IMG/VR virus record: IMGVR_UViG_3300027744_000848 | Span: 1-42,569 of that record | Source of the DNA: a virus | Taxonomy: Duplodnaviria > Caudoviricetes | Strand: one strand, 5' to 3' | Length of the DNA: 42,569 nucleotides | Shown here: in pieces, positions 1 to 42,569 of the stretch | Layout: each line of letters begins with the position of its first letter | Position numbering within the stretch: position 1 is the first letter of the stretch | Notes under the pieces: generated by a model | The model's input: the letters and a program-made list of their open reading frames with translations, nothing else | What the model was told of the DNA's origin: nothing | The model's database searches: none | Translations under genes and position numbers: made by a program

Positions 1-6
1 ACCACC

Positions 7-177
7 TCAAGCAGTGCTAGAGATATATGTCTCAAAGACAGCCAGGGTTGAATTGTAACGGAACTGTCCGGCTGAATAAGCTGTCACACGATCTGCGGAT
101 GTACCTACAGCAGTGACGAACGAATTACCAACAACATGAAGGCCATTCTTGACCTTAAAATCTGCTTGCGTAGCCAT
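7..177 (-). CDS. Short ORF (56 aa) resembling the N-terminus of a fibre/structural protein; possibly prematurely terminated
   Basis: Not in the ORF track. Manual translation MATQADFKVKNGLHVVGNSFVTAVGTSADRVTAYSAGQFRYNSTLAVFETYISSTA*; purine-rich RBS (GGAAAGGGAAAG) and TATAAATA upstream. Confidence 0.65.
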   Translation of the reverse strand: MATQADFKVKNGLHVVGNSFVTAVGTSADRVTAYSAGQFRYNSTLAVFETYISSTA

Positions 178-208
178 CTTTCCCTTTCCAGATGCTTACT
201 ATGTAATG

Positions 209-216
209 TATTTATA
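209..216 (-). promoter_or_regulatory. T4-type late promoter TATAAATA
   Basis: Exact consensus, intergenic, 31 nt upstream of ATG at 177. Confidence 0.75.
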
Positions 217-222
217 TATTAT

Positions 223-3024
223 TTATCTATCAGGAAATGCTCTATCGGGTACTGTGAAGTTTCCTGTATATCTTGCTATGCCAGGTGTTATTCGTATCTC
301 ATCGAGACATCCATTGAACGGTTCTACATAAGATGCACCAGATCTTCTTGCAGCTATAGTTACTGTATCTGGTACCTGTAATGTATATGCGCTAGGTTGA
401 GTATTTGATCCTGCAGATGCACCGTTGACATAAAAAGTGAACACGCTATTAGCTCTCACAAGTGCAAGGTGATACCAATTATTTCGTTGAGGTGTTCCGT
501 AAGTGCCGTGCCATGAGGTAGTTGAAACTAAAGTGGCGTTTGCAGCTGTTCCTGCAGAACTAAATTGAGCACCGAATGTATTTCCGTTTTGCCAATACAT
601 TTCCCATGATGCATAGCTTGTAGTACCTGTATTCCAGGCATTGATGATTCTTCCTACCGAGTCGTTTCCTGCAGGATATGCCCAGCACTCTACAGTAAAA
701 TCTCTATTAGCCATATGATGATTATTGACGTTATATGGTATCTGTATATAATCCGAAGTGCCGCCGAATAATATAGATCCTGTATTGAATTTTTTGATAG
801 CAGTGCTTATTCTTGTATTGTAAAATACTTGAGCATTATTTTTTCCTGTGACATCTTTTATGCCGATCTCTTTAGCTTTCAATAAGAATTGAGTGCCCTC
901 GATGGGTTGTAATGGCCCTGCAGGTGGAGTGAAACTGCCCGTACCATATACAGGATTTCCTGTAGTTATTCTCACGTCTGACAGATATCCTGCCATAGGA
1001 AGAGTTAGAGTAGAGAACTGAATGCCTGTGGCGAGCGGACTAACCTGTGTATAGTCTGTATTATCTGGAGTAACAGTTGTTTCTAGTACCCCATTGACAT
1101 ACATTCTTAATACATAGTTGTTTCTGGATAAAGCAACATGATACCATTGGCCAATGACAGGGGTTGTTGTCGATGATACACGAATTGTGCCTGCAATTTG
1201 CCAGACAAAAAATCCAGTACTAGTCTTATAATATAATTGCCATCCTACGCTAGATGCCCATGATTCTACCATTAATCTATCACTGCCTAAAGTCTCAAAA
1301 TATACCCAGGTTTCTACACAAAAATCTCTGAGTCCAAATTGTGTAGCATTCTGATACTTGCCATCTCGCATGATCAGATATCTAGTGGCTGCATTGTTAT
1401 ATACGCTGCTACCTAAATTTGATGGCGCTGAATATGATTTAACAAATGGACTAAATGGCCGGACAGTAACATCACCCACTCTTGTCAGAGTTAGATTGTT
1501 TGTAGAATTATCTTTAACATAAGGATTTTGTAGAGTAAGCAATGTCGTATTTGTTATTGCCTCAAATTTTCTGACAGGCGGAGTAAAATTAACAGTATAG
1601 ACAGCAGTTCCTTTTACCACTCTAACATTAGAGATGAAACCAGCAAAATATCCTGTAGCAAAAGATCTTGAATCTCCTACCTGTCCTATAACTATATCTT
1701 GTGCGACCGAACCATAGTCATTTGCATCAGTATAGGTTGAACCTGCTTGTACTCCATTTACATAAAGTTTGGTTGATCCTGACGATCTTACCAATGCTAT
1801 ATGATACCATGTATTGAGAGAAGCAAGAGTGGTTGTAATTTGATTAGCGTTACTAACCATGTAAGCTAACGTTCCACTAGCTACAAATAATCTTGGTTTT
1901 ACTTGACTTGCTGCACCAACTTGTCTGAAATCTATAAAAGTACCATTATCATTGGTCCATGCTGTTGGATGTATCCAACATTCTACTGTAAAATCTCCTG
2001 TACCTAAAGCAAATCCTGCATTACTAGCAACAGTTAAATAATCTCCTGAACCATCAAAATAACCGCTGTATCCCGTCTGACTGTACGGTGAGAATGTTCC
2101 TTGTCCAAGAAAACCTACAGTCGTTACAGGGATCTTGTTCTGACTAACATCTATGTATGGCTGGCCGGATCCGCTTCCTGTGCTTCCATCGCTCGTATTG
2201 ATATCCATTGCACCAGAAGAAGTTCCGCCGGGAGGAAACGCTGATGATTGGTTGTATAAGAACGGCGAGAATGTCGGAAAAGCTTGTACGCCACCATTTA
2301 CTGTGATTGTGGTACCCAAAGCAGAATCTGCGGGACTTCCTATAGTTTTAGCTTTTAACAATAATACTGTATTAGTGATGACATTTAAAGGTTCTGTAGG
2401 AGGTGTAAAATCAGCAGTATAAACAGCAGAACCATTTACAACACGAACATTAGACATGTAACCCGTAAATTTACTAGATCCATTACCATTAGCGCCAACA
2501 TTTAATGTTGTCGCTTCATTGACTAACGTAATTGCAGCTGTATATACACCTGCAGAAACTCCATTTATATAACGTGTAAAATTATTTCCGCTTCTAACAT
2601 ATGCAACATGATTCCATTGGTTAAAGTTAACTGTTAATGTGGACTCTGAGTTATCTGACCAATTAACACCTGCTGTTGTAGCAACAAGCGTTCTAATAGT
2701 ACCTGTAGTAGACATTCTTATATCAAATGAACCTACAACAGATCCGGTTGCTACTTTGTTAATAAGAATTTGCTCAGCAGCTGTAGATGTTGGATATATC
2801 CACAGCTCTATCGTAAAAGCGTTTGACCCCAATTCGAAATTAGCACTATCAGGTGCAGTTAAATAACTGGTGCTACCATTAAAAAAATAACCGCCACCAC
2901 CTGCATAATCTATCCTAGGATAATTGGCAGCATCGATGTTTTCACCATGCAATAACATCGAAGTGTTTTTAAAATATGTATCTACTGGCTCGTACTTTGG
3001 GTTTGATCTTTTTGTGACAAACAT
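223..3024 (-). CDS. Multi-LamG/concanavalin A-like domain virion protein (4 domains), putative receptor-binding tip
   Basis: Four repeats of F(T/C)(I/V)ExW...W(Y/N)H(V/I/L)A..R......Y(V/I)NG...G(Y/F/C)(I/L/M)(S/D)..R(V/I); N-terminal LLHG motif; TGATG coupling to upstream gene. Confidence 0.85.
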   Translation of the reverse strand: MFVTKRSNPKYEPVDTYFKNTSMLLHGENIDAANYPRIDYAGGGGYFFNGSTSYLTAPDSANFELGSNAFTIELWIYPTSTAAEQILINKVATGSVVGSFDIRMSTTGTIRTLVATTAGVNWSDNSESTLTVNFNQWNHVAYVRSGNNFTRYINGVSAGVYTAAITLVNEATTLNVGANGNGSSKFTGYMSNVRVVNGSAVYTADFTPPTEPLNVITNTVLLLKAKTIGSPADSALGTTITVNGGVQAFPTFSPFLYNQSSAFPPGGTSSGAMDINTSDGSTGSGSGQPYIDVSQNKIPVTTVGFLGQGTFSPYSQTGYSGYFDGSGDYLTVASNAGFALGTGDFTVECWIHPTAWTNDNGTFIDFRQVGAASQVKPRLFVASGTLAYMVSNANQITTTLASLNTWYHIALVRSSGSTKLYVNGVQAGSTYTDANDYGSVAQDIVIGQVGDSRSFATGYFAGFISNVRVVKGTAVYTVNFTPPVRKFEAITNTTLLTLQNPYVKDNSTNNLTLTRVGDVTVRPFSPFVKSYSAPSNLGSSVYNNAATRYLIMRDGKYQNATQFGLRDFCVETWVYFETLGSDRLMVESWASSVGWQLYYKTSTGFFVWQIAGTIRVSSTTTPVIGQWYHVALSRNNYVLRMYVNGVLETTVTPDNTDYTQVSPLATGIQFSTLTLPMAGYLSDVRITTGNPVYGTGSFTPPAGPLQPIEGTQFLLKAKEIGIKDVTGKNNAQVFYNTRISTAIKKFNTGSILFGGTSDYIQIPYNVNNHHMANRDFTVECWAYPAGNDSVGRIINAWNTGTTSYASWEMYWQNGNTFGAQFSSAGTAANATLVSTTSWHGTYGTPQRNNWYHLALVRANSVFTFYVNGASAGSNTQPSAYTLQVPDTVTIAARRSGASYVEPFNGCLDEIRITPGIARYTGNFTVPDRAFPDR

Positions 3025-3761
3025 CAGTATGCCATTCCACCCAGCATTCCATACCAGGTTGATCCGTCAGAGACAAAAGATACAAGATCTTTCTTGCTAG
3101 CTGTTGCGGTCAATGTCGGAGTTATTCCTTCAGGCCATGTCACGCCATTCCATGTGACAGCATATCCGCCAGTTCCTGAACTGATGATCATCGTAAAGCT
3201 CTTGCCAGCAGAGACAGCTGGCATCGAGATAGTCGTCGTAGCATCCAATGTGATCAGTTGCATGGACCCGTTATTGAGATCTACTGTATAAGTAGCACCG
3301 ATAGCAGTATTCGTATATGATTGTTCTTTATAATTCAAGAATGTCGTGTTGGAAATATAGGAATTGTTTATGTTTGCAACCGATATAGTATTAGAGAATG
3401 TGACGGCATTAGCAAATGTCACCGTGCTATTATATGTCGCAGTCCCGTTATATGTTGATGTATTATTGAATGTTATAGCGTTGCTCACAGCAATCGTGCT
3501 GTAGTTCAATAGCGTACTGAATGAGCTCCAGCTTACGTTTGTCGTGCTGCCGCCGGATATCAGCAACTGACCTGCTGTGCCTTGGCTGTTATTAGCAAGT
3601 ATGTATGTGAGATTTGAATTTCCCGTGACATTGAGATTGACTGTATTGGTCGATGCAGCAGTCGCAAACCCGTTAGATACAGTATTAGCAAAAGATACAT
3701 TCTTTGCAGATGTCGATGTTACAATAGTTCCTAGCGATGCAAGATTCCTTGAATTTGACAT
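3024..3761 (-). CDS. Ser/Thr/Asn-rich fibre connector protein
   Basis: C-terminal ~200 aa closely paralogous to C-terminus of 7031..9820 (YKEQSY...VDLN.G...GKSFT..IS.G.GGY.V.WNGVT...KKD..SF.SDGS.W). Confidence 0.75.
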   Translation of the reverse strand: MSNSRNLASLGTIVTSTSAKNVSFANTVSNGFATAASTNTVNLNVTGNSNLTYILANNSQGTAGQLLISGGSTTNVSWSSFSTLLNYSTIAVSNAITFNNTSTYNGTATYNSTVTFANAVTFSNTISVANINNSYISNTTFLNYKEQSYTNTAIGATYTVDLNNGSMQLITLDATTTISMPAVSAGKSFTMIISSGTGGYAVTWNGVTWPEGITPTLTATASKKDLVSFVSDGSTWYGMLGGMAY

Positions 3762-3762
3762 T

Positions 3763-4722
3763 TTAGATACCCACCGCTACTCTGTAAATCTTGACATTAT
3801 TATTGGGATTGGTTGGCGTTCCCATCACGAACAAGCTAGAACCAGAAACGCTGGCATCAAAAGACATCAGAGAATAGCTTGAATACACAGCTCCGTATTC
3901 TGTGATGAAAGCAGTCGTCCCGTCATGCAACACCAATAGTTCGCATAGATGATATAGATTGTTTGATGTATCTGTGATCTGCATCATGTATTTTGCTGAT
4001 CTGTACAATGATATATCAAGAACATCCAGAGATGCCTGATTGGTCGATGTTGTCGTGACCAGACCTACCGTCTCAAATATCACAGATCCTATAGTAACAG
4101 ATGGGACGGATGCTATCGATATTGAAGGAGCAGTTATCACAGCAGAAGAATATGCTGTTATTTCTACGACATCATCAAGATACAATGCTGATGTAAATGT
4201 GATAGAGCTTCCGTTTGCGGCTGTATAATCGACACCCGAAACTTGTTTGACACCGTTGATGAATACAGAGAGAGAACCCACAGTATAAGATAGAGTAGCC
4301 GCATTGTTATCAGCACCTGAAACGACTGTCTGTGCAGCAGCGGCAGTGAAGTAATAGTTCGTGAAAGATGTAGGTGAGCTATACGTATTGTATGTGCTAG
4401 GTGTTCTAACTTCTACCTTGACGCCGTTATCAATCGCAGCTGTAAATGTAAGTGTTGTCCCAGAGATGCTGTAAGCAGATGTTGGAAGCTGACCCAATCC
4501 AGAAACAAACACAATCGAGTTATTTGTCGTGCTAGATTGCGATATCGTAAACTGTGTATTAGAACCGTTGCCCGTGAACGTATCTGTAAAATTGGTAACA
4601 GATGATGTTGTCGTTCCGCCAGGTGCGACTGTCCATGAGGTGCCACTCCATGTCCATGTCTTATTGTTTAATGAATAGTTTTGTCCAACTGTCGGTGAAG
4701 TAGGAAAATTTAAATCAGCCAT
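3763..4722 (-). CDS. Fibre/branching structural protein
   Basis: N-terminal MADLNFPTSP..W.W...W motif, two small beta domains (GNGSNTQFT..Y.ISGTTLTF; V.INGVKQ..GVDYT), C-terminal YRSAKY..HDG..EYG domain typical of T4-like fibre proteins. Confidence 0.75.
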   Translation of the reverse strand: MADLNFPTSPTVGQNYSLNNKTWTWSGTSWTVAPGGTTTSSVTNFTDTFTGNGSNTQFTISQSSTTNNSIVFVSGLGQLPTSAYSISGTTLTFTAAIDNGVKVEVRTPSTYNTYSSPTSFTNYYFTAAAAQTVVSGADNNAATLSYTVGSLSVFINGVKQVSGVDYTAANGSSITFTSALYLDDVVEITAYSSAVITAPSISIASVPSVTIGSVIFETVGLVTTTSTNQASLDVLDISLYRSAKYMMQITDTSNNLYHLCELLVLHDGTTAFITEYGAVYSSYSLMSFDASVSGSSLFVMGTPTNPNNNVKIYRVAVGI

Positions 4723-4750
4723 TTATATGTTTACCATCATGGGTTTTAAG

Positions 4751-4758
4751 TATTTATA
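4751..4758 (-). promoter_or_regulatory. T4-type late promoter TATAAATA
   Basis: Exact consensus, intergenic, upstream of ATG at 4722. Confidence 0.75.
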
Positions 4759-4760
4759 CG

Positions 4761-7031
4761 TTATCTGTCCGGATGTTGTCTTATGGGAGGTGTGAATGCT
4801 GCTGTATATCTAGCAAGCCCTTTTGTGATACGTAAATCATCTATGTATCCAGATACGGCAGAGCCGGCGCCAAGACCAATTTGTAAACCACTTTCTACAT
4901 AGTTAGTAGTTACTGATCCGTTACCTAGTAAAACTCCGTTTTTAAAAATATAAGCTATACCGCTGCTTCTAGTGATTGCATAATGATTCCAAGAGCCAGT
5001 AGTTTCCGTAGAAACTGCTGCCAGATCATCTGCTACATTATATCTTGATAAAGCTATCTTATTAGAAATTATATAAATGCTCAATCCTGTTGTTCCTGAT
5101 GTAACAGTGTGAAGAACATTGCCAGGTATTGTACCGCTCACTGCATTCCAATATGCCCAAAATTCAATAGTAAAGTTACCTGTGCCCATCCTAAAAAAAT
5201 CATTTGTTGGTGAGCTTAAATAATCCGTTGTTCCATTAAAGAACATGCTGGTTCCGCCAAATTTGCTTACTGTAGAACTAAGTTGAGCTGATCCGACTGT
5301 GATTAAATTGTTCTTTTGTGTGCTATCGATAATTCCAGCATTGGTTGAACTGATGAGAAATTGTGTGTTTGGTGGGTATGCAGCAATATAATTTGAATTG
5401 GACGTGAATGGGTATAGAGGCAAATAACCAATAGAGCTAGTATTTGAATTATTTCTATTATAATCAAAATATGAAGTTGTATTATACGCTGCATTATATT
5501 TGGTAATCTTAAAATCTGACAAATAACCTGAGTAATAAGTCAAGCTAGTATTTCCGTTCGTCGATCTTCTGTATCCTATAGTCAAACCGACAGCACTGTT
5601 TCCGGTCGGAAATCCCGTGACTTGATTTAAATTATTGACCTGGCCGGTTGCTGCAAATGCTAATTTTACATAATTCCAGGAATTATATTTTATATACTGG
5701 GTGTTTAAAGAATTTATTCGTAAAGCAGGATCTCCTGCATTATAGGTGTCTTTTATGGCCTGTGATGAACCTCCGGATACAGTATTACTTGAAGTATTAG
5801 ACCATTGAAAATACACCTCCGCCATGTTCTGACCTGAAGAAGTAAACGGCGATATGTACATCAACATGCCGCCGGGTCCTCCGGTATTGCCGACTGCCGA
5901 ATATGTGTTTGCATATGTATCAAATATCACTTGATTGCCGGTATTTGAAGTGGGGTGTATCCAAAATTCTATTGCAAAAAATTCAGTCGAAAAATAAAAA
6001 CTGTTTGATGCTGATGTGGTCAAATAATCAGTAGACCCGTTAAAATACACACTGCCGCCATTCCTTGCTTTGGCATATGCGCTAGTGGGTGCAAACGGCA
6101 CAAAGTTTGTGATTTTTGGAGTGCCACGCACACCAATGCCATTGGTGCCAGGGTACGAATTCGTAACGAGATCTGCATTATGCACATCTTTAAATCGGCT
6201 AGAACTACATGCAAGAAGAGACACTCCTCCTGTTCCTGGAGTTTGTTTCCACACATCTCCTCCAATACTGGGATATTGATATTGAGGTAGTGGGACCGTA
6301 GAAGGTGTGAAATTGGCGGTGTATAATGCTTTTCTTTTTGTTATTCTTAAATTGGAAATGTATCCGGGAAAAACATTGGTACCGTCTGGTCTTGCTCCTA
6401 TTGTAGGCGGGTCGGCATTTCCGTTAGCAGAATTAGTAACACCCGTTTGGGTTTCTTTTAGGACGCCATTGATAAAAGTGCGTACTGTTGTGCCTGATCT
6501 GCTGATAGCAACGTGAGTCCATGTGTTCAATGATATGGCTAAATCAGCAACATCAGCACTATTAGATGTATATATCTGCCAGACCAAACGGTTATTGGTT
6601 CTAATATAGAACGCATAGGCATTAGGATTCGGACTTGCCCAATGCATAAATATCATTTTGTCAGCGCCGTTATCGCTAGTTTGATATATCCATGCTTCTA
6701 TCGTAAAATCACCGTTGGTATCAGAGGCGCTGCCAGCTCCAAATGACAGTCCCCCGTAAGCTGGCGAGTTTACATCACTTACTGGTGTTACTATTAAATA
6801 ATCAGTTGTTCCATTAAATAAAACGCTCCAACCTGTAGAAGCATACGGAGAGAATGTACCTTGTGCCGGATTTCCGATTTTAGTGATAGTATTATACCCG
6901 CTACTATCTAAAAATACGCTATTATTAGATCCAGTCGTCCCATCACCATGCAACAGTAATACATTGCTGTTAAAGTTGGCATCTCTGGGTTGATTAGCAA
7001 AAGGAGCACCGGTTGATTTCGTGACAAACAT
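4761..7031 (-). CDS. Multi-LamG/concanavalin A-like domain virion protein (3 domains), putative receptor-binding tip
   Basis: DFTIEAW..WTHVAISRSG..FING, FAIEFWIHP, FTIEFW..WNHYA..GYIDDLRITKGLARY motifs; paralog of 223..3024 with the same MFVTK start. Confidence 0.85.
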   Translation of the reverse strand: MFVTKSTGAPFANQPRDANFNSNVLLLHGDGTTGSNNSVFLDSSGYNTITKIGNPAQGTFSPYASTGWSVLFNGTTDYLIVTPVSDVNSPAYGGLSFGAGSASDTNGDFTIEAWIYQTSDNGADKMIFMHWASPNPNAYAFYIRTNNRLVWQIYTSNSADVADLAISLNTWTHVAISRSGTTVRTFINGVLKETQTGVTNSANGNADPPTIGARPDGTNVFPGYISNLRITKRKALYTANFTPSTVPLPQYQYPSIGGDVWKQTPGTGGVSLLACSSSRFKDVHNADLVTNSYPGTNGIGVRGTPKITNFVPFAPTSAYAKARNGGSVYFNGSTDYLTTSASNSFYFSTEFFAIEFWIHPTSNTGNQVIFDTYANTYSAVGNTGGPGGMLMYISPFTSSGQNMAEVYFQWSNTSSNTVSGGSSQAIKDTYNAGDPALRINSLNTQYIKYNSWNYVKLAFAATGQVNNLNQVTGFPTGNSAVGLTIGYRRSTNGNTSLTYYSGYLSDFKITKYNAAYNTTSYFDYNRNNSNTSSIGYLPLYPFTSNSNYIAAYPPNTQFLISSTNAGIIDSTQKNNLITVGSAQLSSTVSKFGGTSMFFNGTTDYLSSPTNDFFRMGTGNFTIEFWAYWNAVSGTIPGNVLHTVTSGTTGLSIYIISNKIALSRYNVADDLAAVSTETTGSWNHYAITRSSGIAYIFKNGVLLGNGSVTTNYVESGLQIGLGAGSAVSGYIDDLRITKGLARYTAAFTPPIRQHPDR

Positions 7032-9820
7032 CAGAAGTTCTGTCCTGCGACAAATCCGAACCAGCTGGATCCGTCACTGATGAATGACAGGATGTCTTTT
7101 TTAATCGATGTAGCAGTGGCAACCGGTGCTACACCATCAGAAAACGTGACGCCGTTCCAGGATACGGTATAGCCACCAGAACCTGTGCTGATGATAAGGG
7201 TAAAACTCTTACCTGCTGCAGCAGTCGGCATATAGATCGTCGTGCTGCTAGTCAGAGTAAGAAGATGCAAAGTACCTTGATTTAGATCTACAGTATAGCT
7301 AGCGCCGAATGAAGTGTTTGAATATGATTGTTCTTTGTAGTTGTTAAAAGTTGTGTTGGCAATATATGTGGAATTGATGTTCGCTACTGATATCGTGTTA
7401 GAGAACGTGACGGCATTGGCAAATGTCACAGCATTAGCAAAAGTCGAATTGCGATTAAACAATGTGTTAGCATTGAATGTGTATACTTTCGTTATGGTCT
7501 GATCAGTAGAATTGAGACTGAACACATTGGCAACCGAATCCCAATACACATTAGATGCTGCTCCGCCTGATAACAATACTTGTCCAGCAGTCCCTTGGCT
7601 GCTATTTGCTAAGATATATGTCGGAGATGTGTTACCAGATACATTTAGATTGACAGTATTAGTTGTCGTAGCAGTTATCGTGTTTATTATCGCATAGTTT
7701 GATACGTTTAATATAGGTGTTCTTACGATAGTAGCTGCATTGACTGTGGATACTACCAGGTCACCCAATGACAACGCTCCGGAAACAGTCATGCTTCCAG
7801 TAGAAATATTATTGGTGATCGTCAGATCTCTTGCAGCAGCAGTTCCTGTGACGGACAATGATGCACCCGTCAATGAGTATGCAGCAGAGACGGTGTTTGC
7901 AGATATCGGACCTGTCAGCGATATAGCATTGAATGATGGTGATGGGTTAGACGCATCGACCCATTGGCTGCTATCTTGATCATCATAATAGATCTTAAGC
8001 GTACCTTCTTCAGTACTCCACCAAAGGTTACCATTGGTAAGATTAGATGACGGTGCAGTATTAGAAACAGTGACAGACGCACCGCCACCACCTTCTCCGC
8101 CAGCACCTGCAGATCCTGTGTATCCTCTGACACCTTGATCTCCAAAAGAACCTGTATATCCTATATTACCAAATGATCCTGTATAACCGAAATCACCTTG
8201 TGATCCTACATAACCCGCACCTGTCGATCCTGTATAACCTAGATCACCGTATGAACCTGTATATCCGAAAGATCCTACATATCCAGTAGATCCTGTATAT
8301 CCCAATGAGCCGGTGTATCCTGTTACACCAAAAGATCCTGTGTATCCTGTTGCACCAAAAGATCCTGTGTATCCCGTAGAACCTGTATATCCTAGGTCTC
8401 CTTTAGATCCTGTAAATCCAACTGAACCATTATAACCAATGACACCATCAGCTCCTCTAGATCCTGTATATCCTAGATCACCTTTTGATCCCGCATATCC
8501 AACAGAACCCGTGAATCCTATAGATCCTGTATACCCAACAACACTTGTCCAAAATATTCCACCAGTACTATTTGCTGCTAATAATTGACCTGTATTTCCT
8601 GCTGCATTGTTAGCATACAAAAAATTCGTATATATGTTGGATACACTTAAAGTAGTGCCGTCAATAGTAGTTGTAATTGACTGGCCATCATTTACAATAG
8701 TATCATTTATTAATGTTGGCGAGCCAGCAGTTGTTATTGTTGTGCCAATACCGCTAGCATCAACAAAAGTATTACCGATCAACGTAAGTATTTTAGTATT
8801 GGCAATTGCTGTCAATGGCGAACCTGGAGGAGTAAATCCGTTTATGTCATAAACATTTCCACCTTGATTTGTTACTACTCTAAAGTTAGAAAATACAGCA
8901 TTGCCTGATAATTTCGTCCAACCACCTGCCCAGGTTCCTGTTGGGGTGCTGCCGTTATAACCACCGATACTATTAAGATTGGTTACTTGGCCATCGATAG
9001 CAATATAAGTACTACCATTCCTACCAATATAAGCAAAATGATACCAAATATCATTTTCAAAGGTCCTGTATACTATATCGCCAGCAACTACATGGCCATT
9101 GTTCACAACCCGTATCATTGAAGTATTAGCGTTAAGACTTAGTTGGTTGGTACCGCTGGCACCAAACTGAGAGAGACCTGAAGTAGGAAGGGTTTTAAAT
9201 TTAACAAAAAATTCTACTGTGTATCCGTTAGCTGTAGCGCTGTTTAATGGGACTTCTCCAAAACTTACATTTTTAGGTGTAGTAGCATCAAGTTCTGTTG
9301 AGAAAGTAGAAAATATTGTATTTGTTGTAAAATTTAATAATGGTGTCGTGATTGAAGTATCAGTGATGACGGTATTAACTACGCCATTACCGACATATAT
9401 TTGACCTGTGCTAATAAGATTGTTTACTGATATTGACTGTCCGTTAGTAAAACTGCTCGTAGCTGCAGAACCCGTAAATCCTATAGATCCGGTATATCCT
9501 AAGTCACCTTTAGATCCTACAAATCCGGTTGATCCTAAATATCCTGCAGATCCTACAAATCCTGCACCTGCAGAACCAGTGTATCCCAGATCACCCTTAG
9601 ATCCTACAAATCCGACTGAACCATTATAACCAATGACACCATCAGTACCTCTGGATCCTGTATATCCCGTAGATCCTGTGAATCCTACACCCTGAGATCC
9701 TGTATAGCCACCACTACCAGTTTCCCAATAAACAACTGTTCCATTAGACGTAAGAACTTGTCCAACAGAAGAATTGTTAGCGGATATCAGTAGAGGATTA
9801 ATTTGTCTATAATTTGCCAT
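7031..9820 (-). CDS. Collagen-like fibre protein with embedded LamG-like domain
   Basis: Two G-X-Y tracts (GYT-GSx), internal YTVEFFVK..WYHFA..NFRV domain, AP..G.LWW..YYDD.DSSQWV knob, C-terminal domain shared with 3024..3761. Confidence 0.8.
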   Translation of the reverse strand: MANYRQINPLLISANNSSVGQVLTSNGTVVYWETGSGGYTGSQGVGFTGSTGYTGSRGTDGVIGYNGSVGFVGSKGDLGYTGSAGAGFVGSAGYLGSTGFVGSKGDLGYTGSIGFTGSAATSSFTNGQSISVNNLISTGQIYVGNGVVNTVITDTSITTPLLNFTTNTIFSTFSTELDATTPKNVSFGEVPLNSATANGYTVEFFVKFKTLPTSGLSQFGASGTNQLSLNANTSMIRVVNNGHVVAGDIVYRTFENDIWYHFAYIGRNGSTYIAIDGQVTNLNSIGGYNGSTPTGTWAGGWTKLSGNAVFSNFRVVTNQGGNVYDINGFTPPGSPLTAIANTKILTLIGNTFVDASGIGTTITTAGSPTLINDTIVNDGQSITTTIDGTTLSVSNIYTNFLYANNAAGNTGQLLAANSTGGIFWTSVVGYTGSIGFTGSVGYAGSKGDLGYTGSRGADGVIGYNGSVGFTGSKGDLGYTGSTGYTGSFGATGYTGSFGVTGYTGSLGYTGSTGYVGSFGYTGSYGDLGYTGSTGAGYVGSQGDFGYTGSFGNIGYTGSFGDQGVRGYTGSAGAGGEGGGGASVTVSNTAPSSNLTNGNLWWSTEEGTLKIYYDDQDSSQWVDASNPSPSFNAISLTGPISANTVSAAYSLTGASLSVTGTAAARDLTITNNISTGSMTVSGALSLGDLVVSTVNAATIVRTPILNVSNYAIINTITATTTNTVNLNVSGNTSPTYILANSSQGTAGQVLLSGGAASNVYWDSVANVFSLNSTDQTITKVYTFNANTLFNRNSTFANAVTFANAVTFSNTISVANINSTYIANTTFNNYKEQSYSNTSFGASYTVDLNQGTLHLLTLTSSTTIYMPTAAAGKSFTLIISTGSGGYTVSWNGVTFSDGVAPVATATSIKKDILSFISDGSSWFGFVAGQNF

Positions 9821-9846
9821 GTCTATCTTTTGTTTATATCTACTAT

Positions 9847-9854
9847 TATTTATT
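9847..9854 (-). promoter_or_regulatory. Near-consensus late promoter AATAAATA
   Basis: 7/8 match, overlapping upstream stop, same relative position as exact copies elsewhere. Confidence 0.5.
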
Positions 9855-10824
9855 AGCTAAATGTTATTGTTCCTGAACCTGTAAAGGTGAATATTCGATT
9901 TCCGTTTGCTTCGGAATATGTTGGTGATCCTGTAGAAGTCGCATTAGCAAAAGAAGTAGAGTATGAAAGAATTGTTACACCAGATCCGCCTGAACCTCCA
10001 AAAGGAGAACCTGAATATCCCCCTCCACCGCCGCCACCTCCTGAATTAATTGCTCCATTAGCGCCACGACCAGTACCAGTGCCTCCAGTAGCAGTTTCTG
10101 TCACGCCTCCTAAAGCTCCTCCCCCTGCGGCTGTTACGTTGGGAGTACTTTTACCAGATTGATGAGCTGCTCCGTTGCCTCCACCTGCATAAGCTACACT
10201 TGTGCCTGATATTGAACTAAATATACCATTCCCACCTCTAGTAGAATGAGTGCTATTAGCATTTAATGCTGCTTCACCTGCACCGCCACCACCGCCCGCT
10301 GTATATGCACCAGATACGCAGTTTCCGCTTCTATTTCCTTGACCAGGAAAGATCGAATGAGGCCGAAAATCAATAAAGGCTCCTCCTTGTCCTCCAGCAG
10401 AAGCTTTAAATCCATATATTGATGTATTTCCATAATTTATAGTTTCTCCAAAAAATCCCGACCAACCTCCTCCAAAAGCTATAATGTTATTAAATAAAGA
10501 ATATTCTCCTCCTCCACCCCTACCATTAGTTCCAGCTCCTCCTGCTCCTACAGTAATTGTATATTGATAATCAGTGTTAGCAATGATATTACCTGATACT
10601 ACACCACCACCGCCACCGCCGCCCCCTACTGCACCTGAGCCCGCACCTCCGCCACCAACAATTAAATATTCAACGGTGGGAGTAGGAGCAGCAGGAGCAA
10701 CAACTGCTGCTCCTACTCCCCACGTATTCTCAACTATAGCCTGTGTAACATCATTTAATTTCCACATACCAAACGTAGGAGACGATTCGGTTGCTGATAT
10801 AATACCACCTCTAAATCTAGGCAT
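9853..10824 (-). CDS. Glycine-rich adhesin-like protein (paralog 3)
   Basis: VEYLIVGGGG..GGGGGG, YTITVGAGG, YAGGG, GGSGV.ILSY, C-terminal RIFTFTGSGTITF. Confidence 0.8.
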   Translation of the reverse strand: MPRFRGGIISATESSPTFGMWKLNDVTQAIVENTWGVGAAVVAPAAPTPTVEYLIVGGGGAGSGAVGGGGGGGGVVSGNIIANTDYQYTITVGAGGAGTNGRGGGGEYSLFNNIIAFGGGWSGFFGETINYGNTSIYGFKASAGGQGGAFIDFRPHSIFPGQGNRSGNCVSGAYTAGGGGGAGEAALNANSTHSTRGGNGIFSSISGTSVAYAGGGNGAAHQSGKSTPNVTAAGGGALGGVTETATGGTGTGRGANGAINSGGGGGGGGYSGSPFGGSGGSGVTILSYSTSFANATSTGSPTYSEANGNRIFTFTGSGTITFS

Positions 10825-11174
10825 TAGGAAATTATCTCGTATGCTGATGTTACAGAAAGATTAGCAGAAGAAGTTATTCTCAACCCATCACCCTCTTCTA
10901 GATAGAAAGCAGTATCCTTGCCAGAGACTGCTATAGCAGTATTGGCGGGCAGCGCTATGTTGCTAACAATATAATATGACGTACCTGATCTAAATATTTC
11001 AGCGTTTGCTGTTATGCTTGTAGCTGAAAAATTGGTCAGTGTTAATGTATTAACCTTAACCAGCGTATTGCTACTTGTTGCATTAGATACTACATTTGCA
11101 GGAGTAGTATTGGATATCATCATCCCCATCTTACCTGAAATTGATGTGGCGCTTAGTATGTTAGGATTAGACAT
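10824..11174 (-). CDS. Small (116 aa) beta-rich adaptor-like virion protein
   Basis: MSNPNI start, YLEEGD.LR..YEIIS end; between collagen stalk and Gly-rich gene, TAATG-coupled to the latter. Confidence 0.75.
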   Translation of the reverse strand: MSNPNILSATSISGKMGMMISNTTPANVVSNATSSNTLVKVNTLTLTNFSATSITANAEIFRSGTSYYIVSNIALPANTAIAVSGKDTAFYLEEGDGLRITSSANLSVTSAYEIIS

Positions 11175-11190
11175 TTATCATATTCTCCGA

Positions 11191-12006
11191 TTAGATATTA
11201 AAGACCATAGAAAGCAAATAGGATCTGTTATTAATGACTCCTGTGCCATTTTCTAAATTTCTAATTTCTATTGAACTGTATTGAGGTGCCGCCTGAGACA
11301 AAGTCAGAGTCGTACTAGCTATTGTGTAGTCTATATTTGGAATCTGCACTAATCCATCCACTACGATAAGAACATTATTAGAATTGTTTATCGTTTGTAA
11401 TAATGTGTATGTGGTATTACTTCCATTGGATACGAAGTACTGAGAAGTTGCATTGGCTGTGGATGTATCACCTTTAGAACCAGTATAACCTAGTGATCCG
11501 GTGTAACCTAGTGATCCGGTGTAACCTAGTGATCCAATAGATCCTGTAAATCCAACTGAACCATTATAACCAATGACACCATCAGTACCTCTAGATCCTG
11601 TATAACCGAGATCTCCTTGAGATCCTGTATAACCTAATGATCCCGTATAACCTGTATCACCTTTAGATCCGGCATATCCAACTGAACCCGTAAATCCTGT
11701 GTTGCCAAAAGATCCTGTATACCCAGTCCCGCCGACTGAACCAGTGAATCCTACAGATCCTGTGTATCCCAGATCACCTTGAGATCCAGCATATCCGACT
11801 GAACCCGTGAATCCTACGCCTTGAGAACCAGTATAACCAACAGAACCATCGTAACCAATTGTGCCATCAGAACCTTTAGAACCCGTATACCCTGTAAGTC
11901 CAGATGTTGAGGCCCAGTACGTGATGATTCCATTAGACATCAAGACCTGGCCATTAGCAGATCCTTCTGTGCTGATATATCCTGGCCTGATTGTTTGGGC
12001 TACCAT
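11191..12006 (-). CDS. Collagen-like fibre stalk (271 aa)
   Basis: Continuous G-X-Y tract, C-terminal NGSNTTYT..DGLVQ.P..DYT..IEIRN domain, hydrophobic tail. Confidence 0.8.
   Translation of the reverse strand: MVAQTIRPGYISTEGSANGQVLMSNGIITYWASTSGLTGYTGSKGSDGTIGYDGSVGYTGSQGVGFTGSVGYAGSQGDLGYTGSVGFTGSVGGTGYTGSFGNTGFTGSVGYAGSKGDTGYTGSLGYTGSQGDLGYTGSRGTDGVIGYNGSVGFTGSIGSLGYTGSLGYTGSLGYTGSKGDTSTANATSQYFVSNGSNTTYTLLQTINNSNNVLIVVDGLVQIPNIDYTIASTTLTLSQAAPQYSSIEIRNLENGTGVINNRSYLLSMVFNI
11486..11535. repeat. Perfect 18-bp coding tandem repeat (~2.8 copies)
   Basis: taacctagtgatccggtg repeated; encodes GSLGYT. Confidence 0.85.
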
Positions 12007-12031
12007 TTATTTTCCAAAAGTGTTCGTGTTA

Positions 12032-12039
12032 TATTTATT
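12032..12039 (-). promoter_or_regulatory. Near-consensus late promoter AATAAATA
   Basis: 7/8 match upstream of ATG at 12006. Confidence 0.5.
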
Positions 12040-12934
12040 AGTTAAATGTTATTGTTCCAGAACCCGTGAATGTGAATATTCGATTGCCAGAAGCTTCGGA
12101 ATAAGTAGGTGATCCTGTAGAAGATGCATTAGCAGAACTGTTTGGATATGACAATATCACAATACCTGAACCACCAGCGCCAGCAGTTCCAACATTTGAA
12201 TGAACACCGCCACCACCACCGCCAGTGTTTATAGTTCCTGACCCACCCGGACCATTATTTACGCCAGCACCGCCACCTCCAGTACCACCACCACCCGGTG
12301 AGGCAGTTTGTGAGCTACCACCACCGCCACCACCACGAGTTACTGCGCTGCCTGTAATAGATGAACTCAATCCAGCACCACCTGCGCCAGCATTGCTTCC
12401 TGAACCATTAGATCCAACAACGCCAGCGCCACCACCACCACCTGTTGCCCAGTTGTTGACGTTTGTTCCACCATCAGTACCCTGACCTGCTGTGCCTGCA
12501 CCGCCTGCTTGAGTACTATCTCCCGATGCTCCACCAGAACCCGAACCTCCGTTAAACCCAGTACCACCCGATGCTCCACCTCTGCCGCCGGCGCCACCAA
12601 CAGTGCTGATTGACACAGAAGTGCCAACTATAGATGAATTTGATCCCTGCGGTCCGTTCTGATTAGTAATTGCACTAGCACCAGCACCAACAGTAATCGT
12701 GTATGTAGCATTAACAATAGGAGCAAATGGCGTTTCAGCGGGAGAACTGGCTCCAGATAATTCTCCTGAAACAGAGTTTCTATACCCACCAGCGCCGGCA
12801 CCTGAACCAGCATGAGCGCCGCCTCCGCCGCCGCCTGCAATAACAAGATAGTTTACCAATATAATAGCTGTATTAGAAATATTAAATCTTCTTTTTGTGA
12901 TGCTCTGTGTATGGATGGCAGATTTAATACTCAT
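12038..12934 (-). CDS. Glycine-rich adhesin-like protein (paralog 2)
   Basis: VNYLVIAGGGGGG, YTITVGAG, polyglycine motifs, C-terminal TGSPTYSEASGNRIFTFTGSGTITF. Confidence 0.8.
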   Translation of the reverse strand: MSIKSAIHTQSITKRRFNISNTAIILVNYLVIAGGGGGGAHAGSGAGAGGYRNSVSGELSGASSPAETPFAPIVNATYTITVGAGASAITNQNGPQGSNSSIVGTSVSISTVGGAGGRGGASGGTGFNGGSGSGGASGDSTQAGGAGTAGQGTDGGTNVNNWATGGGGGAGVVGSNGSGSNAGAGGAGLSSSITGSAVTRGGGGGGSSQTASPGGGGTGGGGAGVNNGPGGSGTINTGGGGGGVHSNVGTAGAGGSGIVILSYPNSSANASSTGSPTYSEASGNRIFTFTGSGTITFN

Positions 12935-13266
12935 TATGTGATCTCAGAACCAAATATTCCAAAAGATACATTAGATGTGCTATTGGCATACACGGATATA
13001 AAATCTCCGGCTGCAAGAGTTAATCCGATGCTCAATGCAACGCTGTCAGTTGCGGCAATAGGAGTCTCGTATGCGATATAATGTTTTTGTGCTAGCGTAT
13101 TTCCGCTAGGTACTGCTGCTACTCTAATTGCTCTTGTTAAACTATCAGGATTGCATATGTTGATCGTTGATATCACAGCACTCGTGCCGCCAGGAACAGT
13201 ATATACTGTGTTGGCTGTGTTCAATGCTGGTGCAACCTGACCTAATATTTTAAACGTGGTAGCCAT
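12934..13266 (-). CDS. Small (110 aa) adaptor-like virion protein
   Basis: MATTFKILGQ..YTVP..STINICN..HYIAY..FGSEIT; paralog of 15328..15657. Confidence 0.78.
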   Translation of the reverse strand: MATTFKILGQVAPALNTANTVYTVPGGTSAVISTINICNPDSLTRAIRVAAVPSGNTLAQKHYIAYETPIAATDSVALSIGLTLAAGDFISVYANSTSNVSFGIFGSEIT

Positions 13267-13280
13267 AATAATCCTCTATT

Positions 13281-14012
13281 TTAAAGACCAAATAAGAAAG
13301 CAGTGACAAACGTATCTGATAATACAGTCGTAGAAGTTCCGCCGCCACCTCCAGTACCATTCTCAAAATTGCGTGCTTCTACGGTGCTATTTGCAATTGG
13401 TATCGATGTGAACGAGAGCGTTGTTCCTGATATTGAATAATGTGTCGTAGGTACTTGTACAAGGCCATCGACCGAAACGACTAGATTATTTTGACTAGCA
13501 ACGGAAGATGCCAACGTGAATGTTAATTGAGAACCATTAGCCGTAAATGATTGAGAAGTTGCATTAGCTGTAGATGTATCACCTTTAGAACCGGTATAAC
13601 CAGCACCTACAGATCCCGTAAATCCTATTGAACCAAATGATCCGGTATATCCTAAGTCACCCTGGGAACCCGCATAACCAACAGATCCTGTAAATCCCGT
13701 GTTGCCAACAGATCCTGTGTATCCAACAGATCCTGTGTATCCAACAGATCCTGTGTATCCAACAGATCCTGTAAATCCAGTTGTTCCAAATGATCCTGTG
13801 AATCCAACAGACCCAAATGATCCTGTGTATCCCAAGTCACCTTGGGAACCCACATATCCAACAGAACCTGTAAATCCAGTAGAACCTGTGAATCCGAGAC
13901 CAGGAACCGCTACCCATGCTGTTGCAGCCGAGTTGAATCTATACGTATTTCCGCTAGTCGGATCTACATATAACTGAGTATCTGTAGGAGATCCTGGAAA
14001 ATTAATTGCCAT
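13281..14012 (-). CDS. Collagen-like fibre stalk (243 aa)
   Basis: MAINFPGSP N-terminus, G-X-Y tract, ANGS..DGLVQVP..YSISGTTL domain, FLFGL tail. Confidence 0.8.
   Translation of the reverse strand: MAINFPGSPTDTQLYVDPTSGNTYRFNSAATAWVAVPGLGFTGSTGFTGSVGYVGSQGDLGYTGSFGSVGFTGSFGTTGFTGSVGYTGSVGYTGSVGYTGSVGNTGFTGSVGYAGSQGDLGYTGSFGSIGFTGSVGAGYTGSKGDTSTANATSQSFTANGSQLTFTLASSVASQNNLVVSVDGLVQVPTTHYSISGTTLSFTSIPIANSTVEARNFENGTGGGGGTSTTVLSDTFVTAFLFGL
13705..13772. repeat. Perfect 18-bp coding tandem repeat (~3.8 copies)
   Basis: ccaacagatcctgtgtat x3 plus partial; encodes YTGSVG. Confidence 0.85.
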
Positions 14013-14034
14013 ATATATTCTCTATCTTTTTTAA

Positions 14035-14042
14035 TATTTATA
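14035..14042 (-). promoter_or_regulatory. T4-type late promoter TATAAATA
   Basis: Exact consensus upstream of ATG at 14012. Confidence 0.75.
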
Positions 14043-14046
14043 AGGT

Positions 14047-14397
14047 TTAAACAAGGACCCATTGCAGCGTTTGCTCATCCCAGACATGCATGCCGTCTGA
14101 TGGACAAGAAATAGGAGCTTCCCATGAGCAAGTGTCTTCATTTAATATCCAACTTTCGTATGGTTTTGGAAGCAAAAATGCATCTCTGCTAGGATCATAT
14201 ATATAACCTACTCCAGCAAAATTTTTTCTAAATGAACCACTATAACTAGTTTGAATCCATTCGCCGCCAAATGTATTTTTGCAAAATACTGAACCCAGTG
14301 ATTCCTGTTCCGCTCCATTCTCATCTAAAAGTACATTGTTATTAATAACAATAACCTGATGTACCACATTATTTTCTATTCTTGCAAAGTGTGCCAT
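14047..14397 (-). CDS. Conserved phage hypothetical protein associated with Gly-rich fibre genes
   Basis: MAHFA....V..VIV..W.QTSY...FRKNFAG.GY.YD...DAF..PKPY.SW motif; GAGGT RBS. Confidence 0.75.
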   Translation of the reverse strand: MAHFARIENNVVHQVIVINNNVLLDENGAEQESLGSVFCKNTFGGEWIQTSYSGSFRKNFAGVGYIYDPSRDAFLLPKPYESWILNEDTCSWEAPISCPSDGMHVWDEQTLQWVLV

Positions 14398-14405
14398 TAA
14401 TTACC

Positions 14406-15326
14406 TCAAAATGTTATCGTGCCAGAACCTGTAAATGTAAATATTCGATTTCCGTTTGCTTGGGAATATGTAGGACTTCCTGTAGATGTAGCATTGGCAA
14501 AAGAAGTAGAGTATGAAAGAATTATCACACCAGATCCTCCTGAACCTCCAGAAGGAGTACCAGTGATACCACTGCCGCCTCCTCCTCCTCCTGTATTAAT
14601 TGCTGCATTAGCACCACGAGCGATACCGGTGCCTCCAGTAGCGGACGAAGTCACACCTCCTAGAGCACCTCCTCCTGCGGCTGTTTCGTTGGGAGTGGTT
14701 TTACCTGATGAAGAAGCGCCTGCGTTTCCTCCGCCTGCATAAGCTACACTTGTACCTGATATTGAACTAAATATGCCATTTCCGCCTCTACTAGAGGCGC
14801 TGTCAGTGGCATTTAATGCTGCTTCACCTGCACCACCACCTCCACCCCCCGTAAAGACTCCGAAAGTGGAGGTGTTTCCACCACTATGGCCTTGACCTGG
14901 AAACGGCACATGTGCCGACCACTGGTCTTCGCCAAGGCCTTGTCCTCCGCCAGATCCTCTAAATCCAGAAAACGATGAATTTGCCATGAGAATGCGGACT
15001 CCATAAACTCCCCCATAACCTCCTCCAAAAGCTATTATGTTATGAAATATAGAATTATCTCCCGAATTGCCCATCGAGGTCGTCCCTCCTCTCACAATTC
15101 CAGCTCCTCCTGCTCCTACAGTAATTGTATATTGATAATCAGTGTTAGCAATGATATTACCTGATACTACACCGCCGCCACCACCACCACCACCCGAAGT
15201 TCCCCCGCTACCCCCGCCACCAACAATTAAATATTCAACGGCAGGATTGGTAGCAGCTGCAGCTGCTACTACAGTAGAAGGACCCGAATATCTCAATGAT
15301 GTTTTTTTTGTATAGACGGTGATCAT
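14406..15326 (-). CDS. Glycine-rich adhesin-like protein (paralog 1)
   Basis: Closely paralogous to 9853..10824 at DNA and protein level. Confidence 0.8.
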   Translation of the reverse strand: MITVYTKKTSLRYSGPSTVVAAAAATNPAVEYLIVGGGGSGGTSGGGGGGGGVVSGNIIANTDYQYTITVGAGGAGIVRGGTTSMGNSGDNSIFHNIIAFGGGYGGVYGVRILMANSSFSGFRGSGGGQGLGEDQWSAHVPFPGQGHSGGNTSTFGVFTGGGGGGAGEAALNATDSASSRGGNGIFSSISGTSVAYAGGGNAGASSSGKTTPNETAAGGGALGGVTSSATGGTGIARGANAAINTGGGGGGSGITGTPSGGSGGSGVIILSYSTSFANATSTGSPTYSQANGNRIFTFTGSGTITF

Positions 15327-15327
15327 A

Positions 15328-15657
15328 TCAAGAGACTTCAGTTCCGAATAACGAGAATGTCAAGTTGGCTGATCCTGCATATACTGTGACAACATCAGTA
15401 TTTGCCAATGTCAATCCCAATGTCAATGCGATTGAGTCGTTTGATGGGACTGATGTGTCGAATGCGATGTAGTGCGAGTTATTGATAGCAGCATTTGCAA
15501 CTCTGATTGCAGCTCTGAAAGCTATGTTTGCGGTGCTTCTGTTGCATATGTTCAATGTAGACACGACAGCATAGCTACCAGAAGGCACTGCATATAATGT
15601 CTCATTAGTCGTAGCAGCAGCTGAAAGCTGACCCAATACTTTATATGTGGTAGCCAT
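15328..15657 (-). CDS. Small (109 aa) adaptor-like virion protein
   Basis: MATTYKVLGQ..YAVP..STLNICN..HYIAF..FGTEVS; AGGAAG RBS. Confidence 0.78.
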   Translation of the reverse strand: MATTYKVLGQLSAAATTNETLYAVPSGSYAVVSTLNICNRSTANIAFRAAIRVANAAINNSHYIAFDTSVPSNDSIALTLGLTLANTDVVTVYAGSANLTFSLFGTEVS

Positions 15658-15667
15658 TTTTCTTCCT

Positions 15668-17167
15668 TTACATTCCCGCTAATAAAAATTGATTGAATGG
15701 ATCCGCAGTAGGTGTGATCACACCCGCGCTAGGAGCAGCAGAAACCCATTGCGATGTATCACCATCATCGTAATATATGAATAAAGATCCGAGGTTTGTG
15801 TTCCACCAGACGTCACCGTTTGCAGGAGCAACCGGAGCAGTAGCAGATACATAGACTGATACACCTTGCGGTCCTGCTGATCCTGTATATCCGACTCCTT
15901 GCGATCCAACATACCCAGCTGATCCGGTATATCCCAAGTCACCTTTAGATCCCACATATCCAGTCGAACCCGTATATCCTGTATCACCAATATCACCCGT
16001 TCTTGCAAAGGTGATGATGATATCTAGATTGTTCGTAAAGTTGTTGGCAGATCCGTTTAGATAAGATGACGGGACAGCAAAGTAATTTGTGTAATGAGCA
16101 TGCGAACCTGTGATTGCATACAGCACGAAGTTAGCAGTATTTGCTTTTTCTGTGACAGTGAAATGTCCCTTGATAGCGGATGTAGAATCATCTATCGTCT
16201 GCAGAAATGTGTATATCGACTGAAAGTTGTCTGCATTTTCGCTGATATAAAGCGTATTTGCCAGAGTAAGATCTGTATTGCTTAATTTCAGATTGCCATT
16301 TGTCGGATCAGAATTGTTTGTGTTTGCATTGAAAGTGTAATCAAATGTAGCGCCGCCAAATGATCCTTGAGGTCCTTGCGAACCAACATATCCCAGGTCA
16401 CCTTTAGATCCCGTGTATCCAACAGATCCTGTAAATCCTACGCCTTGAGAACCAGTATAACCTAGATCACCTTGAGAACCCGCATATCCAACAGAACCTG
16501 CAAATCCGACACCCTGAGATCCTGTATATCCTAGATCACCTCGAGATCCTGTATATCCAACGGGCCCTATTTCACCAAGATCACCTTGTGAACCAGTATA
16601 GCCAGCATTTCCTTGTGATCCTACATACCCAACAGATCCATTATATCCGATGCTGCCATCAGAACCTGCAGATCCGGTATATCCCAAGTCACCTTTGGAT
16701 CCCGCATATCCGACAGAACCTGTAAATCCGACACCCTGAGATCCTGTATATCCTATGTCACCTCGAGATCCAACATATCCTACATCACCTTGAGATCCCA
16801 CATAACCAACAGATCCTGTGAAACCTGTTGTTCCGAAAGAACCAGTAAATCCCGTATCGCCTCTAGATCCTGTGTATCCTGCTGTACCAGGACCCCAGTA
16901 TACATCACTTCCGCTAGAATATAGGATCTGCCCAGAAGAACCGATAGAATTATTCGCGATGATAGCTTTTACTGCTAAGTTACCCGATATGTTTACGTTA
17001 GTATTATTAGCACCGATCTCAAACACGACTGATCCATTGCCGGAATACATGATTCCGTCAGTCATGTTTAATGCTAATTCGCCTGGATTTGGGAGGGTTG
17101 TGGTATTGGCCGCACGTCCTGATATGGAGGTACGTTTAATCTGAATTAAATTATTAGCCTGTGCCAT
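15668..17167 (-). CDS. Collagen-like fibre protein (499 aa)
   Basis: N-terminal IQIKRT..LPNPGELA domain, G-X-Y tracts, FGGATF..TFARTGD globular insert, AP..GDVWW..YYDDGDTSQWV knob, FLLAGM tail. Confidence 0.8.
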   Translation of the reverse strand: MAQANNLIQIKRTSISGRAANTTTLPNPGELALNMTDGIMYSGNGSVVFEIGANNTNVNISGNLAVKAIIANNSIGSSGQILYSSGSDVYWGPGTAGYTGSRGDTGFTGSFGTTGFTGSVGYVGSQGDVGYVGSRGDIGYTGSQGVGFTGSVGYAGSKGDLGYTGSAGSDGSIGYNGSVGYVGSQGNAGYTGSQGDLGEIGPVGYTGSRGDLGYTGSQGVGFAGSVGYAGSQGDLGYTGSQGVGFTGSVGYTGSKGDLGYVGSQGPQGSFGGATFDYTFNANTNNSDPTNGNLKLSNTDLTLANTLYISENADNFQSIYTFLQTIDDSTSAIKGHFTVTEKANTANFVLYAITGSHAHYTNYFAVPSSYLNGSANNFTNNLDIIITFARTGDIGDTGYTGSTGYVGSKGDLGYTGSAGYVGSQGVGYTGSAGPQGVSVYVSATAPVAPANGDVWWNTNLGSLFIYYDDGDTSQWVSAAPSAGVITPTADPFNQFLLAGM

Positions 17168-17180
17168 ATGGCCCTCTTAC

Positions 17181-17198
17181 AAAAGCAGTATATACTGC
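17181..17198 (-). terminator. Possible weak intrinsic terminator or operator palindrome
   Basis: Perfect 14-bp palindrome GCAGTATATACTGC (17185-17198) followed by TTTT on the minus strand, just after the stop at 17210. Confidence 0.4.
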
Positions 17199-17209
17199 AG
17201 TAATTATTA

Positions 17210-17428
17210 TTAAAATTCGGTAACGTCAGCGGTCTTCTTGGATTTAGTTTCAGCCTTATTTAAGGCCTTCTCTAATGATTTTTCTAACTCTTCTACTTTA
17301 GCAGTCAGCGATGTATTTATCCTCTCATAATATGTTATCTGAGCTGACTGAAGGATGGTTGCCTTAGTCAGCTCAGTAACAGAACTTACGAGTTTTTCTA
17401 CGTAGATATTAAAAACTTCTGCACTCAT
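17210..17428 (-). CDS. Small coiled-coil protein (72 aa; start reassigned to MSAEVF)
   Basis: AAGGA RBS upstream of ATG at 17428; heptad-like LTAKVEELEKSLEKAL. Confidence 0.7.
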   Translation of the reverse strand: MSAEVFNIYVEKLVSSVTELTKATILQSAQITYYERINTSLTAKVEELEKSLEKALNKAETKSKKTADVTEF

Positions 17429-17458
17429 TATATATATATTCCTTTTCAAACGTTCATT

Positions 17459-17487
17459 ATTATAGCATAATATCTACATAGAATCAA
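17459..17487 (-). promoter_or_regulatory. Sigma70-type promoter
   Basis: TTGATT-N17-TATAAT with extended -10 TG (TGcTATAAT), intergenic. Confidence 0.65.
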
Positions 17488-17497
17488 CTATTATTTT

Positions 17498-19243
17498 TTA
17501 GAATGTACCGCCGTCTAGCCCGCCGTAGATCAATGTTGTGCTATCCGATACTTGTAGAAGTTGTCCTGCTGTTCCGATTGCTAGTTTAGCAAGCGTTGAG
17601 CCACTACCTGTAAGCAAATCACCAGCGCTGTATGTATTGAATCCAGTACCACCAGAAGTAGTAGCTAATGCTGTGCTTAGTGTTAATGAGTTGGCTTGTA
17701 GAGCTACTGTTAATGAATTTGTACCAGTTATATTCAATACAGTAGAGTTGGATATCAAAGCACCTGAATCCAAGTATGCTTTTAATGTTCCTTGTTGATA
17801 AGATGTATTTGCAGTATCAACAACAGTTGTCGGAGCAGTAGTTAGACCAAAGAACAATTTATAGACGCCATCAGAAGCATCTCTAAATAGACCAGTGTGC
17901 TCATGGCCGCCGCCATCATTATTATAATTACCATAGAAACCAATATCAAGCAGATCACTAACTGTATTATTGACAGCAAGCTGGATGAGTGAATCGTCTA
18001 CTGCATAATTGGTTACGTTAGCATAATACACATTGCCTGTGACGAATAAATCGCCGCCAACATTTAGATCATGAAAGAATGTACCCGTATTGGCAGTGAT
18101 ATTAGTATTGACAGTCAATCCACCCTGAAGCGTAATCGTAGAACCGCTTGCAGTCAAATGTACATTTCCTACTGATACATCTCTTGCGTATACTGTATCC
18201 CAGGAAAGTGCTGCTGTACCAAGATCTCTTGAGTTATTGGTGCTAGGAACAAGAGCAGACACAAAACGGCCGCCTACTGTTAGTTCATCAGTGGACGCAT
18301 CACCCAATACTGTATTGCCGTTAAGTGTCGTTACACCACTGACAGTGACAGTTGCAAGATGTGTGAGTGAACTGTTGACATGAACACCAGTGGAGTTACT
18401 GACTATGCCTGTCCCTGCTTGTACAGCAATCGTAGGAGTCGCACCTTCTGAGGAAGCAGATCCTGTGATACCATTGCCTGCAGTGATCTCAGCAACATAA
18501 TTACCTGTTGTCTTGGTACCAAGAGCAATACCATTGTCTTTAACTTGTAGAGCGCCGCCAGATACTTCAATCGAGACATTATCGACATTAGCGGAGAACG
18601 TGGGAGTCGATGTTTCGCCTGTACCGCCTGTGATCGTAATACCACCACCAGCTGTGACAGTGGATACATAATCACCAGTCGTATCAGTTCCGAGCGCTAT
18701 TGAATTATTCTCGATAGTGACAGTAAGTGTGGCATCACCCAAGTTATTGAATGTCACGTTACCGGAAGCATCTCCAGAAAGAGTCAGTTTTGGTGAACGG
18801 TTGATGGTCGTGACGACTAGATTGGATACAGTCGTCGTCTCACCAGTAAATACTAAGTTACCAGAAAGCGTTCTAGAATCTGTGTTCTGAACGAAGGCAG
18901 GTCCAGCAGCTGCTGTGCTGTTCCAATAAAGCTCACCCGAAGCATTGACCGAAAGTACTGCTCCGTCAGCTCCGACCGAATTATTTGCAGTTATGCTAAA
19001 GATAGTCGCATTAGCAACTTTGATTTTATCGATGAAGCTCGTGCTATTAGCAACAAGAGCTTGATTGGCAGTGAGCACACCAGGACTTCTACCACCAGCA
19101 ATAGGTGTTACTAGCCCAAAGTTACCGATGAATAGCGTATTACTGGTAGCTGACCAACCTAATTCACCATTTGCCAATGAAGCAGGTGTTGATGCGCTAG
19201 CAGAACGTTTAATTTGAATTAGATTTGGCGATTGAGCAACCAT
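17498..19243 (-). CDS. Fibre protein (581 aa, non-collagen)
   Basis: IQIKRS..LANGELG N-terminus, repeated IALGT.TTG.YV..TAG.GIT, HTGLFRDASDG domain, C-terminal DGGTF. Confidence 0.8.
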   Translation of the reverse strand: MVAQSPNLIQIKRSASASTPASLANGELGWSATSNTLFIGNFGLVTPIAGGRSPGVLTANQALVANSTSFIDKIKVANATIFSITANNSVGADGAVLSVNASGELYWNSTAAAGPAFVQNTDSRTLSGNLVFTGETTTVSNLVVTTINRSPKLTLSGDASGNVTFNNLGDATLTVTIENNSIALGTDTTGDYVSTVTAGGGITITGGTGETSTPTFSANVDNVSIEVSGGALQVKDNGIALGTKTTGNYVAEITAGNGITGSASSEGATPTIAVQAGTGIVSNSTGVHVNSSLTHLATVTVSGVTTLNGNTVLGDASTDELTVGGRFVSALVPSTNNSRDLGTAALSWDTVYARDVSVGNVHLTASGSTITLQGGLTVNTNITANTGTFFHDLNVGGDLFVTGNVYYANVTNYAVDDSLIQLAVNNTVSDLLDIGFYGNYNNDGGGHEHTGLFRDASDGVYKLFFGLTTAPTTVVDTANTSYQQGTLKAYLDSGALISNSTVLNITGTNSLTVALQANSLTLSTALATTSGGTGFNTYSAGDLLTGSGSTLAKLAIGTAGQLLQVSDSTTLIYGGLDGGTF

Positions 19244-19281
19244 TATTTTTCCCCTTTAAAAGATCTATCTGTTGTTGTTTG

Positions 19282-19289
19282 TATTTATA
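19282..19289 (-). promoter_or_regulatory. T4-type late promoter TATAAATA
   Basis: Exact consensus upstream of ATG at 19243. Confidence 0.75.
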
Positions 19290-19293
19290 AGAA

Positions 19294-19656
19294 TTAAAAT
19301 GTTCCTCCATCCATGGACGTATTAGATAATGCTGTATCTGATAAGCTCAATGGAAGAACTTGGTATTTGTCCAAGCTAGAAATATATGTTACGATGTGGC
19401 CGTTTGAGGGTGTGCCTTCGATGACATCATCCAATGTATCGAATCTGGTATTCCCCCAATATATACCAGTTCCGTTGGACAATAAAACCTGACCTGCGAC
19501 ACCGTTAGAGGTATTTGCAGTGAATGGTCCTGTGACGATCAGATTGTTAGCAGTCAGAGATTGGCGATTCCAGCGTGAACCATCCCACATCCAGGTCTTA
19601 CCCCCAGTGAATGCTGTATTGCCGACCTGCGGGTTGGGAGGAAAGTTTAATGCCAT
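19294..19656 (-). CDS. Small fibre connector (120 aa)
   Basis: MALNFPPNP..W.WDG.RW N-terminus, GQVLLSNG..YW motif, C-terminal DGGTF. Confidence 0.75.
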   Translation of the reverse strand: MALNFPPNPQVGNTAFTGGKTWMWDGSRWNRQSLTANNLIVTGPFTANTSNGVAGQVLLSNGTGIYWGNTRFDTLDDVIEGTPSNGHIVTYISSLDKYQVLPLSLSDTALSNTSMDGGTF

Positions 19657-19681
19657 CTATTAAAACACACCATTTTTTTAA

Positions 19682-19689
19682 TATTTATA
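19682..19689 (-). promoter_or_regulatory. T4-type late promoter TATAAATA
   Basis: Exact consensus upstream of ATG at 19656. Confidence 0.75.
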
Positions 19690-19702
19690 TGTTTGGTTTT
19701 CA

Positions 19703-22700
19703 TTAATATGACACCGATATCCATACAGTATTGCCATAATCACCCACATTAAGGCTCAATATTCCTGTGTCCGAATCTAACCAAAATGATCCGGAGTCAG
19801 AACTGGTCGGCACAACATTTCCGACATTGGCTTGTCCGGTTGCACCTTTCGATCCTGTGTATCCTATCGAACCCACATATCCGAGATCACCTTTTGATCC
19901 TGTGTAACCTAGATCGCCGATATCACCAGTCCTGGCAAATGTCACGACAACATTAGTGTTATTTGCAAATGCTGACGCTGATCCGCTGAGATAAGATATA
20001 GGAACATTAAAATATTGAGAATCTTGAACATGATTGCCGATGATAGCATACATCACATAGTTGTCATTATTTGCTATCTCAGTGATCGTAAAGTGACCTT
20101 TGATAGAAGATGTCGAGTCGTCGATGGTCTGCAAGAAAGGTTGTACATTAGCAGTCGCCTGATCTACATAGCTGATATACAATGTATTAGCATCGCTAAA
20201 TGTAGTATTGCTTAATCTTATCTCGCCATTAGCAGCTGCTGTAGGATCTGCTGTATTGCCATTGAAATAATATTCAAATGCAGCGCCGCCAAATGTTCCT
20301 GCAGGTCCTCGTGAACCTGTATATCCAAAAGATCCTGTATATCCTAAAGAACCTGTATAACCGATATCACCTTTAGACCCTACAAATCCAACAGAACCGT
20401 CATATCCAGCACCTGTTTCTCCAATATCACCCTTGGATCCTGTAAAACCGGATTCGCCAGATCCTCCAGAAGAACCAGTATATCCTACACCTCTAGATCC
20501 TGTGAATCCTATAGAGCCCCTTGATCCGTCAAATCCCACTGAACCTGTAAATCCTGCGCCAGTAGATCCTGTGAATCCCAACGATCCTATAGATCCTACA
20601 AAACCAGTATCACCCTGCGAACCTGCAAAACCTATTCCTATTGAACCGGTATAACCTAATTCACCCTGTGATCCTGTATAGCCAGCACCAGTAGATCCTG
20701 TATAACCAATATCTCCTAAAGAACCAGTGTATCCAGTATCACCCAATGATCCTGTATAGCCTATGCTACCTGTATAGCCTTCAGATCCGGTATAACCCAG
20801 ATCACCTTGAGATCCTACAAATCCGATATCACCTTTAGATCCTGTAAATCCTATAGATCCATCATATCCGCTACCAGTCGGACCCTGAGAACCTATAGAA
20901 CCTGCATACCCTGTATCTCCTTGATCACCGGCTCTTGCAAGAGTTAAAGCAGTAAGAGTATTATCACCGAGAACAGTATTAGCTCCAGCATCACCCGAAA
21001 GGAATGATATAGGAACAGTGGCATAAGATCCATTATCAGTTAACGAATCGATTATCATGAATGTGGCATAATTTAAATTATTGCCAGAAGCTGATATCTT
21101 AAAATGTCCTTTGATACCCGATGTGGAACTATCGATAATCAATAAAGAATTAAATACGAATTCAAATCGAAGATCACTTTTGTTGATGTACAAGAACGTA
21201 GAATTAGCAAGAGACGTATTGCTAAATCTTAAAGCACTTGTGCCAGGATCTGCATTCTGCGTGTTAGCACTATACAAATATAGAAAGGTTGTGCCTCCAA
21301 AAGCTCCTGGTTGTCCTTCATTGCCTTGAGATCCTGTGAATCCTACACCCTGAGATCCTGTATAACCGATAGAACCCGTATATCCCAGATCACCATAAGA
21401 TCCGGTATAACCCACAATACCCTGAGATCCTGTATAGCCAATAGAACCCGTATAACCAAGGTCTCCGTAAGATCCAGTATAGCCAATGGCACCTATCGAT
21501 CCAGTATAGCCTATCTCGCCTTGCGATCCGGAATATCCTATATCACCTAAAGATCCGGAGTAGCCAATCGGACCCTGTGATCCGGAAAATCCAAGATCAC
21601 CTCCAGATCCCACATAACCAGAATCACCAATAGATCCCGTAAATCCTAAATTACCTTGAGATCCTACAAAACCAGTATTGCCTTGTGATCCTGTATATCC
21701 GAGATCTCCTCTAGATCCTACAAATCCCAACGGTCCTATATTTCCCTGGATTCCTTGTTCACCTTGAGATCCAGTATATCCGATATCACCTTTAGATCCA
21801 GTATAACCTAACGATCCTGTGTAACCCAATGATCCAGCATATCCAGTATTGCCTAACGATCCTGTATATCCGATATCACCTTTAGATCCGGTATAACCTA
21901 ACGACCCCATGGATCCTGTATATCCAAGATCTCCTTGAGAGCCTACAAATCCCACAGAGCCCGTAAATCCTACAGAGCCTACAAATCCTACAGAACCAGT
22001 GAATCCAATAGATCCTGTGTATCCTATACTTCCTGTGAATCCTAACGAACCCGTATAACCAGTGTCGCCTCTAGAACCCACAAATCCCACAGACCCTGTA
22101 TATCCCGTATCACCCTTAGATCCAGTATATCCAAGATCGCCTCGAGATCCCACAAACCCAACAGAACCCGTGAATCCTATGCTTCCTGTAAATCCGATAT
22201 CACCTTTCGATCCTGTAAATCCTGTGTCACCTCGAGAACCCGTAAATCCCGTATCACCTTTTGATCCCGTAAATCCTACAGATCCGGTAAATCCTGTATC
22301 ACCCACGTCACCTGTTCTAGCAAATGTCAATATCACATTTGCATTATCGACAAAAGTTGTGGCTCCAGAAATGTATGCTATAGGAACATCAAAGAAGTTT
22401 GATGTGTAAGTATGAGATCCTATGATGCTAAATAATGTGAAACTGTCTGTATTGGCAGCACTCGTGATAGTGAACTGGCCTTTGATTGCTGAAGTAGAAT
22501 CATCAATCGTCTGCAAGAACGTAAAGGTTGATGTGAAGAATTTATCATTTTCATTGATGTACAGGTGTGTAGCAGATGCCAGCGATGTATTGCTAAATCT
22601 GACAAATCCATCACCAGGATTTGTATTTGCGGTAGAATCATCAAATCTATAGTCAAAAGCTGCACCACCAAATGCGCCGGTCGGACCGATAGACCCTACA

Positions 22701-23941
22701 AATCCCGTATCACCTTTGGATCCTGTAAATCCTAAAGATCCTGTATATCCCGTATCGCCTCTAGATCCGGTATAACCCACAGAGCCATCATAACCCGTTG
22801 CTCCACTCGATCCTCTAAAACCTTCAGATCCCCTATATCCAGTCTCACCTTGAGTTATACCGAAGTATCTAACTTCGATCTCAGAATTTAAGAATGGAAC
22901 ATAATTTAGTGTTAATGTCGTTCCAGAAACAGTATAATCTGTTTCTGGCGTCTCTATGATACCATTAACAAATACCATGATATGTGCGGCATTAGAAGTA
23001 GAATCTAATAATGTATACTGTGTATTGCTTCCGTTTCCTGTATATCTTGAAAACTTATATGGGCGACCTACTTCACCCGCCGATCCAGCAAAACCAGCAC
23101 CCTGCGAACCAGTATAACCCAATGAGCCGGTATAACCTGTAGCACCGCCAGGATCACCTTTTGATCCCTGGTATCCGACAGATCCCTGATATCCAACAGA
23201 TCCTAGATATCCAACGGACCCTACAGATCCTTGATATCCTACAGTTCCTAAGGATCCTTGATATCCAGGAGATCCTTGTATCGCATCAAAATATCTTACT
23301 TCTATGATTGAAGTGTTGACAGGGGCGGTAGAGAATGTTATAATAGTATTAGTTACTGTATAATCAGAATCAGGTGTTTCGACTAGACCATTGACAAACA
23401 CAAGGATATGGTTTGTATTTGCTACTGATTCTGCTAATGTAAATTGAGTATTGCTACCATTGGCAGTATATACAGATATCCTTGAAGGTTTACCTACACC
23501 ACCCAATGATCCTGAAAATCCAATGGAACCTGTATAGCCCAATGAACCGACAGAACCCGTATATCCTGTATCGCCGCCCGGCGTTCCAGCAGCACCTTGA
23601 GAACCTTGATATCCAGACGATCCAAAGAATCCCACTGAACCTAAGAAACCTGCAGAACCTTGAAATCCCGCAGATCCTGTAAACCCTGAAGAACCTGTAA
23701 AACCTACAGATCCATCGTATCCATCAGAAACGATATAACGAACTTCTATGTCAAAATTAGCTAATGGAGCAGAGGCAAAGATGATCTCAGTTCCACTAAT
23801 TGTATAATCAACACCAGGAACTTGCAGAAGTCCGTTAACAGAAACTAATATATTATTAGCTTGTGTTACTGTCTGTGTTAATGTATAATTAGTATTAGAA
23901 CCATTTCCGGTGTTCTTTTGACTATAGAAGATCAGAGCCAT
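19703..23941 (-). CDS. Large collagen-like fibre protein (1412 aa)
   Basis: Long G-X-Y tracts dominated by GYT/GFT/GFV-GSx, three NGSNT beta domains, three FGG..ARxGD globular inserts, C-terminal Trp-containing knob. Confidence 0.85.
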   Translation of the reverse strand: MALIFYSQKNTGNGSNTNYTLTQTVTQANNILVSVNGLLQVPGVDYTISGTEIIFASAPLANFDIEVRYIVSDGYDGSVGFTGSSGFTGSAGFQGSAGFLGSVGFFGSSGYQGSQGAAGTPGGDTGYTGSVGSLGYTGSIGFSGSLGGVGKPSRISVYTANGSNTQFTLAESVANTNHILVFVNGLVETPDSDYTVTNTIITFSTAPVNTSIIEVRYFDAIQGSPGYQGSLGTVGYQGSVGSVGYLGSVGYQGSVGYQGSKGDPGGATGYTGSLGYTGSQGAGFAGSAGEVGRPYKFSRYTGNGSNTQYTLLDSTSNAAHIMVFVNGIIETPETDYTVSGTTLTLNYVPFLNSEIEVRYFGITQGETGYRGSEGFRGSSGATGYDGSVGYTGSRGDTGYTGSLGFTGSKGDTGFVGSIGPTGAFGGAAFDYRFDDSTANTNPGDGFVRFSNTSLASATHLYINENDKFFTSTFTFLQTIDDSTSAIKGQFTITSAANTDSFTLFSIIGSHTYTSNFFDVPIAYISGATTFVDNANVILTFARTGDVGDTGFTGSVGFTGSKGDTGFTGSRGDTGFTGSKGDIGFTGSIGFTGSVGFVGSRGDLGYTGSKGDTGYTGSVGFVGSRGDTGYTGSLGFTGSIGYTGSIGFTGSVGFVGSVGFTGSVGFVGSQGDLGYTGSMGSLGYTGSKGDIGYTGSLGNTGYAGSLGYTGSLGYTGSKGDIGYTGSQGEQGIQGNIGPLGFVGSRGDLGYTGSQGNTGFVGSQGNLGFTGSIGDSGYVGSGGDLGFSGSQGPIGYSGSLGDIGYSGSQGEIGYTGSIGAIGYTGSYGDLGYTGSIGYTGSQGIVGYTGSYGDLGYTGSIGYTGSQGVGFTGSQGNEGQPGAFGGTTFLYLYSANTQNADPGTSALRFSNTSLANSTFLYINKSDLRFEFVFNSLLIIDSSTSGIKGHFKISASGNNLNYATFMIIDSLTDNGSYATVPISFLSGDAGANTVLGDNTLTALTLARAGDQGDTGYAGSIGSQGPTGSGYDGSIGFTGSKGDIGFVGSQGDLGYTGSEGYTGSIGYTGSLGDTGYTGSLGDIGYTGSTGAGYTGSQGELGYTGSIGIGFAGSQGDTGFVGSIGSLGFTGSTGAGFTGSVGFDGSRGSIGFTGSRGVGYTGSSGGSGESGFTGSKGDIGETGAGYDGSVGFVGSKGDIGYTGSLGYTGSFGYTGSRGPAGTFGGAAFEYYFNGNTADPTAAANGEIRLSNTTFSDANTLYISYVDQATANVQPFLQTIDDSTSSIKGHFTITEIANNDNYVMYAIIGNHVQDSQYFNVPISYLSGSASAFANNTNVVVTFARTGDIGDLGYTGSKGDLGYVGSIGYTGSKGATGQANVGNVVPTSSDSGSFWLDSDTGILSLNVGDYGNTVWISVSY

Positions 23942-23951
23942 TTAATGCCTA

Positions 23952-23959
23952 TATAAATA
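23952..23959 (+). promoter_or_regulatory. T4-type late promoter TATAAATA for the glycosyltransferase
   Basis: Exact consensus 40 nt upstream of ATG at 24000; GAGGT RBS in between. Confidence 0.7.
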
Positions 23960-23974
23960 ATATTAATTCCTACA

Positions 23975-23982
23975 TATTTATG
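23975..23982 (-). promoter_or_regulatory. Near-consensus late promoter CATAAATA for the large collagen gene
   Basis: 7/8 match upstream of ATG at 23941. Confidence 0.5.
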
Positions 23983-23999
23983 TTTTACGTGAGGTTGTT

Positions 24000-26756
24000 A
24001 TGAAATACCCATCTATTGCTATTTTAGATCTGATTGGGCTTGTATATGATGGCGATACGCTATCAAAACGAGGTTTGGGTGGATCCGAATCTGCTGTTAT
24101 TCTCATCTCTAAAGAGCTGGCCAAATTAGGATTTCCTATAACTGTTTTCAATGCTTGTCAAGATGATGATAGTCGTCCAGGTATTTATGATGGTGTAACT
24201 TACAGACCAGTCGGTAGCATTACTAATAATGATGTATTTGACATTGTTATTTCATCCAGAACTGTAGTTCCTTTTGTCCCAAATCATTATTATGAAGCAT
24301 TCAATAGAGCGACTGCATATCCTTGTGCTATATTTCAGAACATGCGTAACAAGGCAAAGCATAAAGTTCTCTGGATGCACGATACTTTCTGTAATGGAGA
24401 TATCAATCTAGAAGATCTCGCTGTCAGTGGACATATCGATAAGATTTTTACGCTATCAGATTTTCATACCTCCTATGTCTCGACATGTGATCACGGCAAG
24501 AGGCGCAACTTTGAAGTATTGAAGAACAAGATATTTCAGACGAGGAATGGGATCGTCAATTATTTTGATGAAGTAGATATATCAAAGAAAGATCGCAACC
24601 TATTCGTATATAATGCTTCTGTGACAAAGGGAATGCTACCTCTCATCGACAGGGTATGGCCTAGGATCAAAAGGCATATACCAGAAGCACGATTGAAAGT
24701 GATTGGCGGGTATTATAGGTTTCGTTCTGACGGACCTCTGGATGCTCAAGGTGAGACACATCAGAAGCTAATCCAAGATCAGAAATATAAAGTTCTCGGA
24801 ATCGAGTTTACAGGCATTATATCTCAGAAAGAGATTGCCGAGATATTGTCTGAAGCATCTATGTTCCTTTATCCGGGAGCATTCCCAGAAACGTTTGGCA
24901 TCTCTACATTAGAATCGCTCGCATATAATACACCTCTAGTGGCCACTAGATTTGGTGCATTGGAAGAGACTGCTATAGGCAATGCGTCTTATTTTATCGA
25001 CTATGCTATCGAACCAAATAGTCTATTCAGAGATATCAATATAGAAACTCAGTGTGAGCGTTTTGCCGGATTAGTTCTTACTGCGTATAATAATCCTTAT
25101 CTGCATCAGCAGAAACAATATTATTGCAACATAGTCAAGGATATCTCTACCTGGGATACGGTTGCTCTGCAATGGAAGCAACATTTCTTTAAAGAATTAA
25201 ATCATTACCTTCCTGCGGATGAATATCGTAAAGTGTCTTATATCAATGATCGAATCCATAAAGTATTCGGTCGTAGGTTCAGCAACAATGAAGAATGGAA
25301 CACGTTTACACAGAATAAAGAACAGCATATTGTTGTGATCACGCCTTTCTTTAATGCAGAGCAATATATCCTCAGGTGCATCGATTCTGTTGCTACACAG
25401 AACTACAACAACTGGACGATGTATCTGATCAATGATGCTAGCACTGACGGTGCCAAGTTTGCGATCAACCATAAGCTAAAGACATTGCCAGAAGATATCA
25501 GATCAAAGATCACCGTCATTACTAATAATGAGAATAAAGGTGCTGTGTATAATCAGATAAACACGATTAAAAATGTATTCGGTCTGGACACTATCGTGAT
25601 GCTCCTCGATGGTGATGACGCATTAATTAACGATAACAACATATTTAATTTCTACAATAATCTCTACGCTGATGGTAAGACGGATTACTCATATGGAAGC
25701 TGTTGGTCAGAAGCGGATAACATTCCGCTGATCGCTCAACCGTATCCAAAGGCGATCAGAGACACTAAGAGCTATCGAGAATATAAGTTCAATTGGGGAA
25801 TGCCGTATCCTCATCTCAGGACATTCCGTAGAGAGTTGTTGAACTTTATTGATGATTCTGTATTTAAAGATGAGAACGGAGAATGGTTCAAAGCAGGCGG
25901 CGACAATGCCACATTCTATAATATAATAGAAAGAGCTAATCCTGATAAGATCAAAGTCGTGCAGGATATCGTCATGCTCTATAATGACAAGAACCCATTG
26001 AACGATTATAAAGTCAATGGTGAACTTCAAAACAAAAATGCTAGTAAAATTGCTAACGATGCAAAGATCCAAATAAACAAAGTAGAAGTAAATTCTACAC
26101 CACGTCCTATGAATGTAGAAATGGTTCAAACAAAAGAAATGGTTGTAAAGAACGTCATGAAAAAAAAGATATTAATCGCGATTCCTACAGCAAAGAACAT
26201 CGAACCCAACACCTTTAAATCGATATATGATCTGAGAGTACCTGAAGGATATGAGACAACATATCAGCATTTTTACGGGTATAATGTAGATCAGGTACGC
26301 AACCTGATCGCTGATTGGGTCGTCAAAGGATTCGATTATCTGTTTGCAGTCGACTATGACGTATCATTTGCATCAGATACGTTAGAGAAGTTATTGTCAC
26401 ACGACAAGGATGTAGTGTCTGGTATCTATAGGCAGCGTAATCCTGATAGACAGACTCTAGAGATATTCGAAGAGAATGATAGGGATGGATATTCACATGT
26501 CGAATGGGAAAAGATCCGAGGACAAGGATTAGTTCGTATCGGAGCTTGTGGATTCGGCTGTGTTCTTGTCAAGAGACAAGTGATGGCAGATATCGGATAT
26601 CCGCAGTTCGTCTATAAGTCAGCGATAGATCACAACAACACATTCTCTGAAGATCTATATTTTGCCAAGAAGGCAAAGGAAAAAGGATTCGAGATATACG
26701 CAGATACGACGATACTGTGCGACCATACAGGATCTTATACGTTCCGAGTTCAGTAG
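24000..26756 (+). CDS. Three-domain glycosyltransferase (GT-B/GT4-like + GT2 + second GT-A domain)
   Basis: GGSE and ETFGISTLESLA (GT4 E-x7-E) motifs; VVITPFFNAEQYI..NDASTD..LDGDD (GT2); KILIAIPT..VDYD..GFGCVLVKR..SEDLYF..CDH (GT-A). Confidence 0.9.
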   Translation: MKYPSIAILDLIGLVYDGDTLSKRGLGGSESAVILISKELAKLGFPITVFNACQDDDSRPGIYDGVTYRPVGSITNNDVFDIVISSRTVVPFVPNHYYEAFNRATAYPCAIFQNMRNKAKHKVLWMHDTFCNGDINLEDLAVSGHIDKIFTLSDFHTSYVSTCDHGKRRNFEVLKNKIFQTRNGIVNYFDEVDISKKDRNLFVYNASVTKGMLPLIDRVWPRIKRHIPEARLKVIGGYYRFRSDGPLDAQGETHQKLIQDQKYKVLGIEFTGIISQKEIAEILSEASMFLYPGAFPETFGISTLESLAYNTPLVATRFGALEETAIGNASYFIDYAIEPNSLFRDINIETQCERFAGLVLTAYNNPYLHQQKQYYCNIVKDISTWDTVALQWKQHFFKELNHYLPADEYRKVSYINDRIHKVFGRRFSNNEEWNTFTQNKEQHIVVITPFFNAEQYILRCIDSVATQNYNNWTMYLINDASTDGAKFAINHKLKTLPEDIRSKITVITNNENKGAVYNQINTIKNVFGLDTIVMLLDGDDALINDNNIFNFYNNLYADGKTDYSYGSCWSEADNIPLIAQPYPKAIRDTKSYREYKFNWGMPYPHLRTFRRELLNFIDDSVFKDENGEWFKAGGDNATFYNIIERANPDKIKVVQDIVMLYNDKNPLNDYKVNGELQNKNASKIANDAKIQINKVEVNSTPRPMNVEMVQTKEMVVKNVMKKKILIAIPTAKNIEPNTFKSIYDLRVPEGYETTYQHFYGYNVDQVRNLIADWVVKGFDYLFAVDYDVSFASDTLEKLLSHDKDVVSGIYRQRNPDRQTLEIFEENDRDGYSHVEWEKIRGQGLVRIGACGFGCVLVKRQVMADIGYPQFVYKSAIDHNNTFSEDLYFAKKAKEKGFEIYADTTILCDHTGSYTFRVQ

Positions 26757-26953
26757 ACAGGGACTATCGGCGCATCTCTAGGAACAGCAGGAAGCGTGCC
26801 TAACATATCAGTCGCTTCCTGCTTTAGGACTGATATGGGTTCTATAGTCTGATTGATCAATTTAACGATGATTGTCGTCTGTAGCGGCGCATACCTAGCA
26901 GTCGTCACCAATATGTTATTGAACTTCGATACAGTTATCTTAGAGTCACGCAT
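26750..26953 (-). CDS. Hypothetical protein (67 aa)
   Basis: TGATG-coupled to upstream gene; fills gap to the convergent glycosyltransferase. Confidence 0.55.
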   Translation of the reverse strand: MRDSKITVSKFNNILVTTARYAPLQTTIIVKLINQTIEPISVLKQEATDMLGTLPAVPRDAPIVPVY

Positions 26954-27279
26954 CAGCGAGTGACTCCGGGGTTCACTGTGACAAAACCTTCTATTATCCT
27001 AGATGTCACATTATTAGCATACACTTCTAGATCATACACATATCTCGTTGATGATAGGTTTGCTGTGATGACAGAATTCATTGTCAACGTGATCGATCCT
27101 GCAGCTGCATTGACTGTTGTGCTTATCGTATTGAAAGTCGTAGACGTATACGTCTTTCTTATTTGAGAATTAGCACTATATCCTGTCAGATCAAACGGAT
27201 TTCCATCTACATCGACGAGATACACGTTATAAGCAAAGTTAGCACCCTGATCTACAGTTATGTTTGTTTTAATTGCCAT
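26953..27279 (-). CDS. Small virion structural protein
   Basis: NI.VDQGA.F..DLTGY..SQIRK..RYVYD.E..RIIEG.VTV.PGVTR motif, common next to fibres in T4-like phages. Confidence 0.75.
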   Translation of the reverse strand: MAIKTNITVDQGANFAYNVYLVDVDGNPFDLTGYSANSQIRKTYTSTTFNTISTTVNAAAGSITLTMNSVITANLSSTRYVYDLEVYANNVTSRIIEGFVTVNPGVTR

Positions 27280-29368
27280 TTTTTAAGCTATCTACTTCTG
27301 CTTTGAGTTCTTTTACTGCTTCGATTAGAAGAGCAACGATCCTATCATACTTGACTGCTTTGTATCCGTCATCTCGTTCTGCCACAAGCTGTGGTAATAC
27401 TTTCTCGAGATCTTGTGCTATGATGCCCACATCATTCTTACGAACAAACATGCCATCTAACCCACCCTGGGATTCGATGTATGAATCTTTCCAATCAAAT
27501 GTGACACCATTAAGCAATGCTAATTTTTCTAATGGGTTAGAGATATTAACGACATTTTCTTTCAATCTCTCATCCGATGAGAAGTACGCAGTAATATTGC
27601 CACCTGCAGTTATCGCACCACCCGCACTAAAAATATTACATTTAAAATTAGCCAATGCTCCACCAGCACTCCATCCTCCTACAGCAAAATAATTATCCGT
27701 ATCAATGCCAAAGTATGAAGCATAGTTACCTGGTCTATGAAATGTCATGAAAGCAGCATCATTAGTGCTAGCAGACCTTACTTCAATACCTCCTAGCGAT
27801 GCACTTGAAGTTCTTAATGTTCCGACATTTTGTAGGGCCGTAAAATCTCCTTGTCCATTATGAGTAGATGCTCCGCTGACAGTGAGAGTACTTAATGTGG
27901 TTGCTCCAGTGACGGTAGTTGCTCCAGTCACTGCTAAAGCGCCACCTACTGTAGTTGCTCCAGTTACTGCTAAAGTGCTACCTACTGCAGTTGCTCCAGT
28001 TACAGTTGCAGCACCTGATATTAATGCATTTCCAACAACATGCAGTTTTTGTGATGGCGAGGCTGTTCCGATTCCGACATTACCAGCTGTCGATATACGC
28101 ATAAACTCAGTAGCAGTAGAAGCATTGACAAATCGTGTACCAGAAGACCCAGCCGAGAAACACAAAAAATCCGCTCCGTCTTTCCCAATTTCGTAACCAG
28201 AGCCTGTAAAAGAAAGTGCGCTATTAAAACTAAGCCCTCCGGCAATGCTAACTTTTTGAGTTGGTGAACTTGTGCCAATCCCGACATTGCCATTACTTTT
28301 AATATATAATGTCGTAGTATCAGCACCGGCTATTTTTTGTGTCAAGAAAACATTAGTGCCTTCTGCTCCAGATGTAGGTGATGCTATTTCTGAAATGAGT
28401 TGGGCATAATTCGTGATTGTACCGGTGCTGTTATTACCTTGCCAGAAGATTCCTGCGAGATTATCTCCTGCAGCTGGAGATGAACTGCTCCTACGAAACA
28501 CGATATCAGGACCGGTACTAGCACCAGAATCAGTAGATTCTACTATTATACCTGCTCCCGCAGATGATGTTGTTATATGTAAAGGTGCAGCAGGATTAGT
28601 ATTTCCAATCCCGATGCTACCATTGATCAGTTTTATGTTTGCATTAGAAGTCAATCCGTATCTGAAATAGTTATTCTGTCCTAGGAAATGTGTATTTCCC
28701 GGAAATTCTGTAGCACTACCAGATATATTTAATGTTCCTGTAGTGATAGTATTTGCATTAATATTTTTGATCCATAATGTATTATATGTCATATTAGCGT
28801 TAGTGAACCCTGCACCCGGAGTCACAGGAGGAGTATCAACTCTAAAAATCTGCAGTCCATCTCGAGTGAGATATGTATTTGCTTGCGAATCACCCACCAA
28901 TGCCGAATTTATTGCGTATATCTGATTCGTATTTGCTCTCGATGTAGAAAGATAAGTATTACCCAATCTTAAACTATTTTTCAATATGATGTTATCTGTA
29001 GTAACATTTGCGCTTCTTATGCTCGAATTGCCAATCGCTGCTACTGCATCCGTATAATAAACTGATCCGCTTAGATATACGCCAGAATCTGTTATGACTG
29101 TATTGACAGTGGCTGAAGATCTGATCACAAACGATGTTGCATTCATGAATGCATTAGAAGTACTAGTACCTATTCTAAAAGATCCTGTGTTAGATATCAG
29201 GGAACCGCCAGAGACAAATGTTCCTGAGATAGCCGCATTACCGACAGCAGTATTAGAATTTGTAGTAACAGCCGTGTTTGAAATCACCGTTATCAATTGG
29301 TTAGTTTTTGCCAACCACTGACCAAAAGAATCTGTAGATTGTACTACGTTAGCAATTAGTGCTGTCAT
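27269..29368 (-). CDS. Tail fibre protein with C-terminal intramolecular chaperone (peptidase S74)
   Basis: Three G(N/S)(V/I)GIG...P repeats; SDERLKEN..L.GVTFDW..GIIAQ..V.Y..LLIEAVKEL autocleaving chaperone signature. Confidence 0.88.
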   Translation of the reverse strand: MTALIANVVQSTDSFGQWLAKTNQLITVISNTAVTTNSNTAVGNAAISGTFVSGGSLISNTGSFRIGTSTSNAFMNATSFVIRSSATVNTVITDSGVYLSGSVYYTDAVAAIGNSSIRSANVTTDNIILKNSLRLGNTYLSTSRANTNQIYAINSALVGDSQANTYLTRDGLQIFRVDTPPVTPGAGFTNANMTYNTLWIKNINANTITTGTLNISGSATEFPGNTHFLGQNNYFRYGLTSNANIKLINGSIGIGNTNPAAPLHITTSSAGAGIIVESTDSGASTGPDIVFRRSSSSPAAGDNLAGIFWQGNNSTGTITNYAQLISEIASPTSGAEGTNVFLTQKIAGADTTTLYIKSNGNVGIGTSSPTQKVSIAGGLSFNSALSFTGSGYEIGKDGADFLCFSAGSSGTRFVNASTATEFMRISTAGNVGIGTASPSQKLHVVGNALISGAATVTGATAVGSTLAVTGATTVGGALAVTGATTVTGATTLSTLTVSGASTHNGQGDFTALQNVGTLRTSSASLGGIEVRSASTNDAAFMTFHRPGNYASYFGIDTDNYFAVGGWSAGGALANFKCNIFSAGGAITAGGNITAYFSSDERLKENVVNISNPLEKLALLNGVTFDWKDSYIESQGGLDGMFVRKNDVGIIAQDLEKVLPQLVAERDDGYKAVKYDRIVALLIEAVKELKAEVDSLKNGN
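27899..28012. repeat. Imperfect coding repeats (VTGATTV / LAVTGAT)
   Basis: gtagttgctccagt-type units of 18/36 bp within the tail fibre. Confidence 0.6.
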
Positions 29369-29598
29369 CTGGTTTCCAATACCTTTATTAATAATTCTTT
29401 AATGCTAGTTAGATCGTTTTTTATCGAACTAACTTCTTCCTTTAATGTATTTATTTCACTTAATTTCTGTTCTGTCTCAAAATGTCGTTTTCTTTGTGCT
29501 TTATAAGCTTCTAATCCAGTAAAATCTTTGTTTAACAAAGCACCAGGATTGTTTCTTTGTGGTTCAAACGTGTCTGATATGCCGGCTGGTTTTTTCAT
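29365..29598 (-). CDS. Small coiled-coil hypothetical protein
   Basis: GALLN..Y....EINTLKEEV..IKELL pattern; ATGA overlap with tail fibre. Confidence 0.7.
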   Translation of the reverse strand: MKKPAGISDTFEPQRNNPGALLNKDFTGLEAYKAQRKRHFETEQKLSEINTLKEEVSSIKNDLTSIKELLIKVLETR

Positions 29599-29601
29599 CT
29601 G

Positions 29602-31296
29602 TTATATCTGTAATGCAATTGCTCTGACATCCTTCATTGTAGGATACTTGACCATATCATCTGACAGTAACAATATCTTGATAGAAAACGTATCAAATCC
29701 TCTGATTATAGTTCCTACCTCATCATAATAAGTCAGCGTACCCGGAGGAACATCTAGTGCAATGTTACCTACTGAATCTGCATATGCTGATAGAGTGGTA
29801 TTTCCAGAAGGTTGTGATGCGCTGACAGGAACACCATAAACATATTCTTTATAATCTTCTAGATTTTTAGGTGATCCAAACAACAAACCTGTATCATTCT
29901 TAGGTGATAGTTCTGTCCATACTTTTGTATCAAATGATCCTGGATCAGCAACAGAATTTAAAAATTTACCGTATACTTTGATATTTGTTCCCACAGGCCT
30001 ATATCCTGTAACATAAACAAGCAGATCTTCTGATATAGCATCAAGCAAAACAGTCTTGGAGATATATTTGCTTCTGCCATTACCATATCTGGTCCATTCA
30101 TTGGTCTCATCATTATTGATTATGTTCTGCGTATAATTGATGTTTTTAGTTTGCAGATCAACAACAGGTGAAAGATACGGTGTGAATGAATTTAACTCAA
30201 GTTCAAAAGTTGCTGTGCCTTTTGTTCCGTAAGTACCATTCTTAACTTCATTAGAATAACTTCTGACAACTCTTTCAAAGTCTCTAAATTCGTAAAGTGA
30301 TTCGTTTTTAGGGGCTACCTTTGTTGTGTCTTTGGCATTTGATAATGTGCTATTGCTTGTTCCATAATATCCGGAAGAAATATAAGTTCCTGAAGGCTCA
30401 GACATTGTAAATTTAGGAATCAGCCCATGATATATCAGATCATCTATCGTTGATATTGTGGCATTAGCAACTCTGTATGTTTCTGTGATATATGATGTAT
30501 TTGCTGGATCAGGAGTTCTATAAATTCTGATATTGCTATAATCTGGCGCTGTTACACTAAACAGACCATTCGTATTTTCTAAAAATAATATTCCACGAAT
30601 CTCATCCACTGATTTGACAGTTGCCTTGGGATATAATGTATTATCAGATGTCAATATGGATGATAAACTTGTAGCATTAGCAGCATATACAACATCACCT
30701 GTCTGTATCTGACCTCCGGTTGCTTTCTTAATTATACCAGCTGTCAGATTTAAACTAAGATATTCTTCTTTTGCGTTTCTAAATACAGCCGTGCCTGTAG
30801 TATGGGCAAAATTAGCTCTATAAAGATTAAACTTGATATCCTGTGTCTGTACAGGAGTCCATGTATTACCATTAGAAGATATGAACATAACTCCAGGATA
30901 CGGCTGTTGCGTGATAGCTCGTCCAGTGATCTTATCTACACCACCTATCTCAGAAACCCATATATTATAATCAGGGCTATTGGATTCAGGATATACATAA
31001 AATGCATAAGTTTGACCTGATGCAGCCATAATGGGTGTGTTGAATGTAAATATAGTTTCAGAAGAAGAATCTTCGCTTACGGTAACGCTACTAGCCGTTT
31101 TATACGAAACTCCCATTATTTTTGCAGGGTTAGGAATCCCATTAATAGTTTCACAAACTACACAAGACACACCGGCCGTAGCACTTTTATTTTTAAAAAA
31201 AACTCCTATTTGAGTTAAGAAAATGCCCGGCAATGCAATTGAAGCAGTTCCTTCAATCGTAAATGTTTGAGCTAATGGATTTCCGTTTAATAACAT
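29602..31296 (-). CDS. DUF4815/VrlC-like structural protein, C-terminal part
   Basis: PLAQTF start, G..F.SSN..TW...Q.DIKF.LYRA.F, SPVVD, F.IKI...P...D.RAIAL end; AAGGT RBS. Confidence 0.75.
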   Translation of the reverse strand: MLLNGNPLAQTFTIEGTASIALPGIFLTQIGVFFKNKSATAGVSCVVCETINGIPNPAKIMGVSYKTASSVTVSEDSSSETIFTFNTPIMAASGQTYAFYVYPESNSPDYNIWVSEIGGVDKITGRAITQQPYPGVMFISSNGNTWTPVQTQDIKFNLYRANFAHTTGTAVFRNAKEEYLSLNLTAGIIKKATGGQIQTGDVVYAANATSLSSILTSDNTLYPKATVKSVDEIRGILFLENTNGLFSVTAPDYSNIRIYRTPDPANTSYITETYRVANATISTIDDLIYHGLIPKFTMSEPSGTYISSGYYGTSNSTLSNAKDTTKVAPKNESLYEFRDFERVVRSYSNEVKNGTYGTKGTATFELELNSFTPYLSPVVDLQTKNINYTQNIINNDETNEWTRYGNGRSKYISKTVLLDAISEDLLVYVTGYRPVGTNIKVYGKFLNSVADPGSFDTKVWTELSPKNDTGLLFGSPKNLEDYKEYVYGVPVSASQPSGNTTLSAYADSVGNIALDVPPGTLTYYDEVGTIIRGFDTFSIKILLLSDDMVKYPTMKDVRAIALQI

Positions 31297-31313
31297 TTTG
31301 TATTTTTACCTTT

Positions 31314-33191
31314 TTAAAAATAACAGCTAGTACCAGTTTGACCAGTATATCCCTGTCCGTTACCATCCCAGCTTGTTCCAGGCCCCATCTCGGCATTATT
31401 ATAACTAGTACTATTATCGCCGGCTTTATTATGCACAACATAACCTTCGACATTATACATATGATCGCCATCCAACAACAGATTGTAAATTACGTAATCT
31501 TCTGGCATGATTTTGTGATCGATATATTCTACTGTCTCATATGTTCCATCTGATTTAAGAATCTTAGATCCGATAACAATCTTGACTAATCTACCAATAA
31601 ACTCTTCTTCAACAGCCCAGCTGTCAGGATCAAACGCTCCCCAACCTTCTGAAGTCATGATAGGATGTTCTTCTGAAACGAACGCCCAGTTACCATTGAA
31701 AGAATACATCAATCTGTTTCCAAGAACAGGAGCTTCGATTCCTATGACTGTATTGATTCCGTCAGTTCCATCAGCAACAAGATCACCGATCTCAATCTCA
31801 CAGATCTTCTTAAAACTACCATCTGCCATTGTAACTAGAGCATCTGGATCAAAACAACAACCGCCTCCATTATTATTATTACCACCATTATTATTATTAA
31901 TATTAGTTATGTTCTTAATATTATTAGTTATATAATTATTAATATCAGGAAGTTGATCTTCTGTGGTCCATGCCAATGGTGCTAGTTCATTAGAAACAGT
32001 GCTTGGTGTAAATGTTGGTTGTATGATTGAAAATCCTACTTGTTGAGTAGTCACAGAAAGTGCAGATGATTTATATACTCCTTCTGCACTACTAGTAATT
32101 GCAGAAGCAGCAGTAGCATCATCAGTATCATTAATAATAAATGTTCTTTCGCCTGCTCTAAATGTATTTGCAGGAAGGAAGAAAAGAACATACACTTCTC
32201 CTAGACTATTTGTCGTTAATTGCGATCCAAGAGCTCCAGTCTGATTTAATATTATAGCAGGATTGGGCAACGTATTAATAGAAGCTAATGTTGCAGGATT
32301 TAGGCTTCCATTAGATAGAGCATATGCGCTTGCTGGTGTTGCAGGAGCACAATAAGAAGAAACCGTCTTGGAATCAAAATAAGCATACACCTTTGTGTTG
32401 GGTCTCAGGCCTTTTCCTATGATAGCTATAGTTTTTGTTGACATATATTCTAGTTGAGACACGTTGGTGACATATTGACCTACATCTTGTGTTATCGTCT
32501 GTGTCTGAACAGCAATATCACTGATTGTCTGTGTTACTGTAGAATTCCAATAGTTAGTTAATCCAACTTCTTTTACTATTGCAGGAGACCCTTGCAGTGT
32601 ATCTATATCTTGAAATGAACCCGCAGATGCTGCAGCAATAAACCCGCCAGCCACATCCACAGAAATAGTCTGCGGGGCTGCATTAATACCCACATTAGTC
32701 CCATCATAGCTAGGAAATAAAGCTAAAGAACCTCTGAAACTATAAAATGTCTCTGCTGAATTTCTGTATATAGAAGCATAAGGATTTCCGCCAATATTCA
32801 CGTTGGTATAGCTGATTGTTAATACCTTGCCTGAAGATTGTACGTTGCTGCTAGAATCTGTGTCCAAAGCAAATCCTGGAAAAACTTGATTGACATTGGG
32901 TCTGGCAATAGATTTGCTAGAACTGACTGCCATATTAAATTCAGCATCTTCTACTCTAGATATAGAGCTATCGTTAAAAGGATCAGCAAATATTCCGTTC
33001 TTAAATCTCTCTAATTGTGTTCCAGTATTGATCACAGAAGTCGTCTGAGTATCAAGCGCCAAGGCATTAAGAACAGTATAATATTCTATGTTTTTAATAC
33101 GTGCTTCCAATGCACTAATCTCTTTCATAGTATACCCTTTGGCTTTTTGAATGCCAACTTGTACTGCTAAATCTTTTCTACCGTATGTCAT
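31314..33191 (-). CDS. DUF4815/VrlC-like structural protein, middle part, with C-terminal Hint domain
   Basis: YTMKEI..LE.RI.NIEYY, RFKNGIFADPF, GLRPNT.VY.YFD, FRAGER.F motifs, followed by Hint domain. Confidence 0.8.
   Translation of the reverse strand: MTYGRKDLAVQVGIQKAKGYTMKEISALEARIKNIEYYTVLNALALDTQTTSVINTGTQLERFKNGIFADPFNDSSISRVEDAEFNMAVSSSKSIARPNVNQVFPGFALDTDSSSNVQSSGKVLTISYTNVNIGGNPYASIYRNSAETFYSFRGSLALFPSYDGTNVGINAAPQTISVDVAGGFIAAASAGSFQDIDTLQGSPAIVKEVGLTNYWNSTVTQTISDIAVQTQTITQDVGQYVTNVSQLEYMSTKTIAIIGKGLRPNTKVYAYFDSKTVSSYCAPATPASAYALSNGSLNPATLASINTLPNPAIILNQTGALGSQLTTNSLGEVYVLFFLPANTFRAGERTFIINDTDDATAASAITSSAEGVYKSSALSVTTQQVGFSIIQPTFTPSTVSNELAPLAWTTEDQLPDINNYITNNIKNITNINNNNGGNNNNGGGCCFDPDALVTMADGSFKKICEIEIGDLVADGTDGINTVIGIEAPVLGNRLMYSFNGNWAFVSEEHPIMTSEGWGAFDPDSWAVEEEFIGRLVKIVIGSKILKSDGTYETVEYIDHKIMPEDYVIYNLLLDGDHMYNVEGYVVHNKAGDNSTSYNNAEMGPGTSWDGNGQGYTGQTGTSCYF
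31428..31856 (-). other. Hint (intein-like) domain, 143 aa, no homing endonuclease
   Basis: Block A CFDPDALVTMADG..K.I.EI..GD.V; block B SEEHP; blocks F/G IYNLLLDGDHMYNVEGYVVHN; +1 residue is Lys. Confidence 0.85.
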
Positions 33192-33192
33192 A

Positions 33193-36100
33193 TTACTCTG
33201 CTTCTTGGAATGTTAGAGATGGATAAGGAGGAACATATATATCAGCAATTTTCATTCCTGAGTTATTTAACGTAGGAGGTCTAGGATTGAACGCAGCTGC
33301 ACCTGTTTTTACTATTAAGGCCCCTTCTTTATTTATCATTAGCGCATCCATCCTAGGAAGGTAGTACTGTGCGTTAAAAGAGAAATTAGAATCGGGTTCG
33401 ATAGCAAGTTTAGCACCCACAGTGGAATAATATACCGATTGGTTATTGGCAGGATTAATAGTAAGTCCCGGTATAGCACTTGATGTGAATACGTTTGCTG
33501 TATTAGCAAGAACAGGTCTGAGATCGATATAATTCCTCAGATCGTATATATCACCAGTGACAGATGTGTATAACGGAATTTCTGCGGTTGCGATTGCTTG
33601 AGTATTTGCTGTGTTAGCATCATCTATAGGATATGAATCCACAGAAAAGAATGTTGCCTGAGAAGATGTTATATTGGGTGTCAGATGATTCAGTGTTACT
33701 AACAATCTGCTAGTAGAAGATATCAGTGTCTTGTATGTAGGTTTTAATTTAAGCTGAGCAATTCCATAAAAGTTATCTTGTTGACCGTTATCCAATTCAA
33801 ACCAATCAACTCTATTTGGGTTTGTGTTAGCAAAGCTAGTTCCTACATATACTGCTGTGATCTTTAACGCATCAGGCAGTCCCAATGACCACGGACCGAC
33901 TGTATTGGCATAATGAGAAGCACAATTGATGCCGATGTGTGTATTTTTATTTACAACTTTTAATATCGGTACAGCATTGTTTCTAGCAGAAGGTATCTGT
34001 GCATATACGTTATAATTCGTGCTTGACTCAGGAAACAAATTCATTGCCATGTTTGCGGTCAATGTTCTCACGGGAGTTCCGCTAAAATTTAAAGTATTTG
34101 ATGAGCCGGTAAAGTTTGCATACGAACCGGCTTTATGATACTTGTATATTGCTGCAGTGGCCGCGCTCACAGGAGCGATTGGAGTAACAAACATCACATT
34201 AGCAGCTGTTACAGAAACAACGCTATGATATGTTGTGCCGCCGCCAGATGCTATGATCTGAATTGTTTCTCCTGCTTTGGGATTCTGGTCATTAGTAACA
34301 CCAAAATTTGTTATCCAGGGTGCTGCAGTTCCGATACCAATTGCGGTTGCTACTCTGGATACACCGCCAGCATAGACAACAGAATTGAAAGTGCCAGTTG
34401 CGGCTACTTCTGTTGTTATTGTGGGTCTTGTTAATGTTGCTGTTGCATACAGATTAGAAAATGTATCCTGTGCAAACATCACATGGATATCTTCATCAAT
34501 GGTATCACCCACAGTTCCGACACCATAATTATATTGATCTGAAGCCAATGTTATTGTTGCAGAAGCAACAGAACTGCTTGCTCTTGATAATGCTGTTAAT
34601 GCAGACGTTGATCTGTATATGTAAGAAGTATCATTATTAGCAATATTGCTTGTATTGCTAGTAAGAGTCTTTAATCCTTTAAATCCAGTATCCAATAAAA
34701 GCAATTTACTTGCAGACTCATATACAACGGATTTGTTATTTGCTTGGTATATATCAGCCCAAATCTTACCAAAAGTTCCATTCACATAAAAACTTTTAGC
34801 GCTAGTTGCAAACGAATATCCTGCTCTCATTCTGATATTGCTCAGATAAAGCAGATATTCAGCAGTTCCTGTACCTTTTGTTCCAGTATTAAATGTGACT
34901 GCTTTGACATTTGCATTGCCTACTAGCGTACCCAACGGAGCTGTTGTGCTAGGATTCTGTGAGATCGCAAACTGATTGGCGCTATAGATTCCTATATCTT
35001 GATTGCCGCCGATATCAAATGTTCCCACAACATCTCTGATCTTAACATAATTTCCAAAATTAGCAGTTGCTCTTAAATTTTTAAGAGACTCAGAATATAT
35101 TGCTCTATTTACTTCTATTCTTTTTGTAGACAGATACTCTACTCTATATCCATCGATATAAGCGATACCAGGAGATGTAGTATAATAGAATGTCTGAGAA
35201 TTGGCAGATGCTTCAACGTTGACCTGAAAAGGTTTTACAATATAATCACCAGATTCTTCTTTTGTTCTTGTGGCAATCAGATCTCCAAGACGATTGAGTT
35301 CTAAGTTAGATTTAACAACCACAGGACGACCATCTGCACTATCATAATCTATAATAGGAAGAAAATCTTTTGGTATAGTTATAGTAGGATCAAGAGAATC
35401 ATATGCTATAGGAGAAGGTACTAATTTTAATCTGTATGCACCCGGAGCGTTCTGATTGGAGCTTCCGATTGAATTGTCGTATAGAGTATTATCTTCTGCG
35501 GGCTTTACAATATATTCTGCTGTATTAAATCCCACCTTCATACCGATAGTATTGGAGCTATGTTCTCGCACCATAAAATTATCAGCAAGTGTCTTTAGAA
35601 AGAATCCTTTTTGGTATATTATTCCCTGGCCCACATGGATACCATATCCCACACCCAAAGCGTTTACTGTGCTATTAGAAGAGAGCGTATAAATCACTCC
35701 AGATTTGTTAGAAGCAACTAACGGACCTTGTTTATCTTGAAATGGTGTATATACATCGATCTGTTCTTGTGTAGTATTAAATGTTTTTACTTCTTGTCCA
35801 GAATTATTTCCAGAATTTAGATATAATACATAAGCTCTATTTGTGTCTGAAGATCCCTGATTGACAACAGATTCTGCTCCTACAAATGCTTGAAAAACAG
35901 CTGCTCTCAAACCAGTTGTATTGGAAACAAGGAGATAAGAATTGGTCAGATGCGATTGTGAGTTTGCTACATCAGTAGCAGTTTTTACAATTAAAGTAAA
36001 ATCGATAGTAGACGTATTGCCATCAGTAAATTTAGTCTGAGGCAGATCTGGATATTCAGTAAAGTTACAACCTTCGATGATACTGCCATCTTTATAGATG

Positions 36101-36270
36101 CTGTCTCCAAATCGTGAGACTTGTTTCTGCATCATTGTCTGTAGCTGAGTTAGCTCCCTTGCTTGCACAGCAGTTGCTGGACGAAACAGCATCCTATAAT
36201 ACTGTTTATCCTCGTCATAATCATCATAAAAAGGAGCGACATTAAAATTAGTTTGTAACTCAGCCATCAT
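33193..36270 (-). CDS. DUF4815/VrlC-like structural protein, N-terminal part
   Basis: N.APFYDDY....YYR.LFRP..AVQARELTQLQ, APGA.RLK, RT.EESGDY.V.PF, DLRNYIDLRP, YYLPR.D. Confidence 0.8.
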   Translation of the reverse strand: MMAELQTNFNVAPFYDDYDEDKQYYRMLFRPATAVQARELTQLQTMMQKQVSRFGDSIYKDGSIIEGCNFTEYPDLPQTKFTDGNTSTIDFTLIVKTATDVANSQSHLTNSYLLVSNTTGLRAAVFQAFVGAESVVNQGSSDTNRAYVLYLNSGNNSGQEVKTFNTTQEQIDVYTPFQDKQGPLVASNKSGVIYTLSSNSTVNALGVGYGIHVGQGIIYQKGFFLKTLADNFMVREHSSNTIGMKVGFNTAEYIVKPAEDNTLYDNSIGSSNQNAPGAYRLKLVPSPIAYDSLDPTITIPKDFLPIIDYDSADGRPVVVKSNLELNRLGDLIATRTKEESGDYIVKPFQVNVEASANSQTFYYTTSPGIAYIDGYRVEYLSTKRIEVNRAIYSESLKNLRATANFGNYVKIRDVVGTFDIGGNQDIGIYSANQFAISQNPSTTAPLGTLVGNANVKAVTFNTGTKGTGTAEYLLYLSNIRMRAGYSFATSAKSFYVNGTFGKIWADIYQANNKSVVYESASKLLLLDTGFKGLKTLTSNTSNIANNDTSYIYRSTSALTALSRASSSVASATITLASDQYNYGVGTVGDTIDEDIHVMFAQDTFSNLYATATLTRPTITTEVAATGTFNSVVYAGGVSRVATAIGIGTAAPWITNFGVTNDQNPKAGETIQIIASGGGTTYHSVVSVTAANVMFVTPIAPVSAATAAIYKYHKAGSYANFTGSSNTLNFSGTPVRTLTANMAMNLFPESSTNYNVYAQIPSARNNAVPILKVVNKNTHIGINCASHYANTVGPWSLGLPDALKITAVYVGTSFANTNPNRVDWFELDNGQQDNFYGIAQLKLKPTYKTLISSTSRLLVTLNHLTPNITSSQATFFSVDSYPIDDANTANTQAIATAEIPLYTSVTGDIYDLRNYIDLRPVLANTANVFTSSAIPGLTINPANNQSVYYSTVGAKLAIEPDSNFSFNAQYYLPRMDALMINKEGALIVKTGAAAFNPRPPTLNNSGMKIADIYVPPYPSLTFQEAE

Positions 36271-36276
36271 ACTTCC

Positions 36277-38316
36277 TTAAAAATTAAGATATAGTTTAAC
36301 TTGTTCTTTAGTAATGCCAGTTCTATCAATAGGTTGAATATTTTTATAATAGAATATCTCGCCTGAATATGGCACTATGTCTGAAATATTTATAACAGTA
36401 ATCGTACATGTTTTACCGGTATCTTTCGATAAAACGGTTTCATATGGTTGGAATGTGCCGATCACACCCAACACGTACATACTAGTAGTGTTCATATAAG
36501 CAACAGTAGCAGTAGCTCTGCTATTTAACCCGCTTACTGTATCACCCGAATTGAATATGTTCGTAGTATTAAACAAGTTAAAATTTAACATGTTATTAAA
36601 TTTATTGCTATTTAAAGTGCTCAAATCTAATGAAGAAGAAGGGTTGTATAACAATCCAATCTGTCTATATTTTGCCCATGATGGAAATTCATCTGTTGTG
36701 GATGTTTCTACAGAAAGACCCAATACATCGGATCCTAATTCTGATATAACATCAGATCCGTGTCCTCCAGGAGGAGATATTATAGGATAGGCAGAAGCAA
36801 GTGATCCAAATTCAGAATTAGCTATGATAGTAATGTCTGCATACGAATAGTTTCTGCCCTTGTTTTCTACTGTTATAGCTGTCAAAGCACCTGTGTTGGC
36901 ATTGATAGTAGAATATGCAGTAGCACCCGTACCATCTCCTGTTATTTTAACTTGAGGAGACATTCTATATAAAGATGTGCTATCCAAGCCTACAATATCA
37001 GTTGAAGTAGTGACAAACTTTCCAGACGTATTAACGACATAGGAATCAACAACAGACAATGCAGGCGAACCTGTTCCTGAATAAACATAGAATGCAGATT
37101 TACCATATGCTCCATTGATGATCGAAGCACCAGAGTTTGCTATTTTAAAACTTTTATTGGTGATTACTTGATCGATGCTTCCATTAGCATCGATATAATT
37201 CTTACCAGCATTATCTATGACCATCACATGCAATCCGCCTTTTATGGCGGCTCTTGCAACTGTTGAATTTGGAACTACGGGAAAATAATCAACAGTATCG
37301 AACTTTTTCCTGGATGCTGAATCAGTTGTAAACAAGTATTTCCAGACATATCCGTCACCCGTAGTAGTAAAATCACCACTCGTCTGTGTAGTATCTGGTT
37401 GTACAGTAGATTTGACTCCGTAATTATTAAATAGACACTTATACACTCTATTTTTATTATTAATTACATAGAAATTTTTAGTATAGAGATCAGGATCTAG
37501 ATGCGAATAGTAATCATAAACAGTATTACCTGTCCATGTGATTCTGTTTGCTATATATCCAATATCAGATCCTAATACTTTTTTGCCAAATAATATATTA
37601 GAGTATACGTTATAGAACGATTCTTTTATAGAAGTATTGGTAACAGGAGGATTTGAATCATCAGGCCATTCAAAAAATTTACCAAAGGTAACATAATAAT
37701 TCGAACCAGTGCTGACAACTGTGGTGTTACCGGTGGCAGTGATGCCTTGTAGAAAGTGTCCAGATTGTGTCAATCCTTTTGTAAGTGTTATTCTAGGACC
37801 GCCACTTGTTTCGGATAAAGCTATCTTTGTTGTATTGGCATGCTGAACATAATAAATTACACCTGATACTATAGGACTTATCGCTGTATTACCCTCAGCA
37901 ACAATATATCTGATCTGATCACCTGCCTGAAATACAGCTGTTCCATATTGAGCAGATAATACTGATACTGAAATTGTACTGTTAGCATCCGTAGTTAACC
38001 CAGTGCTTGATCCACCCGTAACAGCACTATTTGCATTAAAAGAAGTAATTACGGGAGCAGAAAAAGTAAGATTTGGATTTATATCATAATCTGCGCCAGC
38101 AAATATGATATTGGTATTTAAAATCTTACCTGTGTTATCTGCTATACCATCCGCAAGTGCATTTCCTGTACTAAACAATATAGATGCATTAGCAGCATAT
38201 CCAGTACCATTATTTGTTATATTAATCTTTGAGACTGATAATCCAGATCCAGCAATATCACTTTTCATTTCTTCAATGAATTTATTTTTAATGTTTCTAT
38301 TAAATATTCCAGCCAT
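36277..38316 (-). CDS. gp8: Baseplate wedge subunit gp8-like
   Basis: W.....YD.Y, FYV.N...VYKCL.N, DGYVWKYLF, ISPPGGHGSD, RQIGL, SGEI.Y..N..PI.R....E.VK. Confidence 0.85.
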   Translation of the reverse strand: MAGIFNRNIKNKFIEEMKSDIAGSGLSVSKINITNNGTGYAANASILFSTGNALADGIADNTGKILNTNIIFAGADYDINPNLTFSAPVITSFNANSAVTGGSSTGLTTDANSTISVSVLSAQYGTAVFQAGDQIRYIVAEGNTAISPIVSGVIYYVQHANTTKIALSETSGGPRITLTKGLTQSGHFLQGITATGNTTVVSTGSNYYVTFGKFFEWPDDSNPPVTNTSIKESFYNVYSNILFGKKVLGSDIGYIANRITWTGNTVYDYYSHLDPDLYTKNFYVINNKNRVYKCLFNNYGVKSTVQPDTTQTSGDFTTTGDGYVWKYLFTTDSASRKKFDTVDYFPVVPNSTVARAAIKGGLHVMVIDNAGKNYIDANGSIDQVITNKSFKIANSGASIINGAYGKSAFYVYSGTGSPALSVVDSYVVNTSGKFVTTSTDIVGLDSTSLYRMSPQVKITGDGTGATAYSTINANTGALTAITVENKGRNYSYADITIIANSEFGSLASAYPIISPPGGHGSDVISELGSDVLGLSVETSTTDEFPSWAKYRQIGLLYNPSSSLDLSTLNSNKFNNMLNFNLFNTTNIFNSGDTVSGLNSRATATVAYMNTTSMYVLGVIGTFQPYETVLSKDTGKTCTITVINISDIVPYSGEIFYYKNIQPIDRTGITKEQVKLYLNF

Positions 38317-38320
38317 GGTA

Positions 38321-40252
38321 TTACCCGCCTGATGAAATTATAACGCCTCTGGCATTATAAGTTGTAGTAGTTTCTGCTATTATATTCTGATCAAATTTAT
38401 TTGTGTCTATTATCAATGGTTTGCCAAACATTTTGTTTCCGACAGGATGAGTTAGTTTTTTAATTACATCGATGTATTTATCTAATGATTTTTCTACTTG
38501 TATTTCATAAGAAAATTCCTGGTAGTAATCGCTGTCCGTAACATATTTATCGGAATTTAAGAACCCGCTATTATCTAACCATTCGCCTTCTTCAGTAGCA
38601 ATACCACCAACTATCATATCCAGCACAGCTGTAAAATCAGTATTTGATTGATTGGTAAATTCTATTTGCTCACCTTCAGTATTGAAAGTATATCCAGACG
38701 ATAATAAAGATACATCATATATGACACCGTTACCTGAAGCAAGCCCACCAGAGACAATTGCATTGTTGCCCCATAATTCTCCATCCTCATCTACTATGTT
38801 ATATCCCCACACTCTTTTTTCAAATACTGTGGGTTGAACTGAACCATTATATTTGCGATCTCCTGATGTGATAGCTCTCAATGATTTTATAGTTCCTATT
38901 AGCATGGTAGTATCAGCAAGACAGTTACCCAGAACAGAATCAATAGTCCCAACATTAAGATTTGCGCTAAATTGAGTATTTGCTTGAAAATAATGTCCAT
39001 TTGCTTGTACACCAGCTCTGGTGGCAGGAGTCAGCGTTATCCTTGATCCGCCTACAGTTGTCGAGAGAGCAATCACAGTATTATTCGAATGCTGTACATA
39101 GTATAAAGTATTGTTAGCAAGACCTGTTATTGCTGTATTTCCTTCAAGAGCTCTGTATACTACACCTCTACCATATTGAAACGTGTTAGAATTGGTTACT
39201 GTTATCGTGCTGTTTGCGTCTGTAGATAATCCTGTGCTTGCTCCGCCAGTTACAGCACTATTAGCATTAAACTGTGTGTTGGCAGGAGCGATGATAGTGT
39301 TTGCTTCTGGATCAATCAGATTGGTGTTGTATGTAAAAAGAGATGTGTTAGAGATAGATCCTACTTTGAATCCTGCACCTGAACCTTCAGAAGCAAATTT
39401 CCTGGTCACTGTAACAGGACTATCTACAGCATAACCATATCCACCTTTGAGTAATTTAAAATTGATATAGCCTTTTGCTTGTTCTGGATCTAATATTGTT
39501 TTTACTTCAAACTGCAATCCAGATCCAGACGTGCTTTCGGTAGTCAATATATCACCGGGAGCATGATTCTCGTCTGAACCCGATACAATTGCGCCAACAA
39601 CAGATCCTCGTATCAACGTTGCTTGCCTGATATCCAGGCCCTCGTACATCACATATTCACCAGGAACAAACAAATCTCCGCTAGGACCTGGCACTATATC
39701 AGTTAGATATAGGATATGAGATGAATTTACTTGTTGATTTATTTTAGCCACTGACATTACATATGCAGTAGCACCGGAGGTTGTTCCGCGTATTAGTTTG
39801 TTATCGTATGCGTAATTTAACGATCTTTCTTCCACTTCAATATATTGTTTTCTAGACCATTTTCCATCAGATAACATCAAAACATCATCTTGAGGAACAA
39901 ATACTTCTATCTCAAGATTATAAAGAAGTCTGAATAATAACTTCAAACCTTCTATAGAACCTTTTGATCTATACACATCTAATATGTGTTTTTCTAGAAG
40001 AGCTTTATCAGAAAGCACATCTTTAGGAATGCCATTCATATATTTTGAAAAGAAAAAATCTATATATTCTTCGCTCACACCATCGATATCTGATGTCTCA
40101 ATCAGATTTCTAGATTTTGCTATAGGTCCTTGTTCATCCATCCACTCATAATAAGCAGCGATGAACTGGACAAAATTGTCACCCTCTTCTCTATAAAAGT
40201 CAGGAAACTGGTGCTTTACTAACGGGGCAATGTTTTTTAAATCTGTGATCAT
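38321..40252 (-). CDS. gp7: Baseplate wedge protein gp7-like
   Basis: QFPDFYREE...FV.F..AYYEW, Y.SKG..E....LFR.LY, DSDYYQEFSYE, HPVG.K.FG; position between gp6 and gp8. Confidence 0.7.
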   Translation of the reverse strand: MITDLKNIAPLVKHQFPDFYREEGDNFVQFIAAYYEWMDEQGPIAKSRNLIETSDIDGVSEEYIDFFFSKYMNGIPKDVLSDKALLEKHILDVYRSKGSIEGLKLLFRLLYNLEIEVFVPQDDVLMLSDGKWSRKQYIEVEERSLNYAYDNKLIRGTTSGATAYVMSVAKINQQVNSSHILYLTDIVPGPSGDLFVPGEYVMYEGLDIRQATLIRGSVVGAIVSGSDENHAPGDILTTESTSGSGLQFEVKTILDPEQAKGYINFKLLKGGYGYAVDSPVTVTRKFASEGSGAGFKVGSISNTSLFTYNTNLIDPEANTIIAPANTQFNANSAVTGGASTGLSTDANSTITVTNSNTFQYGRGVVYRALEGNTAITGLANNTLYYVQHSNNTVIALSTTVGGSRITLTPATRAGVQANGHYFQANTQFSANLNVGTIDSVLGNCLADTTMLIGTIKSLRAITSGDRKYNGSVQPTVFEKRVWGYNIVDEDGELWGNNAIVSGGLASGNGVIYDVSLLSSGYTFNTEGEQIEFTNQSNTDFTAVLDMIVGGIATEEGEWLDNSGFLNSDKYVTDSDYYQEFSYEIQVEKSLDKYIDVIKKLTHPVGNKMFGKPLIIDTNKFDQNIIAETTTTYNARGVIISSGG

Positions 40253-42084
40253 TATTGTCTATATGCGGTTACGTTTATTGATACCTCATCATAATCTATC
40301 TTGAGGTATTTGCTTTCTTGTACAACAATATCATCATTTATTACTTTAGCAAATATCTTGATATTCGTATCATAATCATAAGGATTGAGATCAAATGCCA
40401 ATTCACCTGTATCATAATTGACAGTTCCTATATTAGATTCTAATATCTGTTGAACTATTGTATCTGTGATCTTATCATACATTATATAATACAATCTAAG
40501 AAATCCATTACCATCATCACTCAGAGTAACCTGTCCCTGAGGTGTGGTAGAATTGTAATATACGCCATCTTTAAAATAATCAAACAAGCTGCTTCTGATA
40601 CATTCAGTTTCATTAACAATATAAGGAGCTCGTAAAGGTCTTGCTAAAGGATTTGAGAAAGAAAAGGCAATTCTCTGTTTGATGCCTTTTGTAGGGACGA
40701 TGGCGTATATTGTTCTAAGCGTTGTTTGATTGCTGACAATTGAAGTGTCTGCAGAATCAATCAGGGAAGACAATCTAGATTTACGAAGATCGTTTCCGAA
40801 ATCATTCAGATATGTTGTTTCATATGACTGAACTTTGCTTAAAACATCTGATTTAAGTTGCTGTATACTTTTAGCAGTTAATGAAGGATTATAACTAACA
40901 GCAGATTGAATCTCGATATACATGTATTCAGGATCTTTGATCACAGGTTCTGTTGTAATGCTTTTTGTTCTTAAGTATGCAACGATATCCGTCTTTAGTT
41001 CTGCAGAGACGACAGGAAAATTACCGTATGGAATCATGCTGATAATTACTTTGCCATACTGTGGAGGAATAGCATTCTCTCCTCCGTATACATTGACAGT
41101 TTTGATCTGCGGATATTTCTCGATGATCAGCGTCGTATAATCATCCTTGGTGACAGCTCTATTCTGAGCAGCAAAATGTCTCGGAGCATTTAATTTGATA
41201 GATTCTATCGTTTCTCTTTCTGATCCATCTGCAGCAGAAATATTAGTTGTCACGGTGACAGGATATGACGATGTATCTCCTACCGCAGTAGATATCGCAA
41301 AGTTAACAGCTTTGTTACCTAACTCTCCATTTGTAGATCTATATTTGACCTTTACTATGTTTCCATTAGCCAATGCTTTACCAGAAATTCCATCGCCAAA
41401 AACGATCTCATATTGATCATTATTATAGCCTTGAACAAAGTATATTTCTGAATTTGAAGTCAGTCCGTATAACGTATCTGCTTTTGTGTATATTGTATTA
41501 GAAGTATCAGATGCTGAATTGATCACAGTAACTCTGATACTATTAGTATCGATGTTGGAAGAATCTAACGAGTATCGTACTGTTCCATCAACAGTAAAGA
41601 ATTCGTATACGATCTTGCCTTCATAAACATATACAGAATCGCTAACATATCCTACATCTGATCTGTTGACAGTTATAGATTCATCAGTAGTAAAATCCAT
41701 ATTGATTCCATCAATAATAGTTCTAATAGTATAGTTTTCTGGAATAACAACATTGATAGGAATATCGCCACCTGTATTGATAGCAAAGGTAACCTTTGCT
41801 CTTGCGGATGTTCTAGATCTCGGTATATAATTTAATTCTTTTGCATGAGATACGATTGAATTTCTTAACTGCGAAGAATCTAAGAACATCTCGCTGCCTA
41901 TCATGTTAAGATAGAAAGCATTCATGTAAGTATTATATGACAAGACATCTAACAGAGAATTGAGATTAGATCCTTCAAAATCATAATCTTTAAATTGTGT
42001 CTTAGATTTCATAAAGGTCTTAAGGTTGTTTTTGATACCGTCAAAACTTAATTCTGAAACGTCTAGGAATCCTGTATTGGCCAT
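40252..42084 (-). CDS. gp6: Baseplate wedge subunit gp6
   Basis: L.FD.IK.NL..F......F.DYDFEGS, E.FLDS...R.S.VSHAK.L.Y.PRS, FGDG..GK, AP..FAAQNRAVT..DY. Confidence 0.92.
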   Translation of the reverse strand: MANTGFLDVSELSFDGIKNNLKTFMKSKTQFKDYDFEGSNLNSLLDVLSYNTYMNAFYLNMIGSEMFLDSSQLRNSIVSHAKELNYIPRSRTSARAKVTFAINTGGDIPINVVIPENYTIRTIIDGINMDFTTDESITVNRSDVGYVSDSVYVYEGKIVYEFFTVDGTVRYSLDSSNIDTNSIRVTVINSASDTSNTIYTKADTLYGLTSNSEIYFVQGYNNDQYEIVFGDGISGKALANGNIVKVKYRSTNGELGNKAVNFAISTAVGDTSSYPVTVTTNISAADGSERETIESIKLNAPRHFAAQNRAVTKDDYTTLIIEKYPQIKTVNVYGGENAIPPQYGKVIISMIPYGNFPVVSAELKTDIVAYLRTKSITTEPVIKDPEYMYIEIQSAVSYNPSLTAKSIQQLKSDVLSKVQSYETTYLNDFGNDLRKSRLSSLIDSADTSIVSNQTTLRTIYAIVPTKGIKQRIAFSFSNPLARPLRAPYIVNETECIRSSLFDYFKDGVYYNSTTPQGQVTLSDDGNGFLRLYYIMYDKITDTIVQQILESNIGTVNYDTGELAFDLNPYDYDTNIKIFAKVINDDIVVQESKYLKIDYDEVSINVTAYRQ

Positions 42085-42474
42085 TTATCTTACTCTTCTT
42101 AAGACGAAATCTAATGTTATTGGTGATATATTATTTACTAGCGAAAATACGATAGTTACTTCATAAGCATTATTATCAGGAAAACCTTTTGCTGTGATGC
42201 TTATAAGTCGAGCTCTGGGTTCATAATTGTTTATAGTGTCTGCAATCTTCTCTTTTAAGACGTATTCGGTATCTTGACTTATATTCTCAAACAGTGTCTG
42301 GCGTATGCCCGAACCCAATCCCGGATTAAAGAACCTCTCGTAAGGATCTGTCAATAGTAAGTTACGAATAGATCTTTTTACCGCAACCTCATTGGTTATC
42401 AATACCAGATCCTCTTTGACAGGATGGATATCAAAATTAGTAGGTATATCTGAATAAAATACGGTGCTTGCCAT
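42085..42474 (-). CDS. gp25: Baseplate wedge subunit gp25 (start reassigned to MASTVF)
   Basis: YSD....F..HP...DL....NE.AVKRSIRNL.LT...ER.F.P..GS....LFE, YEPR. Confidence 0.92.
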   Translation of the reverse strand: MASTVFYSDIPTNFDIHPVKEDLVLITNEVAVKRSIRNLLLTDPYERFFNPGLGSGIRQTLFENISQDTEYVLKEKIADTINNYEPRARLISITAKGFPDNNAYEVTIVFSLVNNISPITLDFVLRRVR

Positions 42475-42478
42475 CGTA

Positions 42479-42486
42479 TATTTATA
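42479..42486 (-). promoter_or_regulatory. T4-type late promoter TATAAATA
   Basis: Exact consensus 4 nt upstream of the gp25 ATG. Confidence 0.7.
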
Positions 42487-42568
42487 ATGATGTCCGACAA
42501 GCATTTAGATACTGCGGATTGTATTTTTGAATGTCATTGGCAGTAGAAGATGCTAGTGCCCATCCCTG
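42482..42568 (-). CDS. 3' end of an upstream gene, truncated by window edge
   Basis: Open frame ...QGWALASSTANDIQKYNPQYLNACRTSL* with stop overlapping the late promoter. Confidence 0.45.
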   Translation of the reverse strand, partial: QGWALASSTANDIQKYNPQYLNACRTSL

Positions 42569-42569
42569 T

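Follow-up and report, generated by a model that had tools for sequence, protein, structure and literature searches.

In phage T4, trimeric gp36 attaches to the N-terminal part of gp37, as described in the available text of PMC3004832. A second kind of joint is the T4gp10-like branching domain of phages KP32/K11/KP34, G7C, K1-5, CBA120 (TSP2/TSP4) and PhiK64-1; according to the available parts of PMC6872550 and PMC13352976, the partner gene there opens with a short conserved peptide and the cargo is exchangeable, and domain-peptide pairs of this kind have been proven by engineering (PMC13352976). For the Klebsiella jumbo phage phiKp24, the accessible part of the report (10.1101/2022.03.15.484430) describes many fibre proteins in primary, secondary and tertiary layers connected via docking sites. 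Pelagimyophages and cyanomyophages, which are aquatic T4-like phages with collagen-like fibre genes, have a host recognition cluster in which a hypervariable fibre and glycosyltransferase region lies downstream of the baseplate genes (PMC7029224, PMC1079782, available text). The genes of such hypervariable fibre regions in marine and freshwater phages mostly carry the annotation "hypothetical".

Here we describe a fibre cluster on the (-) strand of an uncultured T4-like lake phage, contained in a window of 42,569 nucleotides (the whole stretch of DNA analysed). Judging from the protein ends and the gene order, it is probable that five end-motif pairs act as orthogonal joints, so that the cluster would encode a single branched fibre bearing five heads for host binding.

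Source and genomic setting

At least half of the sequence words of positions 11000-20000 occurred in 15 of the 24 runs listed, all freshwater or lake metagenomes. Four runs covered 30 of 30 bins of 4200-24000, with no single piece running across the whole stretch; contig joints with sides of fewer than 30 letters in repeats were disregarded in this read-support check. Contigs from RNA runs were not taken as a sign of transcription. From the recurrence of the words and the filling of all 30 bins we conclude that the DNA of the window is real. T4-type baseplate wedge genes adjoin the fibre region at 36.3-42.5 kb (phrog_261, 219, 438 and 17744), and the wedge protein is 34-39% identical to those of DLP6, Cr30, HTVC008M and phiM12. 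The cluster comprises the fibre genes of a T4-like lake myophage, next to its baseplate wedge genes. PHROG and Pfam scans flagged no gp34 or gp35 homologue in the window.

Gene content of the cluster

All genes of the cluster are on the (-) strand and are referred to below by their higher coordinate. The first is a collagen-like stalk of 1412 aa (19703..23941) with three T7_tail-like domains near its N-terminus and a C-terminal knob at 19709-19837. It is followed by a connector of 120 aa (19294..19656), which has an NFP plug at 19558-19656 and ends in DGGTF, and by a 581-aa stalk (17498..19243), which has an Mtd_N/gp37-like IQIKR start at 19082-19228 and the same DGGTF end. A coiled-coil-like spacer gene of 72 aa (17210..17428) comes next, and small genes resembling it come after DGGxF stalks in other loci too. 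A gp57A-like chaperone role for this protein was considered and found unsupported: it has aromatic residues, which gp57A is without (PMC3004832, available text).

The following stalk of 499 aa (15668..17167), a predicted branch point, has an IQIKR start at 16991-17167, a knob at 15722-15865 and the end FLLAGM, and precedes a MATTYK adaptor of 109 aa (15328..15657; predicted single jelly-roll), Gly-rich head 1 (14406..15326; PF21722) and a MAHFAR protein of 116 aa (14047..14397; phrog_7759) that is common in such loci. A 243-aa stalk (13281..14012) with an NFP plug at 13902-14012, a T7_tail-like domain at 13371-13553 and the end FLFGL is followed by a MATTFK adaptor of 110 aa (12934..13266) and, in a TGATG-type overlap with the adaptor gene, Gly-rich head 2 (12038..12934; PF21722), for which phmmer gave no PDB match to a gp38 adhesin at E<=0.1. 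The next stalk, of 271 aa (11191..12006), has a T7_tail-like domain at 11260-11442 and ends in LSMVFNI, of the AMAIVFG class; behind it lie an MSNPNI adaptor of 116 aa (10824..11174), which belongs to the MAAPNI family and is a distant paralogue of MATT, and Gly-rich head 3 (9853..10824; PF21722), which opens with the GG.I / G.W pattern usual behind MAAPNI adaptors.

The 929-aa stalk at 7031..9820, also a predicted branch point, has an internal knob at 7940-8083 and a C-terminal gp10-like domain at 7034-7306, and is followed by a LamG head of 756 aa starting MFVTK (4761..7031). A connector of 319 aa (3763..4722) carries an NFP plug at 4621-4722, two T7_tail-like domains and a C-terminal RSAKY domain. 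After it come a 245-aa stalk (3024..3761) with the start MSNSRNLA and a C-terminal gp10-like domain at 3027-3299, and a second LamG head of 933 aa starting MFVTK (223..3024). The last ORF, MATQADFKVKN (7..177, 56 aa), lies at the contig end, has a 113-aa counterpart in the relative L084 and is probably the next fibre-type gene. By translations and HMM coordinates, all motifs of the original prediction were present where it had placed them, including the three NFP starts and the three knobs.

Predicted fibre architecture

Matched plugs and sockets would likely join about 18 of these proteins into one branched host-binding fibre. In the first joint, a knob of about 45 aa would take the NFP N-terminal domain; as the knob is often internal, this joint would form a side branch. 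In the second, the DGGxF C-terminal peptide would insert end to end into the Mtd_N/gp37-like N-terminal domain, in the manner of T4 gp36-gp37. In the third and fourth, a hydrophobic C-terminal peptide would bind a small jelly-roll adaptor, FLLMG pairing with MATT and AMAIVFG with MAAPNI; the opposite face of the adaptor would receive a head whose N-terminus is specific to that adaptor. In the fifth, the C-terminal gp10-like domain would take a short MF N-terminal peptide. The predicted main path runs from 23941 through 19656 and 19243 to 17167, where the fibre would branch. One arm would lead to adaptor 15657 with head 15326, the other, via the knob, to 14012 and on to adaptor 13266 with head 12934. 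Stalk 12006 would carry adaptor 11174 and head 10824, 9820 would carry LamG head 7031 and, via its knob, 4722, and 3761 would carry LamG head 3024. We infer the binding, the trimeric state and the presence in the virion of these proteins, and also that 14012 connects to 12006, 12006 to 9820 and 4722 to 3761, and that the structure is anchored to the particle.

The joints may be real and yet belong to several independent fibres, on the baseplate, neck or capsid, instead of a single tree. We regard this as rather unlikely. It is favoured by the N-termini of 12006, 9820 and 3761, which carry none of the five plugs, by the weakness of the candidate T7_tail-like link (SRxLA 4/12 versus 67/1965; KIxxxxI 7/58 versus 64/1919), and by a capsid spike being the top VIA match of the gp10-like fold; against it, the stalks preceding these three genes in the window each have a T7_tail-like domain, and 17167 and 9820 have two sockets each, so that some branching is expected in any case. 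Adaptor-to-head and T7_tail-like links may be further pairs of an alphabet shared among aquatic phages.

Terminal pairs across viral loci

Motif-adjacency statistics over many genomes had been proposed for the pairing. A set of 540 viral loci yielded 4,705 distinct pairs of neighbouring genes, and in these the motif adjacency was strongly enriched, directional and mutually exclusive. DGGxF ends, FLLMG-type ends, AMAIVFG-type ends and SDGxW domains are abbreviated DGG, FLM, AIVFG and SDGW, and IQIKR, MATTYK and MAAPNI starts and MF-starting heads are abbreviated MTD, MATT, MAPN and MF. The table of upstream ends versus downstream starts was almost diagonal, with 0 cross-pairs between the four C-terminal classes and MTD, MATT or MAPN, 4 with MF, and 2 SDGW-NFP. 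The evidence for pairing is all genomic and neighbouring genes are co-inherited, an effect that is lowered, although not abolished, by clustering the protein bodies, which gave 38, 29, 22, 19 and 46 unrelated upstream clusters across the five pairs. In the window, with motif classes defined with the window in view, there were 6 direct cognate adjacencies, which none of 200,000 gene-order shuffles reached (maximum 5). Scans from a single protein or a two-sequence alignment gave 2 loci each and were superseded by broader scans; the patterns proved highly abundant, with an estimated 840 to 3,900 or so stored stretches matching each. Among the loci examined, a search for internal MTD, MATT or MAPN domains found none, nor was there any socket-plug fusion. 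Sixteen proteins of less than 130 aa are little but plug and socket, one of them a 101-aa protein of L084 made up of NFP, knob and FLM. In the ESM Atlas this 101-aa connector matched mainly viral clusters without a name, and one Mtd_N cluster at 0.90, which is a lead only.

DGGxF ends were found directly before IQIKR starts in 103 of 163 cases (89/138 DGG then MTD in a one-sided scan); 77 of 180 MTD genes lacked a strict upstream partner, or 45 of 180 with a relaxed motif. Both DGGTF ends were present in the window as predicted, but the stalk at 19243-17498 is followed first by the 72-aa gene (17428-17210), behind which the IQIKR gene lies. T4 gp36 ends DFGYY and T4 gp37 starts IQFKRS..GEL, which fits the DGGxF / IQIKR pattern, and the IQIKR start aligned with the gp37 N-terminus in hhalign (probability 97.7, E 1.5e-12, 46 columns). 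By homology, the DGGxF-IQIKR joint is of the T4 gp36-gp37 kind. Both IQIKR starts matched Mtd_N (PF18454; E 0.003 and 0.2) at 17.9 and 12.1 bits, below the Pfam gathering cut-off of 26.3 bits, and are therefore called Mtd_N-like only.

With patterns written post hoc, after earlier search output had been seen, FLLMG-type ends stood directly before MATTYK adaptors in 58 of 70 cases (one-sided, FLM before 57/73 MATT genes), and AMAIVFG-type ends directly before MAAPNI adaptors in 62 of 65 (one-sided, AIVFG before 55/58 MAPN genes). No strict partner was upstream of 22 of 80 MATT genes, and outside its own scan FLM-MATT was seen in 1 of 3. The succession expected in the window, FLLAGM and FLFGL stalks before MATT(Y/F)K adaptors and the LSMVFNI stalk before the MSNPNI adaptor, was confirmed; the adaptor pairing is two separate pairs with two adaptor families. 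The adaptors had no Pfam match and belong to phrog_1276, of unknown function. Their model is a generic jelly-roll, with best Z of 9.9, 9.8 and 9.5 to nucleoplasmin HDT1, KHP40 cement and HFTV1 turret.

SDGxW domains were directly before MF-starting heads in 94 of 125 cases (one-sided, 92/108); among diverged domains found incidentally outside its own scan, SDGW-MF was not enriched (1/15, p 0.29). In the window, SDGS(S/T)W(F/Y)G is set back 8 residues from the C-terminus, within a domain of about 95 aa, and in both cases there is a TGATG overlap with the MFVTK gene. The domain model (pLDDT 90) aligned with CBA120 TSP4 79-180 (VIA Z 7.6, rmsd 3.3, 94 aligned), and with TSP4, gp10-type and gp9 chains at a moderate VIA Z of 6.8-9.0, falling to 3.3 after rank 11, in a comparison that covered Foldseek's 117 matches (Foldseek E 3e-4 to 0.03). 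As modelled, the SDGxW domain folds like the T4 gp10/CBA120 branching domains. By crude motif typing, 60 complete MF-starting heads comprised 22 Gly-rich, 16 LamG-like and 22 other proteins; a LamG-specific dock was rejected, and head type is not fixed by the SDGxW dock. The homology of DGGxF-IQIKR to gp36-gp37 and the gp10-like fold of the SDGxW socket give docking independent support; with these and the gene-order enrichment, the orthogonal docking of the original prediction is supported in part, with corrections to its details.

Knob, NFP, MTD and adaptor profiles matched no solved structure by sequence in PDB searches, and the gp10-like, T4 gp37 N-terminus and MAAPNI queries also gave nothing significant, the best of all queries being 8y6v gp184 (E 0.06).

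If the motifs were instead junction cassettes moved by recombination in Gly repeats, or ribosome-binding or translational-coupling signals, the proteins need not touch. The pairs are indeed mostly adjacent and their junctions often overlap (TGATG), and the Gly codon in FLM ends is GGA in 42 of 58, which indicates that ribosome-binding-site pressure contributes there. The motifs are nevertheless conserved at the amino-acid level, with synonymous codons freely mixed at the remaining positions; DGG-MTD pairing persists at gaps up to 161 nt, is kept at gaps of 41-250 nt (26/39) and through spacer genes (11/163), the knob-NFP pairs of the window are up to three genes apart, and in T4 the homologous pair is joined physically. 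We therefore consider such an origin improbable.

The knob-NFP pair

A knob gene was directly upstream of an NFP gene in 46 of 111 cases and downstream in 9 of 111 (p 2.5e-8), against 3/135, 5/76, 3/66 and 2/71 for control anchors. Loci not chosen for NFP had both in 11 cases, knob only in 6, NFP only in 5 and neither in 257. Cultured P-SSM2 and S-H34 share the knob-then-NFP order. No knob was directly upstream of 65 of 111 NFP genes, and in 11 of 60 NFP loci none was detected. A knob-profile search of the phage's own genome returned the three knobs and a weak match on the NFP start of 14012. Knob, NFP and MTD might only serve to trimerise or cap the individual fibres and occur together because such fibres cluster, a reading to which we give little credence: knob and NFP are homologous (profile match probability 88), knob and MTD weakly so (36), and 35 of 111 NFP proteins have their own knob, but the discordant cases are strongly asymmetric (42 with the knob upstream versus 5 downstream), MTD genes do not follow knobs (3/135), and NFP count rises with knob count (Spearman 0.70, n=60 loci; 3 and 3 in the window).

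Comparison with known systems

We lean towards the view that many kinds of aquatic phages share a small alphabet of no fewer than five pairs, perhaps seven or more, that exclude one another, so that the branched architecture of the adsorption apparatus could be read from the order of the genes and their end motifs, and rebuilt by end swaps. If true, such a code would make fibre connectivity predictable from sequence and account for the exchange of heads and stalks with the particle kept intact; it allows sharp tests in the cultured cyanophages P-SSM2 and S-H34, and small orthogonal trimer joints could also serve as parts in protein engineering. The idea that P-SSM2 micrographs show fibres that are double or branched found no backing in the available text of PMC1079782.

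In phiKp24, by contrast, the hierarchy was deduced from N-terminal lengths and gp10-like folds only, and the accessible part of that report describes no set of sequence pairs that exclude one another and can be read off the gene order. For pelagimyophages and cyanomyophages, the available text lists the fibre genes without how they connect. The predicted SDGxW fold matches that of the T4gp10-like branching systems, but the window's domain is at the extreme C-terminus, whereas theirs, as far as those texts describe, is near the N-terminal anchor; the cargo here is LamG or Gly-rich and not a depolymerase, and the MF peptide is family-specific. Unlike in Mtd_N systems, no tropism-switching head was seen in the window. 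The pairing had been put forward as undescribed; this holds in the literature searched for the knob-NFP pair and the two jelly-roll adaptor pairs, while two of the five pairs are known in kind, namely SDGxW (T4 gp10/CBA120 branching) and DGGxF-IQIKR (T4 gp36-gp37). The D-x-G-x-aromatic end of gp36 before the IQFKRS..LAEGEL start of gp37 has its counterpart in DGGTF, present twice in the window; here, however, the joint occurs twice in series, on collagen-like stalks and among five pair types.

Genomic setting of the fibre cluster

The virus record behind the 42.6-kb window is estimated to be 26% complete (CheckV), and the same stretch was found again in freshwater and lake metagenomes. T4-type baseplate wedge genes are found on the minus strand between 36 and 42.5 kb; the wedge protein of 610 aa shares 34-39% identity with homologues of Stenotrophomonas phage DLP6, Caulobacter phage Cr30, Pelagibacter phage HTVC008M and Sinorhizobium phiM12. 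Beyond them come a fibre gene bearing a Peptidase_S74 chaperone, then an LtfC-like gene, then a glycosyltransferase gene on the plus strand, and finally a run of 19 genes on the minus strand (23941 to 223). A phrog_358 protein is divided among three ORFs (36270, 33191 and 31296); the middle one (31314-33191, minus strand) has a Hint-like domain near its C-terminus, with Pfam Hint/Vint matches below the cut-off. The 918-aa GT1/GT2 glycosyltransferase (24000-26756, plus strand) is encoded on the opposite strand within the fibre region and could have Ser/Thr-rich fibres or the host surface as targets. Downstream of the S74 fibre lies the LtfC-like gene (108 aa; 26953-27279, minus strand). Family phrog_3304 matches both this gene and the knob of the 929-aa stalk 9820 (proteins are named by their minus-strand start coordinate); it thus unites the LtfC-like domain with the knob, and is a candidate fibre-anchoring route.

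Terminal motifs in the window

The original prediction held that motifs on an upstream stalk (sockets) dock with the start of a partner protein (plugs), and every terminal motif that it named was found in the translations of the window. Two placements needed correction: the second DGGTF protein is separated by a 72-aa gene from the IQIKR-start gene said to follow it, and SDGSxWxG, described as a protein end, is present inside a C-terminal domain of about 95 aa, 8 residues before the end. The window contains six direct cognate adjacencies, a number reached by 0 of 200,000 gene-order shuffles.

The 72-aa gene (17210-17428, minus strand) is coiled-coil-like and possibly encodes an assembly chaperone; comparable small genes come after DGGxF stalks in many loci, frequently ahead of the next IQIKR gene. 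A MAHFAR protein (phrog_7759; 14047-14397, minus strand) occurred in 30 of the first 83 sequences examined, usually close to Gly-rich heads. The 1412-aa stalk (19703-23941) has its collagen-like repeat broken at three points by an insert of about 110 aa (GGAxFxYxF...FARTGD), and the 499-aa stalk (15668-17167) at one point. A candidate further pair consists of the C-terminal RSAKY domain of the connector 4722 (3763-4065) and the last ORF (7-177) with its MATQADFKVKN start, both on the minus strand; locus L084 keeps this order.

Pairing across viral genomes

IMG/VR was scanned with one side of each pair only. The MATT adaptor scan contributed the best 80 of 530 confirmed matches and the MAAPNI adaptor scan the best 80 of 570; the SDGxW pattern gave at least 120 loci, the NFP start at least 136 stretches and the IDGGTF-stop pattern at least 121 loci, with 80 loci having full flanks in each of these three cases. 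The comparison set comprised 540 loci, including four from two small scans. Genes were called with our own simple caller, pairs were deduplicated by their terminal 20 residues, and the window and T4 were excluded, leaving 4,705 pairs.

The adjacency enrichment proposed as a check was borne out, with near-exclusive pairing among the matches listed. A DGG end was followed by an MTD (IQIKR) gene in 103/163 cases and SDGW by an MF start in 94/125; an FLM end preceded MATT in 58/70 and an AIVFG end preceded MAAPNI in 62/65, these two patterns having been drawn up after inspecting the data, which inflates sensitivity, not exclusivity. Cross-pairs among the C-terminal classes listed were zero, except four with the common MF start and two SDGW-NFP. 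A relaxed DGG motif lay directly upstream of 135 of the 180 MTD genes listed versus 107 of 4,525 other pairs, and 11 additional pairs had one small gene between. Among the matches listed in loci fetched for other motifs only, pairing was found for DGG-MTD (14/25, p 2e-20), AIVFG-MAAPNI (5/6, p 1e-15) and FLM-MATT (1/3, p 0.006). SDGW-MF showed no enrichment among such matches (1/15, p 0.29), which suggests that the MF plug is limited to a subfamily near the window's domain and that diverged domains pair with other partners. A MATT subfamily starting MAxTxKAL/KQM (L007, L025, L026, L041, L042, L051, L057 and L076) is in part of its loci preceded by ends such as IIMGAY or IMDIL, not FLLMG, and is possibly another exclusive adaptor pair.

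For the knob, among the matches listed, 46 of 111 distinct NFP genes with both neighbours had one directly upstream and 9 downstream (discordant cases 42 versus 5, p 2.5e-8); within three genes the figures were 38/59 and 9/59, and at control anchors 3/135, 5/76, 3/66 and 2/71. The 279 listed loci not selected for NFP included 11 with both, 6 with knob only, 5 with NFP only and 257 with neither. Per-locus counts in the NFP loci listed were correlated (Spearman 0.70, n=60), the knob being undetected in 11 of the 60. Knobs are frequently internal and multiple per protein; in L296 a three-knob protein precedes three NFP genes among the next four. Two cultured phages, P-SSM2 of Prochlorococcus (orf023-028) and S-H34 of Synechococcus, also show the order knob then NFP. 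In L084 (283-11200) and L085, which are closely related to the window, the same modules are present in changed order, and L084:4625-4930 encodes a 101-aa protein with NFP, knob and FLM end.

As controls, bodies were clustered by single linkage with motifs stripped first. Among the matches listed, upstream proteins of the five pairs (77, 47, 58, 60 and 54) fell into 38, 29, 22, 19 and 46 clusters, and cargo bodies into 48, 36, 39, 43 and 23. Motif codons were mixed, the FLM glycine excepted, where GGA was favoured (42/58 listed), and cognate pairing persisted across wide intergenic gaps. No MTD or adaptor domain was seen inside a protein in the loci examined, among the matches listed; the single internal NFP match is an apparent mis-called start. 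Sixteen listed proteins shorter than 130 aa unite plug and socket. The dock does not determine head type. The adaptor family also sorts heads by their N-terminal start: with patterns chosen by eye, among the matches listed, GG.I or G.W starts followed MAAPNI in 41/71 and MATT in 1/87, and M[ASGTP][IVFL] starts followed MATT in 60/87 and MAAPNI in 2/71.

Structure and proposed assembly

The MATT model is an eight-stranded jelly-roll (pLDDT 95) with generic matches only (Z 9.9 to nucleoplasmin HDT1, 9.8 to KHP40 cement, 9.5 to HFTV1 turret), and MAAPNI is a distant paralogue of it (probability 86). The SDGxW domain model (pLDDT 90) has structural matches in an Acinetobacter tailspike, in residues 79-180 of CBA120 TSP4 (which we take to be an XD domain), in phage baseplate chains (5iv5_AC presumably being gp10) and in T4 gp9, with Foldseek E of 3e-4 to 0.2; in VIA the same matches have Z 6.8-9.0, rmsd 2.3-3.3 and 88-94 aligned residues, Z falling to 3.3 after rank 11. 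Weak matches of this gp10-like domain also occur in Halorubrum tailed viruses (OP630575/OP630576) and a Rhodococcus phage (GU580940). The IQIKR start aligns with T4 gp37 (probability 97.7) and weakly with Mtd_N; T4 gp36 ends in DFGYY. Because the knob is homologous to NFP in profile comparison (probability 88), this pair looks like a putative paralogue-to-paralogue joint.

The five terminal pairs probably constitute a docking code, in which they would act as orthogonal joints. DGGxF-MTD joints, end to end, would extend the stalk, side branches would start at knobs, and exchangeable heads would sit on jelly-roll adaptors or gp10-like domains. Stalks 17167 and 9820 hold two sockets each and are predicted branch points. 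Three stalks (12006, 9820 and 3761) have no recognised plug, and the stalk preceding each has a T7_tail-like domain. Among the matches listed, SRxLA starts were enriched downstream of this domain (7/17 versus 115/3,246; stricter set 4/12 versus 67/1,965), as were KIxxxxI starts, a pattern tuned by eye (7/58 versus 64/1,919); we treat this candidate sixth pair as a lead only.

Comparison with known systems

In a literature search of mainly open-access main texts, neither the knob-NFP pair nor either adaptor pair nor a multi-pair code was found described, and no such code appears in the available text of PMC12143355, 10.64898/2026.05.12.724579, 10.64898/2026.03.06.709160 and PMC1079782. The N-terminal region of T4 gp37 is where gp36 binds (PMC3004832). 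The combination of a branching domain with a conserved peptide has been modelled (PMC6872550) and validated (PMC13352976), the latter paper also showing that a same-class branching domain works when it is non-cognate, and phiKp24 has hyperbranched fibres (10.1101/2022.03.15.484430). The gene layout of the window matches what PMC7029224 describes in aquatic T4-like phages as their 'host recognition cluster'. Beyond these systems, the window brings the five pairs together in a single cluster, offers a direct check of their mutual exclusivity and contributes a putative knob-NFP branch joint.

Follow-up and report, generated by a model that had tools for sequence, protein, structure and literature searches.

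What does a glycosyltransferase (GT) modify when its gene lies back to back with a collagen-like fibre gene of a phage? The 42.6-kb stretch of DNA that raises this question (the window, 42,569 nt) is an entire viral contig with an estimated completeness of 26%, and it carries the module for baseplate and fibres of a T4-like myovirus. A reading made from the sequence alone (the sequence-only reading) had proposed that the GT glycosylates Thr/Ser of the neighbouring fibre, with an emphasis on Thr in the Y position of the collagen triplets. The parts of the literature cited here generally interpret GTs that aquatic T4-like phages carry in their fibre islands as modifiers of the host surface or of DNA (PMC7029224, PMC12619734, PMC12801897).

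The glycosyltransferase and its setting

The minus strand of the window encodes gp25, gp6, wedge and DUF4815 proteins, an S74-chaperone fibre, lectin-domain proteins and five collagen-like proteins (Table 1), and the nearest cultured gp6 proteins are those of Stenotrophomonas phage DLP6 (39% identity) and Caulobacter phage Cr30 (36%). The GT gene is indeed the sole long gene on the plus strand, being the only plus-strand ORF longer than 139 aa among 59 ORFs of at least 80 aa; a hairpin downstream of its stop codon scored no better than shuffled sequences (z 0.32). Two large concanavalin A/laminin G lectin-domain proteins (223-3024 and 4761-7031) at the end of the fibre cluster are likely receptor-binding proteins, which could possibly bind the phage's own glycans in addition. 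A unit consisting of a ~110-aa gene and then a ~300-aa glycine-rich PF21722 gene occurs three times at 9853-15657 with small collagens between the copies, and these units probably form branched fibre tips. The 625-aa DUF4815 protein (31314-33191) has a weak match, under the cut-off, to Hint (intein-like) domains at residues 444-473, and a VrlC-like gene that is fused in relatives lies in three pieces in the window. Short minus-strand ORFs of <80 aa are apparent in the inter-ORF gaps 26757-26952, 17168-17497 and 29369-29601, one of them convergent with the GT stop codon.

Table 1. Positions of the main features in the window
Feature	Position	Strand	Basis or remarks
929-aa collagen-like protein	7031..9820	-	30 motifs
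271-aa collagen-like protein	11191..12006	-	18 motifs
243-aa collagen-like protein	13281..14012	-	single 33-triplet run, 14 motifs
499-aa collagen-like protein	15668..17167	-	25 motifs, one globular-domain copy
1412-aa collagen-like fibre	19703..23941	-	259 triplets, 92 motifs, three globular domains
~120-aa globular domain	19922-20290, 20924-21298, 22307-22669, within 15668-17167	-	conserved 'IDDSTS' core
T4 late-promoter consensus TATAAATA	23952..23959	+	consensus match; starts 48 nt before GT start codon
Late-promoter-like CATAAATA	23975..23982	-	34 nt before collagen start
918-aa three-domain glycosyltransferase	24000..26756	+	Pfam, phrog_1574, AlphaFold model, conserved motifs
T4-like baseplate module (gp25, gp6, gp7/gp8-like wedges, DUF4815 proteins)	29602..42504	-	profile matches, gp6 comparison

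The proposed fusion of GT4, GT2 and GT-A domains is borne out by matches to PF00534 (residues 199-329, 43.5 bits, cut-off 26.4), PF00535 (residues 446-614, 67.7 bits, cut-off 23.3) and phrog_1574 (residues 717-915), together with a second GT-A fold in the C-terminal part of the structural model. This AlphaFold model was built on an alignment of 137 sequences (mean pLDDT 91.3) and was used instead of a single-sequence model with a pLDDT of 35. It divides the protein into a GT-B/GT4 domain (residues 1-402), a GT-A/GT2 domain (443-686), a linker that is flexible or disordered in the model (688-718) and an A197-like GT-A domain (720-918), and the motifs G27-G-S-E30, K210, E297..E305, D537-G-D-D540, D785-x-D787, S883-E-D885 and H909 are 99-100% conserved in the 137 sequences. 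Retaining GT4 enzymes of the GT-B fold are marked by an N-terminal Gly-Gly loop and an E-x7-E motif; domain 1 has both (G27-G28-S29-E30, and E297 with E305) as well as the two Rossmann domains of this fold, and its structural matches include MshA, HepE and PimA-type enzymes (Z 29-30, rmsd ~2.9 over 320-340 residues). Domain 2 combines the PF00535 match with an invariant DxD (D537-G-D539-D540) and a Z of 19.9 to TarS, and domain 3 has a minimal GT-A fold with DxD (D785, D787), S883-E-D885 and the late His H909, all invariant, along with, among the structure matches listed, a Z of 21.2 to STIV A197 (2C0N; rmsd 2.0, 166 aligned residues), the matches of both domains coming from the full-length model. 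In sequence, the resemblance of domain 3 to A197 is a weak profile match (E 5e-5). No transmembrane segment was found in the GT (maximum Kyte-Doolittle 19-mer 1.46), and it is predicted to be a soluble three-domain enzyme.

The known peptide O-transferases GtfA (Z 21.8) and SdgB (Z 20.3) rank under the small-molecule GT4s, and, judging from the model, no domain of the GT appears to resemble such enzymes specifically. Foldseek matches to the collagen glycosyltransferases mimivirus R699 and human LH3 were rejected as generic tandem GT-A matches (TM-scores 0.15-0.17, rmsd ~22), as was a match to GalT1 (5HEA) that spans the generic GT2 N-terminus only.

Phage DNA glycosyltransferases include both GT-B and GT-A folds, which would suit a role of the GT in hypermodifying phage DNA, as the T4 glucosyltransferases do, and so would the structural matches to T4 alpha-glucosyltransferase (Z 21.7) and a phage HY126 GT (Z 23.4) and the position of one ortholog near replication genes. 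However, these Z values fall under those of the generic GT4s, the GT gene of the window sits in a fibre module, and a DNA target would leave the co-variation of the enzyme with a protein motif, described below, unexplained, and we consider this role very improbable. A search for TET/JBP (PF12851), one mark of the hydroxymethyl-base pathway to which DNA-hypermodifying glycosyltransferases are linked, gave no match in five complete genomes, where the search control was silent too.

Scoring of 7,998 candidates places at least 1,906 sequence clusters in the GT family. An FkbM methyltransferase is fused to 46 of the top 120 homologs and a second GT4 domain is present in 97 of them, which fits the expectation for oligosaccharide assembly lines. 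A search of 50,697 phage records gave no ortholog, the best match covering 40% of the protein at 26% identity. Among 30 matches in 185,579 prokaryotic genomes, three are strong, all on phage-like contigs in metagenome-assembled genomes (MAGs), and motif collagens adjoin the GT in two of the three; the remaining 27 matches involve the GT2 domain only, at 23-33% identity, and no full-length cellular ortholog was found in these genomes. The closest cellular relatives of the GT2 domain (L565-L591) come mostly from Chlamydiia and Dependentiae MAGs, often as tandem copies, and viral clusters make up 85-100% of the atlas neighbours of domains 2 and 3. In one 16.5-kb record (L054, 2901-13086), the ortholog lies outside a fibre module beside helicase, ThyX-like (thymidylate synthase-like) and methyltransferase genes; several genes resembling those of methyltransferases and glycosyltransferases come after it. 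Neither this GT family nor the collagen motif treated below was found described in the literature searched, a body with few subscription journals and no supplements.

Promoters and timing of expression

The GT and the 1412-aa collagen are encoded head-to-head across an intergenic region that does span 58 nt (23942-23999), and the exact TATAAATA reported in it is present. In fact, two late-type motifs face in opposite directions within the spacer, TATAAATA before the GT and CATAAATA before the collagen, the second of which the sequence-only reading had missed. The raw count of TATAAATA is at chance level (8 in the window vs 5.6 +/- 2.5 expected). NATAAATA has 17 copies on the minus strand, which is the coding one, and two on the plus strand, and nine of the 17 minus-strand copies lie at most 120 nt upstream of a long ORF, in a zone that makes up 7.5% of the window. 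The GT gene has the arrangement expected of a T4 late promoter, with TATAAATA shortly before the gene and no -35 box, and no sigma70 site was found before it in the window genome.

The 45 dereplicated orthologs are more diverse, a sigma70-type promoter preceding 25 of them (2.5 expected) and a plus-strand late motif 12 (2.6 expected from shuffles), with both types in two and neither in ten; ATAAATA on the minus strand occurs in 25 of the 45 ortholog clusters (3.3 expected). The earlier description of the enzyme as late-expressed therefore fits the promoter motif of the window genome but not the family as a whole, and late expression is a fair prediction for this genome, no family trait. Capsid glycosyltransferases of PBCV-1 are early genes, according to the part of PMC9614988 drawn on here, so earlier expression of the GT would be compatible with a role in virion glycosylation. 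A near-perfect sigma70 promoter ends ~8 nt before the GT start codon in a group of jumbo phages (L046, L048, L379, L381-L390), which suggests that their GT message is leaderless. In four freshwater metatranscriptome runs, contigs 90-99% alike overlap parts of the GT and the collagen; these contigs give no strand or level and may derive from DNA.

The sigma70-type promoters in 25 of the 45 orthologs, possibly early ones, would also suit an enzyme that modifies the host surface (LPS O-chain or capsule) and so blocks superinfection. This is the reading given to glycosyltransferases of the host-recognition cluster of pelagimyophages in the passages cited from PMC7029224, and the weak NCBIfam matches of the GT, all far under their cut-offs, are to cell-envelope enzymes. 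Nevertheless, we hold a host-surface target to be improbable, for it leaves unexplained why the GT tracks one collagen motif, and it sits poorly with the lack of a full-length cellular ortholog in the prokaryotic genomes searched and the phage-like origin of the three strong matches mentioned above.

The collagen repeat and its association with the enzyme

The 1412-aa fibre, the N-terminus of which has T7-tail-like repeats, would measure ~225 nm if its triplets (counted in runs of at least four, the longest of 108) were wholly helical at 0.29 nm per residue. The low Pro content ascribed to it holds, with Pro in 10 of the 259 triplets, and charged residues occupy 15% of its X positions and 11% of its Y positions. 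The description of its triplets as mostly GYT or GFT alternating with G-S-x was overstated, since GYT and GFT together account for only 52 of 259 (20%), while G-S-x accounts for 99 (38%). The more regular pattern is that all 84 G-[YF]-x triplets (32%) are followed by Gly-Ser, and the same is true of every such triplet in the five collagens of the window (161/161), where Ser follows a non-aromatic triplet in 14 of 296 cases. These five collagens hold 179 copies of the resulting motif G-[YF]-x-G-S, against two copies among the 22 remaining minus-strand proteins. At 35 related loci, the aromatic triplet has Ser after it in 3,237 cases (95.8%), encoded by TCN in 2,325 and by AGY in 912; as a switch between the two codon families takes two base changes, we infer that the hydroxyl residue itself is kept, and this Ser is not replaced by Ala.

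These counts do not favour the Riftia-type Thr in the Y position, since the residue x of the 161 aromatic triplets is Thr in 107 (Val 22, Ala 8, Gln 6, others 18), whereas the X position of the triplet that comes after is always Ser. The emphasis on Thr is also countered by Thr-rich collagens without the Ser motif, which have no GT ortholog, and by aromatic-Thr collagens without the following Ser (G014, 2/35; G017, 4/78; G021, 2/304), in which the ortholog is likewise absent. The loci of the latter three (L095, L106 and L122, respectively) are giant-virus-like and have long Gly-Tyr-Thr, Gly-Phe-Thr, Gly-Trp-Thr and Gly-Pro-Thr runs without serine, from which it follows that an aromatic triplet alone needs no following Ser; G017 has two GT2 genes.

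The collagen of the 1412-aa fibre is interrupted by a ~120-aa globular domain at residues 425-545, 882-1006 and 1218-1340, for which no Pfam match was found. The domain recurs in fibres from many phages, which together show at least eight different collagen dialects, among them a 1740-aa fibre (G090; L510, 2803-8025) with a Lys-rich GTK/GAK collagen (77% Lys/Arg at Y) that looks like a charge-based dialect; no GT ortholog was found with this homologous fibre.

The sequence-only reading had called for a check of co-occurrence between the enzyme and the repeat, and its expectation was upheld. We scanned 11 of 64 parts of a viral collection with a DNA pattern for GYTGSxGYTGS and obtained 51 records of at least 41 kb, 48 of which were searched for the GT. 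An ortholog (E<1e-128) is present in 36 of the 48, including all five phage records that are at least 90% complete; four others have weak matches only and eight have none. Because the pattern coded Ser as WSN, which covers codons of Thr, Cys, Trp and Arg too, it picked up G-x-T collagens (G008, G014, G017, G021 and G041) that were recognised afterwards by translation. Among the 12 misses are five giant-virus-like or marginal matches, with collagens mostly without Ser, and their removal after inspection gives 36 of 43. The other seven are true motif carriers, six of them 12-20% complete and one (G018) 64% complete; this last record, from which the gp6 region is missing, has one motif collagen and no GT ortholog and is the best counter-example to the pairing.

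The controls include many fragments or near-copies of one another, and in them the ortholog is found in one of the 32 Gly-Pro-Gln collagen records searched (of 35 given), the lone positive having 170 G-[YF]-x-G-S matches itself, and in none of 36 records with fibres that share the globular domain but have other repeats (GTK/GAK, GAQ, GTQ, GPT, GAT/GPQ, GST). The latter 36 were taken from 47 loci as records of at least 20 kb, and include three near-complete genomes and many Thr-rich collagens. Starting from the enzyme instead, at least three motifs are found in 46 of 64 loci, and 12 of the other 18 have <350 nt upstream; two exceptions with full flanks have motif matches in other parts of the contig (113 in L048, 24 in L049), and two short records (L054 and L060) have none. 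Motif matches number 0-1 in each of eight cultured T4-like genomes and 69-234 in five near-complete genomes with the GT. Among cultured phages, the best collagen match is Actinomycetia phage DSL-LC01, which has a GPT/GAT collagen and lacks the GT ortholog.

The head-to-head arrangement of GT and collagen is found in 22 of 41 ortholog clusters with at least 1 kb upstream, and in G081 and G082 the GT and the repeats are ~15 kb apart, so adjacency is not needed for the pairing; hitch-hiking would explain part of the association but not such distant cases. In a quick tree of gp6 with 34 rows, several negatives of which are fragments, enzyme and motif are present or absent together in all rows and were therefore coded as one label, which changes three times, in three separate T4-like clades. 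These provide three phylogenetically independent contrasts, which are not significant by a sign test (p 0.25). Loci found by gp6 first are mostly short fragments, and this tree, the second one built on gp6, omits G091 (a fragment with a gp6 identical to that of a positive), three other short records and one duplicate. A fourth group, jumbo phages of ~350 kb with a different baseplate (wedge proteins of 1,141-1,460 aa), has both enzyme and motif. In a record from the sister clade of the window's group (G086), homologs of the 699-aa and 581-aa flanking genes adjoin with neither GT nor collagen between them, and in G087 neither GT nor collagen was found from gp6 to the neck genes.

Because the enzyme accompanies the repeat in several phage lineages, it likely glycosylates the fibres that carry this repeat. 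The same linkage could arise if the repeat were a purely structural collagen dialect and the GT acted on another virion protein (capsid, sheath or lectin-like fibre tips), with repeat and GT both inherited in one fibre module. The head-to-head layout in about half of the clusters and the small number of independent contrasts would agree with this, as would the likeness of domain 3 to STIV A197, a proposed glycosylator of capsid protein in the passages seen of PMC10551542, and the glycans of mycobacteriophages, which lie on capsid and tail tube (cited in PMC12619734). Yet the pairing holds at a distance of ~15 kb and across unrelated head and baseplate lineages, the enzyme is missing from all 36 records compared that have homologous fibres with other repeats, and the Ser is kept through both codon families without being swapped for Ala; we therefore regard another virion target as unlikely, if less so than the host surface or DNA.

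Proposed function and comparison with known systems

We consider it probable that the GT O-glycosylates the Gly-[YF]-x-Gly-Ser motif on nascent collagen fibres and extends a short glycan there. The earlier proposal of fibre glycosylation thus gains from the co-occurrence, but with the emphasis on the invariant Ser instead of Thr: if the motif is glycosylated, Ser would be the likelier primary site, with Thr as a possible second one. In the cytoplasm of the infected cell, one GT domain would place the first sugar on the Ser of unfolded chains, the remaining two would extend it to a short oligosaccharide, and in many relatives the fused FkbM methyltransferase would cap it. The Tyr or Phe three residues upstream would serve as a recognition mark and may stack on the sugar, as side chains at i and i+3 lie on one side of a polyproline II strand. 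Aromatic residues and Ser are poor collagen-helix formers in host-guest peptide work; the sugar would aid the folding of a triple helix that has almost no proline and little charge, besides coating the fibre.

A more far-reaching version can be put forward only tentatively, and we think it rather doubtful as a whole: the motif would be a dedicated viral O-glycosylation signal and a new means of stabilising collagen, at which phage-only enzymes (at least 1,906 clusters) add a short, sometimes methyl-capped glycan to the X-position Ser; the sugar would clamp the upstream aromatic residue, so that a proline-free helix of up to ~0.2 micrometre folds only when glycosylated; and enzyme and motif would have moved together between T4-like and jumbo phages.

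If the GT does modify the fibre, a large unstudied enzyme family gains a substrate, virion glycosylation reaches beyond mycobacteriophages to abundant uncultured myoviruses, and there is a serine/aromatic path to collagen stability free of proline. A motif-specific soluble O-glycosyltransferase would also serve recombinant collagen work.

The comparison with known systems draws on parts of the papers cited, among them PMC8968730, PMC10202952 and PMC9599227. A close parallel is SgtA of C. difficile, which attaches O-GlcNAc to Thr and Ser of peptides from the exosporium collagen BclA3 (PMC7157674). Enzymes of the SgtA type transfer the sugar as beta-O-GlcNAc from UDP-GlcNAc. As here, the GT gene adjoins a collagen-like gene, and a GT-A domain is involved, SgtA O-glycosylating hydroxyls of Gly-X-Y (Thr; Ser in vitro). 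However, SgtA is a 358-aa protein of GT-A plus TPR, while the phage enzyme is a 918-aa fusion of GT-B, GT-A and GT-A in which the Pfam scan found no TPR and the model shows three alpha/beta domains but nothing like a helical repeat. The substrate of SgtA is Gly-Pro-Thr, in contrast to the Pro-poor phage repeat, and GPT collagens in the records compared are without a GT ortholog. By analogy, the GT would work as SgtA does on BclA3 without belonging to the SgtA family.

The PBCV-1 enzymes A064R and A111/114R are likewise soluble, viral and three-domain and build a virion glycan stepwise, as proposed for the GT, and one has a methyltransferase cap like the FkbM-fused relatives; they differ in coming from a eukaryotic virus, in making an N-glycan on the major capsid protein and in domain families and order (PMC9614988). 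Mycobacteriophages (Freeman et al. 2023, cited in PMC12619734 and PMC12582341) also encode GTs that modify virion proteins, but these are siphophages and the targets are the C-termini of capsid and tail-tube proteins. STIV A197 (PDB 2C0N) has the fold of domain 3 and is essential and a proposed virion glycosylator, but is a single-domain protein of an archaeal virus (PMC10551542). In the cuticle collagen of Riftia pachyptila, sugar on a hydroxyl stabilises a hydroxyproline-poor collagen, as proposed for the phage, although it sits on Y-position Thr, whereas the invariant hydroxyl of the phage repeat belongs to X-position Ser (cited in PMC10141479). Finally, the phage collagen EPclA is stable without sugar, but it is rich in Pro and charge and free of aromatics; the E. 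coli prophage collagens are similarly unglycosylated, have no aromatics and depend on Pro and charge (PMC3368898).
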